A DNA stretch of 63,605 bases, filler included, from Octopus bimaculoides (taxonomy: Eukaryota), in assembly GCF_001194135.2 (NCBI RefSeq). It is 8 parts of 7 records of this genome, joined end to end, with 100 filler letters (N's around TTAATTAATTAA, not from the genome) between each part and the next. Parts side by side here need not be neighbours in the genome. Positions count along the whole stretch, not along the records: positions 1 to 18,256 come from NC_068996.1; positions 18,357 to 27,649 come from NC_069007.1; positions 27,750 to 39,110 come from NC_068987.1; positions 39,211 to 47,905 come from NC_068988.1; positions 48,006 to 52,917 come from NC_068986.1; 3 more parts are not named here. One strand, 5' to 3'. The translations under genes and the position numbers were made by a program. This document shows, piece after piece, positions 1-63,605 of the stretch (positions are counted from its first letter, which is position 1; each line of letters opens with the position of its first letter). Under the pieces are notes generated by a model. That model ran no database searches and was not told the origin of the DNA. It was given only the letters and a program-made list of their open reading frames with translations.

Positions 1-1
1 G

Positions 2-36
<35 letters not shown>

Positions 37-807
37 GTATGTATATATATATATATATATATATATACTTACTTGGAAAAGGATGCATGGCAATTCGATC
101 ATATAATAATATAAATAATATATAAACATATGCATATATCCATACATATATGTACATACCTACATCTATATGTATACATACATGCATATATGGATACAGG
201 ACATAAAAAAAAAACGTTAAACACAATGAGAAACAAAAACAGAAAACGAACTTTTTTCGAACAACGAAAAAAACAAACAGAGAAACAAAACATGCAACAT
301 AAAGAGTATACCCCTTCGTCAGTTGTCCCTGTTCCATCTACTGCGTGTTTCGAAAGCAAGGACAATTTGCAACTTTGTTGGAACAGTCTTTCCCGCAAAG
401 TAAATTAAATAAAATTTAGAATTTTTTGCGTAAAGTGAAAGTGTTAACAAGAACCGGACAGTGAGAACAAGACAGTAAAAACAAACAGTGAGGGCTGTTA
501 AGCCAAGACGATAGAAAAATTATTATGAACGCTAGATAAACGTGCATGAGAGAAGAGACAGAAAAAAACACTATAGGAAGGCAGTGAACAGAAAGAGAGA
601 ATCCCTTTCGTCACATGTCAGCGATGAGAGGATCAAGGAAGAAGAGCGAGAAAGAGAGAGGGAACAGTGAAAGGGAAAGAAGAATAAGGAAAGGGTGAGA
701 GAGAAAAACAGAAAGGAAGAAGAACAAGAGAGGGAGAGAGATAGACAGGGAAGAGATAGTAGCAGAGTACGCAATATGTATATACATATGAGTGCGTGTG
801 TGTGTAT

Positions 808-948
808 TATATCCAGTTAAAAGAAGAAAAGAAAATGGAGATAAGGAAGTTAACAATTATTTATTGCTAACGAATTGGTCATCTTTGTAAATAATAAATA
901 ATTGGTAACTTCCTCATCTCCATTTTTTTCTTCGTCTAACTGGATATA
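808..948. repeat. Imperfect foldback, arms about 57 bp (808-865 / 893-948)
   Basis: TTATATCCAGTTAAAAGAAGAAAAGAAAATGGAGATAAGGAAGTTAACAATTATTTATT is nearly the reverse complement of AATAAATAATTGGTAACTTCCTCATCTCCATTTTTTTCTTCGTCTAACTGGATATAA. Confidence 0.85.
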
Positions 949-1129
949 AACTACATGCTTAAGGAATTTCATTCCCCAACAATCCTTGGTTTTGAACCCT
1001 GTATTTCTTTGGATGAAACCATCTCTTCATGAGGTTAACATATCCTCTAATTAAATATATATATATATATGTATATGAGATACCAAATCCAAAGCTGAGA
1101 GAAGTTTTCAGGACATCTATAATGAAATA

Positions 1130-1177
1130 GTCTTACAGCTGTTTCTGGGACATTATGGATATCCCATCATCAGAAAC
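1130..1177 (-). ncRNA. Type I hammerhead ribozyme motif, intact core
   Basis: Minus strand reads GUUU CUGAUGA UGGGAUAU-CCAUA-AUGUCCCA GAAA CAGCU GUA|AGAC. Stem I GUUU:AGAC, 8-bp stem II, palindromic stem III ACAGCUGU, GUA triplet. Confidence 0.8.
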
Positions 1178-1454
1178 GGTGTGAGAAAATATTTGAGTTC
1201 GAATTATTATGGAAAAGGAGGAAATAGGGAATATAGAGGGAAATAAGAGAATGAAAGTAGAAATAAAATATATAAAAATATTGTAGTTGCAGTTTCATTA
1301 TTCGAGGAAACTGGTGCATATAAGTGGTAAAAAAGTTTCCTGTAGATGGTATGTAAGTTCCAATAGCAGTTCATGTTTAGTCATTTCAAAGCATGGAACC
1401 ATGGAATTAGTGTTGCTCATTCAAAAGGGTTTTCTGGTATATATTTACACGCAT

Positions 1455-2809
1455 ATGGTTAGTGAGAGCTGTGCGAGTCATGTACAGAGATGCTGCCAGT
1501 AAGGTGAGGGTTGGAAATGAGTACAGCGATGAATTCCGGGTAGAGGTAGGGGTCCACCAAGGTTCCGTCCTCAGCTCCCTCTTATTTATCATAGTCCTCC
1601 AGGCAATCACAGAGGAGTTCAAGACAGGTTGCCCCTGGGAGCTCCTCTATGCTGATGACCTTGCCCTAATTGCGGAGTCACTATCAGAACTAGAGGAGAA
1701 GTTTCAGGTGTGGAAGCAAGGTCTAGAATTGAAGGGCCTTAGAGTCAACCTAGCTAAAACCAAAATCCTAATAAGTAGGAAGGTAGATAAANNNNNNNNN
1801 NNNNNNNNNNNNNNNNNNNNNNNNNNNNNNNNNNNNNNNNNNNNNNNNNNNNNNNNNNNNNNNNNNNNNNNNNNNNNNNNNNNNNNNNNNNNNNNNNNNN
1901 NNNNNNNNNNNNNNNNNNNNNNNNNNNNNNNNNNNNNNNNNNNNNNNNNNNNNNNNNNNNNNNNNNNNNNNNNNNNNNNNNNNNNNNNNNNNNNNNNNNN
2001 NNNNNNNNNNNNNNNNNNNNNNNNNNNNNNNNNNNNNNNNNNNNNNNNNNNNNNNNNNNNNNNNNNNNNNNNNNNNNNNNNNNNNNNNNNNNNNNNNNNN
2101 NNNNNNNNNNNNNNNNNNNNNNNNNNNNNNNNNNNNNNNNNNNNNNNNNNNNNNNNNNNNNNNNNNNNNNNNNNNNNNNNNNNNNNNNNNNNNNNNNNNN
2201 NNNNNNNNNNNNNNNNNNNNNNNNNNNNNNNNNNNNNNNNNNNNNNNNNNNNNNNNNNNNNNNNNNNNNNNNNNNNNNNNNNNNNNNNNNNNNNNNNNNN
2301 NNNNNNNNNNNNNNNNNNNNNNNNNNNNNNNNNNNNNNNNNNNNNNNNNNNNNNNNNNNNNNNNNNNNNNNNNNNNNNNNNNNNNNNNNNNNNNNNNNNN
2401 NNNNNNNNNNNNNNNNNNNNNNNNNNNNNNNNNNNNNNNNNNNNNNNNNNNNNNNNNNNNNNNNNNNNNNNNNNNNNNNNNNNNNNNNNNNNNNNNNNNN
2501 NNNNNNNNNNNNNNNNNNNNNNNNNNNNNNNNNNNNNNNNNNNNNNNNNNNNNNNNNNNNNNGTGCGGGTGGCACATAAAAGACACCATTTCGAGCATGG
2601 CCGTTTTCGTGCGGGTGACACGTAAAAGCACCCACTACACTCTCTGAGTGGTTGGCGTTAGGAAGGGCATCCAGCTGTAGAAACACTGCCAAATTAGATT
2701 GGAGCCTGGTGTTGCCATCCGGTTTCACCAGTCCTCAGTTAAATCGTCCAACCCATGCTAGCATGGAAAGCGGACGTTAAACGATGATGATGATGATGAT
2801 GATGATGAT
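1455..2809 (+). mobile_element. 5'-truncated RTE-clade LINE (RT fragment, gap, 3' UTR with (GAT)n tail)
   Basis: 1455-1791 translates without stops to ...GVHQGSVLSSLLF...PWELLYADDL...KGLRVNLAKTK (RT motifs). After the N gap comes the recurrent 3' end GGAAGGGCATCCAGCTGTAGAAAC...GCGGACGTTAAAC(GAT)n. Confidence 0.9.
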
Positions 2810-2870
2810 GTACAAAATCATGCTAGCATGGAAGGCGGACGTTAAACGATGATGGTGATTATGATGATGG

Positions 2871-3160
2871 GAGTTTAGTTCACAGGTGATCTAAATAACC
2901 ACGTATGCTGAGTAAGTGCTGTAACAGATTACCAAGGCTCCAAGCTCATAGCCAAGATGGGAGTTATGGAATCATTGTAGATTTCCAATATAGTGGATAT
3001 ATATTTGCTAAAGAGGACAACAAATGCTAAGGCAAGATAAACATCTCAAGTAATATATATTATTATTATTGGAAAAATTTTAAAGTCTTACTGCTGTTTC
3101 TAGGATATCCCAAAATATGGGATATTCTGTTATCAAAGACAAATAGGGAAAATGTAAAGG
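2871..3160 (-). mobile_element. PLE-type terminal repeat fragment with decayed hammerhead (3085-3140), homologous to 48285-48500
   Basis: Aligns by eye with 48285-48500. Minus strand GUCU UUGAUAA C-AGAAUAUCCCA..UGGGAUAUCCU-A GAAA CAGCA GUA|AGAC keeps the stems of the 1130 motif but has two core substitutions. Confidence 0.7.
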
Positions 3161-3602
3161 GCATAAATTAATTGTTTCCTTAATCTATACCTTTCACTCA
3201 ATGGTCAAAAGTTTCAAACATATTACTTAAGAAACTGACTTTGAATTGGGTGCCTACTTTTTAAGTAGATTGAATTATTATAAAATTATAATTCAATCTA
3301 TATAAAAAGCAGGCTTCCAGGTTTAAAATTAATTTGTAACTTCTAATTAAAAAATAATAAAAATAAAATATATGTATCCATGTACTGTGTTCTACCGTAT
3401 TCTATCTATCTTGGTTGTTCTAATGATAGACATTTCTTTGACAGACAGTTGGCCATCATACAATTGGCTGACAAACAACTTATAGGCAGAACAATTGACC
3501 GACTGAGCAATTTGCTGAAAGGACAATATGTCGACATTTTTTAAAAACAAAGTAAAAATTTCAAAAAAGTTTTATCAGGCAATTGTCCAATTATCCAATC
3601 AG

Positions 3603-3658
3603 CAAATTGTCTGTCGACAAATTGTCTGTCGACAAATTGTCTGTCGACAAATTGTCTG
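3603..3658. repeat. 15-bp tandem repeat (CAAATTGTCTGTCGA), 3.7 copies
   Basis: Identical units seen directly. Confidence 0.95.
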
Positions 3659-3961
3659 CACACAGCTCTAACAAACCAATATATATATATATATATATAT
3701 ANNNNNNNNNNNNNNNNNNNNNNNNNNNNNNNNNNNNNNNNNNNNNNNNNNNNNNNNNNNNNNNNNNNNNNNNNNNNNNNNNNNNNNNNNNNNNNNNNNN
3801 NNNNNNNNNNNNNNNNNNNNNNNNNNNNNNNNNNNNNNNNNNNNNNNNNNNNNNNNNNNNNNNNNNNNNNNNNNNNNNNNNNNNNNNNNNNNNNNNNNNN
3901 NNNNNNNNNNNNNNNNNNNNNNNNNNNNNNNNNNNNNNNNNNNNNNNNNNNNNNTATATAT

Positions 3962-4058
3962 ATAGGAAAATGAAAAAAAGCCAGAATGCTGAACTGGAAG
4001 CATAATTTATTAAATTATGCTTCCAGTTCAGCATTCTGGCTTTTTTTCATTTTCCTAT
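3962..4058. repeat. Perfect palindrome, 48-bp arms, 1-nt spacer
   Basis: 3962-4009 is the exact reverse complement of 4011-4058. It lies at a gap edge. Confidence 0.95.
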
Positions 4059-4144
4059 TATTTCTCCACGTGCGGTTAACACAACCCCACTATTTACTGA
4101 CTTATATATATATATTATTTAACAGGCACAATACATGTTTTTAC

Positions 4145-4199
4145 GTGCTACTAATAGTTTCATATGTTGAGAAATACCTCAAACATATTCATCAGACAC
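4145..4199 (-). ncRNA. Type I hammerhead ribozyme motif, intact core
   Basis: Minus strand GUGU CUGAUGA AUAUGUU-U-GAG-GUAUUU-CUC-AACAUAU GAAA CU-AUU-AG UA|GCAC. Stem I GUGU:GCAC, 10-bp bulged stem II, 3-bp stem III, GUA triplet. Confidence 0.8.
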
Positions 4200-4289
4200 A
4201 AACCACATATCATAACAAACAAAAAATTGAATGAGAGAAGAAACAAGAAAAGTTGAGAAAGAAGCATGTAAAAAACATGGAAGGTTAAA

Positions 4290-4890
4290 AAATGAAAGAT
4301 GAAAAACTGGGATGGAATCCTCAGGCACCTTCTCCATAGGGTCCTGTCAGAAGGAACCATCTTTAAATTTTCCAACTGGATTCCCAAACATAACCAACTG
4401 AAACTATGGACATCATCCATCTTGTTCTTGGTCTATTTCTACATCTGCCAGTTGACTCAGCTTGAAGAATCTGTTCTACAACGTTCTAATCACAAGTCCA
4501 TTGTGCTGCAACTGTGACATCTCAATGCAGAGAAGTAGTGACTATACCTTGAGAGACACCCACCTCCATCTCTCCCATTGATCTTTGAGCTATGCACTCT
4601 GTTGGGTTATGTTATTCCAGAGACCCTTTGGAAGAACCTAATTTCAGACACTTGCATTCATGTCTACTCTTTCAGGCATTACCCAACATTCATGATCAAA
4701 AGTGAAAATAGATTCCAAAAATCAAACTGAAGATTACTGTACCAGCACCTGCAATTCTGGCATCTGATTTGGCCTCTTACCTTCCATCACTTGTGAATAT
4801 GGCACTAAGATATTTAAGCTTCTGCACTTATCTTAGTGATGTTCCACTAACATGCACAGTGCACTGGGAAGACTTCCTTGAGAGGACCAA
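4290..4890 (-). mobile_element. Degenerate RTE LINE 3' coding relic
   Basis: Minus frames give VQKLKYLSAIFTSDG, ECWVMPERV..SEIRFFQRVSGIT, EQILQAESTGRCRNRPRTRW and PSDRTLWRR, resembling RTE thumb/C-terminal motifs, with stops and frameshifts. Confidence 0.7.
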
Positions 4891-4905
4891 TGTCTCAGTA
4901 TTCGC

Positions 4906-4953
<48 letters not shown>

Positions 4954-6177
4954 AAAGAAAATACCATTCATCTCATTCGATAGGATTTAATAATTGCATG
5001 ACTCAGTTCCATATAACTCAAAGTTTTGTGGAAGTGTCGGACGCATCCATCTTCTCAGATGTTCTCTGCCTGTGAACATCTGATGGGTTGGATATGTCCT
5101 ACATGTCAATGAATCTTTAATCATTCGATGTTGAATGAAACTGTTATTAAATGTGTGTGTGTGTGTGTGTGTCAGTGTGCATGTGTGTGTCAGTGTGCAT
5201 GTGTGTGCGTAAGTATATATGTATGTATAGAATAATAATGAGAATAAGATAGAACAAAATTAATCTCTTTGTGGCCACTGCAAACCCTTGTAATATTTTC
5301 TTTTTCTTCTCAGTTTCAAGAAAGCTAAACAATATTGATGCAAATATCTGGATGGGAAATTAGAAATGAATATTTTAATAAAGTTAGGCAATGGGCCTGG
5401 TTGTAAAGCTTTGAATTTTGCTTTACAAAACACATGATTTCAGGTTTAATTATACTGCATAACTTCAGAATTTAATACATTATTTACATTATTTACATTT
5501 GACAGATATTTGTCATCATCTTGTTTGTATACTGCAAGCCAAACTTTACTGGATGATACCTCAACTTCAATTCCCACCATCCATACAGTGTAAAGAGAGG
5601 AATTGCTTAGTACCTAAAACATTGAGCAAAGAATATAAGTAGCAATCGTGATACCCACCATGAAGAAATGATCAAGCTCAATAACGATCTGTTAAGCAAC
5701 AACTACCCCAAAAGTATAGTATCCACTCCAAATATGAACAAAAGAGAGGATGAAACCCATAAACTGACCACAGTCTGTCTACCCTATGTGAAAGGCCTCT
5801 CTGGAAAGATACAAAAGATATGTGGNNNNNNNNNNTGGTAGGTTATACAAAGGTGAAACATGTCGCCCCCTCAAAATAAGGGTAGAGGAACATCGCAAAG
5901 CTGTGACACAAGGAGATATTGATAAATCGGGTATAGCTGATCATGTATGGAAAACTTGAGAACACCTCCCTCTGTGGGATGAAGTTAAAATAATAGACAG
6001 AGAACACCACTGGAAAATACGAAAACTAAAAGAAGCAGCACATATGCTAGGACACAACAACCTCCTAAGCAGACTGAGTGTAGATGTGAACAGGATATGG
6101 GAACCAGTGTTAAGGAAAGATAGAAAGATATTAGATTTATAGGTCCTAAAATTCACTCCATAATTGCTCACGGGCAT

Positions 6178-6237
6178 ACTGTGTAGTGGTTAAGAGTGTG
6201 GACTACTAACCCCAAGATTCCGAGTTCGATTCAGTGA

Positions 6238-6240
<3 letters not shown>
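6178..6240 (+). promoter_or_regulatory. tRNA-like segment (Pol III A and B boxes) inside the PLE terminal repeat
   Basis: GTGTAGTGGTTAAG (A-box-like), anticodon-loop-like CTACTAA, GTTCGATTC (B box, 6224-6232). A homologous segment occurs at 25760-25811 on the minus strand. Confidence 0.7.
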
Positions 6241-6270
<30 letters not shown>

Positions 6271-6328
6271 CGACAATAACATTAAAAAATACCTTAGGAA
6301 TGAGAACCCAGGTTCAAAATTTCCCCAA

Positions 6329-6374
6329 GACACCTGATGAAGGCTGGAAGGTATATCAGCTGAAACGTTATGTT
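6329..6374 (+). ncRNA. Hammerhead motif (extra-A variant) in the PLE terminal repeat, one stem I mismatch
   Basis: GACAC CUGAUGA A GGCUG-GAAGGUAUAU-CAGCU GAAAC GUU|AUGUU. The sister copy at 25624-25669 has GUGUU, which restores stem I. Confidence 0.7.
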
Positions 6375-6489
6375 GACAACAAACAAGATGAGGACAAATA
6401 TCCATCAAATGTAAATAATGTAAATAATGTAAGTAATTCCTCATCTCTTAAATATAGAACTGTATTCAGAATTTATGTTAGAAAAACTC

Positions 6490-9400
6490 AAAGAAGCAAA
6501 CTAATCTGAAAAAGGAAGAGTTGGAAGCTTATGGATCCTTTGAATAAACAGAGTTAGAAACTTAATTGAAGAATTCGATGACATGGAAGATGAGATAGAG
6601 ATGTATTGCATAGAGGGCAACTGAAAGTTCCTACAGAATAGCTTAAAAGGGGCCAAAGACCAGATTTGTGGAACATAAGAGCAAAGAAACAGGTTTGGAA
6701 GGTCTGGAAGGGTGGTGGCAGCAGAGAACTATATCTGGTAGTTAGAAGAGAAGCTAGGAGACAAACATATTTATCTAGAGGAGAAGCAGAAAAGAAGTTT
6801 GCCAATGTTCTGTGGTGTGAGGACCAGAAACATAAGGTGTTCCAGATTATAAGACAGTGTGTGAGAGAATATTGTGATGTTGTAGAAGACTTGCAGTTAG
6901 TGATTCTGCAAAGAAAAGAGGCTTGGAAGTGCTACTATGAAAGGCTGCTAAATGTAGAGAATGCATGGGAAAAGGGAAGTCCAAACAGAGGGATTAGCTA
7001 TCTGAGTTGACAGTTAAAGCAATTATGGATATGAAAACAGAGAAAGCCTCTGACCTATCTGGAATTACTACCAAGATGCTTACAATATCCGACAGAGTGA
7101 GATATAGCCAAATCATTCATATAGTTCATCAGGTTGACCAGGAAGAGGTCATAGCCAATAACTGGTGCAGCAGCATTATAGTCAACTGCTACTAAATGCC
7201 TTAGACAGGGGTAATTACAGACGTATCAAACTGATGGATGAGGTCATGACATTTATAGAAAGGGTCATAGGTCAAGTAATTGGAAAGAAAATTAACCTAG
7301 ATGAGATATAGTTTGGCATTGTGCCAGGGAGAAGGACTATGATTTTATTTTCTTAGTAAGAAAACTGTAAGAGAAGCATTTAGCCAAAAATAAACTTCTA
7401 CTTGACATTTCTTGATATGAAGAAAGTCTTTGACAGGTTTCCCACCTGCTCATCTGGTGGTTACTGCAGAAGGCAGGGGTAGATGAGTGGTTGATGAGAG
7501 CCACCCTAGCCATGTATAGGAATGCTTTCAGTAAGATGAAAGTCAGCAGTGAGTAAGTATAACCATGAGTTTAGTATGAAGGTAGGAGTTCACCAAGGAT
7601 TGATTCTCATCTTCCTCTTGTTTATCATAGTCCTACAGGCCATAACAGAAATTTAAAACTGGTTGCTCATAGGAGCACCTCTATGTTAATGATGTTGTTC
7701 TTAAAGATAAATCTCTACAAGAATCAGAGAAGGAATTTCAAGCATGGAAGCAAGGCTTGGAATCAAAGATTCTTAGAGTTAATTTAGCAAATATCAAAGT
7801 ACTACTAAGCAAGAAAGCAGACAAATTAATAACGCCTGTAGGGAAACAGCCCCACTCAATATGTAGAAAAGTTGTTTGTAGAAATTCCATATGGTGTACC
7901 CAGTACAAGCTGTAGACACATAAGAGGTGCAATGGAATCATTGGAAAGTTTACAGAGAAAGTAGTCTTTGTGTGGCAGATGTACAGGAATTATAAACACT
8001 AAAGAACACACAGGATTTCTTCAAATACTTGGGGGATCCTAGTAGTAGTAGAGAGTTTCTGTTACCTAGGTAACCTAATTAGCAATGGAGGAGGTTGCTC
8101 TGAAAGTGTAGTCACTAAAATCTGAATTGGCAGGAGAAAGTTCAGAGAGTCTCACTCTGAGGGTCACTCCCTCAGAGTGAAAGGCAAATTGCATAATGCT
8201 TGTGCACATCCAGCAATGCTACGTGGTAGTGAAACATGGGCTGAGAATGCAGAAGATGTGTGAAAGATTGCAAAAAAAAAAAAAATGAAGTTAACATGCT
8301 TCACTGGATATGCTGTATCAGTGTGCATTTATGCAAGTGTAATGAGAGAAAAATTGGATATAAGAGGAATCAGATGTAGCATGCAGGAGAGGGCTGTGCT
8401 GGTAAGGTCATGTGATGCATATGGATGTAGGCAGCTATTTAAGTTCTGATCTGTAATTTTGCATGGAATATATATATATAAGAGGAAGATCCAGGAAAAT
8501 GTGTGGATGAAGTAGTGAAGAATGACCCCTGGATGTTGAGTCTCTTGGACGAAATGACAAAAGATTGATGCATTGCTATGCTCAAGAAAATCCATCCACA
8601 GAAGCAAAAATGAGGCCCTAAAAACTTGTTAGTATCTATGCTCCTGCACCCAATCTGACCCTTATGAACCAGCCCTTTCTCAAATCCCCACAACTCATGT
8701 CTGTGCACCACCCAATCCATCCCTGACAAACCACCCCCAACAACCAATTTCTTATCATTCCTACAACTCATCTTCCTAGCACCATCCTGTTCCCTACCCT
8801 TCTAACAACAAAAATACCCACTTTGTTGCTGTAATTATAAGACTGCCTCCTTCTATGTGCACCCTTGCTATCATCCTTAACCTCCTTATTTTGCCTCTCA
8901 TTCTACCAATTGTGGTCCCCCACCCCTTCATTTACCCCTGTCCGTTTCACACCATTTCCACCTTCATGTACCTCTGACTTCATCCCTAGCACTGTGCAGT
9001 TCTCTTGCATCCTTACCACCCATCCCCACACTCACTTCACATGATGTTTCTAGCACCTGTAACTCCCTGATTCACACTTATACCCCATCACCTTTTCCTC
9101 CAACAGATATTCACATAGGTGTAGGAGTGGGTGTGTGGTAAGTAGCTTGCTTACCAACCACATGGTTCGGGTTCAGTCCCACTGCGTAACACCTTGGGCA
9201 AGTGTCTTCTACTATAGCCTCGGGCCGACCAAAGCCTTGTGAGTGGATTTGGAAGACGGAAACTGAAAGAAGCCTGTCGTATATATGTATATATATATAT
9301 ATATATGCATGTGTGTGTATATGTTTGTGTGTCTGTGTTCGTCCCCCCTAACATCGCTTGACAACCAGTGCTGGTGTGTTAATGTCCCCGTAACTTAGCG

Positions 9401-10080
9401 GTTCGGCAAAAGGAGACCGATAGAATAAGTACTAGGCTTACAAAGATTAAGTCCTGGGGTCGATTTGCTCGACTAAAGGTGGTGCTCCAGCATGGCCACA
9501 ATCAAATGACTGAAACAAGTAAAAAGTGTAAAGAGAGTAACTGACCTTACCTCCGCCCATGTTCACCACTCACTGCATCTCCCTCTCTTCATCTACTTCA
9601 CACAAACTTACTAACCGAGTCATTTCACTTCTCTTTTACTCACCTTCCTGTAACTTGACGGTATACCCTGACACATCTTCACCACCATCATCTTTTTTTT
9701 CCTTCCAGCTGCAGTAGTCATGTCTTCTACAAGACACCCGTTCTTGTTCCTCTCATCACTTAACATAAATCCCCCCCTCCTCCAATATTGGTCTCCACTC
9801 CATTGAACAGAGTAATAATAGAGGGTAATATTGAGTGATACTTCAAGTTACTTGGTGACCTCAAAAGTGCTAACGCCATATAAAAAGCACCCAGTACACT
9901 CTGTAAAATGGTTGGCATTAGGAAGGGCATCCAGCAGTAGAAACCATGCTAAAAGCAGACATTGGAGCTTGGCACAGTTCTCTGACTCACCAATTCCTGT
10001 CAAACTGTTCAACCCATGCCAGCAAGGAAAAAACAGATATTAAATGATGATGATGATGATGATGACGACAATGATGACGA
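6490..10080 (+). mobile_element. Long degenerate RTE LINE (RT domain, C-terminus, C-rich 3' UTR, (GAT)n tail), interrupted by a SINE
   Basis: Broken frames give GNYRRIKLMDEV, FLDMKKVFDR, GVHQGLILIFLLFIIVLQ, LYVNDVV (decayed YADD), YLGNLISNGGG, LGIRGIRCSMQE. The 3' end matches the tail at 2563-2809. Confidence 0.85.
9118..9525 (+). mobile_element. tRNA-derived SINE family A, full length
   Basis: A/B-box head, CCTTGGGCAAGT block (CORE-like), internal (TA)/(TG) tract, tail GGTGCTCCAGCATGGCC...GAAACAAGTAAAA. Many copies in the window. Confidence 0.9.
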
Positions 10081-10527
10081 TAATGAATGACAATGATGAT
10101 TAAAAGTTATAGATCTGTTTTGTTTTTTTCTTTGTTTGTTATTTTTTTTTAACAGGTTTCTTAGAGACACAACACAGAAGTTTAATTGTTGGAATTGGAA
10201 ATTTATTTTTAGCAGAAATAACTCACAGATGCCTCCAACATAAAAATAAAAAAAAATGCAAAAAAAATGCAGAAAAACAATAGCTGAGTTACTATTAACA
10301 TAATTAATGTAGAAAGCACCAAAAACCTAATTAGAAATAATTATGTCTATAAGGAGGAAAAGACAATATTAACTGAGTGACTAATAATTATGCTAATCAT
10401 TTTGGCCTATTTTGTCTTACAGTACTTTACATCTGTCTTTTATCTTTTCCTTGTTTTGGTCATGCTGAGGCTCTGACCTGAAAATTTTTTTTATCAAATG
10501 TATTGACCCTAGTACTTATATATATGG

Positions 10528-10759
10528 TACAGCAGAAGAGTTGCCCTGATTTCAAAGGTTAATAAAAAAAACAAACATATGAAGATACAAGAAAAAACGA
10601 TGCTCTCCACTCCAGGGCCATGGTGGGCACCACCTGAAACAGTAAAAGAAAATGGCATTTAATGAACTTCATAGAAATACAAAGTTTTTCCGTGTATCTT
10701 CATGCGTTTGTCTTTTACTAACCTTTGAAATCAGAACGACCTTTCTGTTGCACCCTGTA
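10528..10759. mobile_element. Tc1/mariner-type MITE, about 230 bp
   Basis: About 70-bp imperfect terminal inverted repeats (10528-10598 / 10684-10759). The right end reads TACAGGGTG on the minus strand, with TA ends. Confidence 0.75.
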
Positions 10760-10825
10760 TACACTGTCAGTAAATCATAAATCCAAAAGACAAATGTACC
10801 CTAAATTATAGAGCAGTTGAGTATT

Positions 10826-11013
10826 TAGAGAATGTTAGTTATGACCGGTTCATAGGGTTACCCAGGATTATGTAACCATAAAGCACCTAGTTTTACACAT
10901 GGTGCCTTATAACCTCTCTTCAAGCACAAAAAAAAAGATGAGAGTTTATAGGCCACCGGCCATTAGTGTCTGATGAGACGTGTGTAAAGCTAAGCCATAA
11001 CTAACATTCTCTA
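10826..11013. repeat. Small foldback element with 18-bp perfect inverted ends
   Basis: TAGAGAATGTTAGTTATG / CATAACTAACATTCTCTA. Confidence 0.7.
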
Positions 11014-11040
11014 CATATATAGATAGATATACATATATAG

Positions 11041-11123
<83 letters not shown>

Positions 11124-11341
11124 AGTTTTGTGCTTTGTCTCTCACAATGTTATGTAAACTCACCAACACCAGTTATGAAGCAGTAGTGGAAGACATACAC
11201 AGACACAAAGACACACACACACACACACACTCGTGCGCATGCACACACAGGCTCACACACATACACACACACACACTCATGCACATTCACACACATACAC
11301 TCTCACACATACACATTCACACACACATGCACACACACATA

Positions 11342-11370
<29 letters not shown>

Positions 11371-11374
<4 letters not shown>

Positions 11375-11679
11375 CAGTAGTTATCTCCAAGCTAATATGG
11401 TAGTCCAGAAAAATAGGACGAATGCTGCCGTTGATTAGCTCCAAGAGGCCATCGCCTCTAGCTAGCTATGTGACACACGAACCTGTGTCCATTATTACCT
11501 TCGAACAGGGGAGGTCAGCCGCTTCCCTTTGCTGGTCTGACATCTACAGACTAGTTTCGATTCACAGGTTCGTGTGTCACATAGCTAGCTAGAGGTGATG
11601 GCCTCTTGCAGCTAATCAACAGCAGCATTCGTCCTATTTTCCTGGACTGCCATGTTGGCTAGGTGATAACTATTAATAT
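11371..11679. mobile_element. Foldback/MITE, about 310 bp, with about 115-bp inverted arms
   Basis: 11371-11487 pairs with 11563-11679 at high identity. It abuts a (TA)n tract. Confidence 0.85.
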
Positions 11680-12099
11680 CCAGTACCGCTGCCATAGTCT
11701 CCTTTAGACAGACTTAGAAATATTAATATTTATATATATATCTGTTAATATATATATATGTTTTGCAAACAACTTGCACATGCAAGTGCTTCTAGTTGGG
11801 AGCTCCATATACTGGAAGCCAGCAAATGCATGGGGTCTTCAGGAAAGAATGCATGCCATTTCGAGGCCTATCTCTTGACAGCATCATTGCGCACCGGCAC
11901 CCCTCACTGATATGAGGCCCGCTTACTACTCAGCTGCTCAGCTCCTGTCAAAACATCCAACCGATGGCAGCATCGAAAATGGACATATCACACAACCGAA
12001 CCATTATAGTCTTCTCTCATCTGATTCTACATCTGATTCCTCTTAAGCCTAACTTTTCTCTCAGCACATTTGCATTTTGTGATAGAGATGCACAGATGT

Positions 12100-12897
12100 T
12101 GTAAAAGATAAAAGATATACTGGGATTGGTTTGTTCAACTAAAACCCTTCAAGGTGGTGCCCCAGCATGGCCACAGTGCAATGATTGAAACAAGTAAAAG
12201 ATAAAAGATATACTGGGATTGATTTGTTCAACTAAAACCCTTGAAGGTGGTGCCCCAGCATGGCCACAGTCCAATGACTGAAACAAGTAAAAGATAAAAG
12301 ATATACTGGGATTGATTTGTTCAACTAAAACCCTTGAAGGTGGTGCCNNNNNNNNNNNNNNNNNNNNNNNNNNNNNNNNNNNNNNNNNNNNNNNNNNNNN
12401 NNNNNNNNNNNNNNNNNNNNNNNNNNNNNNNNNNNNNNNNNNNNNNNNNNNNNNNNNNNNNNNNNNNNNNNNNNNNNNNNNNNNNNNNNNNNNNNNNNNN
12501 NNNNNNNNNNNNNNNNNNNNNNNNNNNNNNNNNNNNNNNNNNNNNNNNNNNNNNNNNNNNNNNNNNNNNNNNNNNNNNNNNNNNNNNNNNNNNNNNNNNN
12601 NNNNNNNNNNNNNNNNNNNNNNNNNNNNNNNTGATTTGTTCAACTAAAACCCTTGAAGGTGGTGCTCCAGCATGGCCACAATCCAATGACTGAAATAAGT
12701 AAAAGATAAAAGATATACTTGGATTGATTTGTTCAACTAAAACCCTTCAAGGTGGTGCCCCAGCATGGCCACAGTCCAATGAATGAAACAAGTAAAAGAT
12801 AAAAGATATACTGGGATTGATTTGTTCAACTAAAAGCCTTCAAGGTGGTGCCCCAGCATGGCCACAGTGCAATGAGTGAAACAAGTAAAAGATAAAG
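12100..12897 (+). repeat. 93-bp tandem array built from the SINE family A 3' tail (partly in gap)
   Basis: Unit starts at 12111, 12204 and 12297 (period 93) and units resume after the gap. The unit contains GATTTGTTCAACTAAAA..GGTGGTGCCCCAGCATGGCCACAGTCCAATGACTGAAACAAGTAAAAGA. Confidence 0.92.
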
Positions 12898-12899
12898 GA

Positions 12900-13090
12900 C
12901 TTCTTACCTAAAAGTACAGATCCTCAAATTTGGTGGGCAATACCTGGCTGTTGCTAAATTTTATTGGCGCCAGAAAAATAAAAAACGAAGTTGTCTTTTG
13001 TGGGACTTGAACCTTGAACATTAAGAACCAGAAAAACACCACAAGGTATTTTGTCCAACATTCTAATGATTCTGACAATCCACCAGCCTT
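12900..13090 (-). mobile_element. Degenerate SINE family B copy
   Basis: Minus strand resembles the GCTGGCAGAATCGTTAG...GTTCAA head and the 3' end of family B. Confidence 0.5.
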
Positions 13091-13631
13091 GAACTAATTA
13101 ATATGATATTAGTCACAAAGCCTTTTCCTCATAGCATAATTATTTTTTTAATTAATTAGCCTTTTGAAGTTCACAGCATTAAATTAGTTCTACTTAGTTA
13201 ACTTTCAAACCTATAAAGTTTCAAAGTAATATTTTATCATTACTCAGTAGAGGGATGGCTGTGTGGGTATGAAGTTCATTACCCGACCATATTCGACCAC
13301 TTAGTTTTGGTTTCAGTCCTACTGCCTGGCATCTTGGAACAGCGTCGCCTGTTGCAATCTTGGCACGGCGTTGCCTGTTGCAGTCTTGGACTGGCTAATA
13401 TCATGTAAGTAGAATTTGTAGACAGAAAATATAGAAAGTTTCTCATATGCATATATATGTATGTATGTATGTGTGAGCATGTGTGTGTATGTATTTATGT
13501 ATGTATGCATGTATGTATGTATGTATGTATGTAGGTATGCATGTATGCATGCATGTATGTATGTATGTATGCATGCATGCATGTATGTATGTATGTATGT
13601 ATGTATTTTTGTATGTATGTATGTATGTCTC

Positions 13632-14590
13632 CTCTATTTTTTAATTATTATAAATTTTCCACTGAAGAGGGAGTCGGTTTCCAACAAAGATACAAGGCTC
13701 CATCTTTGGGATGTAGTTAACACAGACAAATTCACATTTGGAACTTGAGAAAAGACATGCATATTTTTACTGTTCCACTTACAGATTGCACTTGTAATGC
13801 ACGAATTAGCCAGTTGATTTCTCTTTCTGAAAATCCCAGTTTATCCAGATTTTCCTTTAAGCATTTACTAACAAAACCTAATGCTCCAATTATTCTTGGT
13901 ATAAGTATGAATTCATAGTCTGGATATAGAGGTTTCAAAGTAGTTGTCCATAGATATCTTCTTTTTCTTTGATTTTCAAAGAGATATTTATATCTGCAGG
14001 GTAGCTAACCTCTATGATGGTACATACCTTTGCCCCTCTGTCCCAAACAACAATGTCTGGCCTGTAATGTTTACATTTGACAGAAGTTTTGATGGGAATA
14101 TTCCACCAGTATTCCTTGAGTTGGTGTTTATGAATGTATTCTATAACAGAGAGATTTTCTAAGTTTATTTCAGGACAGTCTTTTTTGCAGATGGCATTCT
14201 AAATTGTTTTAGCAACAACATTGTGCTGTATAGAGAGGTAGTACTGTGACAACATTTTAGGACAGCTGCTAATCACATGCATAATGTCTTCTGCAGAAAC
14301 ATGACATAGCCTACACATGCGGTTGCACCTTGGGATTACAAGAGCGTCACTGTCTCTCTTGTTCACCAGGTACTTTGTGGCAATCTCCTCTTCTTGGATT
14401 GCAAACACACAGCCTTTAAAATGTGATGTGATGTAGTGGTCTTGTGTCCAAGAGGGGCTGCGCTTTGTGTCAATTCTACTATCTTCTTCAAGCTTCTGGA
14501 CAACATACCCATGCATGGTCATCTTTAAGGATGCTGAGTGCTTTCCATCCAGGACTTCTTTGAAGAGAGCCCAGCTGTTTTGGAGCTTAT
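13632..14590 (-). mobile_element. 3' fragment of an RLE-type (R4/Dong-like) LINE flanked by (TATG)n
   Basis: Zinc knuckle CRLCHVSAEDIMHVISSCPKM...HNVVAK and C-terminal IIGALGFVSKCL...LQVQSVSGTVKIC. (TATG)n arrays at about 13450-13630 and 14590-14740. Confidence 0.85.
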
Positions 14591-15104
14591 GTCTGTCTGT
14601 CTGTCTGTCTGTCTGTATGTATGTATGTATGTATGTATATCTTATGCCTGCATGTATGTATGTATGTATTTATGTATGCTTGTATGTATGTGTACATATG
14701 TGTGTATGTATGTATGTATATGGCTGTTTGTACAATTAGTATATATATGTATGTATGCTTCTATGTATAGATGTGAGTGTGAGTACATGTAACTGCAAAT
14801 GTGTGTATGTATGTGTGTGGGTTCCAGCATATATGCACGTGCATGTGTGTGCATATGTGAGAGAGAGAGAGAGAAATATGTCAACAGCATGTCATCATCC
14901 AAAACATTGTCCAGTCATAAAAATGGTGACGTTCTCTGCACTCTCTAACAGACAAATGTCCAGTCCTTCCAAAATACCTCAACCACAAAATAAGTAATGT
15001 TTTGTAAACAGGAAAGGCTTCTGGCCATAGAAATTCTGCACGAGTAAAGTTTTGTCCAATCCATTCCAGTATGGGTAAAATGGATGCAAAAATGTTGATG
15101 GAAA

Positions 15105-15555
15105 TGGTGGTGGTGGTGGTGGTGGTGGTGACGATGATCATTATCGTGGTGATGGTGATGATGATGGGGGGGGGAGATAAGAAAGAGGAAGAAAGGGAGG
15201 AAGAGGAGAAAGATGGGGGAAGGGATGGGAAAGGGAAAAGGAGGCGAAGAAAGAGGGGAAGGGGAAGAAGAAAGAGGAAGATAGTAGAAGTCTAACGGAA
15301 GGAGGAGGAGGAGGAGGAGAACGGAATGGGGAAGAAGGGGAGGAAGAAGAAGATGAAGAAGTGGAAGAAGAGTAAGAGAAGGAGGAGGGGTGTAGGAAAG
15401 GGTATAAGGGGAAGAGGAGGACAATGTGAGGGTAACGACGACAAGGACGCTGACAAACAACTACTTTGACAATGGAAACAACAACAGCGATGATGATGAT
15501 GATGATGATGACGACGACGACGACAATTAAACAATTACGATGACGATGATGATAT
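15105..15555. repeat. Compound simple repeats (GGT)n, (GAT)n, purine-rich (GAG/GAA)n, (GAC)n
   Basis: Seen directly. Confidence 0.9.
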
Positions 15556-15959
15556 TAAAATTGATGATTGCTTTGATGCACTTGCAAAGAACGTATGCAA
15601 TCATTCCAGTAGTTTTTTGTTTTTTTTAGTTTCTTTATTTTTCCTTCCTTGAAAGCAGAAGCTTTGTTCTTCTTAAAGATTCAGTTTTGGTAAACATTAT
15701 GTCTTTGAAGAAAGGAAATCTATTCCGATTGGTTAGACACAGTTGTCTTTTCTCCAGCTGTGGCAAGAAGTCTGCTTCCCAACAAAATGGTTCTCAGTTC
15801 AGTTTCACTGGTGTTGAGCAGCTTTCTTCTGCTATACCCAGAGGCCAAACTAAGCCTTGTGACTGACTGTCAGATGGAAACTGGAAGAAGCCCATCAAAC
15901 ATTATATGTGCATGTGTATCTGTGTTTGTGCCGCCTTGTCTCTACATCACATGATTGCT

Positions 15960-16160
15960 GTAAATGAGTGTCACGGTCATACAAGCAGTGTCGCTCGTTT
16001 CCAACATTCTGTGAGAACATGTCTGGCCCTGGGAGAAAATATTTGATGGAAACTGGTGAGGGTTGGTGACAGGAAGGGCATCCAGTTTTGTGGAAAGATC
16101 TGCTTTGATAAACTCCATTTGACTCAGGCAAGCATGGAAAAGTGGATGTTAAACTGGTGG
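15960..16160 (+). mobile_element. RTE 3' UTR/tail fragment
   Basis: GGAAGGGCATCCAG...GCATGGAAAAGTGGATGTTAAAC followed by a trinucleotide tail. Confidence 0.7.
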
Positions 16161-16342
16161 TGGTGGTGGTGGTGGTGGTGGTGGTGGTGACGGCGATGGT
16201 GATATGATGGCGGAGATGATGATGGTGATGATGATGATGGTGNNNNNNNNNNNNNNNNNNNNNNNNNNNNNNNNNNNNNNNNNNNNNNNNNNNNNNNNNN
16301 NNNNNNNNNNNNNNNNNNNNNNNNNNNNNNNNNNNNNNNNNN

Positions 16343-16384
<42 letters not shown>

Positions 16385-16669
16385 TAAAACAATACCCATG
16401 GAGGAGAAAGGCTCCACCATTACAGGCCACATTGTATCCCATTCCATACTATGCACCTCTTGGCAAATCCTCTCCAAAGCTACCTTCTTTCACTTTGATT
16501 GGCCCCGCCAGACCTCTGACATACATGCCAAACGAAGAAATACTTCCAACTGCTTGCTCCTGTGTTCAACAAACTCTTTAATTTGTGATTCTCTACAGAG
16601 AGATACTCTGATATTTGGAAGCATGTGGCAATGTCCTCCATTCCACAGAAAACTAATCCTTACCTGATT

Positions 16670-17740
16670 TGGCTAACTATTATTATCTCCCTGTTCCCAC
16701 TGCTAACCTCTCCAAGGTAATGGAAACAGCCATTAACCATGATGTTCTTCAGCATACACACCTCTCTCTCTCTCTCTCTCCTGATTGACCATCAATACAA
16801 CTTCCAGACACACAGATCTACTGGAGACCTACTCTCTTATATCACTCATCTATAGAATTTCCCTTCAGAAAAAGTCAGTAAAAGCAATGATGTTGCCCTA
16901 AACATCAACAAAGCCTATGACCACATTTGGCATATAAATCTCCTACCAAATCATCCTGTCTATGGGTGCCATTAATTTCATATCGTTTGAGTTGATGGCT
17001 TTCTGTAAGACTGCACCAAAGTTGTATGTGTTAATGGAACTCTTTTTACCCTACTCTCTCTTTCTCTCAACTCAGCTGTTTCCTAGGATTTGTTTCTCCC
17101 CCCACCCACTCTTTTCCTTTCTCTACATCAATGACCTACTTGCTGCCACTTCCATTAAGACCAACTCTTATACAGATAACACAACCCTTCTTTTCTCCAA
17201 GTATGCATCATCCACGTACAGTTTAGACTCCATATGCCAAACCTTCATTAATTCCATAAATGGAGATCTTGAGAGTCTCTTCCGGTGTGAGCTCACCAAC
17301 TCAAGTACAATCATATTAAGAAAACACCACTATGCTACACCCCCTCTAAACATGAGCAATATTCAACAAGAGCCCTCATGCCAGATACTGGGCCTTGCTA
17401 CCACCAAGGATCTCTTCCGTCAAAAGCACATAAATAACATAGCTAAAACCACATTCTAAAGACTAGCCCTTCTTTTTAGGGGCAGGATATTTCATCCTGC
17501 AACAGTTGGAGGCTCTACTAAGGTTCTACAAGGCTCAATTAATGTCCATAATTGAGTAATGCAGCCCTTTCTAGAGCAGTAGTAGATGTAGTCTATACAT
17601 TGACATAATAGACTACATCCAGAGAAAGGGTCACTCAGGTGATTGGCATTAAATTACTATGAGCCTCTGGCCCACAGACATGTTATCTCCTCCCTCTACC
17701 TTTTCTATTGCTATTATAATGGCCTCTGTTCCGTAGAGCT
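16670..17740 (+). mobile_element. Degenerate CR1/Jockey-group LINE RT relic
   Basis: LSKVMETAIN, DHQYNFQTHRSTGDLLS, ALNINKAYDHIWH, FLYINDL, SYTDNTTL (decayed YADD), YKAQ, SSLYLFYCYYNGLCSVEL. Confidence 0.75.
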
Positions 17741-18094
17741 GATTAATCCTTAGTTTCTTTTACTTGGAACTGCAACTATGCTGGCACACAAATCAAATGA
17801 CCCCCAATCCTTGTTTATTTTTTCTTAAGGCTAGTATTTAGTCCATCAGTTTCTTTCCTGAACTGCTAAGAAACCAACGTAAACAAACCAACAAAGGCAA
17901 CAAATACAGATGCATATGCATGCACACACGCACACACACATTAGGGATGGCATTCATCTGTATTTTCCAGAACATGTCCTGGATTCAGGTGCTGAAATTT
18001 GTGTCCACAGAGAATTTTATAAATTTTCCAAAAGCCTGAAATTTCAATTTCTATCACTTAAAAAATTATAACTATCTATCTGTCTGTCTATTAC

Positions 18095-18165
<71 letters not shown>

Positions 18166-18502
18166 CTATGGACGGACGGTAGACGTGTCGGCTCCGTAAG
18201 TTTTGCCTTTTTCATGTTTTAAAAAGTTTGTTTGTAAAGTTTATTTTATATACAAANNNNNNNNNNNNNNNNNNNNNNNNNNNNNNNNNNNNNNNNNNNN
18301 TTAATTAATTAANNNNNNNNNNNNNNNNNNNNNNNNNNNNNNNNNNNNNNNNNNNNCGATCATTTGTAGAGTATAGTTATCTCTCTATACGTTTCGAGAT
18401 CAAATCGCGCAGATGCCAAACGCTCCTTTTTGACATTCAGTCAAGTCACGCGTTGCGGAAATATTTATTAATCGTCTATCGTTGATAAAAGTGCTTCAAT
18501 GA

Positions 18503-18670
18503 TAGGTGCTGGGGTGGTTTTGTGGTATAAAGTTTGCTTCCCAACCATATGGTTCCGGGCTCAGTCCCACTGCGCGGCACTTTGAGCAAGTGTCGTCTCC
18601 CATAATCTCAGGCTGACCAAAGCCTTGTGAGTGGATTTGGTAGAAGGAAAGTGCAAGAAACCCGTCGTAT
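18503..18670 (+). mobile_element. SINE family A 5' half
   Basis: Head matches 9118-9290. Confidence 0.8.
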
Positions 18671-19893
18671 AGATAAATGAATAAATAATATATATATATA
18701 TACACGACAAGAAATGATTTTTGCCTCTTTTTATGGAGACAAAAGGGTTTCTAAGACTACAAAAAAGAAGTGCTCAAATGTAATCGAGACAGAGATAAAG
18801 AAACATTGACCTTAGAACAAGCATCAAATTCGAGTCAACGACTTTATATGTAACACCATGACTCCGAACATTTGATTATATATAAATATTATCATGATTC
18901 TTAAACATATAAAGTATACATATATAAAAAAAACACGGAAGGTAAAGAATATATAACCGAATAAAAATACAAGTATATAGAACGGCTTATCAAGAACGTA
19001 AATATATTCGACCAAAGATTCTAAAACGTGTCATGCAACTAAAAACCTAAATAAAATAAAATATCAATCGACTAAAAAATATTTCGTACTTACCTCAATC
19101 AGAAAAAATGTCTAAAAGTTCATTTCATAAAAGCCATGGAATCCAGGAGGTAAAAGAGTTCCACAAAATCAAGTCAAACACATTAATGGCCATTTTGGGG
19201 ATTTCTTAGACGAACAAGAATCTCAGCAACTTGTTCGTTCAACGCCACCTGGTTAATTAAAAGGTAATAATCAATCGCAGGACGAGTCCAAATTTTCTAA
19301 CACACACACACACAAAAAAAATACCTATTCCATTGCCAAAATGCAGGTGGCTGCCAATAATAGGAATTTGTACTCTCCGGTTTCGAAACCCCGTAGAATT
19401 AAATATTATTCACCACATTTAATTTTATTTCGATATACTTCCAGAAAAGTAGAAGAAAACTTATGGTTGCTAAAAGGGATCCGATATAACAGACCATTCA
19501 AGAGAATAACTTTTTTTTGTTCCTCTTTAAACCATGTATATAAGCAAGTGTAGTGGAGTTACAATATTTTTCGTTCGAAAACGAACTCCTGTGGGCCCTG
19601 TACCTAGCCATAAAATAGACAGTGTTGCCTATATAAAACCTATTCAAGTTACCCTCCTCTTTATCAACGCATTTATATATAGCATTAGGAGTCAGACAGA
19701 ATCCGTCAACGGAACATAATCTAAGGTTTCTACATTTACAGGATTTACCAGAACCACCTGTATCCCTATTATTAATACTAACATTGATTTATCTGGCTTC
19801 CCGTGTTCTTACCTTCAGATATCTCATTACAGAGGGTCTATAAGACCAGTGGTAGTAAATAGTTTGTAGGGCTAACCTTAGGCTAACCTTAGC

Positions 19894-20121
19894 TTACCTG
19901 TCCAATACCAAGGAGGCCAAATTCGGCATTACCGAGTAAGAAAATTTGATGGAGGATTTATTACAGATGCTGTAGTATTTATGATTCTTTGGGAAATTCT
20001 CCTTCAGAATCTTAAAAAGCAATTCGGGCAAATTTCTTCGGCTAAGAGAAAAGGTAGTGGTGGTGGTGGTAAACCGTATGACTTCCCGTATTCTAGAACG
20101 TGAGCTCTTGGTTTTACCCAT
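19894..20121 (-). mobile_element. PLE coding relic of Naiad/Neptune type (post-RT linker region)
   Basis: REVIRF...FSLS..LFKILKENFPKNHKYYSICNKSSIKFSYSVMPNLASL resembles the recalled consensus IWFNPPFS...KHFPK.HK..KIFN..T.K.SYS.MPN of non-Poseidon PLEs. Confidence 0.65.
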
Positions 20122-20560
20122 CTCCTCACGGCCACTATTTCGCTTCCAATATCTGTTCCTGACATCTTTATATACGTATCTAACTGGTGGCTTATATTGG
20201 GCTTAGCTTTATAAACGGCTCATCGGACTCTAATGGCCGCGGGCAAATAATCTCTTTTACAAACTGGAAGTAGAGAAACGTTACGGTCAGTTAATTTTGT
20301 AAGCAAAATTGTATATTTTGTCTGAGTTATCGCCCTTAGATCGGTTCCAGTTGGCAAATTGTTTACGGTTCCCAATCAACGGACGGGGAATCACACGCCG
20401 GGACATAAGAAGCGGACAAAGACAAGAGGTTGCCTTTTTGATCAGTTTCTGTTGCTAAGTTAGGCGGCCATAAACAAACCAATAGCCATCGTTAAGCAGT
20501 GCTGGTGGACAAACACAGATACAACGATGTGTGTGTGTGTGTGTACGCGCGCACATGAAG

Positions 20561-20880
20561 GCGCATGTCTTAGCGGTTAGAGCATCAGGTTCACAGTCAT
20601 GAGGTAATGAGTTCAATTCCCAGACCGGTCTGTGTGCTGTGTTCTTAAACAAGACACTTTATTCCACTCAGCTGTAGAAATGAATTGTGGCGACATCACT
20701 AGTGCCAAGCTGTATCAGCCTTTGGTCTTCCTTTGGATTACATCGGTGGCCGGGAGAGGGGGAGGCTGGTATACAGGAGCGACTGCTGGTCTTCCATAAA
20801 CAACCTTGCTTGGATTTGTGCCTTGGAGGGGAGCTTTCTAGGTGCAATCCCATGGTCATTCATGACAAAAGGGGGTCCTT
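20561..20880 (+). mobile_element. tRNA-derived SINE (family D)
   Basis: GGCGCATGTCTTAGCGGTTAG...GAGTTCAATTCCC head. A similar head lies at about 25262-25350. Confidence 0.7.
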
Positions 20881-20884
20881 TTTA

Positions 20885-21045
20885 TTCTCTCTGTCTATTT
20901 CCTTGTGTTCCTTTCTGTTCAAGAACGTAGATTCGAAACGTAAAAGACTTTCTCACCTTCCCGAGCATCAAACTAATACACCTGTTTGTTGTTTATACAC
21001 CTGTCTTCGTCTTTCGTTTTTATGTAAATTTCAACTATATATATA
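20885..21045 (+). mobile_element. PLE-type terminal repeat with decayed hammerhead (20911-20946)
   Basis: CUUU CUGUUCA A GAAC-GUAG-AUUC GAAAC GUA|AAAG. Same family as 40453-40630 (minus) and related to 39900-40020. Confidence 0.7.
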
Positions 21046-21210
21046 TAGTAGTTGCATACTGCAAACTTAACTTGACAGTCCTAATAAGGGAATATACTAC
21101 TGCTGTTTAGCCCTAGGAAGCCAGACCGCTTCCTTTTAGGCCTTGACACATTTCCTGTGCCCTTATCCTTACGAGGGGGAGACAAACTCCTCCACCCAGC
21201 CTAGCCTGCA

Positions 21211-21253
21211 TTCAGGGACATGTTTCTGAGTCTTTGCTCGTCATCAGCCTGAA
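21211..21253 (-). ncRNA. Minimal type I hammerhead motif with GUC triplet
   Basis: UUCAGG CUGAUGA C-GAG-CAAAGA-CUC-A GAAA C-AU-G UC|CCUGAA. Perfect 6-bp stem I, palindromic stem III ACAUGU, C.A at the base of stem II. Confidence 0.85.
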
Positions 21254-21724
21254 GTAGCACAGCTGGCTAGATGAAGAAATCTGTTTCACCTTCGTAAGTA
21301 TATACTATTTCAGTGAAATACATTCACTGGTAACAAAAATTAGAAATAATGAATTTCTAAATCTCTCAGAGAGGTGGTGTTTAGCTCAGGTCTATACCAA
21401 GAGATACTTGCCCAAGGTGCCACACAGTGGAATTGAACCCAAGGGCACATGGTTGGTGAAAACCACACTGCCACACCTGCATATTTATTTACACAAATAT
21501 CTCTGCAACTAAACTGTGTGGATTGGCAGTAAAAGTCCACAAAGTCTGATAAGCAGACGGTTGATTTAGCCATTTCTACAAATATTTTCTTCCTTTCTGT
21601 TGTTTTTTTCCTCCAAGCCATTGTTGTTAAGTTGATAGGAGAATTAGGAGTGGAGCTTTATTGGAAGGGTTAACGGAGGCTTTGGGGATTAAGGTTTGGC
21701 ATGGCTTTATAATAGATAGAACAA

Positions 21725-22035
21725 TCATTGTAGAGTTTCTGTCTTGAGAGAGGGGGAGAGGGAGAGGGAGGGGGAGCGAGAGGGAGAGTGTGTGTGTGTA
21801 TGTGTGTGTGAGTGCAAGGGAGAGAGAACGAGGAAGATAGAGAGAGAGAGACAGTGAGACAGAAAGAGAGAGTGAGAGAGCGGCAGAGAGAGAGAGAGAA
21901 AGAGAAAAAGAAAGCGAATGGGAGTGCAAGAGAGAGAGAGAAGGACGGACAGACAGATGGACAGAAAGGGTGTGCAAGAGAGAAAGAGATAAAGGAAGTG
22001 AGGGAGAGAGAGAGTGTGTGTGTGTGTCTGTGTAT
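21725..22035. repeat. (GA)n/(GT)n compound microsatellite region
   Basis: Seen directly. Confidence 0.9.
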
Positions 22036-22384
22036 GTGGACTGTATGTAACATTTTCCCTTCAAACTGTAAAATGTCTGGTTGTTTTTTCATTGTTTATA
22101 TTGTTTTTCTGCAAACAAAAGCTGCCACCACCACCACCTCTACCTTCTTCTTCTTCTTCCTCTTCCTCTTTGTTATAACTTGATTAAATGACACACCTCA
22201 AGGTAACTCTTATTCAAAGCAAAATTATTTTAGCAGTTTTTCTTTCCCACCAATGTTTCCATCTTTCACCCAACATACATGGAGGGAGGAAACATGCACA
22301 CACACATGCACACGCATATACACGTGTGTGTGTGTGTGTGTGATTGTTTGTTTGAGCATGTGAGTCAACATGATGATGATGATG

Positions 22385-22690
22385 ATGTGGATATGGTCAA
22401 CTGCATGGTGCCAACTATGGCCAACTAATTGACTGTATTCAGTCAATTGTATATGGTCAACTTGTATTATGATCATGTGCATATGGTCAATATATATTGT
22501 CAAATGTGTATTGTCAAATGTATAAAGTCAACAATATATGGTCAATGGTCAACATGTATGTTGTCAACTGTACATTGTCAGCATTATATTGTCATTTGTA
22601 TATACAGTCAATTGCATTTGGTTAACCAATACATGTTTCAAATATATGTAGTCGATATCTATATGTTAGGTTCATATGGTTGCCCTTTAT
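22385..22690. repeat. Degenerate minisatellite, about 15-17 bp unit (ATATGGTCAACTGT-like)
   Basis: Recurrent TGGTCAA/TTGTCAA/AGTCAA at roughly regular spacing. Confidence 0.75.
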
Positions 22691-23630
22691 ATTGCTAATC
22701 TATAAATTGGTTTCAAGGGTCTGCAGTTTAGGGGCAGGGCATAAGTCGATTACTCCCTCTTTGACTCGTCCTGCGTGTAAATTGACATGCAACACAAATT
22801 GTCTCCTAAGACAGATTGTATGACTGGACATGTAAAATACGATTGCTTAAGGGAGACAGAGAGAGAAAGTGTATGTGTGCGTGTGCATGTGCGCACTTGA
22901 TGCATGTGTGACTGATGTGTGTGTTAGTGTATGTGTGCTTTGTGTGGGGGGGTGCATGTTATGTTGTGTATAAATGTTGTCAGGTTGTAGATTAAATCCG
23001 GGATGGAGTGTTTACTAAATTCTCGTTAAAGGACCATTAATTATTCTCCTGATTAGATATCTTCGATGCATTTACGGCTGAGATTACATGTAATATTTAT
23101 CTATTTTTAATTTTTGTTTCCTATTTCCTGCACATTGACCTCGCTGGCGGTTGTCAATGGCCTAATCACAAGTGGACTTGTATTTATNNNNNNNNNNNNN
23201 NNNNNNNNNNNNNNNNNNNNNNNNNNNNNNNNNNNNNNNNNNNNNNNNNNNNNNNNNNNNNNNNNNNNNNNNNNNNNNNNNNNNNNNNNNNNNNNNNNNN
23301 NNNNNNNNNNNNNNNNNNNNNNNNNNNNNNNNNNNNNNNNNNNNNNNNNNNNNNNNNNNNNNNNNNNNNNNNNNNNNNNNNNNNNNNNNNNNNNNNNNNN
23401 NNNNNNNNNNNNNNNNNNNNNNNNNNNNNNNNNNNNNNNNNNNNNNNNNNNNNNNNNNNNNNNNNNNNNNNNNNNNNNNNNNNNNNNNNNNNNNNNNNNN
23501 NNNNNNNNNNNNNNNNNNNNNNNNNNNNNNNNNNNNNNNNNNNNNNNNNNNNNNNNNNNNNNNNATATATGTGTGTGTGTGTGTGTGTGTGTTGAAAGAT
23601 CACTCAATCCAGTTGCTAGAGTACAAATTT

Positions 23631-23770
23631 TATTATTCTTTAACAAAAAGAGTACTGACAGTGACTTCAAAGTTTTGGCTGGCTGAGCCATCATTGAGTT
23701 GTCCAATGATGGCTCAGCTGACTGAGACTCCAAAGTTCACTGTCAACACTATTCTTGTTAAAGAATAATA
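23631..23770. repeat. 140-bp hairpin element
   Basis: Ends TATTATTCTTTAACAA / TTGTTAAAGAATAATA, centre GCTGAGCCATCATTG-AGTTGTC-CAATGATGGCTCAGC. Confidence 0.85.
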
Positions 23771-24400
23771 TATATATGTGTGTGTGTGTGTGTGAAGATT
23801 TGTATGTTTTGCTTTATGTATATTTTCTCATGCATATCTAGACATGTTCATATATACTTAAATGATAAACTATAGTTCTATAGATTTTTACAGTTCCAGT
23901 GGTGGATTGGATCCGTAGTCTTCAAATTAGCTTTCTCATTTCTGGCTTTGAGAAGCCTAATTTCTCAAGATTATGTATGTATATGTTAGTAGGTGTATAT
24001 AAGTGCATAATTAGCATCTTTTGTGACAATATATTGGATTTGCATGGTGGTGGCCATCTTATAATATTTTCTATCTAATTTAATATGGGAGACAAATTAT
24101 ATGGCATATGTATATATGTATATATGGCATATGTTGATTAATAAACCTTATCGGGCGAGTATCATCTGTTCTGTGTTATCTCTGCAAGCTGTGTCTGAGG
24201 CTAACCAGCTGCTTGACCACAATCATTTCGCATCTCAGAACTCTATCTGTCCATTTATCTGTATGAGGCTTCAGCTTTCAGCCAAACGATTTATTAACGA
24301 TCAAATGCACATTAGCTCACTCCCTCCATCATATCAACAGGCACACAGTGTCAAACTAATCAATGTGTGTGCGTGCGTGCATGTGTGAGTGTGTATGTGG

Positions 24401-24720
24401 AGGCACAATGGCCCAGTGGTTAGGGCAGCAGACACGCGGTCGTAGGATTGCGGTTTCGATTCCCAGACCAGACCAGGCATTGTGAGTGTTTATTGAGCGA
24501 AAACACCTAAAGCTCCACAAGGCTCCGGCAGGGGATGGAGACGACCCCCTGTTGTACTCTTTCGCCACAAATTTCACTCTCTCACTCTTTGTTTCTGTTG
24601 TGCCTGTAATTCAAAGGGTCAGCCTTGTCACACTCTGCGTCACGCTGAATCTCCCCAAGAACTACGTTAAGGGTACACGTGTCTGTGGAGTGCTCAGCCA
24701 CTTGCATGTAATGCTTTACC
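24401..24720 (+). mobile_element. tRNA-derived SINE family C
   Basis: GGCACAATGGCCCAGTGGTTAG...GTTTCGATTCCC head. Head also at about 26340-26410, and the tail occurs on the minus strand at about 40760-40840. Confidence 0.85.
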
Positions 24721-25547
24721 TCTGGATATCTTTGTTGCTTATTTCGATATATATAAATGCAAATATGTATGTATAATCAAACAATAGACTCTCATTCAAA
24801 CCCACACTATATACATTTGCTATTTTAAAATGTCTGTATTTATCTTTTGACAATATTCCGTTCGACCTACTTCACGTCATACCACCCAACCCAAACACCC
24901 ATTTCTAAACATTATTTTCTCTCAATGACACCCCTATGTGGGTACCCTGAGTAAACACTTCAACTATTTCTCACAGATAATGTGAAACATTACTTTTCAA
25001 ATATGCAGCTTCTTACCTGTTTTACGTGGTCGTGGTCGTGGTCGTGGTCGGTATAATTGCTGACATCAATGGTGGTGGTGGTGCCGGTGGCAGTGGCGAT
25101 GACAGCAGCATTGTTGGTGTCCTTGTCATCATTGTCATCATCATCATCATCATCACCACTGTACACATCGCTTCTCATTCCTCGTCAAACCATCCTAGAG
25201 AGGTAACATGGGCTGTCACTTGTGGAGTTCACACCATTCTCAAATGTATGTGTGTGTGTGAAGGCACATGGCTTAGTGGTTAGGGCAATCGGCTCACCAT
25301 TGTAAGGTCATGAGTTTGATTCCCTGTGATGCGTTGTGTCCTTTCCTAGAGTATTTAATATCAATAATACTGTGACAAAATAGCCTTGGCATTACCTTTA
25401 ATTCGTATTTATATACAGCCTCAAATAGACCTACATATGTTTCAACTGCATCAGTCAGTAAGTGTTGCAGTTGCAAGTTTACTATAAAACCATTGCAGTT
25501 TCTTCAAGGTTTTCACTGTCATAACCTTTGAGATTTAACTGGTTAAA

Positions 25548-25811
25548 CAGTTCTATATTTAAGAGATGAGGAATTATTTACATTTACATATGACAGATAT
25601 TTGTCCTCATCTTGTTTGTTGTTAACACAACCTTTCGACTGATATACCCTCCAGCCTTCATCAGGTGTCTTGGGGAAATTTCGAACCTGGGTTCTCATTC
25701 CTTAGGTATTTTTCGATGTTGTTGTTATTATTATTATTATTATCATTATTATTATTATTATTTAGGTCACTGCCTGGAATCAAACTTGGAATCTTGGGAT
25801 TAGTAGCTCGC
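25548..25811 (-). mobile_element. 264-bp solo PLE terminal repeat (truncated tRNA-like head + hammerhead 25624-25669) with 10-bp TSD
   Basis: Reverse-complement homolog of about 6195-6462. ACTGGTTAAA is directly repeated at 25538-25547 and 25812-25821. Confidence 0.88.
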
Positions 25812-25956
25812 ACTGGTTAAAGTTTTATGTTGATTTTCTTTGCATTCAATGAGGTGCAGTTGTACATTAATTTAGATGTGGACTATTTTCGATTCCAAGT
25901 ATTGATTGGACAATCACTTGTTTATTCCTTATATTCTGTTATTTAAATAAATATAC

Positions 25957-25988
<32 letters not shown>

Positions 25989-27546
25989 GTGTGTGTATTT
26001 ACGTATGTGTATGTGTGTATGTATATGTATACATGTGTGGTTCAACCTCAGTCCCAGTCGCCAAAATTGTAGATATTATAATTAACTTCAGGATCAGTTG
26101 AGGGCAATGGCAGTGAGAGCTCTGAGACGAGAGCTGTGGGTGTAATTGAACCGTGTGTGAATAAATTAATAACATTTATAATTGTAAATTAATACATTTA
26201 AAATTAGATTACCACACTTAATTACTTAAGTTATAGCTATACATGGTGGGAAAAATGCGTAGCTGTTAAATGACTAAATGTAACTTCTCTCTGCCTAGCC
26301 TTCTGGGGTATTTGTCTTACTCAGTGCATTTTGGTGAAGACACAATGGCCCAGTGGTTAGGGAAGCAGACTTGTGGTCGTAGGATCACGGTTTCGATACC
26401 CGCCCGGTGTGTTTGATTGCCATACAAGTAATGTTGTTTGTTTCAGTCTTCCATGAAAACCATGGGGAAAGGAAACATTATTACCTTGCTTGGAACCAGG
26501 TGAGGATAGGTGACAGGGAAGGTGCCCAGCTGCAGAAATTCTGCCTCGACAAAAAATCTGTCCAGCCCATGGGAGCTTGTAAGTTATAATGTGATGAATA
26601 TGATGCTGACAACAACGACGATGCTACTGCTGCTGCTGATAATGATAGTGATGATGATGATGATGATGATGGAAAAGTCATCAAAATTACATTATTAAAA
26701 AGGTTGACAATGCTAACGAGGGCAAAAACTGAGTAGATTTCATAAACTGCAAAGCAGGAAACAGATAACAAAACAATTTGTATTGTTTTATTTTGCATCT
26801 CTTCATTTTAACGACCTTTCCATCACAAGACCTTTGAAGGACTTTCCCAGAAAAACCCAGGAAAATGAAAATAAAATTTTGCTGTTAGTCATAGGCAATA
26901 TCTCCTTTCGTTTTTACCCCCAAAATGGCCAATAAACGGCCTTTGAACTCTTCAACATCCTCATTGCTCTGTCAAATGAAATGCTTTCATGGATTATCTC
27001 AGGGTTTTGAATTAAGCATGGATGATGATGACTACAATGACGACGATGATGTCAATAATGATGTTGATGATGACGACGATGACAACGATGACAACAATGA
27101 CAATGCTGACGACCTTGCTCTAAGTCCGTATCTGGTCTGTGGTTTACATCAGGTTGTCTCACAGGAATTCCCACTCGTCCACTCCACCAGAGATCTTTAT
27201 CTTCTCCGATTTCTCACCATATTCCATACCTAGCACTTCCTTGAACTTATATCAACTCCACAGATTATCCAGCTTCTATATCAGATTGTCTCATGTTCCA
27301 CGAAATCACCATTGTTTCGCTTTGTGTCTGCCTCTTATCTCTGCTTCGCTAATTGCCAGTCGATGCTGAGTGTTACATTCTTTAACGAGGAAGGACAAAA
27401 ATTATTTACAACCAGTTGCCTGGTCAATTTCCTGAAAACAATGAAGGTTGTCTCACCAGGAAAAGGGGATTGCACATAAAAGAGGAAATGGGACCAGCAA
27501 CTGTTTAGGAACACAACGTCCTTCCCCTACAAAGAATTTGACACGT

Positions 27547-27584
<38 letters not shown>

Positions 27585-27749
27585 TATTAATAAATTATAG
27601 GGTAGCAAAAAAATTTAAGAAATTTTATTTACCACCAGTGGTCTCACTANNNNNNNNNNNNNNNNNNNNNNNNNNNNNNNNNNNNNNNNNNNNTTAATTA
27701 ATTAANNNNNNNNNNNNNNNNNNNNNNNNNNNNNNNNNNNNNNNNNNNN

Positions 27750-28183
27750 GTGTAACACACGTTCTTGGACTAACTTCTAGTTGTTTTGCAATGTCTCTTC
27801 AAACAGCGAAGCTTCCTTTCTGAGGGTCCAGGTCGGCAGGGACGAAAATCTGTTTAATCTCTTCGTTGGTTTTTGAATTGCACTATAATTCTATTAACAA
27901 TAGCAAGAGAAATTTGAAAATTTTCGGTAATTTTTCGCTGGCTAAGACCTGCCTCGGATTGCCCAACAATACGACCTCTTTGAAAATCTGACAGTTCTGC
28001 TGAATTTTTTGTGCATGGCATGGTTACTCTTCGCAAATGTTTAATATAATGACACCTGGAATGAAAAAGAGTAATCAAATTGTTAATTCTACACCGCTGA
28101 CATCATATTAAAACACTTAGAGCAGACATTTTGAAAATTAAAGGTGTCTATTTACTTTCTACATGTCTGTGTGCGTGTATATA

Positions 28184-28217
<34 letters not shown>

Positions 28218-28803
28218 NNNNNNNNNNAAGAAGCTTTTTGATCCTATTTTCAGTCAGCCATTGTTGATTCCTTTTCGCTCTGTGGCATGGAGCTCCATCT
28301 TTCATGAATAAAATTTCATTTCCCGTTATGCTATCGTGTGAATACATCGGAACTAGTCCTTGCTTAAGTATTTCGATGTATTTGTTAGTTTATGGATCCA
28401 ACACATTATGGTTCCAACCCCACTGCTAGTGACAGCTCCCCGTACCATTACAGAGATACCGCCATGTTTCAAAGTTGGTTGGAGTTGTTTCAAATCAAAT
28501 TCTTGATTGGGAAGCCTCCAGACCCCAAACGCGTCCACTGTCTGAAAATAAAGCAAATCTGGATTCATCTGAGAAAATTACTGCATCGGATTTTTCCGAC
28601 ATCTCCTTAGTCCATTTCTTTCTTTCCGTGATATTAATTGGTTGAGGAGAGGTTTTCTTCTAGCTGCTCGTCCATAATACCCAAGCTTATGCAGATGTGT
28701 AACACACGTTCTTGGACTAACTTCTAGTTGTTTTGCAATGTCTCTTCAAACAGCGAAGCTTCCTTTCTGAGGGTCCAGGTCGGCAGGGACGAAAATCTGT
28801 TTA
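27750..28803 (-). mobile_element. Tc1-family transposon relic (HTH and DDE parts, apparently misordered across gaps)
   Basis: ELSDFQRGRIVGQSEAGLSQRKI (N-terminal HTH), VWRLPNQEF...PTLKHGGISVMVRGAVTSSGVG, FMKDGAPCHRAK..QWL. 27750-27856 is identical to 28697-28803. Confidence 0.85.
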
Positions 28804-29560
28804 NNNNNNNNNNNNNNNNNNNNNNNNNNNNNNNNNNNNNNNNNNNNNNNNNNNNNNNNNNNNNNNNNNNNNNNNNNNNNNNNNNNNNNNNNNNNNNNNN
28901 NNNNNNNNNNNNNNNNNNNNNNNNNNNNNNNNNNNNNNNNNNNNNNNNNNNNNNNNNNNNNNNNNNNNNNNNNNNNNNNNNNNNNNNNNNNNNNNNNNNN
29001 NNNNNNNNNNNNNNNNNNNNNNNNNNNNNNNNNNNNNNNNNNNNNNNNNNNNNNNNNNNNNNNNNNNNNNNNNNNNNNNNNNNNNNNNNNNNNNNNNNNN
29101 NNNNNNNNNNNNNNNNNNNNNNNNNNNNNNNNNNNNNNNNNNNNNNNNNNNNNNNNNNNNNNNNNNNNNNNNNNNNNNNNNNNNNNNNNNNNNNNNNNNN
29201 NNNNNNNNNNNNNNNNNNNNNNNNNNNNNNNNNNNNNNNNNNNNNNNNNNNNNNNNNNNNNNNNNNNNNNNNNNNNNNNNNNNNNNNNNNNNNNNNNNNN
29301 NNNNNNNNNNNNNNNNNNNNNNNNNNNNNNNNNNNNNNNNNNNNNNNNNNNNNNNNNNNNNNNNNNNNNNNNNNNNNNNNNNNNNNNNNNNNNNNNNNNN
29401 NNNNNNNNNNNNNNNNNNNNNNNNNNNNNNNNNNNNNNNNNNNNNNNNNNNNNNNNNNNNNNNNNNNNNNNNNNNNNNNNNNNNNNNNNNNNNNNNNNNN
29501 NNNNNNNNNNNNNNNNNNNNNNNNNNNNNNNNNNNNNNNNNNNNNNNNNNNNNNNNNNNN

Positions 29561-29595
<35 letters not shown>

Positions 29596-29629
29596 ATGCA
29601 TGTATATATATGTGTGTATGTGTGTGTTT

Positions 29630-29830
29630 GTTTGTGTGTCTGTGTTTGTCTCCCCCAATATCGCTTGACAACCGATGTTGCTGTATTTACGTTCCCGTAG
29701 CTTAGCGGTTCGGAAAAAGTGACCGATAAAATAAGTACTAGGCTTACAAATAATACGTCCTGGGGTCGATTTGTTTGACTAAAAGCGGTGCTCCAGCATG
29801 GCCGCAGTCAAATAAGTGAAATAAAATAAA
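29630..29830 (+). mobile_element. SINE family A 3' half (head probably in the gap)
   Basis: GTAGCTTAGCGGTTCGG...GGGGTCGATTTG...GGTGCTCCAGCATGGCCGCAG. Confidence 0.85.
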
Positions 29831-29847
29831 TGAATAAAAGCGAGATG

Positions 29848-29895
29848 GAGTCATATCAGCTGATTTCAGATTTGATTTATCTTCATCAGTGACCC
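29848..29895 (-). ncRNA. Type I hammerhead motif, fully paired
   Basis: GGGUCA CUGAUGA AGAU-AAAUCAA-AUCU GAAA UCAGCUGA UA|UGACUC. 6-bp stem I, 4-bp stem II, 10-nt perfect palindrome AUCAGCUGAU as stem III, AUA triplet. Confidence 0.85.
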
Positions 29896-30817
29896 ATTAT
29901 ACCGTCGGCGAGGGTTAAAGGACCTAACTATCACTGTCAGTCTTATAGAGAACACCATAGGAAACATTGACTGATTTCGAAAATGGTGAGTTGAGAATTA
30001 TGAATCATTAAGTTGGCTATTCGCAATTTACAACCGAAAGGCAGCAAATATAGTCGCCACTAAAGTGACTGAGTATATTAATTATTTTAAGTTTTCCTTC
30101 AAGGAAGGCGCTTGTTTATGTATGTATGCTTATGTGTGTATGTATACATATCGGATTTGTATTGTACAACAGGATGTCTTTTTGCTTAGCTCCAAGATAG
30201 CTGTCATCGAGCTGATTTAGAAGTAAAGATATTATACCTATGACCGCACCATCTTTTTAAGGAGTAATGTAAAATTTCATCATCTAATGTACTCTCTCCG
30301 TTTTAAGATGTTACGCGTAATATAAAGAAGGCGTAGTTACTTGGTTACTACCTGTTGCAGATGAGGCTCATCACTTTGCTTACGCAATGTAACTTAGGTT
30401 CATCATGTAAAATGTTATATGTTACCACTTCATTTCTGGTTTCATTTGACAGCCTATCTGCTTATCCGTGTCAGGAGGTCTTATTAGTAGAGCAAAAAGG
30501 AAAAAGAGGCTTCTCTGGCAGGTGTTAGCTCTCTTCGAACATTTCAAGTAGTGACATTGACGTTCATTTAAGGACATGTTTCGTTTGAGTGAAATATATT
30601 TGGCTGATTGCATTCAGTTTCGTGTATTTATTCAAGGGTTTACCGACATTTCCACACAACACAGTTTAGCTTTGATATTGAATTTACGTACATATATACA
30701 TATGAATATATATATATGTGTTTGTGAGGGTGTACGTATGTATGTATGCACGTTTGTATGTAGTATGTATGTATGTATGTATGTATCTATCTATCTATCT
30801 CTCTCTATATATATACA

Positions 30818-30866
<49 letters not shown>

Positions 30867-31329
30867 GTATGTATATAATACACACATACATATATTTATA
30901 CAACCACCCCGACTCAATATAAATACTGGATGTAGAAGGTCTCTCACTCTTCATTAATCCAAGGCAAGCCTCATATCTCAGAGACCTTGCACTTACAGAG
31001 AAAATATCACGTTCGACACTAAATGAAACTTGATCCCAGAATTAACCACAGAGTACAAACACATGGAGTAATTATCTTCATCTGTGAATACCTAGCAACA
31101 AATGTTCTGCTCTCACACTCCTATACAATATATGATACAGAAATAATGAATGTGATCGACTTCAATTCAATGATAAGTATTACCTATCATCCTCCTGATG
31201 CGATTAATTCGGTAATTATTTCGGGGAAGCTTTGTCACATTTAAGTCGAATCCTAAATGTTAATAACCCATAGGCCAACGTACTTTTAAAAGGAGATTAT
31301 ATTTTCTTAAGTATAGCTGGCCTGATGGC

Positions 31330-32670
31330 TATATCTAACCAGGAACAACACTACTGAACGCGAGATATGTAGAAGCTCTCCTGGGCACCACAAAAACTTT
31401 CCTCATGCAACAAATAAGTACCTGTCCAACTAGAGGAAACAACATAGCTGACCTAACTTTACTGACAATACAAACTTTACTCACAATATTCAGTTCATTC
31501 CAACACTATTTCTGACCACAACATGATAGAACTATCTGTATGTGGTTCCAAGACGGCAAGACGCAGACACAAAAATAATATCAAACATGACTCACTCATT
31601 AGGGACTTAAATTAAGGAATACTAACTGGAAAACAATTGAAACTGAAATCCTTACAGGAAATTGACCTTTGTGTATTGGCAATTTCAATGTTAATGAAAA
31701 AATGAATATTCTGTGTGCAGAGATTATCTTCTCTAATCATGCCTATTTCCACAAGGAATTCAATTCTACAAGACAGACGAACACAAATGCGTAACATAAC
31801 TAAACAAATGAAATATCTAAAAAAACAAAACCAAACAAAAAACCCATCAAACTCTCAACTGACAAGATTGAGGAAGAGAATAACAAAATGAAGGGCATTG
31901 AACTGGATGTTAAAAAATCTTTTGAAGGCCATTGAACTGGATCTTTAAAAGAAATCTTATGAAAAAGAAAGTTTTCTAAAGGAACACCAAGTAGTCTTCC
32001 ACATTGTCAGATAAGCATCAGGAATTCACAATCAAATTAATCCTCTAATGGAAACAAAAGGATAATTATACCAACAATCCATCACAAATATGCGGACTCT
32101 TAAGACAACAATATAACAGCAAGTCCCCCCAACTCAAACTTAATAAAATAGTGAATAGTCCAAACAAATTCTTCAACTTTCAGAATTCAGTTCTAGAGAC
32201 ACATCTAGAAATTAGTGATATCATGGAAGAAGATGTAATTGCTGCTATTAACGGTCTGTATTCAAACTTAGCACCAGGATTAATTGCTCTTTTGTTAAGA
32301 AACTTGTAAATACTGCCTAGCCAAATCATTAAAGATGCTATTCTAAAATTCACTAGGGTACGGGATATTCCCTGAATTGCTATAAGAAAAAAATGACCAC
32401 CAAAAACGACCTATACACAAATAAGGTGACAGCGCTGAAACTGGAAATAAAGACCAATTTTGCTCACGGCTCACACAGCTAAAATTGTAAGACGGATTTT
32501 TCGAAAAAGAATAATCGAATATCTGGAGGAAAACAACCGCTTAGATACGCAGCACGTTTTTGAACCTGACGGAGATACCTGACACAACTGTTGCAGTACT
32601 ATAATACTGTCCTTAATAATTTCCCGAATGGAATGGACACCGATTGCATATACCTTGATTTTGCTAATAC
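31330..32670 (+). mobile_element. Degenerate CR1/L2-group LINE relic (APE endonuclease end through RT motif 3)
   Basis: CPTRGNNIADLTFT, SDHNMI, an RPI.LT.H..K-like segment, TQLLQYY, MDTDCIYLDFA, with many stops and frameshifts. Confidence 0.75.
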
Positions 32671-33251
32671 CGGACCAGCGGATTATACAAGGTTACACTC
32701 AAGGAACATCGGCCGTCTCCAGCTCAATTATATACCAACTTCCAGTCATAAGACTTCGACGAAACTAAAAAAGAGAAAAGGTAATTTAAAATAAAAAAAT
32801 TAAATAAAAGAAAAATAAGGCGGTATTACAGCATGGCCACAGTCCATTGATTGAAACCACTAAAAGAATAAGCGAATACACATACGCGCATACTTACCCA
32901 CATACATACACATATATACATACATGCATATGTACGTATGCATGTACATATCTATGTATGTATACAAGTTTCATGAAACGAAAGAGAATCAATTTAATGC
33001 CTTTTCTTTGGGTCCTTAACGACGATTTAAATTGTCCAGAACTCTCCCTTATTCTGTTTTTGAAAACTCTATAGTGGTATTTTCTTTCTATGTTACATAT
33101 TATAGTCTACAATCTTTCTAAAATCTCTCACGAAGTTAAAACTAAAAAAATTAGCACTATGGAGTGGATATTAGCTAAGAGAATGGTGAAAACACATTTT
33201 GAATGGATTTTATTATTAAGATGAAAGAAGTTGGAAAAACGTCTTTGTTGC

Positions 33252-33645
33252 ATAGGTGCAGTCGTGGCTGTGTGGTAAGAAGTTTGTTTCCCTCCCACAT
33301 CGTTTCGGGTTCAGTCCCACTGTGTGACATTTTGAGCTGAAAAGGCTTGTGAGTGGATTTGTTTAACGAAAACTGAAAGAAGTCTGTCGTATGTGTGTGT
33401 TCTGTGTATGTGTGTGTGTGTGTGTTGTATGCATGTGTGTGTCTTTGAGTATGTGTTTGTCCGCACCATCACCACTTGACAACCGGCGTTAGTGAGTTTA
33501 CGTAAGTTAGCGGTTCGGCAACAGAGACGGATAGAATAAGTACTAGGCTTCAAAAATAAGTCTTGGGGTCGATTTGTTCAACTAAAAAAACTTCAAGGTG
33601 GTGCTCCAGCATGGCCGCAGTCAAATATCTGATACAAGTGAAAAA
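33252..33645 (+). mobile_element. SINE family A, near full length
   Basis: Head, internal (TG)n and tail as at 9118. Confidence 0.88.
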
Positions 33646-33998
33646 AATGTACTCAAAATAAATTGAAAGATCACATTATATTAATTTTTTTTGCTGTGGA
33701 AAAAAGGATAGTGCTCATTGCTTTGTAGGTTCTCTGAGATCTGCCAGATTGTTGGTGGTAATGTCCTGTTTAAACTGTTTGTAAGCCGACATTTCATGGA
33801 AGAATACGAACAAGGAAGCGATTCCAGAGAGTCGATGTACCTGGAGAAGGGACTGGAAAGAGTGGTTTGTGCAATTTTACGGTTTGGTGCAACAATTGGT
33901 TGGATGCAAACAGGGTGACAAGAGAAGGAGATATGTACCTGCACGGAAGACGTACAAGATTAGCCAACTTCGACGAAAAGACGACAGTAGAAAAGGGA

Positions 33999-34047
<49 letters not shown>

Positions 34048-34329
34048 GGAGAGGGAGAAGTTAGCGCTAGCGCACGTCCGTGAGACACAGGCGCGAGTAA
34101 TTTAAAGCTAATCAATCAATTGGTCCTTCTCTGTTCTCTGGATTCGTTTATGTGTGCATATCAGTAGCACCATTCCAGATGTAAAACGTAATGCTTCACT
34201 AGAGCTGTCAGCAATTGTTAGGGTATGAAATATTTTCTGAACTTGAAAAGAAGAGTAAATTATTGGGAGACACTCTTAAAGATGAACATTTTCCCAAATA
34301 TTTCTAATATTTCTTTAGTGCTTGTAAGT

Positions 34330-34520
34330 CGGGCATAATGCTTAGCGGCATTTCGTCCGTCTTTACGTTCTGAGTTCAAATCCCACTGAGGTTGACTCTA
34401 GCTTTCATTCTTTAGGAGTCGATAAAATAAGTATCGGTTGATCACTGGGGTCAATATAATCTACTCATCCCAACCACCCAGAAATTGCTGGCCTTTTGCC
34501 AAAATTATAAACCAATATTT
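34330..34520 (+). mobile_element. tRNA-derived SINE family B (Nin-domain-like core)
   Basis: TTCTGAGTTCAAAT...GCTTTCATTCTTTAGGAGTCGATAAAATAAGTA...GGGGTCAAT. Further copies at about 35140-35260, 36435-36600 and 37750-37910 (+) and 37130-37310 and 59290-59420 (-). Confidence 0.8.
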
Positions 34521-37500
34521 CTTTAGTAGTTATCTTATAAACTTCTATGTTGTTAAGGCATGTTGTCCACTTTAAGTGGAATATGTTTTAAAAACGCCTT
34601 GAGAAAAAATGTTTTTCTCGAGTGCTATACTTTCTAAATGTAGTATTTAGAACGAATATGTCTTTGTTTTAAGGATTTGAGTATTGGCAGGTGTATCTGT
34701 GCACTTTATGTTGCAATTAATCATCTCATCATCTCTATGTCTGTTAATTTTTCTAGAATGCTATATACTGTCCTCTAGATTAATCTATCTGCTTTGCAGC
34801 GTAGAAAATCTATAATATACTTCAATTTACTCTTCCAGTTTTCTATTGAGTGTCGATATTTTCTGTCGTTTATAATGATACGTTGTTTATTTAATCCCCC
34901 GCAGTCTACTATTGAGAGTAATGAAGCATATAGAAATGTTTCACTTGGTAATAAAATTGGATATTCTAATGATGTAATTTATCATCTCAGTGTTTATATT
35001 GTTGACAGTGTCCCCTAATCTATGCTGATCATCAAGAAAAGGTTTCCTAAACGTAACCTACAATATATCGCAGTCGCCCCAATCTGTTGTTGATATATGT
35101 ATCATCAATTTCTCAGGACGTTGTAACAACCCTGGACTGACAGGATCGTTAGAATGTCGGATAAAATAGCTTGCAGTATTTATGCCGGCTTTTAAAGTTA
35201 TGAGTTCAAATCACGCTGACGTCAAATTTGCCTACACTCAATCATTGTCGATAAAACGATAAGAAAAACACGTCTTTTAGGTGTTTGTTTGCTATGGTTT
35301 AAGGAGGCTCTTGGGTTCCAATGGTTTCACTGTATTTTTGTTTATTAGGAACAATCTCCTATTCTTGAATTGCAAACGCATAGCCTTCAAAAAGTGATAT
35401 GATGTGGCAGTCACGAGTCCAAGGGAGTTTATGTCGATATTAGTGTCATTTTCAAGTCAGTTATGATGATTTTGAAACACCATGGGCATAGCCCTTTCCT
35501 CTAGACCCAATAAATAAAAATACAAAATAATTGGGATATTATCAAGACGCCGAAGAAAATACAAAATAATTCAAACGAAAATTATAAAATGTAAGTTTGA
35601 TTTAACTTGATATTGAACATTAGAAACAACATCTGAAACAGAGGAGAAACAGATCCACCGACAAGACCAACCAACCACGTGTCACTTGCCAGGTGATCGT
35701 GTCACCGATTACATTACAGTGCTAGCTCTAAGTAACTGATGAATTATCTTATGAAGATAAACTTGTTCAGTTAAAACAGCAGAAACAATTTATACTTAAT
35801 TGAATAAACTTGAATGTTTGTTTTGTAGTGTAATTGGTAACTCAATCACTCAGCAATCGATAAATATGTGCTCCGTGTGTTGTTGATGGTTTTGGGCATT
35901 TTTTTCTGCTTAAACTGGTTTTTATCATGTGTAAATAGAATTTAGATTAAAATCTTAGCTCTCAATTTATATGAATTTAATTTATTTGAAATATGCTGTA
36001 TTCACTACGAACAAGGAATAATATGAAAATTTACAAAACGATAAAGATGTAATATATCTTACGTGGGGGAAAGAGCTTTTGGGCTTTAGTTAAGAGGATT
36101 AACACGAAGAAAGGAAGTAAACGAGTTAGTCTTGCAAATATTTGTTTGATCATGTGATTTGACAATAGAAATATATTGTCCTAATCTTAAGAGAATGTAT
36201 ACATGTTCGAAGTTGTGGGTCACAGTTTTGCACTGAGATCGCTGAAATTTTGCATAGAGGCATATCTGTTTTAGGAAAAAGGTTTAAGTTATGTGACTTT
36301 TCGTGATACTTTCTATAAATATATCCAAGACTTGGAACTTTCACTAATATATTACATTGAGTTTTCTCATGACAACAAGGATCTGTATCTGGAAAGTCCC
36401 TCATCTTCTGCTTCTAGTAGATTTCATTATCATAAGAGCGGTTGGTTAGGTTGAAGAATCCTTAGACGACCAGGCAAAATACTTGTTCTGACCCTACATT
36501 CCGAGTTCAAATCTTGCCGAGATGTACTAGTCCAAATCTGGAATCGATGACACCGACTGACATCCCAGTTTTCAAGCCTTGCGTTTATGCTTGAAATCAT
36601 TATTTCTGAGGTTATTGATATCGATTAATCCCTAATCTAAAAACTACTGGTCTTGTACATATTTCATAAACCACTATCTAAGGCGACCAGCTATCAGAAC
36701 ATATAGAGCATCGGAAAAGCCGTTTTACAGAACTTGTTTCAGGTTTTTATGTTGAAACCGGGACGATATTTCGCTTTTTCACGGAAGACCAACTGCTGTG
36801 CATGCAAATAAGTCTCCCCTCTCTGTACCACCTATGTTGTTAAACAGAAAGACAAATGTCGAGAGAAATTGGTTACAGTATGGCTCCGGGCGTTGTTAGA
36901 ACTGAAAGAACGGAACCAGATGTCAGAATGTATCATCTCCATCTAGTAACTTTGCTAAACCATAGCTCTGGACTTGTACTTAATAAAGAGCCAAACAATG
37001 AAAGGCAAATTGACTTTGGTAGGTTTGAACGCAGAAAGTAAAATACTGGGACAAATCCCACAAAGTTGTCTATCCAACGATTTAACGTCTCTGATAATTC
37101 CATGTCTTTCTTAGTATTGTTTAAAATTCTAGCACAAGTCGAACAGTATTGTTTTTGAAGAGGAGGGCGAGGTTAGTCAATACCACCGAGGCAATAGTCG
37201 ACTGGTACTCTATTTCATCTACCTTGGCTGAATTAAAAGTAACGTTGACTGCGGCGGGATTTGAACTCAGAAAGTAATGAGCTGCAAGACATTTAGTTCA
37301 ATGTTTTATCGATTCCTAATTTACAACGTATTGAATTTTAACTAATTTTTGTTTTATTAATATTAAACTTTCTCTAAGATATGAATATAAAATTTCTTAC
37401 TTAACCTCAAGTTTAAAAGATCTCGCTTGATTTTTTAAACTTTTATTGTTTCAGGCAAAACAATATGGTATATTAACAGTAAATTAGCAAACCTAGCCAT

Positions 37501-38951
37501 GCAAAACAGAGGCTTGAGAATGACGTGTACACTGTCCATTATTTCCTAGTTTCTAGCCATTAAAAAATTCAGTTGTTGTTGTTTTTGTCACGTTTACTTT
37601 CAACAATGATTGATTTATAGCTTGCGTGTCGGCTGTAGACTTTCGGAAACTACTAAAAATTGTGTTGGAGATATTTTTTATTAATGATCATTAAAGTAAA
37701 ACAACAATAATATCGACAGCAGACAGTTTGTTATATATTAAATATAGTGAATTGGCAATATCGTTAGAATGACAGATAAAATGCTCTACAGCCTCTGGTT
37801 CCGGCTTTTTACCATCATAGTTCAAATCCTACTCAGTCTAACACTGCCTTTTATCTTTCTGGGATCGATAAAATAAAGTACCTGCCAATCACTGAGTCAG
37901 TTAAATAGATTATTCGTTGTGTCTCACGGATTTCTTTAAGCATAACACTACAAATATCAATTTTGAGCTAATCTTTGTGTTACTTCAGCATTAAGGGTGA
38001 ATGAAGGTGTTAGCCCCACTGACTATGATATTCCTGTGAGGAGCAAAATTCCTGAGATTATTAGCTTTGAAAGACATAATAATTAAAAAAATTCTACACA
38101 AATTTTGTAATTAGCAGGACTGAATCAGAGTGGCTCTTCCAGGGTATCTCCCTCGCCATACTCCAGGACAATAATCCTTTTCTATTTTACCTGCTGAAGC
38201 CATGAGAAAGGTTTCTATATTGTGTGAGGCAAGATTTTTTCAAAATTATTTCAAAAGAAAACAAAATTATTTAAAGAAAAAAAGAAAAACGTCAGCCTCT
38301 TCTACAGCGACAACTTTGGCAAGTTTATAGTCGGTGTCAGACGCAATACTCGACAGAAGAAGAAGCCATACCTTTACTAGCAGGTAATGTCAGGTACTGA
38401 GAAAGCAACGAGTTATATAAAACAACGAAATCGGTGAAGTGTAAACTGAATTGCTATGGAAACACGTATACACACATAGGTAGTTAGAAAGAGTATTTCA
38501 TTCAAGTATCGGCAGTAAAAATATTTGCTAATGTCATATAAATTCAAGTATGCAAAAAGAAAATGCCTTTTAATGTTTTCATTAATGTAGCATTAAATAT
38601 TTTTTAAAGATTACATTATTTAATAAAAGGATATAGACACCATATGAAGCGCTTTAATGTAATATACTTTCGAGAAAGTTGTAAATGAATATAAATATTA
38701 TAGCATCTTCAAACTTAATGTCTGCGTGACGAGATCATGGCTCGAGTTATTGGTATACTGAAGTATAAAAAATATGAACACCTGGATTATACTATCCATA
38801 TATATATATATAGTTAAATAGACGTATCCATTTAAAGGCCATATTTAGCAATGGACAGAATAAGCTCAGTGTGCAATGAACGTCTCGTTGAGTTTGTTAC
38901 ATTTCAAATGTCCAGGGAAATCATCGTTCTCATCTCTAGCTTTACATGATA

Positions 38952-38996
38952 CACACAGACCCGTGTTTCTGGGTAGTAACTCGTCATCAGTGCGTG
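38952..38996 (-). ncRNA. Type I hammerhead motif with GUC triplet
   Basis: CACGCA CUGAUGA C-GAG-UUACUA-CCC-A GAAA C-ACGG-G UC|UGUGUG. 6-bp stem I with one G.U, weak stem II with C.A base. Confidence 0.75.
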
Positions 38997-39041
38997 ATAA
39001 TCACCAGCTAGCAAAGAGAACTCATTCCAAACGCAAAATAC

Positions 39042-39077
<36 letters not shown>

Positions 39078-39309
39078 TATACATTTATATATATATATAT
39101 ATATACATATNNNNNNNNNNNNNNNNNNNNNNNNNNNNNNNNNNNNNNNNNNNNTTAATTAATTAANNNNNNNNNNNNNNNNNNNNNNNNNNNNNNNNNN
39201 NNNNNNNNNNATATATATATATATATGTATATGTATGTATGTATGTATATGTGTGTATGTATGTATATGTGTGTATGTATGTATATGTGTGTTTGTGTGT
39301 GTGTGTGTA

Positions 39310-39520
39310 TGTTTGTGTGTCTGTGTTTGTCCACCACCATCGCTTGACAACCGATGCTGGTGTTTTTAAGTACCCGTAACTTAGCGGTTCGGCAAAGAGA
39401 CCGATAAAATAAGTACTAGGCTTACAAAGAATAAATTCTGGGGTCGACTCGTTCGCCTAAAGGCGGTGCTCCAGCATAGCCGTAATCAAATGCCTGAAAC
39501 AAGTAAAAGAATGAAAGAAT
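39310..39520 (+). mobile_element. SINE family A 3' half
   Basis: Matches the tail consensus. Confidence 0.85.
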
Positions 39521-39911
39521 ATATATATAGTTTTTAACGGTGGAGCTCGAAGTACATACAGCTGTAAATAATAGCATGCAAATATTGAATTAAAATATAA
39601 CCTTGGGTGGGAAAACATCGGAGGATCTCCTTGGGACGCGAACCGACATCTTCAACAGCTTTATCTGCTTCGAGCTACCCCGATAAAAACGATTCCTATT
39701 ATGTCTTTCAAAATTTTTGAATCCTTGTAAATTGAACACAGTATATATAAGTATATGTATGTACGTATGTATGTATGTATTATGTATGTACGTATGTATT
39801 ATGTATGTATGTATGTATGTACGTATGTATGTATGTTTGATTATATACATAAGTGTATGTAACAGCACACGTGTTGTTGGTGATTTTCTTTCCTTCTTTG
39901 AAGTTTTCTCC

Positions 39912-39946
39912 TTTTCTGACGAAGAGCTATGCTCGAAACATCAAAA
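39912..39946 (+). ncRNA. Hammerhead motif (extra-A variant), stem III mismatch
   Basis: UUUU CUGACGA A GAGC-UAU-GCUC GAAAC AUC|AAAA. A in place of G16.2, consistent with CpG decay of GAAACGUC. Confidence 0.65.
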
Positions 39947-40130
39947 ACTCTCTCTTCTTATTGAGCGTCAAACTAACACACTCCTTGCACACGTCCTGTT
40001 GTTGTTTGTTATTGTTAATTTTAAATGTTCCTTTATTTGGTTTGACAATATATATTTAATTATTTCTAAATCTTTCAAAGAGAGGTATTCAGTAACAGTT
40101 ATTTCAAGTAATGGCTATTTGCAAACATAA

Positions 40131-40345
40131 TGTGGGTATCCTGGAAGGGACGATTGTTATTCTGTGTTGATAAAGAGCAATAACCCGGAAACCGGTCCAC
40201 AGATGTTGTCTTGTGCTGGATGGGGGTACTGGACTCCCCTATTCGAAAATATGAGTACACAGATACTGTGTTGTACAGCGAGCTGGAAACAATGTTTCCT
40301 GGGGGCTAAACAACAGTGACAATCATCCCTTCCAGGACAGCCACA
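40131..40345. repeat. 215-bp foldback element with about 33-bp inverted ends
   Basis: TGTGGGTATCCTGGAAGGGACGATTGTTATT / AGTGACAATCATCCCTTCCAGGACAGCCACA. Confidence 0.75.
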
Positions 40346-40548
40346 ATATATATATATATATATATATATATANNNNNNNNNNNNNNNNNNNNNNNNNNNN
40401 NNNNNNNNNNNNNNNNNNNNNNNNNNNNNNNNNNNNNNNNNNNNNNNNNNNNNTATATAGTGAGAATTTACAAAAAAGCAAAAGACGAAGACGGGTGTGT
40501 AAACAACAAACAGATGTATTAGTTTAACGCTCGGTAAGATGACAAAGT

Positions 40549-40584
40549 CTTTTATGTTTCGAGCCTACGCTCTTCATCAGACAG
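40549..40584 (-). ncRNA. Hammerhead motif (extra-A variant), slightly decayed, within PLE-type terminal repeat 40453-40630
   Basis: CUGU CUGAUGA A GAGC-GUAG-GCUC GAAAC AUA|AAAG. The family consensus inferred from 20911 is CUUU...GAAACGUA|AAAG. Confidence 0.65.
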
Positions 40585-41269
40585 GAACACAAGAAAATAA
40601 ACAGAATAAAAAAGAAAGCTTTAGTACCTAGCGGTCAATGCATGTATGTATGTATGAATGTATGTATGTATGTATGTATGTATCTATGTATGTATGTATC
40701 TATGTATGTATGTATGTATGTATGTATGTATGTATGTATGTGTGTGTGTGTATGTGTACGTGTGTGTGAAATTAACGCGCAAGTGGCTGAGCACTCCACA
40801 GACACGTCTACTCTCAGTGTGACAAGGCTGACCCTTTGAAATTACAGGTACAAACTTATTTTTGCCAGCTGAGTGGACTGCTGCAATGTGAAATAAAGTG
40901 TCTTTCCTATACGTATGTATGTATGTATGTATGTATGTATGTATGTATGTACGTAAACGTATGCATGCATACACACGTACAAGCGCATACAATGTGTTAA
41001 AATACGTTAAAAGACGTATATTAGATACAAACGTATTGGTCCTCAGAAGAGATCGAATATCTATAATCAAACGTCACGTCATAGGAGAGGTTGGTAAGCC
41101 AGATTAACGTGAGCTGGTTACAGAAAATGCATCTGCCGAGCTAATGAATTTCGTTCCCTTCTGTGATTTTCGCGAATGAATTCCAAAGATATTTCCCTAT
41201 CTACGAAGAACTACTTTGGACTGTCTTATTGCTTTCAGCATAATTATATATATATAGACATAGCCTGAG

Positions 41270-41782
41270 GCTTGGATATGTGGTTCAAGAAACTCGCTTT
41301 GCAATCACATGGCTCCGAGTTCAGTCCCACTACGCAGTACCTTGGGTGAGAGTCTTCTACGGGTGAGAGTCTTCCACTGGTCGACCAGTGACTTGTGGGT
41401 AAATTTGGTAGACAGAAATCGTATAGACGCCCGACATAGATATTTTTTACCTTTTACTTGTTTCAGGCATTTGACTGCGGTCATGCTGGGACACTGCCTT
41501 CAAGAATTTTTAGTCGAATACTTTCTTTTTTTGTTAATTCTGGTACTTATTTTATCGATCAGTTTTACCGAACTGCTAGGCTACGCGAATATTAACACAT
41601 CAACATCGGTTGTCAAGACAGAGACAGGCTTCTTTCAGTATCAGTCAACCAAATCCACCCACATGGCTTTGGTCATCCCAAGACTATAGTAGAAGACACT
41701 TGCCCAAAGTATCATGCAGTAGGACTAAACCCGGAACCATGTGGTTGGGAAGCAAGCTTCTTACCACACAGCCACGCCTATG
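41270..41782. mobile_element. Two SINE family A copies in opposite orientation (41270-41430 +, 41450-41782 -), plus a tail fragment at 41985-42170 (+)
   Basis: Head motifs read on + then on -. The tail TTTTACTTGTTTCAG begins near 41452. Confidence 0.8.
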
Positions 41783-41901
41783 CGTGTATATGAGTGTGTG
41801 TGTTGATAGAGAAAAAGAGGGGAGATACAGATAGATAGACAGAGAGAGAGAGAGAGAGAGAAATAGATAAAGAGAGGGGAGAGACAGGTAGACAGACAGA
41901 C

Positions 41902-41947
<46 letters not shown>

Positions 41948-42306
41948 GGATAGATAGATAGATAGATAGATAGATGTGTGTGTGTGTGTTCCCCTACAAC
42001 CAACTGATAACCAGTGTCGGTTTCTATGCGGTCCCTTAACTAAAAGACTGGCATAAGTACCAGAATTTAAAACAAACAAGCACTGGGGACGATTTATTTT
42101 AGCAAACCCTTCAATGCGAGGCCCCAACACGCCCAAGGCCCGATGACTTAAACAAGTAAAAGAAGAAATAGAAGATATTTATATAAATTATTTATAAACG
42201 CTTTTATGTCATTAGCAATCACCTGAGCATCTTCAGTTACATATATGTTTGTGTATACACCTATACATATACGCACATACACACATATACATATATATAC
42301 ACATAC

Positions 42307-42340
<34 letters not shown>

Positions 42341-42630
42341 AACGATTTCACTCAGCTCCAAATGATTTGAAGTTTTGTCGGTGCTTGAGATACGTCGTAG
42401 AAGCAGAGTGTCTGCTCGTAGCATCTGATGAGATAGAGGTGTCCTACACGCCCACAAAACTTCAAGTCATGTAGAGGTGTGTCAAACTGTTATCAAAAAT
42501 ATAATTCCTTCCGAATGTGTTGAGTGCTACTTTCTTTAGTTTGTTCTCTCACTCGTGTGTATGTGCATTTAAATTCAAATGCCTTTGTCGTTTTCTATCT
42601 TTAATGAAGTATTTTTCAATCTCTTTTCAG

Positions 42631-43802
42631 ATACCAACGCAGTTACACCATCTTCAAGGCATAAACCAACACGTTTATCCCTGATGAATATTTTCATCAT
42701 TACAGTTGTTGTATCTCTTGGAGTAATGGTGCTCGCAGTGATCTTCATCCTCTGTTACCAAGTGTTCTTTGGTAGTCAAGGTACGAAGTACAAATCAACA
42801 CCTCAAGATGATCTGGATATTGATTTGGACAGATTACCGCAAAATATGTCTTACCATCGCATGAAAGGTAGCAGAAAAAATGCGAAAATCGAAGCCATGG
42901 AGTACCCACGGAATGACATTCTTTACATAAGGGATATAGGCCAAGGTGCATTCGGCCGTGTATTTAAAGCCAAAGCTGCCAATATAGTGAAGGGCGAAGA
43001 ATTAACTTTGGTTGCAGTGAAAATGCTCAAGGATGATGCCTCTGATGATCTGATGCAAGACTTTGAGCGTGAGGCTACACTTATGGCAGAGTTTGATCAT
43101 CAAAACATTGTGAAACTTCTCGGCGTATGTGCCATTGGAAAACCTATGTGCCTTTTGTTTGAGTACATGACAAAAGGGGACTTAAACGAATTTCTTCGGC
43201 TTAGCAGCCCAGAACAGTTTATTGTCTATCGAAGGCCTGTTGATAAGACAGATACAGATAGACCAAAAATCGATCACTGCGATTTGTTGTTTCTTGCAAA
43301 GCAGATAGCAAACGGAATGGTTTATGTTTCAAGTAAAGGTTATGTCCACAGAGATCTAGCAACGAGAAACTGTCTTGTAGGAGATAATTTGACTGTAAAA
43401 ATATCGGATTTCGGTCTTGCTAGAAATGTCCACAGTGTAGACTATTATAAAGGCAGTGAACATGATGCCATTCCAATTCGGTGGATGCCGTTAGAGACAA
43501 TTCTAAACAATAAATTCACGATTGAATCTGATGTTTGGTCATTTGGTGTGGTGATGTGGGAAATATTCTCTTTTGCTTTACAGCCTTACTATGGCATGGC
43601 ACACGAAGAAGTAGTGAAATACGTCAAAGACGGTAAAGTATTGGCATGTCCGGACAACTGCCCCTTGGAGATTTATGATCTCATGCGCCTCTGCTGGAGT
43701 CGAAAACACGTTAATCGACCATCCTTCGAAAGCCTATACAAATCTCTAAACGCACTGCATAGTCGCTATTTACTGGAAAAACGGCTTAAAGAAGTTGTAT
43801 AA
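42631..43802 (+). CDS. MUSK: Terminal exon of a MuSK/Nrk-type receptor tyrosine kinase (TM helix + juxtamembrane + complete kinase domain + stop)
   Basis: Open frame with TM segment [27 protein letters not shown] (about 42690-42770), G-loop [16 protein letters not shown], alpha[81 protein letters not shown] and [11 protein letters not shown] match the MuSK/Nrk subfamily rather than ROR or Trk. Polypyrimidine tract + CAG acceptor ends at 42630 (phase 1). Stop TAA at 43800-43802. Confidence 0.92.
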
Positions 43803-43852
43803 TCGAAACATACCCCTCGCAGTAGGGAGGGGTACGGCTAAAGATGAGGTGA

Positions 43853-44055
43853 AATAAAAATGAGAAAGAAGGGGAGGATGACGTGCAAGAATTTGGTGCA
43901 AGAAAAACGTAAAAGCATTTGAGAAGACACAAGAAAGATTCAGAAGCAATCTGTCGAATTTCTGGGACCGTTTCATCCAGTTTTGGATTTATTCTTAAGA
44001 AATTGTCTCTGCGGACATCACGTATTGTCATTCTTGATGATCATTGTTAAATAAA
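43853..44055 (+). terminator. Candidate polyadenylation signals (AATAAA at 43853-43858 and 44050-44055) for the kinase gene
   Basis: Two canonical hexamers 50 and 250 nt after the stop. In such AT-rich DNA these also arise by chance. Confidence 0.35.
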
Positions 44056-45623
44056 ACTCTAGAATTTTCCTTCTCATTTCATCACCATAAAAGTTTTATA
44101 CGAACTTGCATCTTGCACAAGAATAGTTTCAATATGCATTAACAAGATGTAGAGAGCTATTCTTTCTGACAGTATAGGATACGGTCGAGAGTGACACTAT
44201 TAAACAATGGACACAGAACACAGTCATACTAGAGTTATATATTTACATACACAGCAATGGCACCCTTGTGTATGCGAAAATACTGTAAGAAGTTTTGAAG
44301 TTTCATTTTTATATTTTGCAGTTTTTTTTTCTCTTTTTTTTTTCACGTCAGAACTTCTTTCAGCGTTGCAAATTGTACGACGCCATTGTAAAATGTCACT
44401 GAATCGGTATAGAACGGTGCAAAACATGACATTTGCATACCTGTATAACGCTGATGATGTATAGCCACGATTGTAATATATCTACCTTATATGACCCACT
44501 ATTGCAACATATACTCATGTATATATAACTATACATATATATACATATACATGTGTACATACACATACATATATACTTATATAATCATATTATGTGTATG
44601 TATATGTGTGTGTGTATACATACACACATACATACATATATATATATATATANNNNNNNNNNNNNNNNNNNNNNNNNNNNNNNNNNNNNNNNNNNNNNNN
44701 NNNNNNNNNNNNNNNNNNNNNNNNNNNNNNNNNNNNNNNNNNNNNNNNNNNNNNNNNNNNNNNNNNNNNNNNNNNNNNNNNNNNNNNNNNNNNNNNNNNN
44801 NNNNNNNNNNNNNNNNNNNNNNNNNNNNNNNNNNNNNNNNNNNNNNNNNNNNNNNNNNNNNNNNNNNNNNNNNNNNNNNNNNNNNNNNNNNNNNNNNNNN
44901 NNNNNNNNNNNNNNNNNNNNNNNNNNNNNNNNNNNNNNNNNNNNNNNNNNNNNNNNNNNNNNNNNNNNNNNNNNNNNNNNNNNNNNNNNNNNNNNNNNNN
45001 NNNNNNNNNNNNNNNNNNNNNNNNNNNNNNNNNNNNNNNNNNNNNNNNNNNNNNNNNNNNNNNNNNNNNNNNNNNNNNNNNNNNNNNNNNNNNNNNNNNN
45101 NNNNNNNNNNNNNNNNNNNNNNNNNNNNNNNNNNNNNNNNNNNNNNNNNNNNNNNNNNNNNNNNNNNNNNNNNNNNNNNNNNNNNNNNNNNNNNNNNNNN
45201 NNNNNNNNNNNNNNNNNNNNNNNNNNNNNNNNNNNNNNNNNNNNNNNNNNNNNNNNNNNNNNNNNNNNNNNNNNNNNNNNNNNNNNNNNNNNNNNNNNNN
45301 NNNNNNNNNNNNNNNNNNNNNNNNNNNNNNNNNNNNNNNNNNNNNNNNNNNNNNNNNNNNNNNNNNNNNNNNNNNNNNNNNNNNNNNNNNNNNNNNNNNN
45401 NNNNNNNNNNNNNNNNNNNNNNNNNNNNNNNNNNNNNNNNNNNNNNNNNNNNNNNNNNNNNNNNNNNNNNNNNNNNNNNNNNNNNNNNNNNNNNNNNNNN
45501 NNNNNNNNNNNNNNNNNNNNNNNNNNNNNNNNNNNNNNNNNNNNNNNNNNNNNNNNNNNNNNNNNNNNNNNNNNNNNNNNNNNNNNNNNNNNNNNNNNNN
45601 NNNNNNNNNNNNNNNNNNNNNNN

Positions 45624-45660
<37 letters not shown>

Positions 45661-46169
45661 GTTTATGTACATATGTACATACATGCATATATACTAATTA
45701 ATATATGTTAATTAATGTTGTCAAGCCATTAATCAGCACCTTTTGTTGACTGTTTTCCTTCTTTATTATTATTATTATTTTTTTTTTATCCTCTGTCTCT
45801 TGTGTCCAAATGGAAGACTTCAAGCCGTCTGGCTGTAAACACACGCAAAGACGAAGTTGATGCGGCGGTTACACTTCATGTTGTTGCTGTTGTTGTTACT
45901 GTTGATGATGCTATTGCTAATATTATTGTTATTATTATTATTTTTGTTGTTGTTGTTGTTACAGTTACTGTTATTACTTCGGAAAGAGATAAAGACTGCT
46001 ATTATTCTCCCCACCCCCTTTTTTTTGGCGTCGCTGCCCATCGCTCCGACATTTTTGGCATTTCCCCGCCTCTCTAATGACATAGCATAATTTCTTGCCT
46101 ATTTTAGAAATATAAACACTAACCAACACTAACCATTCTTATTTCAAATTATCATTATCATTATTAACG

Positions 46170-46550
46170 TTTCGAGCTAGCAGAATCGTTAGCACGCCAG
46201 TCAAAATGCTGAGCAGCATTTCGTCCGTTATGAGTTCAAGCCCACCGAAATCGACTTTTCTTTTTATCTTTTCGGATCAATAAAATAAGTACCAGTTGAT
46301 CACTGGAGTCGATGTAATCGACTTACCCACCACCACGAAATTGCTGGCCTTGTGCCAAAATTTTAAATCAATATTCTTATCATTAAGCTTGCAGAATCGT
46401 TAGCACAGCAGTCAAAATGCTTAGCAGCGTTATGAGTTCAAATTTCGCTGAGGTGTGCTTTGCTTTCACCCGGTTGAGATCGATAAAATAAGTACCATTT
46501 GAGCACTAGGGTCGCTATAATCGACTAGCCATTTCCCATAAGATTTCAGG
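46170..46550 (+). mobile_element. Two tandem SINE family B copies
   Basis: GCAGAATCGTTAGCAC head at about 46180 and about 46390, each with the GTCGA/GATAAAATAAGTACC core. Confidence 0.85.
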
Positions 46551-47099
46551 TACGCACTCATAAAGAGGTGTATAAACATGTTTTTTATGCACATATATGC
46601 GTATATCTATACACGCGCACGCGTACACACGTATATATATATATATATATATATATATNNNNNNNNNNNNNNNNNNNNNNNNNNNNNNNNNNNNNNNNNN
46701 NNNNNNNNNNNNNNNNNNNNNNNNNNNNNNNNNNNNNNNNNNNNNNNNNNNNNNNNNNNNNNNNNNNNNNNNNNNNNNNNNNNNNNNNNNNNNNNNNNNN
46801 NNNNNNNNNNNNNNNNNNNNNNNNNNNNNNNNNNNNNNNNNNNNNNNNNNNNNNNNNNNNNNNNNNNNNNNNNNNNNNNNNNNNNNNNNNNNNNNNNNNN
46901 NNNNNNNNNNNNNNNNNNNNNNNNNNNNNNNNNNNNNNNNNNNNNNNNNNNNNNNNNNNNNNNNNNNNNNNNNNNNNNNNNNNNNNNNNNNNNNNNNNNN
47001 NNNNNNNNNNNNNNNNNNNNNNNNNNGAAGGATAAGAGATGTTACAGTATCACTGGAAGTTTATCATTATTATTATTATTATTATTATTAATATTATTA

Positions 47100-47145
<46 letters not shown>

Positions 47146-47190
47146 GTCACCTATTATTTCCAGCTTTCAATGCACCACAGAAAACAACAT

Positions 47191-47226
<36 letters not shown>

Positions 47227-47640
47227 TGTGTGTGTGTGTGTGTGCGAGCGTGTATGCGTGCATGCGCGCCTTGAATAGTTGCAGTGCGTCTTTTTTTTAA
47301 GTTTATCTTTTCTATTTTTTCGAAACTATTGTATGTATGCAGCGCATTAACTGCAGTAGTCTGCAATATGTGCATATCTGTGAGTACTGAGTGGGTTTTG
47401 GTTATGCATTTTCCAGCACTTTTTTTTATGAATCATTCCCATGGTAATTATTATATCATTAGTTATTTTGGTTATCTTTATTTCAAGATCTTTATAATTG
47501 GCTAATTTCTCAAATGGTTTTTAATCGATATATTATCGTCTATCGGGACTGATTCAACGATTAGCAGGAACTTTATTTACTGTATGTTCTTAACAGCAAT
47601 ATCGATCTCATTATCCTGATCTGCTTGCATAAGTAGATCG

Positions 47641-47834
47641 ATGAGCTGGCAGAATGGTTAACACGCCGGACAAAATTCTTAGTGGCATTTCGTCCGTCTT
47701 CACGTTTTCAGTTCAAATTCCATCCTGTCAAGTTCGAAAAGAATACGTACCACCTGAATGCTGGGGTCGATATAATCGACTTACACTTACCTTCTTTCCT
47801 GCAATTGTTGGCCTTGTGACAAAATTTGAAACCA

Positions 47835-47835
<1 letters not shown>
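47641..47835 (+). mobile_element. SINE family B with (ATT)n tail
   Basis: GAGCTGGCAGAATGGTTAACACGCCGGAC head, ...GGCCTTGTGACAAAATTTGAAACC end. Confidence 0.8.
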
Positions 47836-47892
<57 letters not shown>

Positions 47893-48164
47893 CATTATTA
47901 TTATTNNNNNNNNNNNNNNNNNNNNNNNNNNNNNNNNNNNNNNNNNNNNTTAATTAATTAANNNNNNNNNNNNNNNNNNNNNNNNNNNNNNNNNNNNNNN
48001 NNNNNGAGTAAAGGTAAGGGAGTAAAAAAGTCTGTAGTATTCGCGTTCCCTTACCCTTACTCCCTCCCCTTACTTAGCAGTCTATAGCTCTTTTGTCTTA
48101 ATAACGGTCAACCACACAGTAATTTCCCTTTGTTTAACGGTCATTTTCATAGGAATTTTCAATG

Positions 48165-48234
48165 GCCAGATAACTGAAGAGATGGTGGCGTGGGTTTCCG
48201 CCCCAGCATCCGAAACTTGGAGTTTTACCATGGC
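48165..48234 (+). ncRNA. Type I hammerhead motif with long stem II, near intact
   Basis: GCCAGAUAA CUGAAGA GAUG-(GUGGCG..CGCCCCAG)-CAUC C GAAA CU-UGG-AG UU|UUACCAUGGC. Stem I imperfect, GUU triplet, one unpaired C before GAAA. Confidence 0.65.
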
Positions 48235-48251
48235 TACCGAATAAGTGTCAC

Positions 48252-48284
<33 letters not shown>

Positions 48285-48286
<2 letters not shown>

Positions 48287-48586
48287 ATGGGGGTTTAGTT
48301 CGCAGGTGATCTAAACGATTAGGTATGCTAGGTAAGTGTTGTAACGGATTACTGGGGCTCCGAGGTTATAACCAAGATGGTACTTATGGAGCTATTGCAG
48401 ATTTCCAATGTAGCAAATATATAATTGTCAAACAGGATGTCAAGCATTAAGGCAAGGCAAACATCTCATGTCATATACAATCTTATTATTGGAAGAAATT
48501 GAAAATTTCTTCTTGAAATATTGTTGTATATGACTTGAGATATTTTCCTTGTCTTAATATTTGACATCCTGCTTAACAATTATATA
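48285..48586. mobile_element. PLE-type terminal repeat (family of 2871) ending in an about 80-bp-arm foldback (48417-48586)
   Basis: Homologous to 2871-3080 up to GGAAGAAATT, then folds back around GAAGAAATT-GAA-AATTTCTTC (48492-48512). Confidence 0.8.
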
Positions 48587-48596
48587 TATATATATA

Positions 48597-48995
48597 TGAG
48601 TGGCTGTGTGGTAAGTAGCTTGCTTACCAACCACATGGTCCTGGGTTCAGTCCCACTGCATAGCACCTTGGGTAAGTGTCTTCTACTATAGCCTCGGGCC
48701 GACCAAAGCCTTGTGAGTGGATTTGGTAGACGGAAACTGGAAGAAGCCCGTCGTATATATGTATATATATGTATGTGTGTTTATGTGTCTATGTTTGTCC
48801 CCTCACCATCGCTTGACAACCGATGTTGGTGTGTTTACGTCTCCCTAACTTAGCGGTTCGGCAAAAAGAGACCGATAGAATAAGTACTAGGCTTACAAAG
48901 AATAAGTCCTGGGGGCGATTTTCTCAACTAAAGGTGGTGCTCCAGCATGGCCGCAGTCAAATGACTTAAACAAGTAAAAGAGTAAAGAGTAAAGA
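48597..48995 (+). mobile_element. SINE family A, full length, close to consensus
   Basis: Same head, core and tail as 9118, with an (AAAGAGT) repeat at the end. Confidence 0.92.
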
Positions 48996-49074
48996 GTATA
49001 CATACACACACACATACATACATACATACATACATACAAATATATATATATATATATATATACGTGCATATATC

Positions 49075-49290
49075 ACCATCATCATCATCATCATCATCCT
49101 CGTTTAATGTCCACTTTCCATGCTGATGTGAGTTGGACAGTTTGACTGAGGACTGGCAAGCCAGGAGGCTGTACCAGGCTCTAGTCTGCTCTCACAAGGT
49201 TTCTACAGCTGGATCCCCTTCCTAATACTAACCATTCTGAGAGTGTTGTGGGTGCTTTTTACATGCCACCAGCACTGGCATCAGCCACAC
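49075..49290 (-). mobile_element. RTE 3' tail fragment
   Basis: (CAT)n-CGTTTAATGTCCACTTTCCATGC...CAGCTGGATCCCCTTCC is the reverse of the RTE tail. Confidence 0.8.
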
Positions 49291-49689
49291 TTATAATTCG
49301 AAAGGTGTGTCAAAAGGCAAAATATGTTATCTAAAAATATGGGCAAGGTATTTTGGTTTCCCACTGAAGTTCCATCTCTGTTGTGGTTGGACAACTCTCA
49401 TAGTTGCAGAGAGGCAAATATGCAGTATGCACACTCTATATATAGAAAAAAAGAACACAGTAAATGCAATTGATATGAATGTTTTATATAATATACATGT
49501 GTTTCATAACATCAGTCAAACAGTTTTGTTAAGTAATTTTAAGTAATGAGGCTAGCAGAATTTGTTCACATAACCAATTTTTATCCTCATTTATGCAACT
49601 AATGTTTTGCCATTCTTATGAAACACATCTACATGATACATAGCATTAATACTGATTGCATTTTCTATATTCCCTTTTTATGCATATAC

Positions 49690-50301
49690 AGGCTTGTATG
49701 TTCCACTGGATATGTAATGTAAGTGTACATGTGCAATAGAGTGCTAGTGTATTGAGAGAGGAGTTAGGCATAAGAGGAATGACATGCTGTGTGCAAGAGA
49801 GAAGGCAGCGCTGGTTTGGTCATGTGATGCAAATAGATGCTGACAGTTCCATGAAGAAGTGGCATTCACTCAAAGTGGATGGAACTTATTGAAGAAAGAG
49901 ACCCTGGGAAACATGGGATGAAGTACTGAAGGACAGCCTCAGAACACTAAACCTTTTGGTCAAGATGACAAAGGACTGAAATACCTTGCACCTTGCTGTA
50001 CTCAAGCAGACCCGTTCTCCACAGCAGAAGCATTAAGACCACATGCCTTGATGAAGAGGATTGGCCTGCAAGAGTCTTGTGCTGGTGACACATAAAAATC
50101 ACTTGTGCTAGTGCCATGTAAAGGCACTCATGCCAGTACCACATTAAAGGCACCCAGCAAACATTGTAAAGTGTTTGGTGCTAGGAAAGGCATCTAGCCA
50201 TAGAAATCAAGTCAAATCAGACTGGAATCAAGTGCAGCTCTCCAGCATGTCAACTGTGATCAAACCATCCAAACCATGCCAGCACGGAAAATGGACATTA
50301 A

Positions 50302-50376
<75 letters not shown>
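49690..50376 (+). mobile_element. RTE LINE 3' coding end + UTR + (GAT)n tail
   Basis: LGIRGMTCCVQERRQRWFGHVM motif, tail as at 2563-2809. Confidence 0.8.
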
Positions 50377-50473
50377 CAAGGTGTTCAGGTTAGATTCGAC
50401 AGTGTGCATAAAAGGGTAAGAAAACACAATATCTCATCCAAAAATAAAGTATTTTTATAAAAAACTTTAAAAA

Positions 50474-51715
50474 TAGTAAGGTATGTCAAAAATTATTTGC
50501 AATTTCTCTAACCTTTTTTTGGTTGGCTGCACTGCTTTCAGTGCTTGCATGCTAAAAGATGGTACTCTCTTGTGGTTACATAATCAAGGTTTGACCTTTG
50601 TCACTCCAGTTTTCTTTCTTGTGTTAGAGTAAACGTGGCTGCTTTGCTGGCAACAAAGAACAGGCAGAACAGAGATCAGTGATCTGACTTTTCAGTACAA
50701 TAGAGGGACAGTGCTCTACCATGTAGAAATGTGAATGAGTAGATCTAGAAATTTAAAAATGGCCAGACAAGTGTGAAACAGGAAGAGAGAGCAGGACACC
50801 CATCAACCTTCATTACCAAGATTCAATAAACTTGAAAGATTATTCTAGCAAACTAACAAGTGACCATCAATAATGTAGCATGTTCTCTACAAATTAGTCA
50901 TGGTTCTGCATATGAAATCATTCATAACAGGATTTACTTTCATAAAGTCTGATAGGTGCCAATAAAGCTTACTGAAGTACATAAGCGCAATCATGTAGAG
51001 ATCTGTCAACACTTACTTGACTGCTGCAGCCTTTTTGAAGAGAATAATTACAGATGAGATCTGGGTACATCACTTTGAGCCAAAATCCACAATCAGAGCA
51101 TAGAGTGGAAACATCCAGAATCACCAGTGAAAAAGAAATTCAGAACTCAAACTTCTGCAGAAAACGTGATGCTTACTGCTTTTGAGATGCAAAAGGGCCT
51201 ATACTGAAACATAACCTGGAAAAGAGATTTGCTGTCACCAGTGTAAGCTACAGTGAAATGCTAGCCAACAAACTGAAGCCAGCAACTCACACCAAATGCT
51301 GAGGTCTATTGGTCTATTGTCAAATCAAGTGTTATTGTTTCACGACAATGCATGCCCACATATGCTCACCTACACTGTTGAAACTATTGGAAAATTGGGT
51401 TTCAAGTTGCTGGAACACCAATATACACTCAGATATCACCCCTTCTGATTATCACCTCTTTGGGCTAGTTGAACAGTCCAACCTTTAGAGGTCATCGATT
51501 TCTACAGAAGAAGTGCAAAAAGCAGTGCATAAATGGCTGTGAGACCAACCAAAAATCTTCTTCCCCAATGAAAAAAGCAAGTGTGTGGACCATTGGAAGA
51601 GGTGCATTGAAAAGTAAGGAGAATATGTTGAAAAATGATGTTATTGTTCACCCTTGTTTTTGTTTAAATAAATTACAGAAACCAGAGTGTGTATAATTTT
51701 TAACTTAACCTCATA
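50474..51715 (+). mobile_element. Full-length degenerate mariner (D34D-type) element, about 1.24 kb
   Basis: 23-bp imperfect TIRs with TA ends (50474-50496, 51693-51715). Broken frames give KFKNGQTSV..EERAG.PS, ITDEIWVHHFEP, EWKHPESPVKKKFRT, FHDNACPH, D.TPSDYHLFG. Confidence 0.88.
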
Positions 51716-51759
51716 TCAACTAAATTGGGATATAACTAGGCTGGAAGATGAAACTTTAC

Positions 51760-52200
51760 TCAAAGTAACCGCCTTCAGCTACCACTACAGCCTCAACACA
51801 GCTCCAGGACCTGTCACATATGTTTCTCACTGTGTCTCTGGGAAGATCTTGAAACACCTCCTTGATTTTGACCACCAGCTCAACCTTAGTATTGCAGGCA
51901 GTCCTTTCTCAACTGTGCATAGTAATCTATGGAATTACAATCAGGGTAATTGGGGCTGGTGAAGTCATAGAAATTTCTGGCTCTTTCCAGAGGTTTGGCA
52001 AGGGGCCAAACCCTGCTGTCACATATATGGCCTTCCAGCAGCAGCCCTCTCTGGCCAGGGATTGACTGAAGTCTCCAGCAGCTTCAGATAGCCATCTAAA
52101 TTGAGCCTAAATCCTAGTTCCAAGATGTGGAATGCAGTCAGAGTGCCTGCTGTGTCCTTTCCTGCTCCCCACAGTTTTGTAGTCTCCATTGCAGCTGTCA
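51760..52200 (-). mobile_element. maT/DD37D-like transposase C-terminal relic
   Basis: LNLDGYLKLLETSVNPWPERAAAGRPYM*QQ..APC, PDCNSIDYY, EAVVVAEGGYFE*. Confidence 0.7.
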
Positions 52201-52294
52201 ATGTCACGTCTAACAGCCTTTACAGTGTTCACAGGATATTGAGTAGTAGTCATGATGTTAGCATTTCAATACCTGTATCATCATGATATAGGTA

Positions 52295-52500
52295 GCTCTA
52301 TTAAGGCAGAATCATTAACATGCCAGGCAAAATGCTTAGCAGTATTTCATCTGTCTTTACGTTCTGAGTTCAAATTCCACCAAAGTTGACTTCGACTTTC
52401 ATCCTTTCAGGGTCAATGAAAAGAGTCCCAGTCAAGAACTGGGGTCGATGTAATTGACTATCCTGTCCCTGAAAAAATTTTAGGCCTTGTGCCTATAGTA
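52295..52500 (+). mobile_element. SINE family B
   Basis: GGCAGAATCATTAAC head, TTTCATCCTTTCAGGGTCAATG core. Confidence 0.8.
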
Positions 52501-52664
52501 GAATATTTAGATGGCTTTCAGTCTTCCATGTCAGCTAACTTTTTCTAGGCTATAACTTTAGTCTTTATGCTCTCCAGCGCTGTTGACTGTTCAACAATAT
52601 GTCAAGCTGTTCCTGAAAAAAAAAATAGAGACATAAAAAATCATAAAATTTAGTCTGAACACCT

Positions 52665-52917
52665 TCATCATCAACATCATCATCATCATCGTTTAACGTC
52701 CGCTTTCCATGCTAGCATGGGTTGGACGACTTGACTGGTGAAACCGGATGGCAACACCAGGCTCCAATCTAAATTTGGCAGAGTTTCTACAGCTGGATGC
52801 CCTTCCTAACGCCAACCACTCAGAGAGTATAGTAGGTGCTTTTACATGTCACCTGCACGAAGGCCAGTCAGGCGATACTGGCAATGGCCACGCTCGAAAT
52901 GGTGTCTTTTATGTGCC
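52665..52917 (-). mobile_element. RTE 3' UTR/tail, high identity to 2563-2809
   Basis: Reverse complement of the tail at 2563-2809, running into a gap. Confidence 0.88.
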
Positions 52918-55699
52918 NNNNNNNNNNNNNNNNNNNNNNNNNNNNNNNNNNNNNNNNNNNNTTAATTAATTAANNNNNNNNNNNNNNNNNNNNNNNNNNN
53001 NNNNNNNNNNNNNNNNNTATATATATATATATATATATATGCATATATATATGTATATACAAACACATACCCACGTACATGCATACACATACGCAGCCAC
53101 ATACATACATACATAAACACATACATTCCAAATTGCGAAACAATATTATCTTACAAATTATTTACGCATCGCGAAATTATCTCATTAACAATTAAGATAT
53201 CCGTTATATAAGGAAATCCTTTGAGTTGAATAATAATGGAGCATTGTAAGATTATGTTACTCTAAATAGTAATTTTATCTGTTTAGACTGGAGAAAGCAG
53301 ACAGTTATGATATGAACGTCCATTTCTTTTTAAAATCTCATACGTTTTGTAACCAATTCATTTTCAGATGATCCGAGGATGCTGAAGATACACCGACACT
53401 CAGCTCTGAGTTTCTTGTACCAGAAACAGTTGTAAGCTAATGAAGTTGATTACGTTATTCCTGGTTCGTTGTCATTTATTTACGTTCGTTTTCTGCCCCG
53501 TATTCGAATATCACTTAATTCCGAATTATTTCTATATTTGTTTTTAATTCCTGGTTATTAGAATCGCCATGCCTGGGTCCTTTAAAAAATATCAGTTCTA
53601 CAGTTGATGCCTTTGACTAAACGTCTTTGAAGTGGTGCTCCTTCATGGTCACTGCCTAATATATCAGTCGCATATATATTTTCTATTTACATAATGAATA
53701 ACTTCCTCTTTGTTCTAACATATACAAGTTTTAACTGTTATGCATATACTTTTTCAGGTAACGCAGGTGTCGTAGAGTGTTTTCTAATTGCGTTTGGTTT
53801 TCATGATTACTATTGGGAGAGCTTGCAATTAAAAGTCTTACTTCCATTGTCTTCAGAACAAAGGTTTTGCAGTCATAATCATCCTGCCGTTTTTCATATC
53901 AGTAACCGTTGTTTTAAATATATAAACTAATTGAAGTTTTAGAGTTTCAATCTGTAACAGATTCTGCTACAGCTTTTAGCAGGCCCTTTATCCATGTTAC
54001 ACACATGTAGAAAACATACCTGCAGCGGGGTATTGCTTGGGACACCGTAGAGTACATCACAGTATGTTGTTCTCCCTCGTTTTCAGTTGTGCGTTTTGCA
54101 ATCTTAGTGTTGATGATGTTGAACGTTATAAAGAATCATAACTGTCTCAGATCCCTTATCTAGATATATCACAGAAAATGCATGTATTTCAGTGTATGAG
54201 CCTCTTAGTTTCATAGATATCTTATCTTCTTACATTTTGAAATGATCAACAATTTTCTATACTTCCCCATTCTATATCATTCTATATCAAAGTTTGTGCA
54301 TTTGGCTTTAATAGCTGATGTAACATTAGCTAACCGCGTCGCCATCATTTTCATTCTGACAGAACGCAGAGGGTTGGTTGTAATATCGTTGATTGAATTT
54401 GCCTTTGCCATACACTTTGCCATTTTCATCATTACTTGAGTTAGAACAAATGGAATCGTTTTCGAATTTCTCTACTTTCTGTGCCTTGCTGCTATATGCA
54501 TTTGGTATGTGGCTGGGTTTCTGAAGATGATCGGAACCTCGGTGATATTCCTTTCTGTTCATCTTATAAAATAGTTTTAATGCTCGTGATGGTCTTACTT
54601 TGGACTACGTGGTTATCTATGTCGAAGATTTACCTCCGTGTGTCTATTAATTTAAAAGCAGTCATCTTCCTTATAATTCATCTCAAACTAGGTGTACTCG
54701 AGTACGTTTGCATGTACGTACTTGTGTATACAAATTAATTCTTATCTATGAAAATATAGGATTTAATATTTATTTGTATTTGCAAGTTTGGTCTTTCGAT
54801 AAGGTGTAAACACAAGATAATGAGACACAAGATCTTACAAAACTTCACGGTAAAATAGCAACTCATATATATTGTTAGCTTATAGATAATTTCTCATATT
54901 AAAATCAAAATATTGTTATTTTAAAAAATACAAAATATATGTGGCAACTTTCTGAACACAGTATGAGATTCTCTGATTATCATATTCTTAATGATAATGA
55001 TTGTTACTTTTTGATGTTTATTAGCCCAAGGAAACTTCTGTTCCAGCAGTTCTACAATCGAGTATACTCTAGTTCTCATCACTTCGTCAATTCATTTACA
55101 TATTGCATATTTCATTATATAAAGTCTACTTAACATTTTAGTAAAAACAGGATGTTTTATGAGGCTGCTATTTCTAGAGGTTTCATCGAAATCGCAAAAG
55201 CTTTCTCTTTGTAAATTAACTGGTATCCAAATCGGCACACCTAATTTTTATTTAATTCTTTATGACGACCCATTATGAATAGGAAAATTGTCTCATACAT
55301 ATGCAATACAATACAGCAACAATTGAAGTTTAGTATAAAAGAAATGTGATATTCTTTCATAAATTATGTGTTACTTGATTTCTGATATTGATTTTTCTAT
55401 TGAAACAAATTTCATATTCAGAACAAAAGTTTGCTTTAATGATGTCGGTGAAATTTCAAATGCCAAATGATGTATTAAAAAATAGCAATTGCCCATTTAA
55501 AACAAAACTGAAGCAAGTTTCTTGCGAACAAGCGGTGTCGTCTTAAATTATAACTGTTGCTCGATCAACGTATAATACTAAAATCAAAAAACTTGCGACA
55601 ATTATATGAGAAATGCTGACTTTCATATCAATTAAAATAGAAAAATAAGAATATTTTTAAATGGATCTGAAATTCCCGGCTCCCTAATACCGAATGATG

Positions 55700-56830
55700 A
55701 ATCAATGAAATCAATTGAGAAAGAATAGTGACGTATTATTTTGGAATACTGGAGGCAGATGAAATAAAACATGAAGAGATGAAACAAAGTTCAAGGGAGT
55801 GTAGAAAGTACCAGGAGAATGAAGGACGTACTTTAAGTAAATGTTCAATTCAAGAAATGTCATGGAAGTAACAAATCTAAGAGCAGAGTAGGTTATCAGA
55901 TTTGCAACTGGAATTGTGAACTGGATGAAATATTAATTTCAGAAACTTGACCGAAAAACTAGAAAGTTGTTGACAGTTTAGGGAGCAGCATACGAAAACT
56001 GATATTAACAGGCTGCACTTGAAGACATACCATGGTGTACGAGCCTTAAGTGGTGTAGAGGATCGTGTGCAGATGGAACGAAAGATGTTACTAAATTAAT
56101 CGCAAGCACAGAAAATTACTAAAGGAAGTGAATCAAGAATGATTATGTTTAGAAAGGACAAGAATAAAATTTAAAGAGAGTATGTGAAATAGATTGATGA
56201 GAAACCTTTGGACTGCGTGTTTTGAAAATTCATTGATGGCTTGGTTGAAAAGGGAGCGACTGAAAAAGGAAACAGAGCTTTATTATAGCTGATCCATGCC
56301 AAGAACTTCAAATAACTTGAGAAAATATGGTATGTGTAGGCGGTGTTTCAAAAATGTAGAGTATTTGGAATTTAGGATGAAGCAATGGTACACATTATTG
56401 CAGAATGCCCTAAGTTGGCCTGAGACATGACCAAGTTTTGAACTTTTTGACAGAAATGGGGGTTTCAACCAACCATCGGTACAGGCATCGGGTAGAAAGT
56501 GTATTTGAGTCAGGACCATGTAGGATTTTGTGGCATTTTCACATTTCGACGGCTAAGACTATAGAAAATATAATCGAGATATTACAGCAATAGATAAAGA
56601 AAATGGAATTTTCTTGCTGATTGGTCTATCATGTCCATTTAAGTCTGTGACTGTGAAGAAAGAAAAGGAAGAATAGAAAAATAAAACCCCTTGAAATTTG
56701 ATATTGCAAGGATTTAAAATATGAAATCAGCAAACGTAGTATTTGTGACACTTGCTGTATTAGGGACTGAGAGTAGTGATATAGAATGATCATCGGAAGT
56801 GTTTTTGAGCATTTGACGAATTTTTTGAAA
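55700..56830 (+). mobile_element. Degenerate RLE-type (R4/Dong-like) LINE C-terminal relic
   Basis: LDRKTRKLLT..., DINRLHLK...SGVEDRV, CRRC...HIIAECPKLA, NRDITAIDKENGIFLLIGLSCPF (decayed PD..D nuclease motif). Confidence 0.75.
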
Positions 56831-57204
56831 TTATGTGGAAATCTAGGGTTACAGTTAGTAACTAGCTATTCACATATACTCTACCAGGAATAAATTCAAT
56901 CCTGCGTCAAGTGAAATAATGAAATAGCAACAAGACAGAGTAGGAGGAGGAGGAGGCGGAGAAGAAGAAGAAGAAGAAGAAGAAGAAGAAGAAGAAGAAG
57001 AAGAAGAAGAATAAGAAGAAGAACAACAACAACAACAACAACAATAATAATAGCAACAACAACAACAACAACAATAACAACAACAACAGCAACAAAAGCA
57101 ACAACAACATAGAACAGGAAAACAATATTTGTAACAATAAATATTTATTCAAATACTGATTTGTATAGGATAATAGATTCAGTTGAATAAAAGAGAAGGA
57201 AGTA

Positions 57205-57480
57205 GCCCCCTGGCTGGATAGACTATGAGAAATCATACACGACAAGACATGTTACTATTTAAATTTTGAAGTGTGCAAAGTGCCAGAGATTGCCTGAAAA
57301 GATTACCAACTTTGTAGAAAAACTTATGGGAATACGTAGACTTGATCTAATTCGGAAATATGAAAAACTGGAAAGGGATATTACATGGGGGTGGTTCTCA
57401 CTATTAATTTGCCTGATCGCCGTGATTTGTTTGACAAGCATACTGAGAAAATGTAGATGGAATGATGATCTTGCCGAGAG
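57205..57480 (+). mobile_element. RT fragment of an RLE-type LINE
   Basis: WIDYEKSY (cf. WIDYKKAYD) ... SLLICLIAVICLTSILRK (cf. SPLLF..ALIPLT.ILRK). Confidence 0.6.
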
Positions 57481-59120
57481 ATATAAGAAAATAATCAGTC
57501 CCTTGACTGCATATAATGCATCAAATATTTGGGAAAATACGTATGTAGTCTTATTTAGGAAGTGAGATCGAAAGATTAAATCTCATAGGGCGAAGAATCT
57601 ACAAGAGAATGTCATTAGCTGAGTGAAAAAGAACGAAGGATGCTACTACCTAGTGGAGCTGCCTGAGGATAAGGTAATGGAAATACAAATCTACAAAGCA
57701 TAAAAGGTAAGTTTTAGTGATATTATGAAAATGAGGAGAAAGAGAAGATATAGGAGAAAGAGGAAAAGTGGACGAGGATTAAAGAAAGAATATCAATGAC
57801 GTATGGGAATTGTGGAATTTTACAAAGGAAATTCGATGCAGAAGCAATAAATGGAATTCAAATAATGAAATATGGAAATACAGTCCTTCTGACACAGCAA
57901 GGCCTCCATTTAAAGCCAGATAAGCAACTGCATTTTTCTAGACTCAGCCTTAATATAACGGCCTATAAAAGAATAATGTCTTCGTCCACATAACTTACAG
58001 CTTCGTCCAACACATAGCTCCTCTTCTTAAAAGAGAGACGTGGGAGAAGTAGATTTATCTTAAGTAACGTCTGGACACGAAACTTTCTATGCAGAACAGT
58101 TGCAATATTCTGGGTGCATTTATGGCAAGTCATTATGACCGCATAACTGTGCCTCTAGAATGTACCTCGCGCAAGTAGAACCCCAATTTCATAAAATTTT
58201 ATTAATAGCAGTGCTCGATCCAAATGCCTTTCCAAACAGATTTTATCAATTCGCAACTGCCCACGTTTGCTATAATTAAGGACCACTCTTTTCCTACCAG
58301 CGTGAATAAAATCTTAAACGCTGAATTTAGATTTATGAGACGAAAATTGTCTCCACAGGCCTCCTCCTAACCTTGCTCTCTGAGAAATATTACCATTCAC
58401 AGCACTAGTAAAACACTTTTCTTGCGTTAGATGCAGTAGAATTTTGTCATATAAACTGGTATGAATTTGTAAATTTTGAAGTGAAGACTTACACAACTGC
58501 ATGACTTGCGTTTTGTAAAACACTTACAGCTTCCTGTATGTGAATTATTCTTGTCGGCTTCTCGCAGCGGCTCCCAAGGCGTTTGCGAAAAACATCGAGT
58601 GTCCAGGCTCATGTCTAAAGCACGTGTATACAACATGAGTATACTGGAAAATAACAACTCGCTGACGCATCACTGATTATCTGTACTATTACTCTCTCTA
58701 TTTTACTGCTGAAATTGAGATTTATCCTTTGCCCATAATTGAAATTGGATCCGGTAGTTACTGATGAAATCTGAACACCATCCAGCAGAAGAATTGTTTC
58801 AAAAGTTTCAAAAGAAAACGTTAGCGGAAGCGTATCGTCAGTAGAAACTAAAAATAAACTAACTTGAATGAGACAAATCGGATGAGATCGTTTGTAAAGC
58901 AATGATTTTGTTTTTTAATTCTCATTCTATTCGATCAGATACATACATACAATATATATATATATACTTACCTATGTGTATATGTATATATTTTTTTTTA
59001 TCTAGGTTTACACATATATANNNNNNNNNNNNNNNNNNNNNNNNNNNNNNNNNNNNNNNNNNNNTTAATTAATTAANNNNNNNNNNNNNNNNNNNNNNNN
59101 NNNNNNNNNNNNNNNNNNNN

Positions 59121-59182
<62 letters not shown>

Positions 59183-59669
59183 GCTCGAGTGTATCCATAA
59201 ATACACGAATATATCTATATCTTCAGCCATTTGACTAAAGGGCTGATCACTACATTCCTAAAATATATTCCCATCGTTCCATAGATCCACATCTTACTCT
59301 TTTTATTTTATCTATCGATCCCGAAACAGCACATTTGACCACGGTGGGGATTTAAACTCAGAGCACAGAGAGCTATGACAAATAGCACGAAACATTCTAT
59401 CCAACGATTCTGCCGATCGACTTTATTCTATGTGCCTCAGATCACCTCTCTGGCATGAATTGGTTGTTGATTAATAGGAATGTTACTTGAAATTGATTGT
59501 TCTTCTATCCAAGGGAGTATTTAACAATTATTCACCGAGCGTCATGAAACAGGTGTAAAACACCGGCCCTTTTGCGGTCGCCTATCCATCTGGGCTTTTA
59601 AAGACATCTAGATTTATACATGTCAATAAAGAAAGGAAACTTACTGCTTGGTTTAATTAATGCCGTGTG

Positions 59670-59990
59670 GCACTTTACAAAACTCTGATGAGCCTCTGTT
59701 AGTATACTTTACAACCCTTAATTAATCTTGCTACTGTGCCCCCAAAACCTTAGATATACTTTGCTAATGTGCTTAAAAAAAAAAACCCAAATAAACCCTG
59801 TTCGTGTACTTTACAAATCCTGCACGTGTAATTCAAAACAAAACTAGATGCCCTGCTAATGTACTTTACAGCCTCACCCCCGATATACCTAGGTAGAGTA
59901 CTTCACAACCCCTAGACACAGATTACTTTACAAGCCCTAGATACACACACCCAGCTAGTGTATTTTAGATACGCTCTGCTTGTGCACCTA
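59670..59990. repeat. Degenerate minisatellite (GTACTTTACAA-CCCTAGATAC-like unit)
   Basis: Recurrent ACTTTACA / TACTTCACA and CCCTAGA blocks. Confidence 0.6.
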
Positions 59991-60175
59991 ACAAACCATG
60001 CTGACCTCGTGGCTCTGTTATAAACCATTATTATTTTCCCGATTATAACTCTACTGTTCTGTCATTTACTGTACATTTCCTGTACAAAAACAACAAATTA
60101 CGCGTTCAGTAAAACTTGACAGAAAATGTGTTTTGAATAAATTTTGATTAAAGGGTAACAAATATTTACAAGTTT

Positions 60176-60212
<37 letters not shown>

Positions 60213-60957
60213 NNNNNNNNNNNNNNNNNNNNNNNNNNNNNNNNNNNNNNNNNNNNNNNNNNNNNNNNNNNNNNNNNNNNNNNNNNNNNNNNNNNNNNNN
60301 NNNNNNNNNNNNNNNNNNNNNNNNNNNNNNNNNNNNNNNNNNNNNNNNNNNNNNNNNNNNNNNNNNNNNNNNNNNNNNNNNNNNNNNNNNNNNNNNNNNN
60401 NNNNNNNNNNNNNNNNNNNNNNNNNNNNNNNNNNNNNNNNNNNNNNNNNNNNNNNNNNNNNNNNNNNNNNNNNNNNNNNNNNNNNNNNNNNNNNNNNNNN
60501 NNNNNNNNNNNNNNNNNNNNNNNNNNNNNNNNNNNNNNNNNNNNNNNNNNNNNNNNNNNNNNNNNNNNNNNNNNNNNNNNNNNNNNNNNNNNNNNNNNNN
60601 NNNNNNNNNNNNNNNNNNNNNNNNNNNNNNNNNNNNNNNNNNNNNNNNNNNNNNNNNNNNNNNNNNNNNNNNNNNNNNNNNNNNNNNNNNNNNNNNNNNN
60701 NNNNNNNNNNNNNNNNNNNNNNNNNNNNNNNNNNNNNNNNNNNNNNNNNNNNNNNNNNNNNNNNNNNNNNNNNNNNNNNNNNNNNNNNNNNNNNNNNNNN
60801 NNNNNNNNNNNNNNNNNNNNNNNNNNNNNNNNNNNNNNNNNNNNNNNNNNNNNNNNNNNNNNNNNNNNNNNNNNNNNNNNNNNNNNNNNNNNNNNNNNNN
60901 NNNNNNNNNNNNNNNNNNNNNNNNNNNNNNNNNNNNNNNNNNNNNNNNNNNNNNNNN

Positions 60958-60998
<41 letters not shown>

Positions 60999-61004
60999 AT
61001 ATAC

Positions 61005-61385
61005 CTTTCACCTTTTACTTGCTTCAGTCATTGGGGTAATGCCTTGAAGGCTTTAGTCGAATAAATCGATTTCAGTTCTTTTTCTTACGTTTGGTGCTTG
61101 CTCTATCGGTGTCTTTTGCCGAGCCGCTAGAAGACGTAAACAAACCAAAACCAATTGTTAAGTGGTGGATGGGACACACAGACAGACACACACACATGCA
61201 TGCACCGCACATAAACATGATAGGGTTCCGCACAGTTTTCCCGCAACAAAATTCACTCACAAAGCATTGGGTGTCCGAGGTTATACTAGAAGACACTTGC
61301 CCAACGTGTCGCGCAGTAAGACTGAACCCGAAACAACGTGGTTGTGAAACGATCTTCTTAACTACACAGTCAATCCTACGCCTAT
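61005..61385 (-). mobile_element. SINE family A, diverged, full length
   Basis: Reverse of the head, core and tail motifs (AGAAGACACTTGCCCAA; TTTTACTTGCTTCAGTCATT). Confidence 0.8.
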
Positions 61386-62001
61386 AGAAAGAAACTCTGT
61401 GTGTGAGTGTGTGTTTATTTAGTTTTTACAAGGAAAATGTTATCAATAAAACTTAATTTACATCTACTCTAATGAAAAGTATTGAGTTATCCTTGTGTTT
61501 AAAGTTAAAATGTTTTATATAAAACTTTTATATAAACACTCCAAAGTAGGTGATTAGGAAAATTCATAATTAAATATTCAAAAATACTTAATTACAAACC
61601 GGTTTCACTTCTTATGATGAAAGATATTCATTGCAATGCATGAGTGTAATCGCTAACTACTAGCTTTAATTTAATATATGGTGTATCTACCGGAAGTAGA
61701 CACACTATATTATATATTATATTAAGTATGTACTTTCAAGTGCTTTAAAATGCATTCTGAAAAGATCATAATGTGAAAATATACATTGGAATACGTAATC
61801 TTGAAATGATTTGCTTGTGGTAATGTATTTTGGGCATGGTGTGATAATTTGGAATATAAAATAATGTATTTTGAAATAATTTGAATGTGATAATCTATTT
61901 TTGAATATATATTAGAGTATTTTGAAGATGTAATGATAAACTCTAGAAATAACTTACTATTCTAAAGGACAAGTGCATTTTCTTTTCTTTCGCAAATAAA
62001 T

Positions 62002-62051
<50 letters not shown>

Positions 62052-62102
62052 TATTGAGTGAGAGAGTAGTGCATGTCATCAAAGTAGCATTATTATTATT
62101 AA

Positions 62103-62391
62103 CCCATTACCTCCCATAATTCTATTAACTGGAATTTTTTTATGAAACTTTCATTCTAGCATAAAACAGCCTTAGAAACACGCTGGATTGATCAAAATAA
62201 CATTTCAAAATAACATTTTAAATAGAAATAAGCGAGATATTGGGTGAAAAATTAGCAAGCCTAATTTGAATATCAAAGAAATATACCTAGTAGATATAGC
62301 AAAAAGGTTAGATATGTGTAAATATTGACAGATAATTACGAAATTTATAATTTTTAAGTGATCTCATATGAGATCACTGGTAGGTAATGAG
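62103..62391. mobile_element. piggyBac-like MITE, about 290 bp, TTAA target sites
   Basis: TTAA|CCCATTACCTCCC ... GGTAGGTAATGAG|TTAA (TIR 11/13). Internal palindrome AGTGATCTCATATGAGATCACT at 62357-62378. Confidence 0.7.
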
Positions 62392-62811
62392 TTAAGACAA
62401 TGAGCTGGGAGAATCGTNNNNNNNNNNNNNNNNNNNNNNNNNNNNNNNNNNNNNNNNNNNNTTAATTAATTAANNNNNNNNNNNNNNNNNNNNNNNNNNN
62501 NNNNNNNNNNNNNNNNNTATATATATATACATATATATGTATATATATATACGTACATATACATATGCATACATATATATACATACATATACAGATAGAT
62601 AGATTGATAAATAGATTGATAGATAGACAGACATGTAGTTTAATAGAGAGAGAGGGTGGAAAGAGAGAAATAGAGAGAGGGGGTAGAGAAAGAGGGGTGG
62701 GACTTATAAAACTATGCGGAAATGAAATTATTCGAGTATCAATGCCGATATATTGATTCCTGACGTCAGATTACAAAGAGACATTTAAAATCTCAACCAA
62801 AAGACAACATA

Positions 62812-62848
<37 letters not shown>

Positions 62849-63199
62849 GTTGTAGTTTTTTTTGTTGTTTTTTTTTTTTTTTTTTTTGTTTGGCAGAGAA
62901 AGTGGTCGTTGGGAATCTGGAGTAATTATATTTAAAATGTAGACAATTTTCGAAGCACTAAATTTATGAAGAGAAATAGGGAAAAAATATTACTTCGGTT
63001 GTCATTTATTAAATCAGGGGAGAATAAATTTGAGAATTTAGTGGATGAAGTTCAAAGTTGATTTTATTATAGATTGCTTTAATTTCGAGGATTAAATCTT
63101 AATCTAATTTAAGTAGCTAATTTTGACCAGCCTAATTTTGTATTCACATAAATAAAAGTTATACAATTTAAGGAGTTGGTAAGGATGAGAATGACGGAA

Positions 63200-63563
63200 T
63201 TTTAATATATATACATATATATAAAATGTATAAATATATATATTTATGTATACTTATATAATATATACTTATATATGTAAAATATGTCTATATATATACA
63301 AATATATTCATAGATATATATATATACATATATATTATATATATATATATTGGATGTATATATATATATGTATAGTAATATATTGCATATTTATATTATA
63401 TGTATATAATCATTTATATATAATCTATACATATATACATACACACATGATGATACATGTGTGTATATGTGGGTGTCTCTGTGTGTATGTACACGTATAT
63501 GTGTGCGTGTGTATGAGCATACATGTATATACGTATATATGTATGCATGAAGGTTTCTATATT

Positions 63564-63605
<42 letters not shown>
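63200..63605. repeat. (TA)n/(TATG)n/(TG)n low-complexity tract
   Basis: Seen directly. Similar tracts occur at 1-70 and at most gap edges. Confidence 0.95.

Follow-up and report, generated by a model that had tools for sequence, protein, structure and literature searches.

Hammerhead ribozyme motifs in a window of the Octopus bimaculoides genome, probably derived from Penelope-like elements and retrozyme-type parasites

Thirteen small hammerhead motifs were located in the window (the whole 63,605-nucleotide stretch of O. bimaculoides DNA that was analyzed), and six of these were intact in shape. The motifs are type I hammerheads, probably contributed by 3'-end fragments of Penelope-like elements (PLEs) and by short non-coding parasites of the retrozyme type, and most appear to be inert single copies at varied stages of decay. 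An origin of this kind had been suggested in an earlier note on this DNA, and it was borne out by a PLE link for one family (D) and a retrozyme-like unit for another (E).

Detection of the motifs and controls

Each of the 12 positions in the earlier note coincided with a hammerhead-like motif, at the point where its helix I ends; a 13th motif, +40167 (family J), was absent from that list. Motifs were labeled by strand and the position of C3 (e.g. -1173), or of U3 where the core was U3-A8. The complete set was as follows:

1130–1177, minus strand: type I hammerhead -1173 (family A), intact, its helix III an 8-nt palindrome; cut site predicted after 1134; score 29.0
3085–3140, minus strand: type I hammerhead -3136 (family A'), U3-A8 core, helices II and III with a single mismatch apiece; score 28.9
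4144–4200, minus strand: type I hammerhead -4195 (family B), intact; score 27.3
6329–6374, plus strand: minimal hammerhead +6334 (family D) in a PLE 3' repeat, first helix I pair broken; score 17.5
20911–20946, plus strand: minimal hammerhead +20915 (family C), core (A6, G8) and helix II broken
21211–21253, minus strand: type I hammerhead -21247 (family E), intact, helix I running on into a long predicted stem; score 22.5
25624–25669, minus strand: hammerhead -25664 (family D), helix III broken, inside the insertion at 25548–25811; score 18.9
29848–29895, minus strand: type I hammerhead -29889 (family H), intact, with a 10-nt perfect palindrome in helix III; score 28.3
38952–38996, minus strand: type I hammerhead -38990 (family F), layout as in E, one helix II mismatch and an imperfect palindrome; score 18.1
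39912–39946, plus strand: minimal hammerhead +39916 (family C, diverged), helix III broken; score 15.4
40161–40203, plus strand: hammerhead +40167 (family J), U3-A8 core, 6-bp helix I; score 19.4
40549–40584, minus strand: minimal hammerhead -40580 (family C), helices I and III damaged; score 12.3
48165–48234, plus strand: larger type I hammerhead +48174 (family G), one helix I mismatch; score 26.7

A strict descriptor (exact core, helices without interruption) was compared with 789 local dinucleotide shuffles. It returned four matches (C3 at -1173, -4195, -21247 and -29889) against a shuffle mean of 0.02 (maximum 1); with one core mismatch permitted, no further real match appeared and the null rose to 0.58 (maximum 4). 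A graded descriptor, open to either core, C3-G8 or the already published U3-A8, was compared with 2,143 shuffles. With this descriptor, for which the score weights were chosen and the U3-A8 core added only once the motifs had been seen, 10 real matches scored at least 17 against 0.143 expected (maximum 3), and six scored at least 22 against 0.015 expected. The similar match density in shuffled sequence that the earlier note had named as refuting its reading was thus not seen. The reversed sequence gave two matches of at least 12, the best of them 15.7.

The motifs scoring at least 22 were -1173, -3136 (U3-A8 core), -4195, -21247, -29889 and +48174. Those scoring 17–20 (+40167, -25664, -38990 and +6334; E 0.05–0.12 per window) had one broken element each. 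+39916 (E 0.29) and -40580 (E 0.91) were each non-significant by themselves, and in +20915 both A6 and G8 were changed; these three were accepted as putative copies of one family (C), not on their own scores. A complete core (C3-G8 or U3-A8) with GAAA and NUH in type I order was present in 12 of the 13, +20915 being the exception. The earlier statement that stems I, II and III are restored every time held for the six motifs scoring at least 22 and not for the other seven, in which at least one element was broken. The helix III palindrome was perfect in 1173, 6334, 20915, 21247, 29889 and 40167, matched at 8 of 9 positions in 4195 and was partial in the other six. Folded alone, the motifs mostly had minimum-energy folds no better than those of shuffles. 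Five weak candidates (+35736, -59226, +42425, -32010 and -26955; scores 11–16, E 0.37–2.7) were rejected as hammerheads, as was the pair 10941–10996 / 20200–20255, which is without GAAA.

All 13 motifs were missed by Rfam, in keeping with the earlier expectation that they would be invisible to annotation. No hammerhead was matched in the whole window at the gathering score, in four targeted stretches at E<=10, or among the best 150 of 177 matches of an E-value scan of the whole window, nearly all of which were microsatellite-driven miRNA matches. The Rfam models Hammerhead_1, HH9 and HH10 have a catalytic core in common with the window motifs, yet none matched in the window; for giant squid, 235 Hammerhead_1 matches are given in the relevant part of PMC6962438.

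Family D and its Penelope-like element

The remaining components of the family D insertions were:

5464–5474, plus strand: left 11-bp target-site duplication (right copy 6465–6475)
5475–5528, minus strand: part of the 3' repeat of the element itself in inverted orientation, matching about 6379–6432, without the last ~32 nt (tail)
5527–6142, plus strand: broken, 5'-truncated PLE ORF end encoding the RT thumb and then a GIY-YIG endonuclease, with stops and a 10-N gap
6171–6240, plus strand: tRNA-like stretch holding B-box-like and weakly A-box-like words, then (AAT)n; placed after the ORF stop and ahead of the hammerhead
25548–25811, minus strand: second family D insertion, ORF-less and 5'-truncated, with a 10-bp target duplication (25538 and 25812)

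Motif +6334 lies 192 nt downstream of the end of the PLE RT–GIY-YIG ORF, on the same strand and within a single insertion. It occupies the terminal repeat of an RT/GIY-YIG element, as does 25664 by homology. The inverted repeat piece, the tail and the target duplication expected of an EN+ PLE are all present; the chance of a word such as the 10-bp duplication of the sister copy was 12/1,500. The ORF fragments match residues 565–666 (60%) and 710–800 (75%) of the full-length relative P0132, and a single ORF with RT, and with a GIY-YIG domain at its C terminus, as in EN+ PLEs, is the arrangement indicated. Another relative, P0097, gave Pfam matches to RVT_1 and GIY-YIG; the window fragment alone gave neither, and NCBIfam and PDB searches returned generic RT matches only. 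The clade name (Penelope/Poseidon-type) was read from motifs of P0132, whose RT-EN linker is without a zinc finger, and not from a tree.

This domain order agrees with that of Penelope/Poseidon-type EN+ PLEs in PMC3846280 (Arkhipova et al. 2013), the Craig et al. 2021 preprint and PMC11167929 (Frangieh et al. 2024), and the insertion anatomy (inverted repeat piece, ~30-nt tail, 8–11-bp target duplication) is as described in PMC3846280. Family D differs from the elements of those accounts in the tRNA-like stretch and (AAT)n ahead of the hammerhead; the tRNA-like stretch is present in part in the 25.6-kb copy, and drew no ARAGORN call and no Rfam match. A tblastn search with 292 PLE relatives revealed no second PLE ORF remnant in the window (a single, weak match at 51813 was rejected), so 11 of the 13 motifs are without a shown PLE gene link. 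Two metagenome scans for PLE relatives with flanks yielded no confirmed loci among 141 and among 499 pattern matches. An alignment of 12 motifs in MAFFT put family D in the wrong place.

Retrozyme-like units and the other families

Two further features bear on the remaining motifs:

21043–21373, minus strand: part (331 nt) of a retrozyme-like unit of ~351 nt, non-coding and self-paired (family E)
48287–48587, minus strand: family A' tail lacking the hammerhead, its 5' arm inverted, with a (TA)n run on either side

The head-to-tail joint of family E (21373 to 21043, with 20 letters between) was found in public data, in one DNA contig and in RNA reads. The junction was continued into by 119 and 112 loose-ended RNA reads; it occurs in DNA as well, and these reads cannot separate circles from tandem transcripts. 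In the window, the unit is present as a monomer with (TA)n at its end, and no two hammerheads stand in tandem. With the joint in the public data, family E agrees with non-LTR retrozymes, which are built of 150–450-bp non-coding head-to-tail units bearing one type I hammerhead each. Motif +40167 (J) sits in a self-paired element at about 40085–40345 that is homologous to E. Fold z-scores were -5.7 for E, -5.1 for J and -1.3 for F; the high self-pairing of non-LTR retrozymes is thus predicted for E and J and not for F.

Homology between E and J extends downstream of the ribozyme (z 15), so the earlier description of the families as unrelated does not hold for all of them. All seven tested pairs among E, J and F differ on both sides with pairing kept, i.e., compensatory change. 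For the earlier view that structure is conserved over sequence, real covariation was seen only within the 21247/40167/38990 group; among non-homologous families, pairing through different bases follows from the selection made by the search and is no evidence by itself.

A (TA)n run was present within 200 nt downstream of 9 of 12 motifs and upstream of 2 of 12 (background 0.164), with thresholds set after looking, the match of 3136 lying inside its element and that of 40580 measured across an N gap. In family G, the run begins 30 nt past the cut site of +48174. Family D, in contrast to most other families, shows target duplications but lacks a TA run; for E, C, B, F and H, the search revealed no such duplication outside TA runs. 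The ~220-nt tail downstream of -3136 is common to 48287–48504. Contigs from two public DNA runs (10,363 and 9,341) align to a 541-bp stretch with C and E, and in most relatives of C among public DNA contigs G8 and helix II are restored. Families A, A', B, C, G and H likely belong to the PLE/retrozyme route, a placement made on architecture alone.

Pfam searches of 144 of 161 ORFs (at least 68 aa) gave only an RT fragment (1411–1791) and a kinase exon above cut-off. The latter is a MuSK/Ror-like terminal exon (42631–43802); a search with 19 relatives located no upstream MuSK exon in the window, and 12 motifs may therefore be intronic. RTE-like RT remnants are also present.

Competing readings, mechanism and precedents

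A reading of the motifs as fortuitous matches in repetitive, AT-rich DNA is scarcely credible. Three motifs are non-significant alone, loose descriptors find about one or two matches per shuffled window, and Rfam is silent; against this, at each of five thresholds none of the 2,143 shuffles equaled the real count, the fold is recovered with family-majority bases, and homologues covary. Chance is refuted for the set, and may account for weak matches outside it such as +35736. It is very unlikely that some copies are host-kept working ribozymes that process or regulate transcripts, e.g. of the neighboring MuSK-like gene. The six intact motifs, the possibly intronic location and the detection of related RNA would fit such a role, but the copies decay like neutral repeats, and upstream of the exon the intact motifs are all antisense (5 of 8 antisense intact, none of 4 sense; small numbers). 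Furthermore, no RNA read-end pile-up was present at 2 of the 13 predicted cut sites (a weak negative, from two unstranded RNA runs of which ~6% was read), and minimal hammerheads did not cleave in vitro as single motifs in the experiments described in the cited part of PMC4209133. The anole PLE study among the three sources named for family D likewise had no RNA-seq ends at the cut site.

A closer competitor, though still improbable, is that most motifs outside family D are independent small mobile RNAs (retrozymes or SINE-like), spread as circles or via non-PLE RTs, with the PLE link confined to D. The non-coding head-to-tail unit of E, the self-paired rods of E and J, the RTE-like remnants and the distinct insertion signature of D favor it. 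On the other hand, the 2026 preprint by Li, Clavereau and Pollet finds vertebrate retrozymes to derive from PLEs, a PLE-type inversion is present in the A' tail copy at 48287–48587, family C matches the published min-HHR consensus with its U-rich upstream flank, and the flanks of G and C fold no better than shuffles.

Under the preferred reading, of PLE fragments and retrozyme-type parasites, a source element would be transcribed as tandem RNA, in which two hammerheads would pair via the palindromic helix III and then cut, probably slowly and aided by protein. Starting close to the 3' repeat, the PLE enzyme would reverse-copy this RNA at a nicked target and would usually stop early; nearly all truncated copies would retain the hammerhead because it is only about 30–250 nt from the 3' end. 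Many PLE and parasite families over time could thereby leave many different hammerheads per megabase, and selection on the fold would have acted in source elements, not in present copies. The hammerhead was dispensable for PLE insertion in vitro, per the section cited of PMC11167929.

The phenomenon is already published (2014, 2020 and 2026), and new at most are the octopus host and possibly a very high density. Large heterogeneous hammerhead complements in animal genomes were published by Cervera and De la Pena 2014 (PMC4209133), and the window as it stands is an instance of what was described then, with PLE hammerheads and retrozymes extended to octopus. In the sections cited, mollusc entries are Lottia and Crassostrea, and "Octopus" has no occurrence in two supplement files; cephalopod terms are absent from the main text of PMC7229834. 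No earlier report of octopus hammerheads or retrozymes was found in the literature searched, subscription papers and Repbase/Dfam entries lying outside it.

This single window gives a density of possibly about 30–200 intact motifs for each Mb, which extrapolates to about 10^5; published counts run to thousands for a genome (S. mansoni about 2,000, coelacanth 4,000 and X. tropicalis 9,000; PMC4209133). We tentatively suggest that the octopus might hold one of the densest animal hammerhead complements, with ~10^5 intact and Rfam-missed motifs, including an old, diversified, TA-targeted retrozyme lineage of ~350 nt in which the fold is kept, the core switches between C3-G8 and U3-A8, and the RNA is circular. 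A further component may be a PLE-type tail family of very high abundance with U in place of the conserved A6 in many copies, which, if true, would mean that spreading can do without strong cleavage. Should the density hold, the dated and diverged copies, hundreds of thousands of them in many families, would supply a natural mutational data set on the role of hammerheads in PLE transposition and an unannotated source of small and circular RNAs in cephalopod transcriptomes.

The window motifs resemble the minimal hammerheads of metazoan PLE pLTRs, as far as the sections used of PMC4209133 describe them, in being type I, in the extra base after A9, in G10.1-C11.1 in most, in the empty or palindromic helix III, in the U3-A8 core variant, and in the large number of sequence families found in one genome, which are mostly single copies left by truncated PLEs; unlike these, several window motifs have an extra purine before G12. 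Family E resembles metazoan non-LTR retrozymes, as presented in PMC7229834 (Cervera and de la Pena 2020), in being non-coding, ~351 nt long (350–390 in mussel), highly self-paired and arranged head-to-tail with one type I hammerhead per unit; it differs in occurring in the window as a monomer with a terminal (TA)n, and it is known here from sequence and reads.

Hammerhead motifs and their controls

The earlier note had listed twelve hammerheads in the window, and all 12 of its coordinates proved to be the helix I ends of motifs. A strict type I descriptor gave four matches, where 789 local dinucleotide shuffles averaged 0.02, and a graded descriptor gave seven at a score of at least 18 (0.127 expected; 2,856 shuffles). 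With the U3-A8 core admitted, ten matches scored at least 17 (0.143 expected), a count reached in none of 2,143 shuffles, the score weights and this variant having been chosen post hoc with the data already seen. The top score in a reversed-sequence control was 15.7. The motif at -3136 (family A'; 3085 in the earlier note), which seemed decayed at first, has the U3-A8 covariant core, published for Schistosoma and also for other natural hammerheads, and scored 28.9 once this form was admitted; an extra motif (family J) emerged at +40167. Of the 13 motifs, six are intact and four carry a single broken element; two fall short of significance on their own, and in one the core is broken. An Rfam search of the window found no hammerheads. 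The hammerhead set as a whole is genuine. Two lesser items were also noted:

53382-53432, plus strand: possible decayed fourteenth motif, with core, GAAA and a near-palindrome like that of family A (-1173), lacking helix I
10941-10996 (plus) and 20200-20255 (minus): two copies of a short repeat, its first half hammerhead-like, lacking GAAA

Elements that carry the motifs

Family D (+6334 and a sister copy at 25548-25811) is a Penelope-like element (PLE). Two broken reading frames 5' of +6334 match the reverse-transcriptase thumb and endonuclease of a large protein family. A full-length member, P0132 (806 aa), carries GxKF, DKG and CCHH, which we take to be PLE motifs, and the relative P0097 matches both RVT_1 and GIY-YIG. 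The hammerhead core begins 192 nt past the ORF stop. Positions 5475-5528 hold part of this element's 3' end in inverted form, with the last ca. 32 nt missing, and an 11-bp word flanks the whole +6334 unit on both sides; the sister copy lacks an ORF and shows a 10-bp duplication. Duplication-like words occurred by chance in 12 of 1,500 random zone pairs. This layout is that described for Penelope insertions (PMC3846280). The damage sites differ between the two copies, and a search with 292 relatives found no second PLE ORF remnant in the window.

Both D copies have a tRNA-like stretch and (AAT)n between the PLE stop and the hammerhead (6171-6270, plus; 25725-25811, minus); this tRNA-like segment may represent the captured head of a SINE, or else a Pol III promoter within the PLE repeat. 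The inversions at 5475-5528 and 48417-48587 each begin ca. 10 nt 3' of their own family's predicted cut site (n = 2).

By thresholds set post hoc, a (TA)4+ run lay within 200 nt downstream of nine of 12 motifs and upstream of two (background 0.164). J also shows the downstream pattern; family D is an exception. A terminal TA run is shared by families C and E, and another by G (+48174) and the A' tail copy. A microsatellite bias is on record for some PLE clades.

Family E (-21247) looks like a non-LTR retrozyme. The stretch 20860-21400, containing E and a family C motif, was compared with two RNA and two DNA runs. A joint from 21373 to 21043, with 20 letters between, was found in one DNA contig and a few reads of each RNA run; another 119 and 112 RNA reads leave 21373, and their consensus enters the same junction. 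The unit is thus about 351 nt and commonly follows another copy of itself; as the junction is present in DNA too, the RNA junction reads are not proof of circles. The E unit folds strongly (z -5.7), with helix I prolonged into a long stem. Downstream of the ribozyme, J shares homology with E (z 15, in one of 182 comparisons), and its fold is strong as well (z -5.1). Family F (-38990) has the same layout, with weak similarity only (z 4.2, upstream, with J) and a fold no better than shuffles. When E, J and F are compared, all six pairs of helix I, and the 3-8 pair too, are kept although both partners have changed, and the covariation score was reached by 0 of 500 shuffles. This is the only proper covariation evidence in the window, and its support is modest, given an alignment of three rows and a structure derived from the same sequences.

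Abundance, activity and a proposed mechanism

Family C (minimal hammerheads +20915, +39916 and -40580) is very abundant: the stretch with C and E drew 10,363 and 9,341 contigs from two DNA runs of differently labelled organisms, which are not copy numbers. In the broken copy at 20915, G8 is restored in 86-95% of reads and >90% of contig depth, as are three helix II positions; A6 is not among the 40 of 121 positions listed. One loose-end consensus (70 contigs) has U at position 6 (window 20918) and two of the three window copies have A, so an abundant U6 subfamily may exist. Hammerheads altered at position 6 are less active.

No pile-up of molecule ends was found at any place in the RNA runs (ca. 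6% of each sampled, apparently unstranded; two of 13 cut sites covered). An anole PLE likewise lacked RNA ends at the cut site, and its cleavage needs protein and is dispensable for insertion in vitro (PMC11167929). Single minimal hammerheads did not cleave in a 2014 study (PMC4209133), and one of nine frog retrozyme dimers cleaved in a 2026 preprint (Li, Clavereau and Pollet). We infer that the majority of window copies are inert.

Five intact motifs amount to a density of 86 per Mb (95% interval 28-200), which would scale to 0.8-5.6 x 10^5 in a 2.8-Gb genome (the O. vulgaris size), and twelve amount to 206 per Mb. These figures come from a biased sample: a single window, chosen for hammerheads, with descriptors unlike those of published counts. 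A coral has >6,000 hammerheads in 16 families. Published totals are 2,000-9,000 minimal hammerheads per genome (PMC4209133); mussel has ca. 5,000 hammerheads and axolotl up to 120,000 (PMC7229834), and for giant squid Rfam gives 235 matches (PMC6962438). No octopus hammerhead study was found in the literature searched; some supplements and the O. vulgaris repeat library lay outside the search and may bear on this result. The feature is genuine and belongs to a known kind; for its host, no report was found.

Insertion anatomy and the cited work suggest a mechanism. Two hammerheads of tandem source transcripts would pair via palindromic helix III, and the PLE enzyme would start copying near the 3' repeat and mostly halt early. 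With the hammerhead close to this 3' end, early halting would keep it in most insertions, and many families through time would yield the observed motif diversity. In O. vulgaris, 31 PLE families have been active recently, in addition to an older expansion of PLEs.

Other contents of the window

Called bases in the window number 58,262; gaps and microsatellites are numerous. A terminal exon of a MuSK/Ror-like kinase, its best relatives molluscan, lies at 42631-43802 (plus); no exon upstream of 42631 was found in the window. 5' of this exon, five of eight antisense and none of four sense hammerheads are intact (small numbers). One retroelement fragment matches, at 80%, a protein labelled Octopus sinensis by its source. 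From the kinase and this fragment, the host is probably a species of Octopus. The long palindromes among the remaining features may be MITEs or inverted micro-insertions:

807-949, 3962-4058, 11371-11679, 23631-23770 and 49434-49691: long palindromes, one nearly perfect across 97 bp
1411-1791 and about 6640-8430, plus strand: reverse-transcriptase remnants of an RTE-like LINE (labelled by eye)
12101-12899: tandemly arrayed 93-bp unit, with a match to the tail of an abundant SINE-like repeat
27857-28102, minus strand: weak transposase HTH match
about 50800-51620, plus strand: mariner-like remnant, recognised by eye
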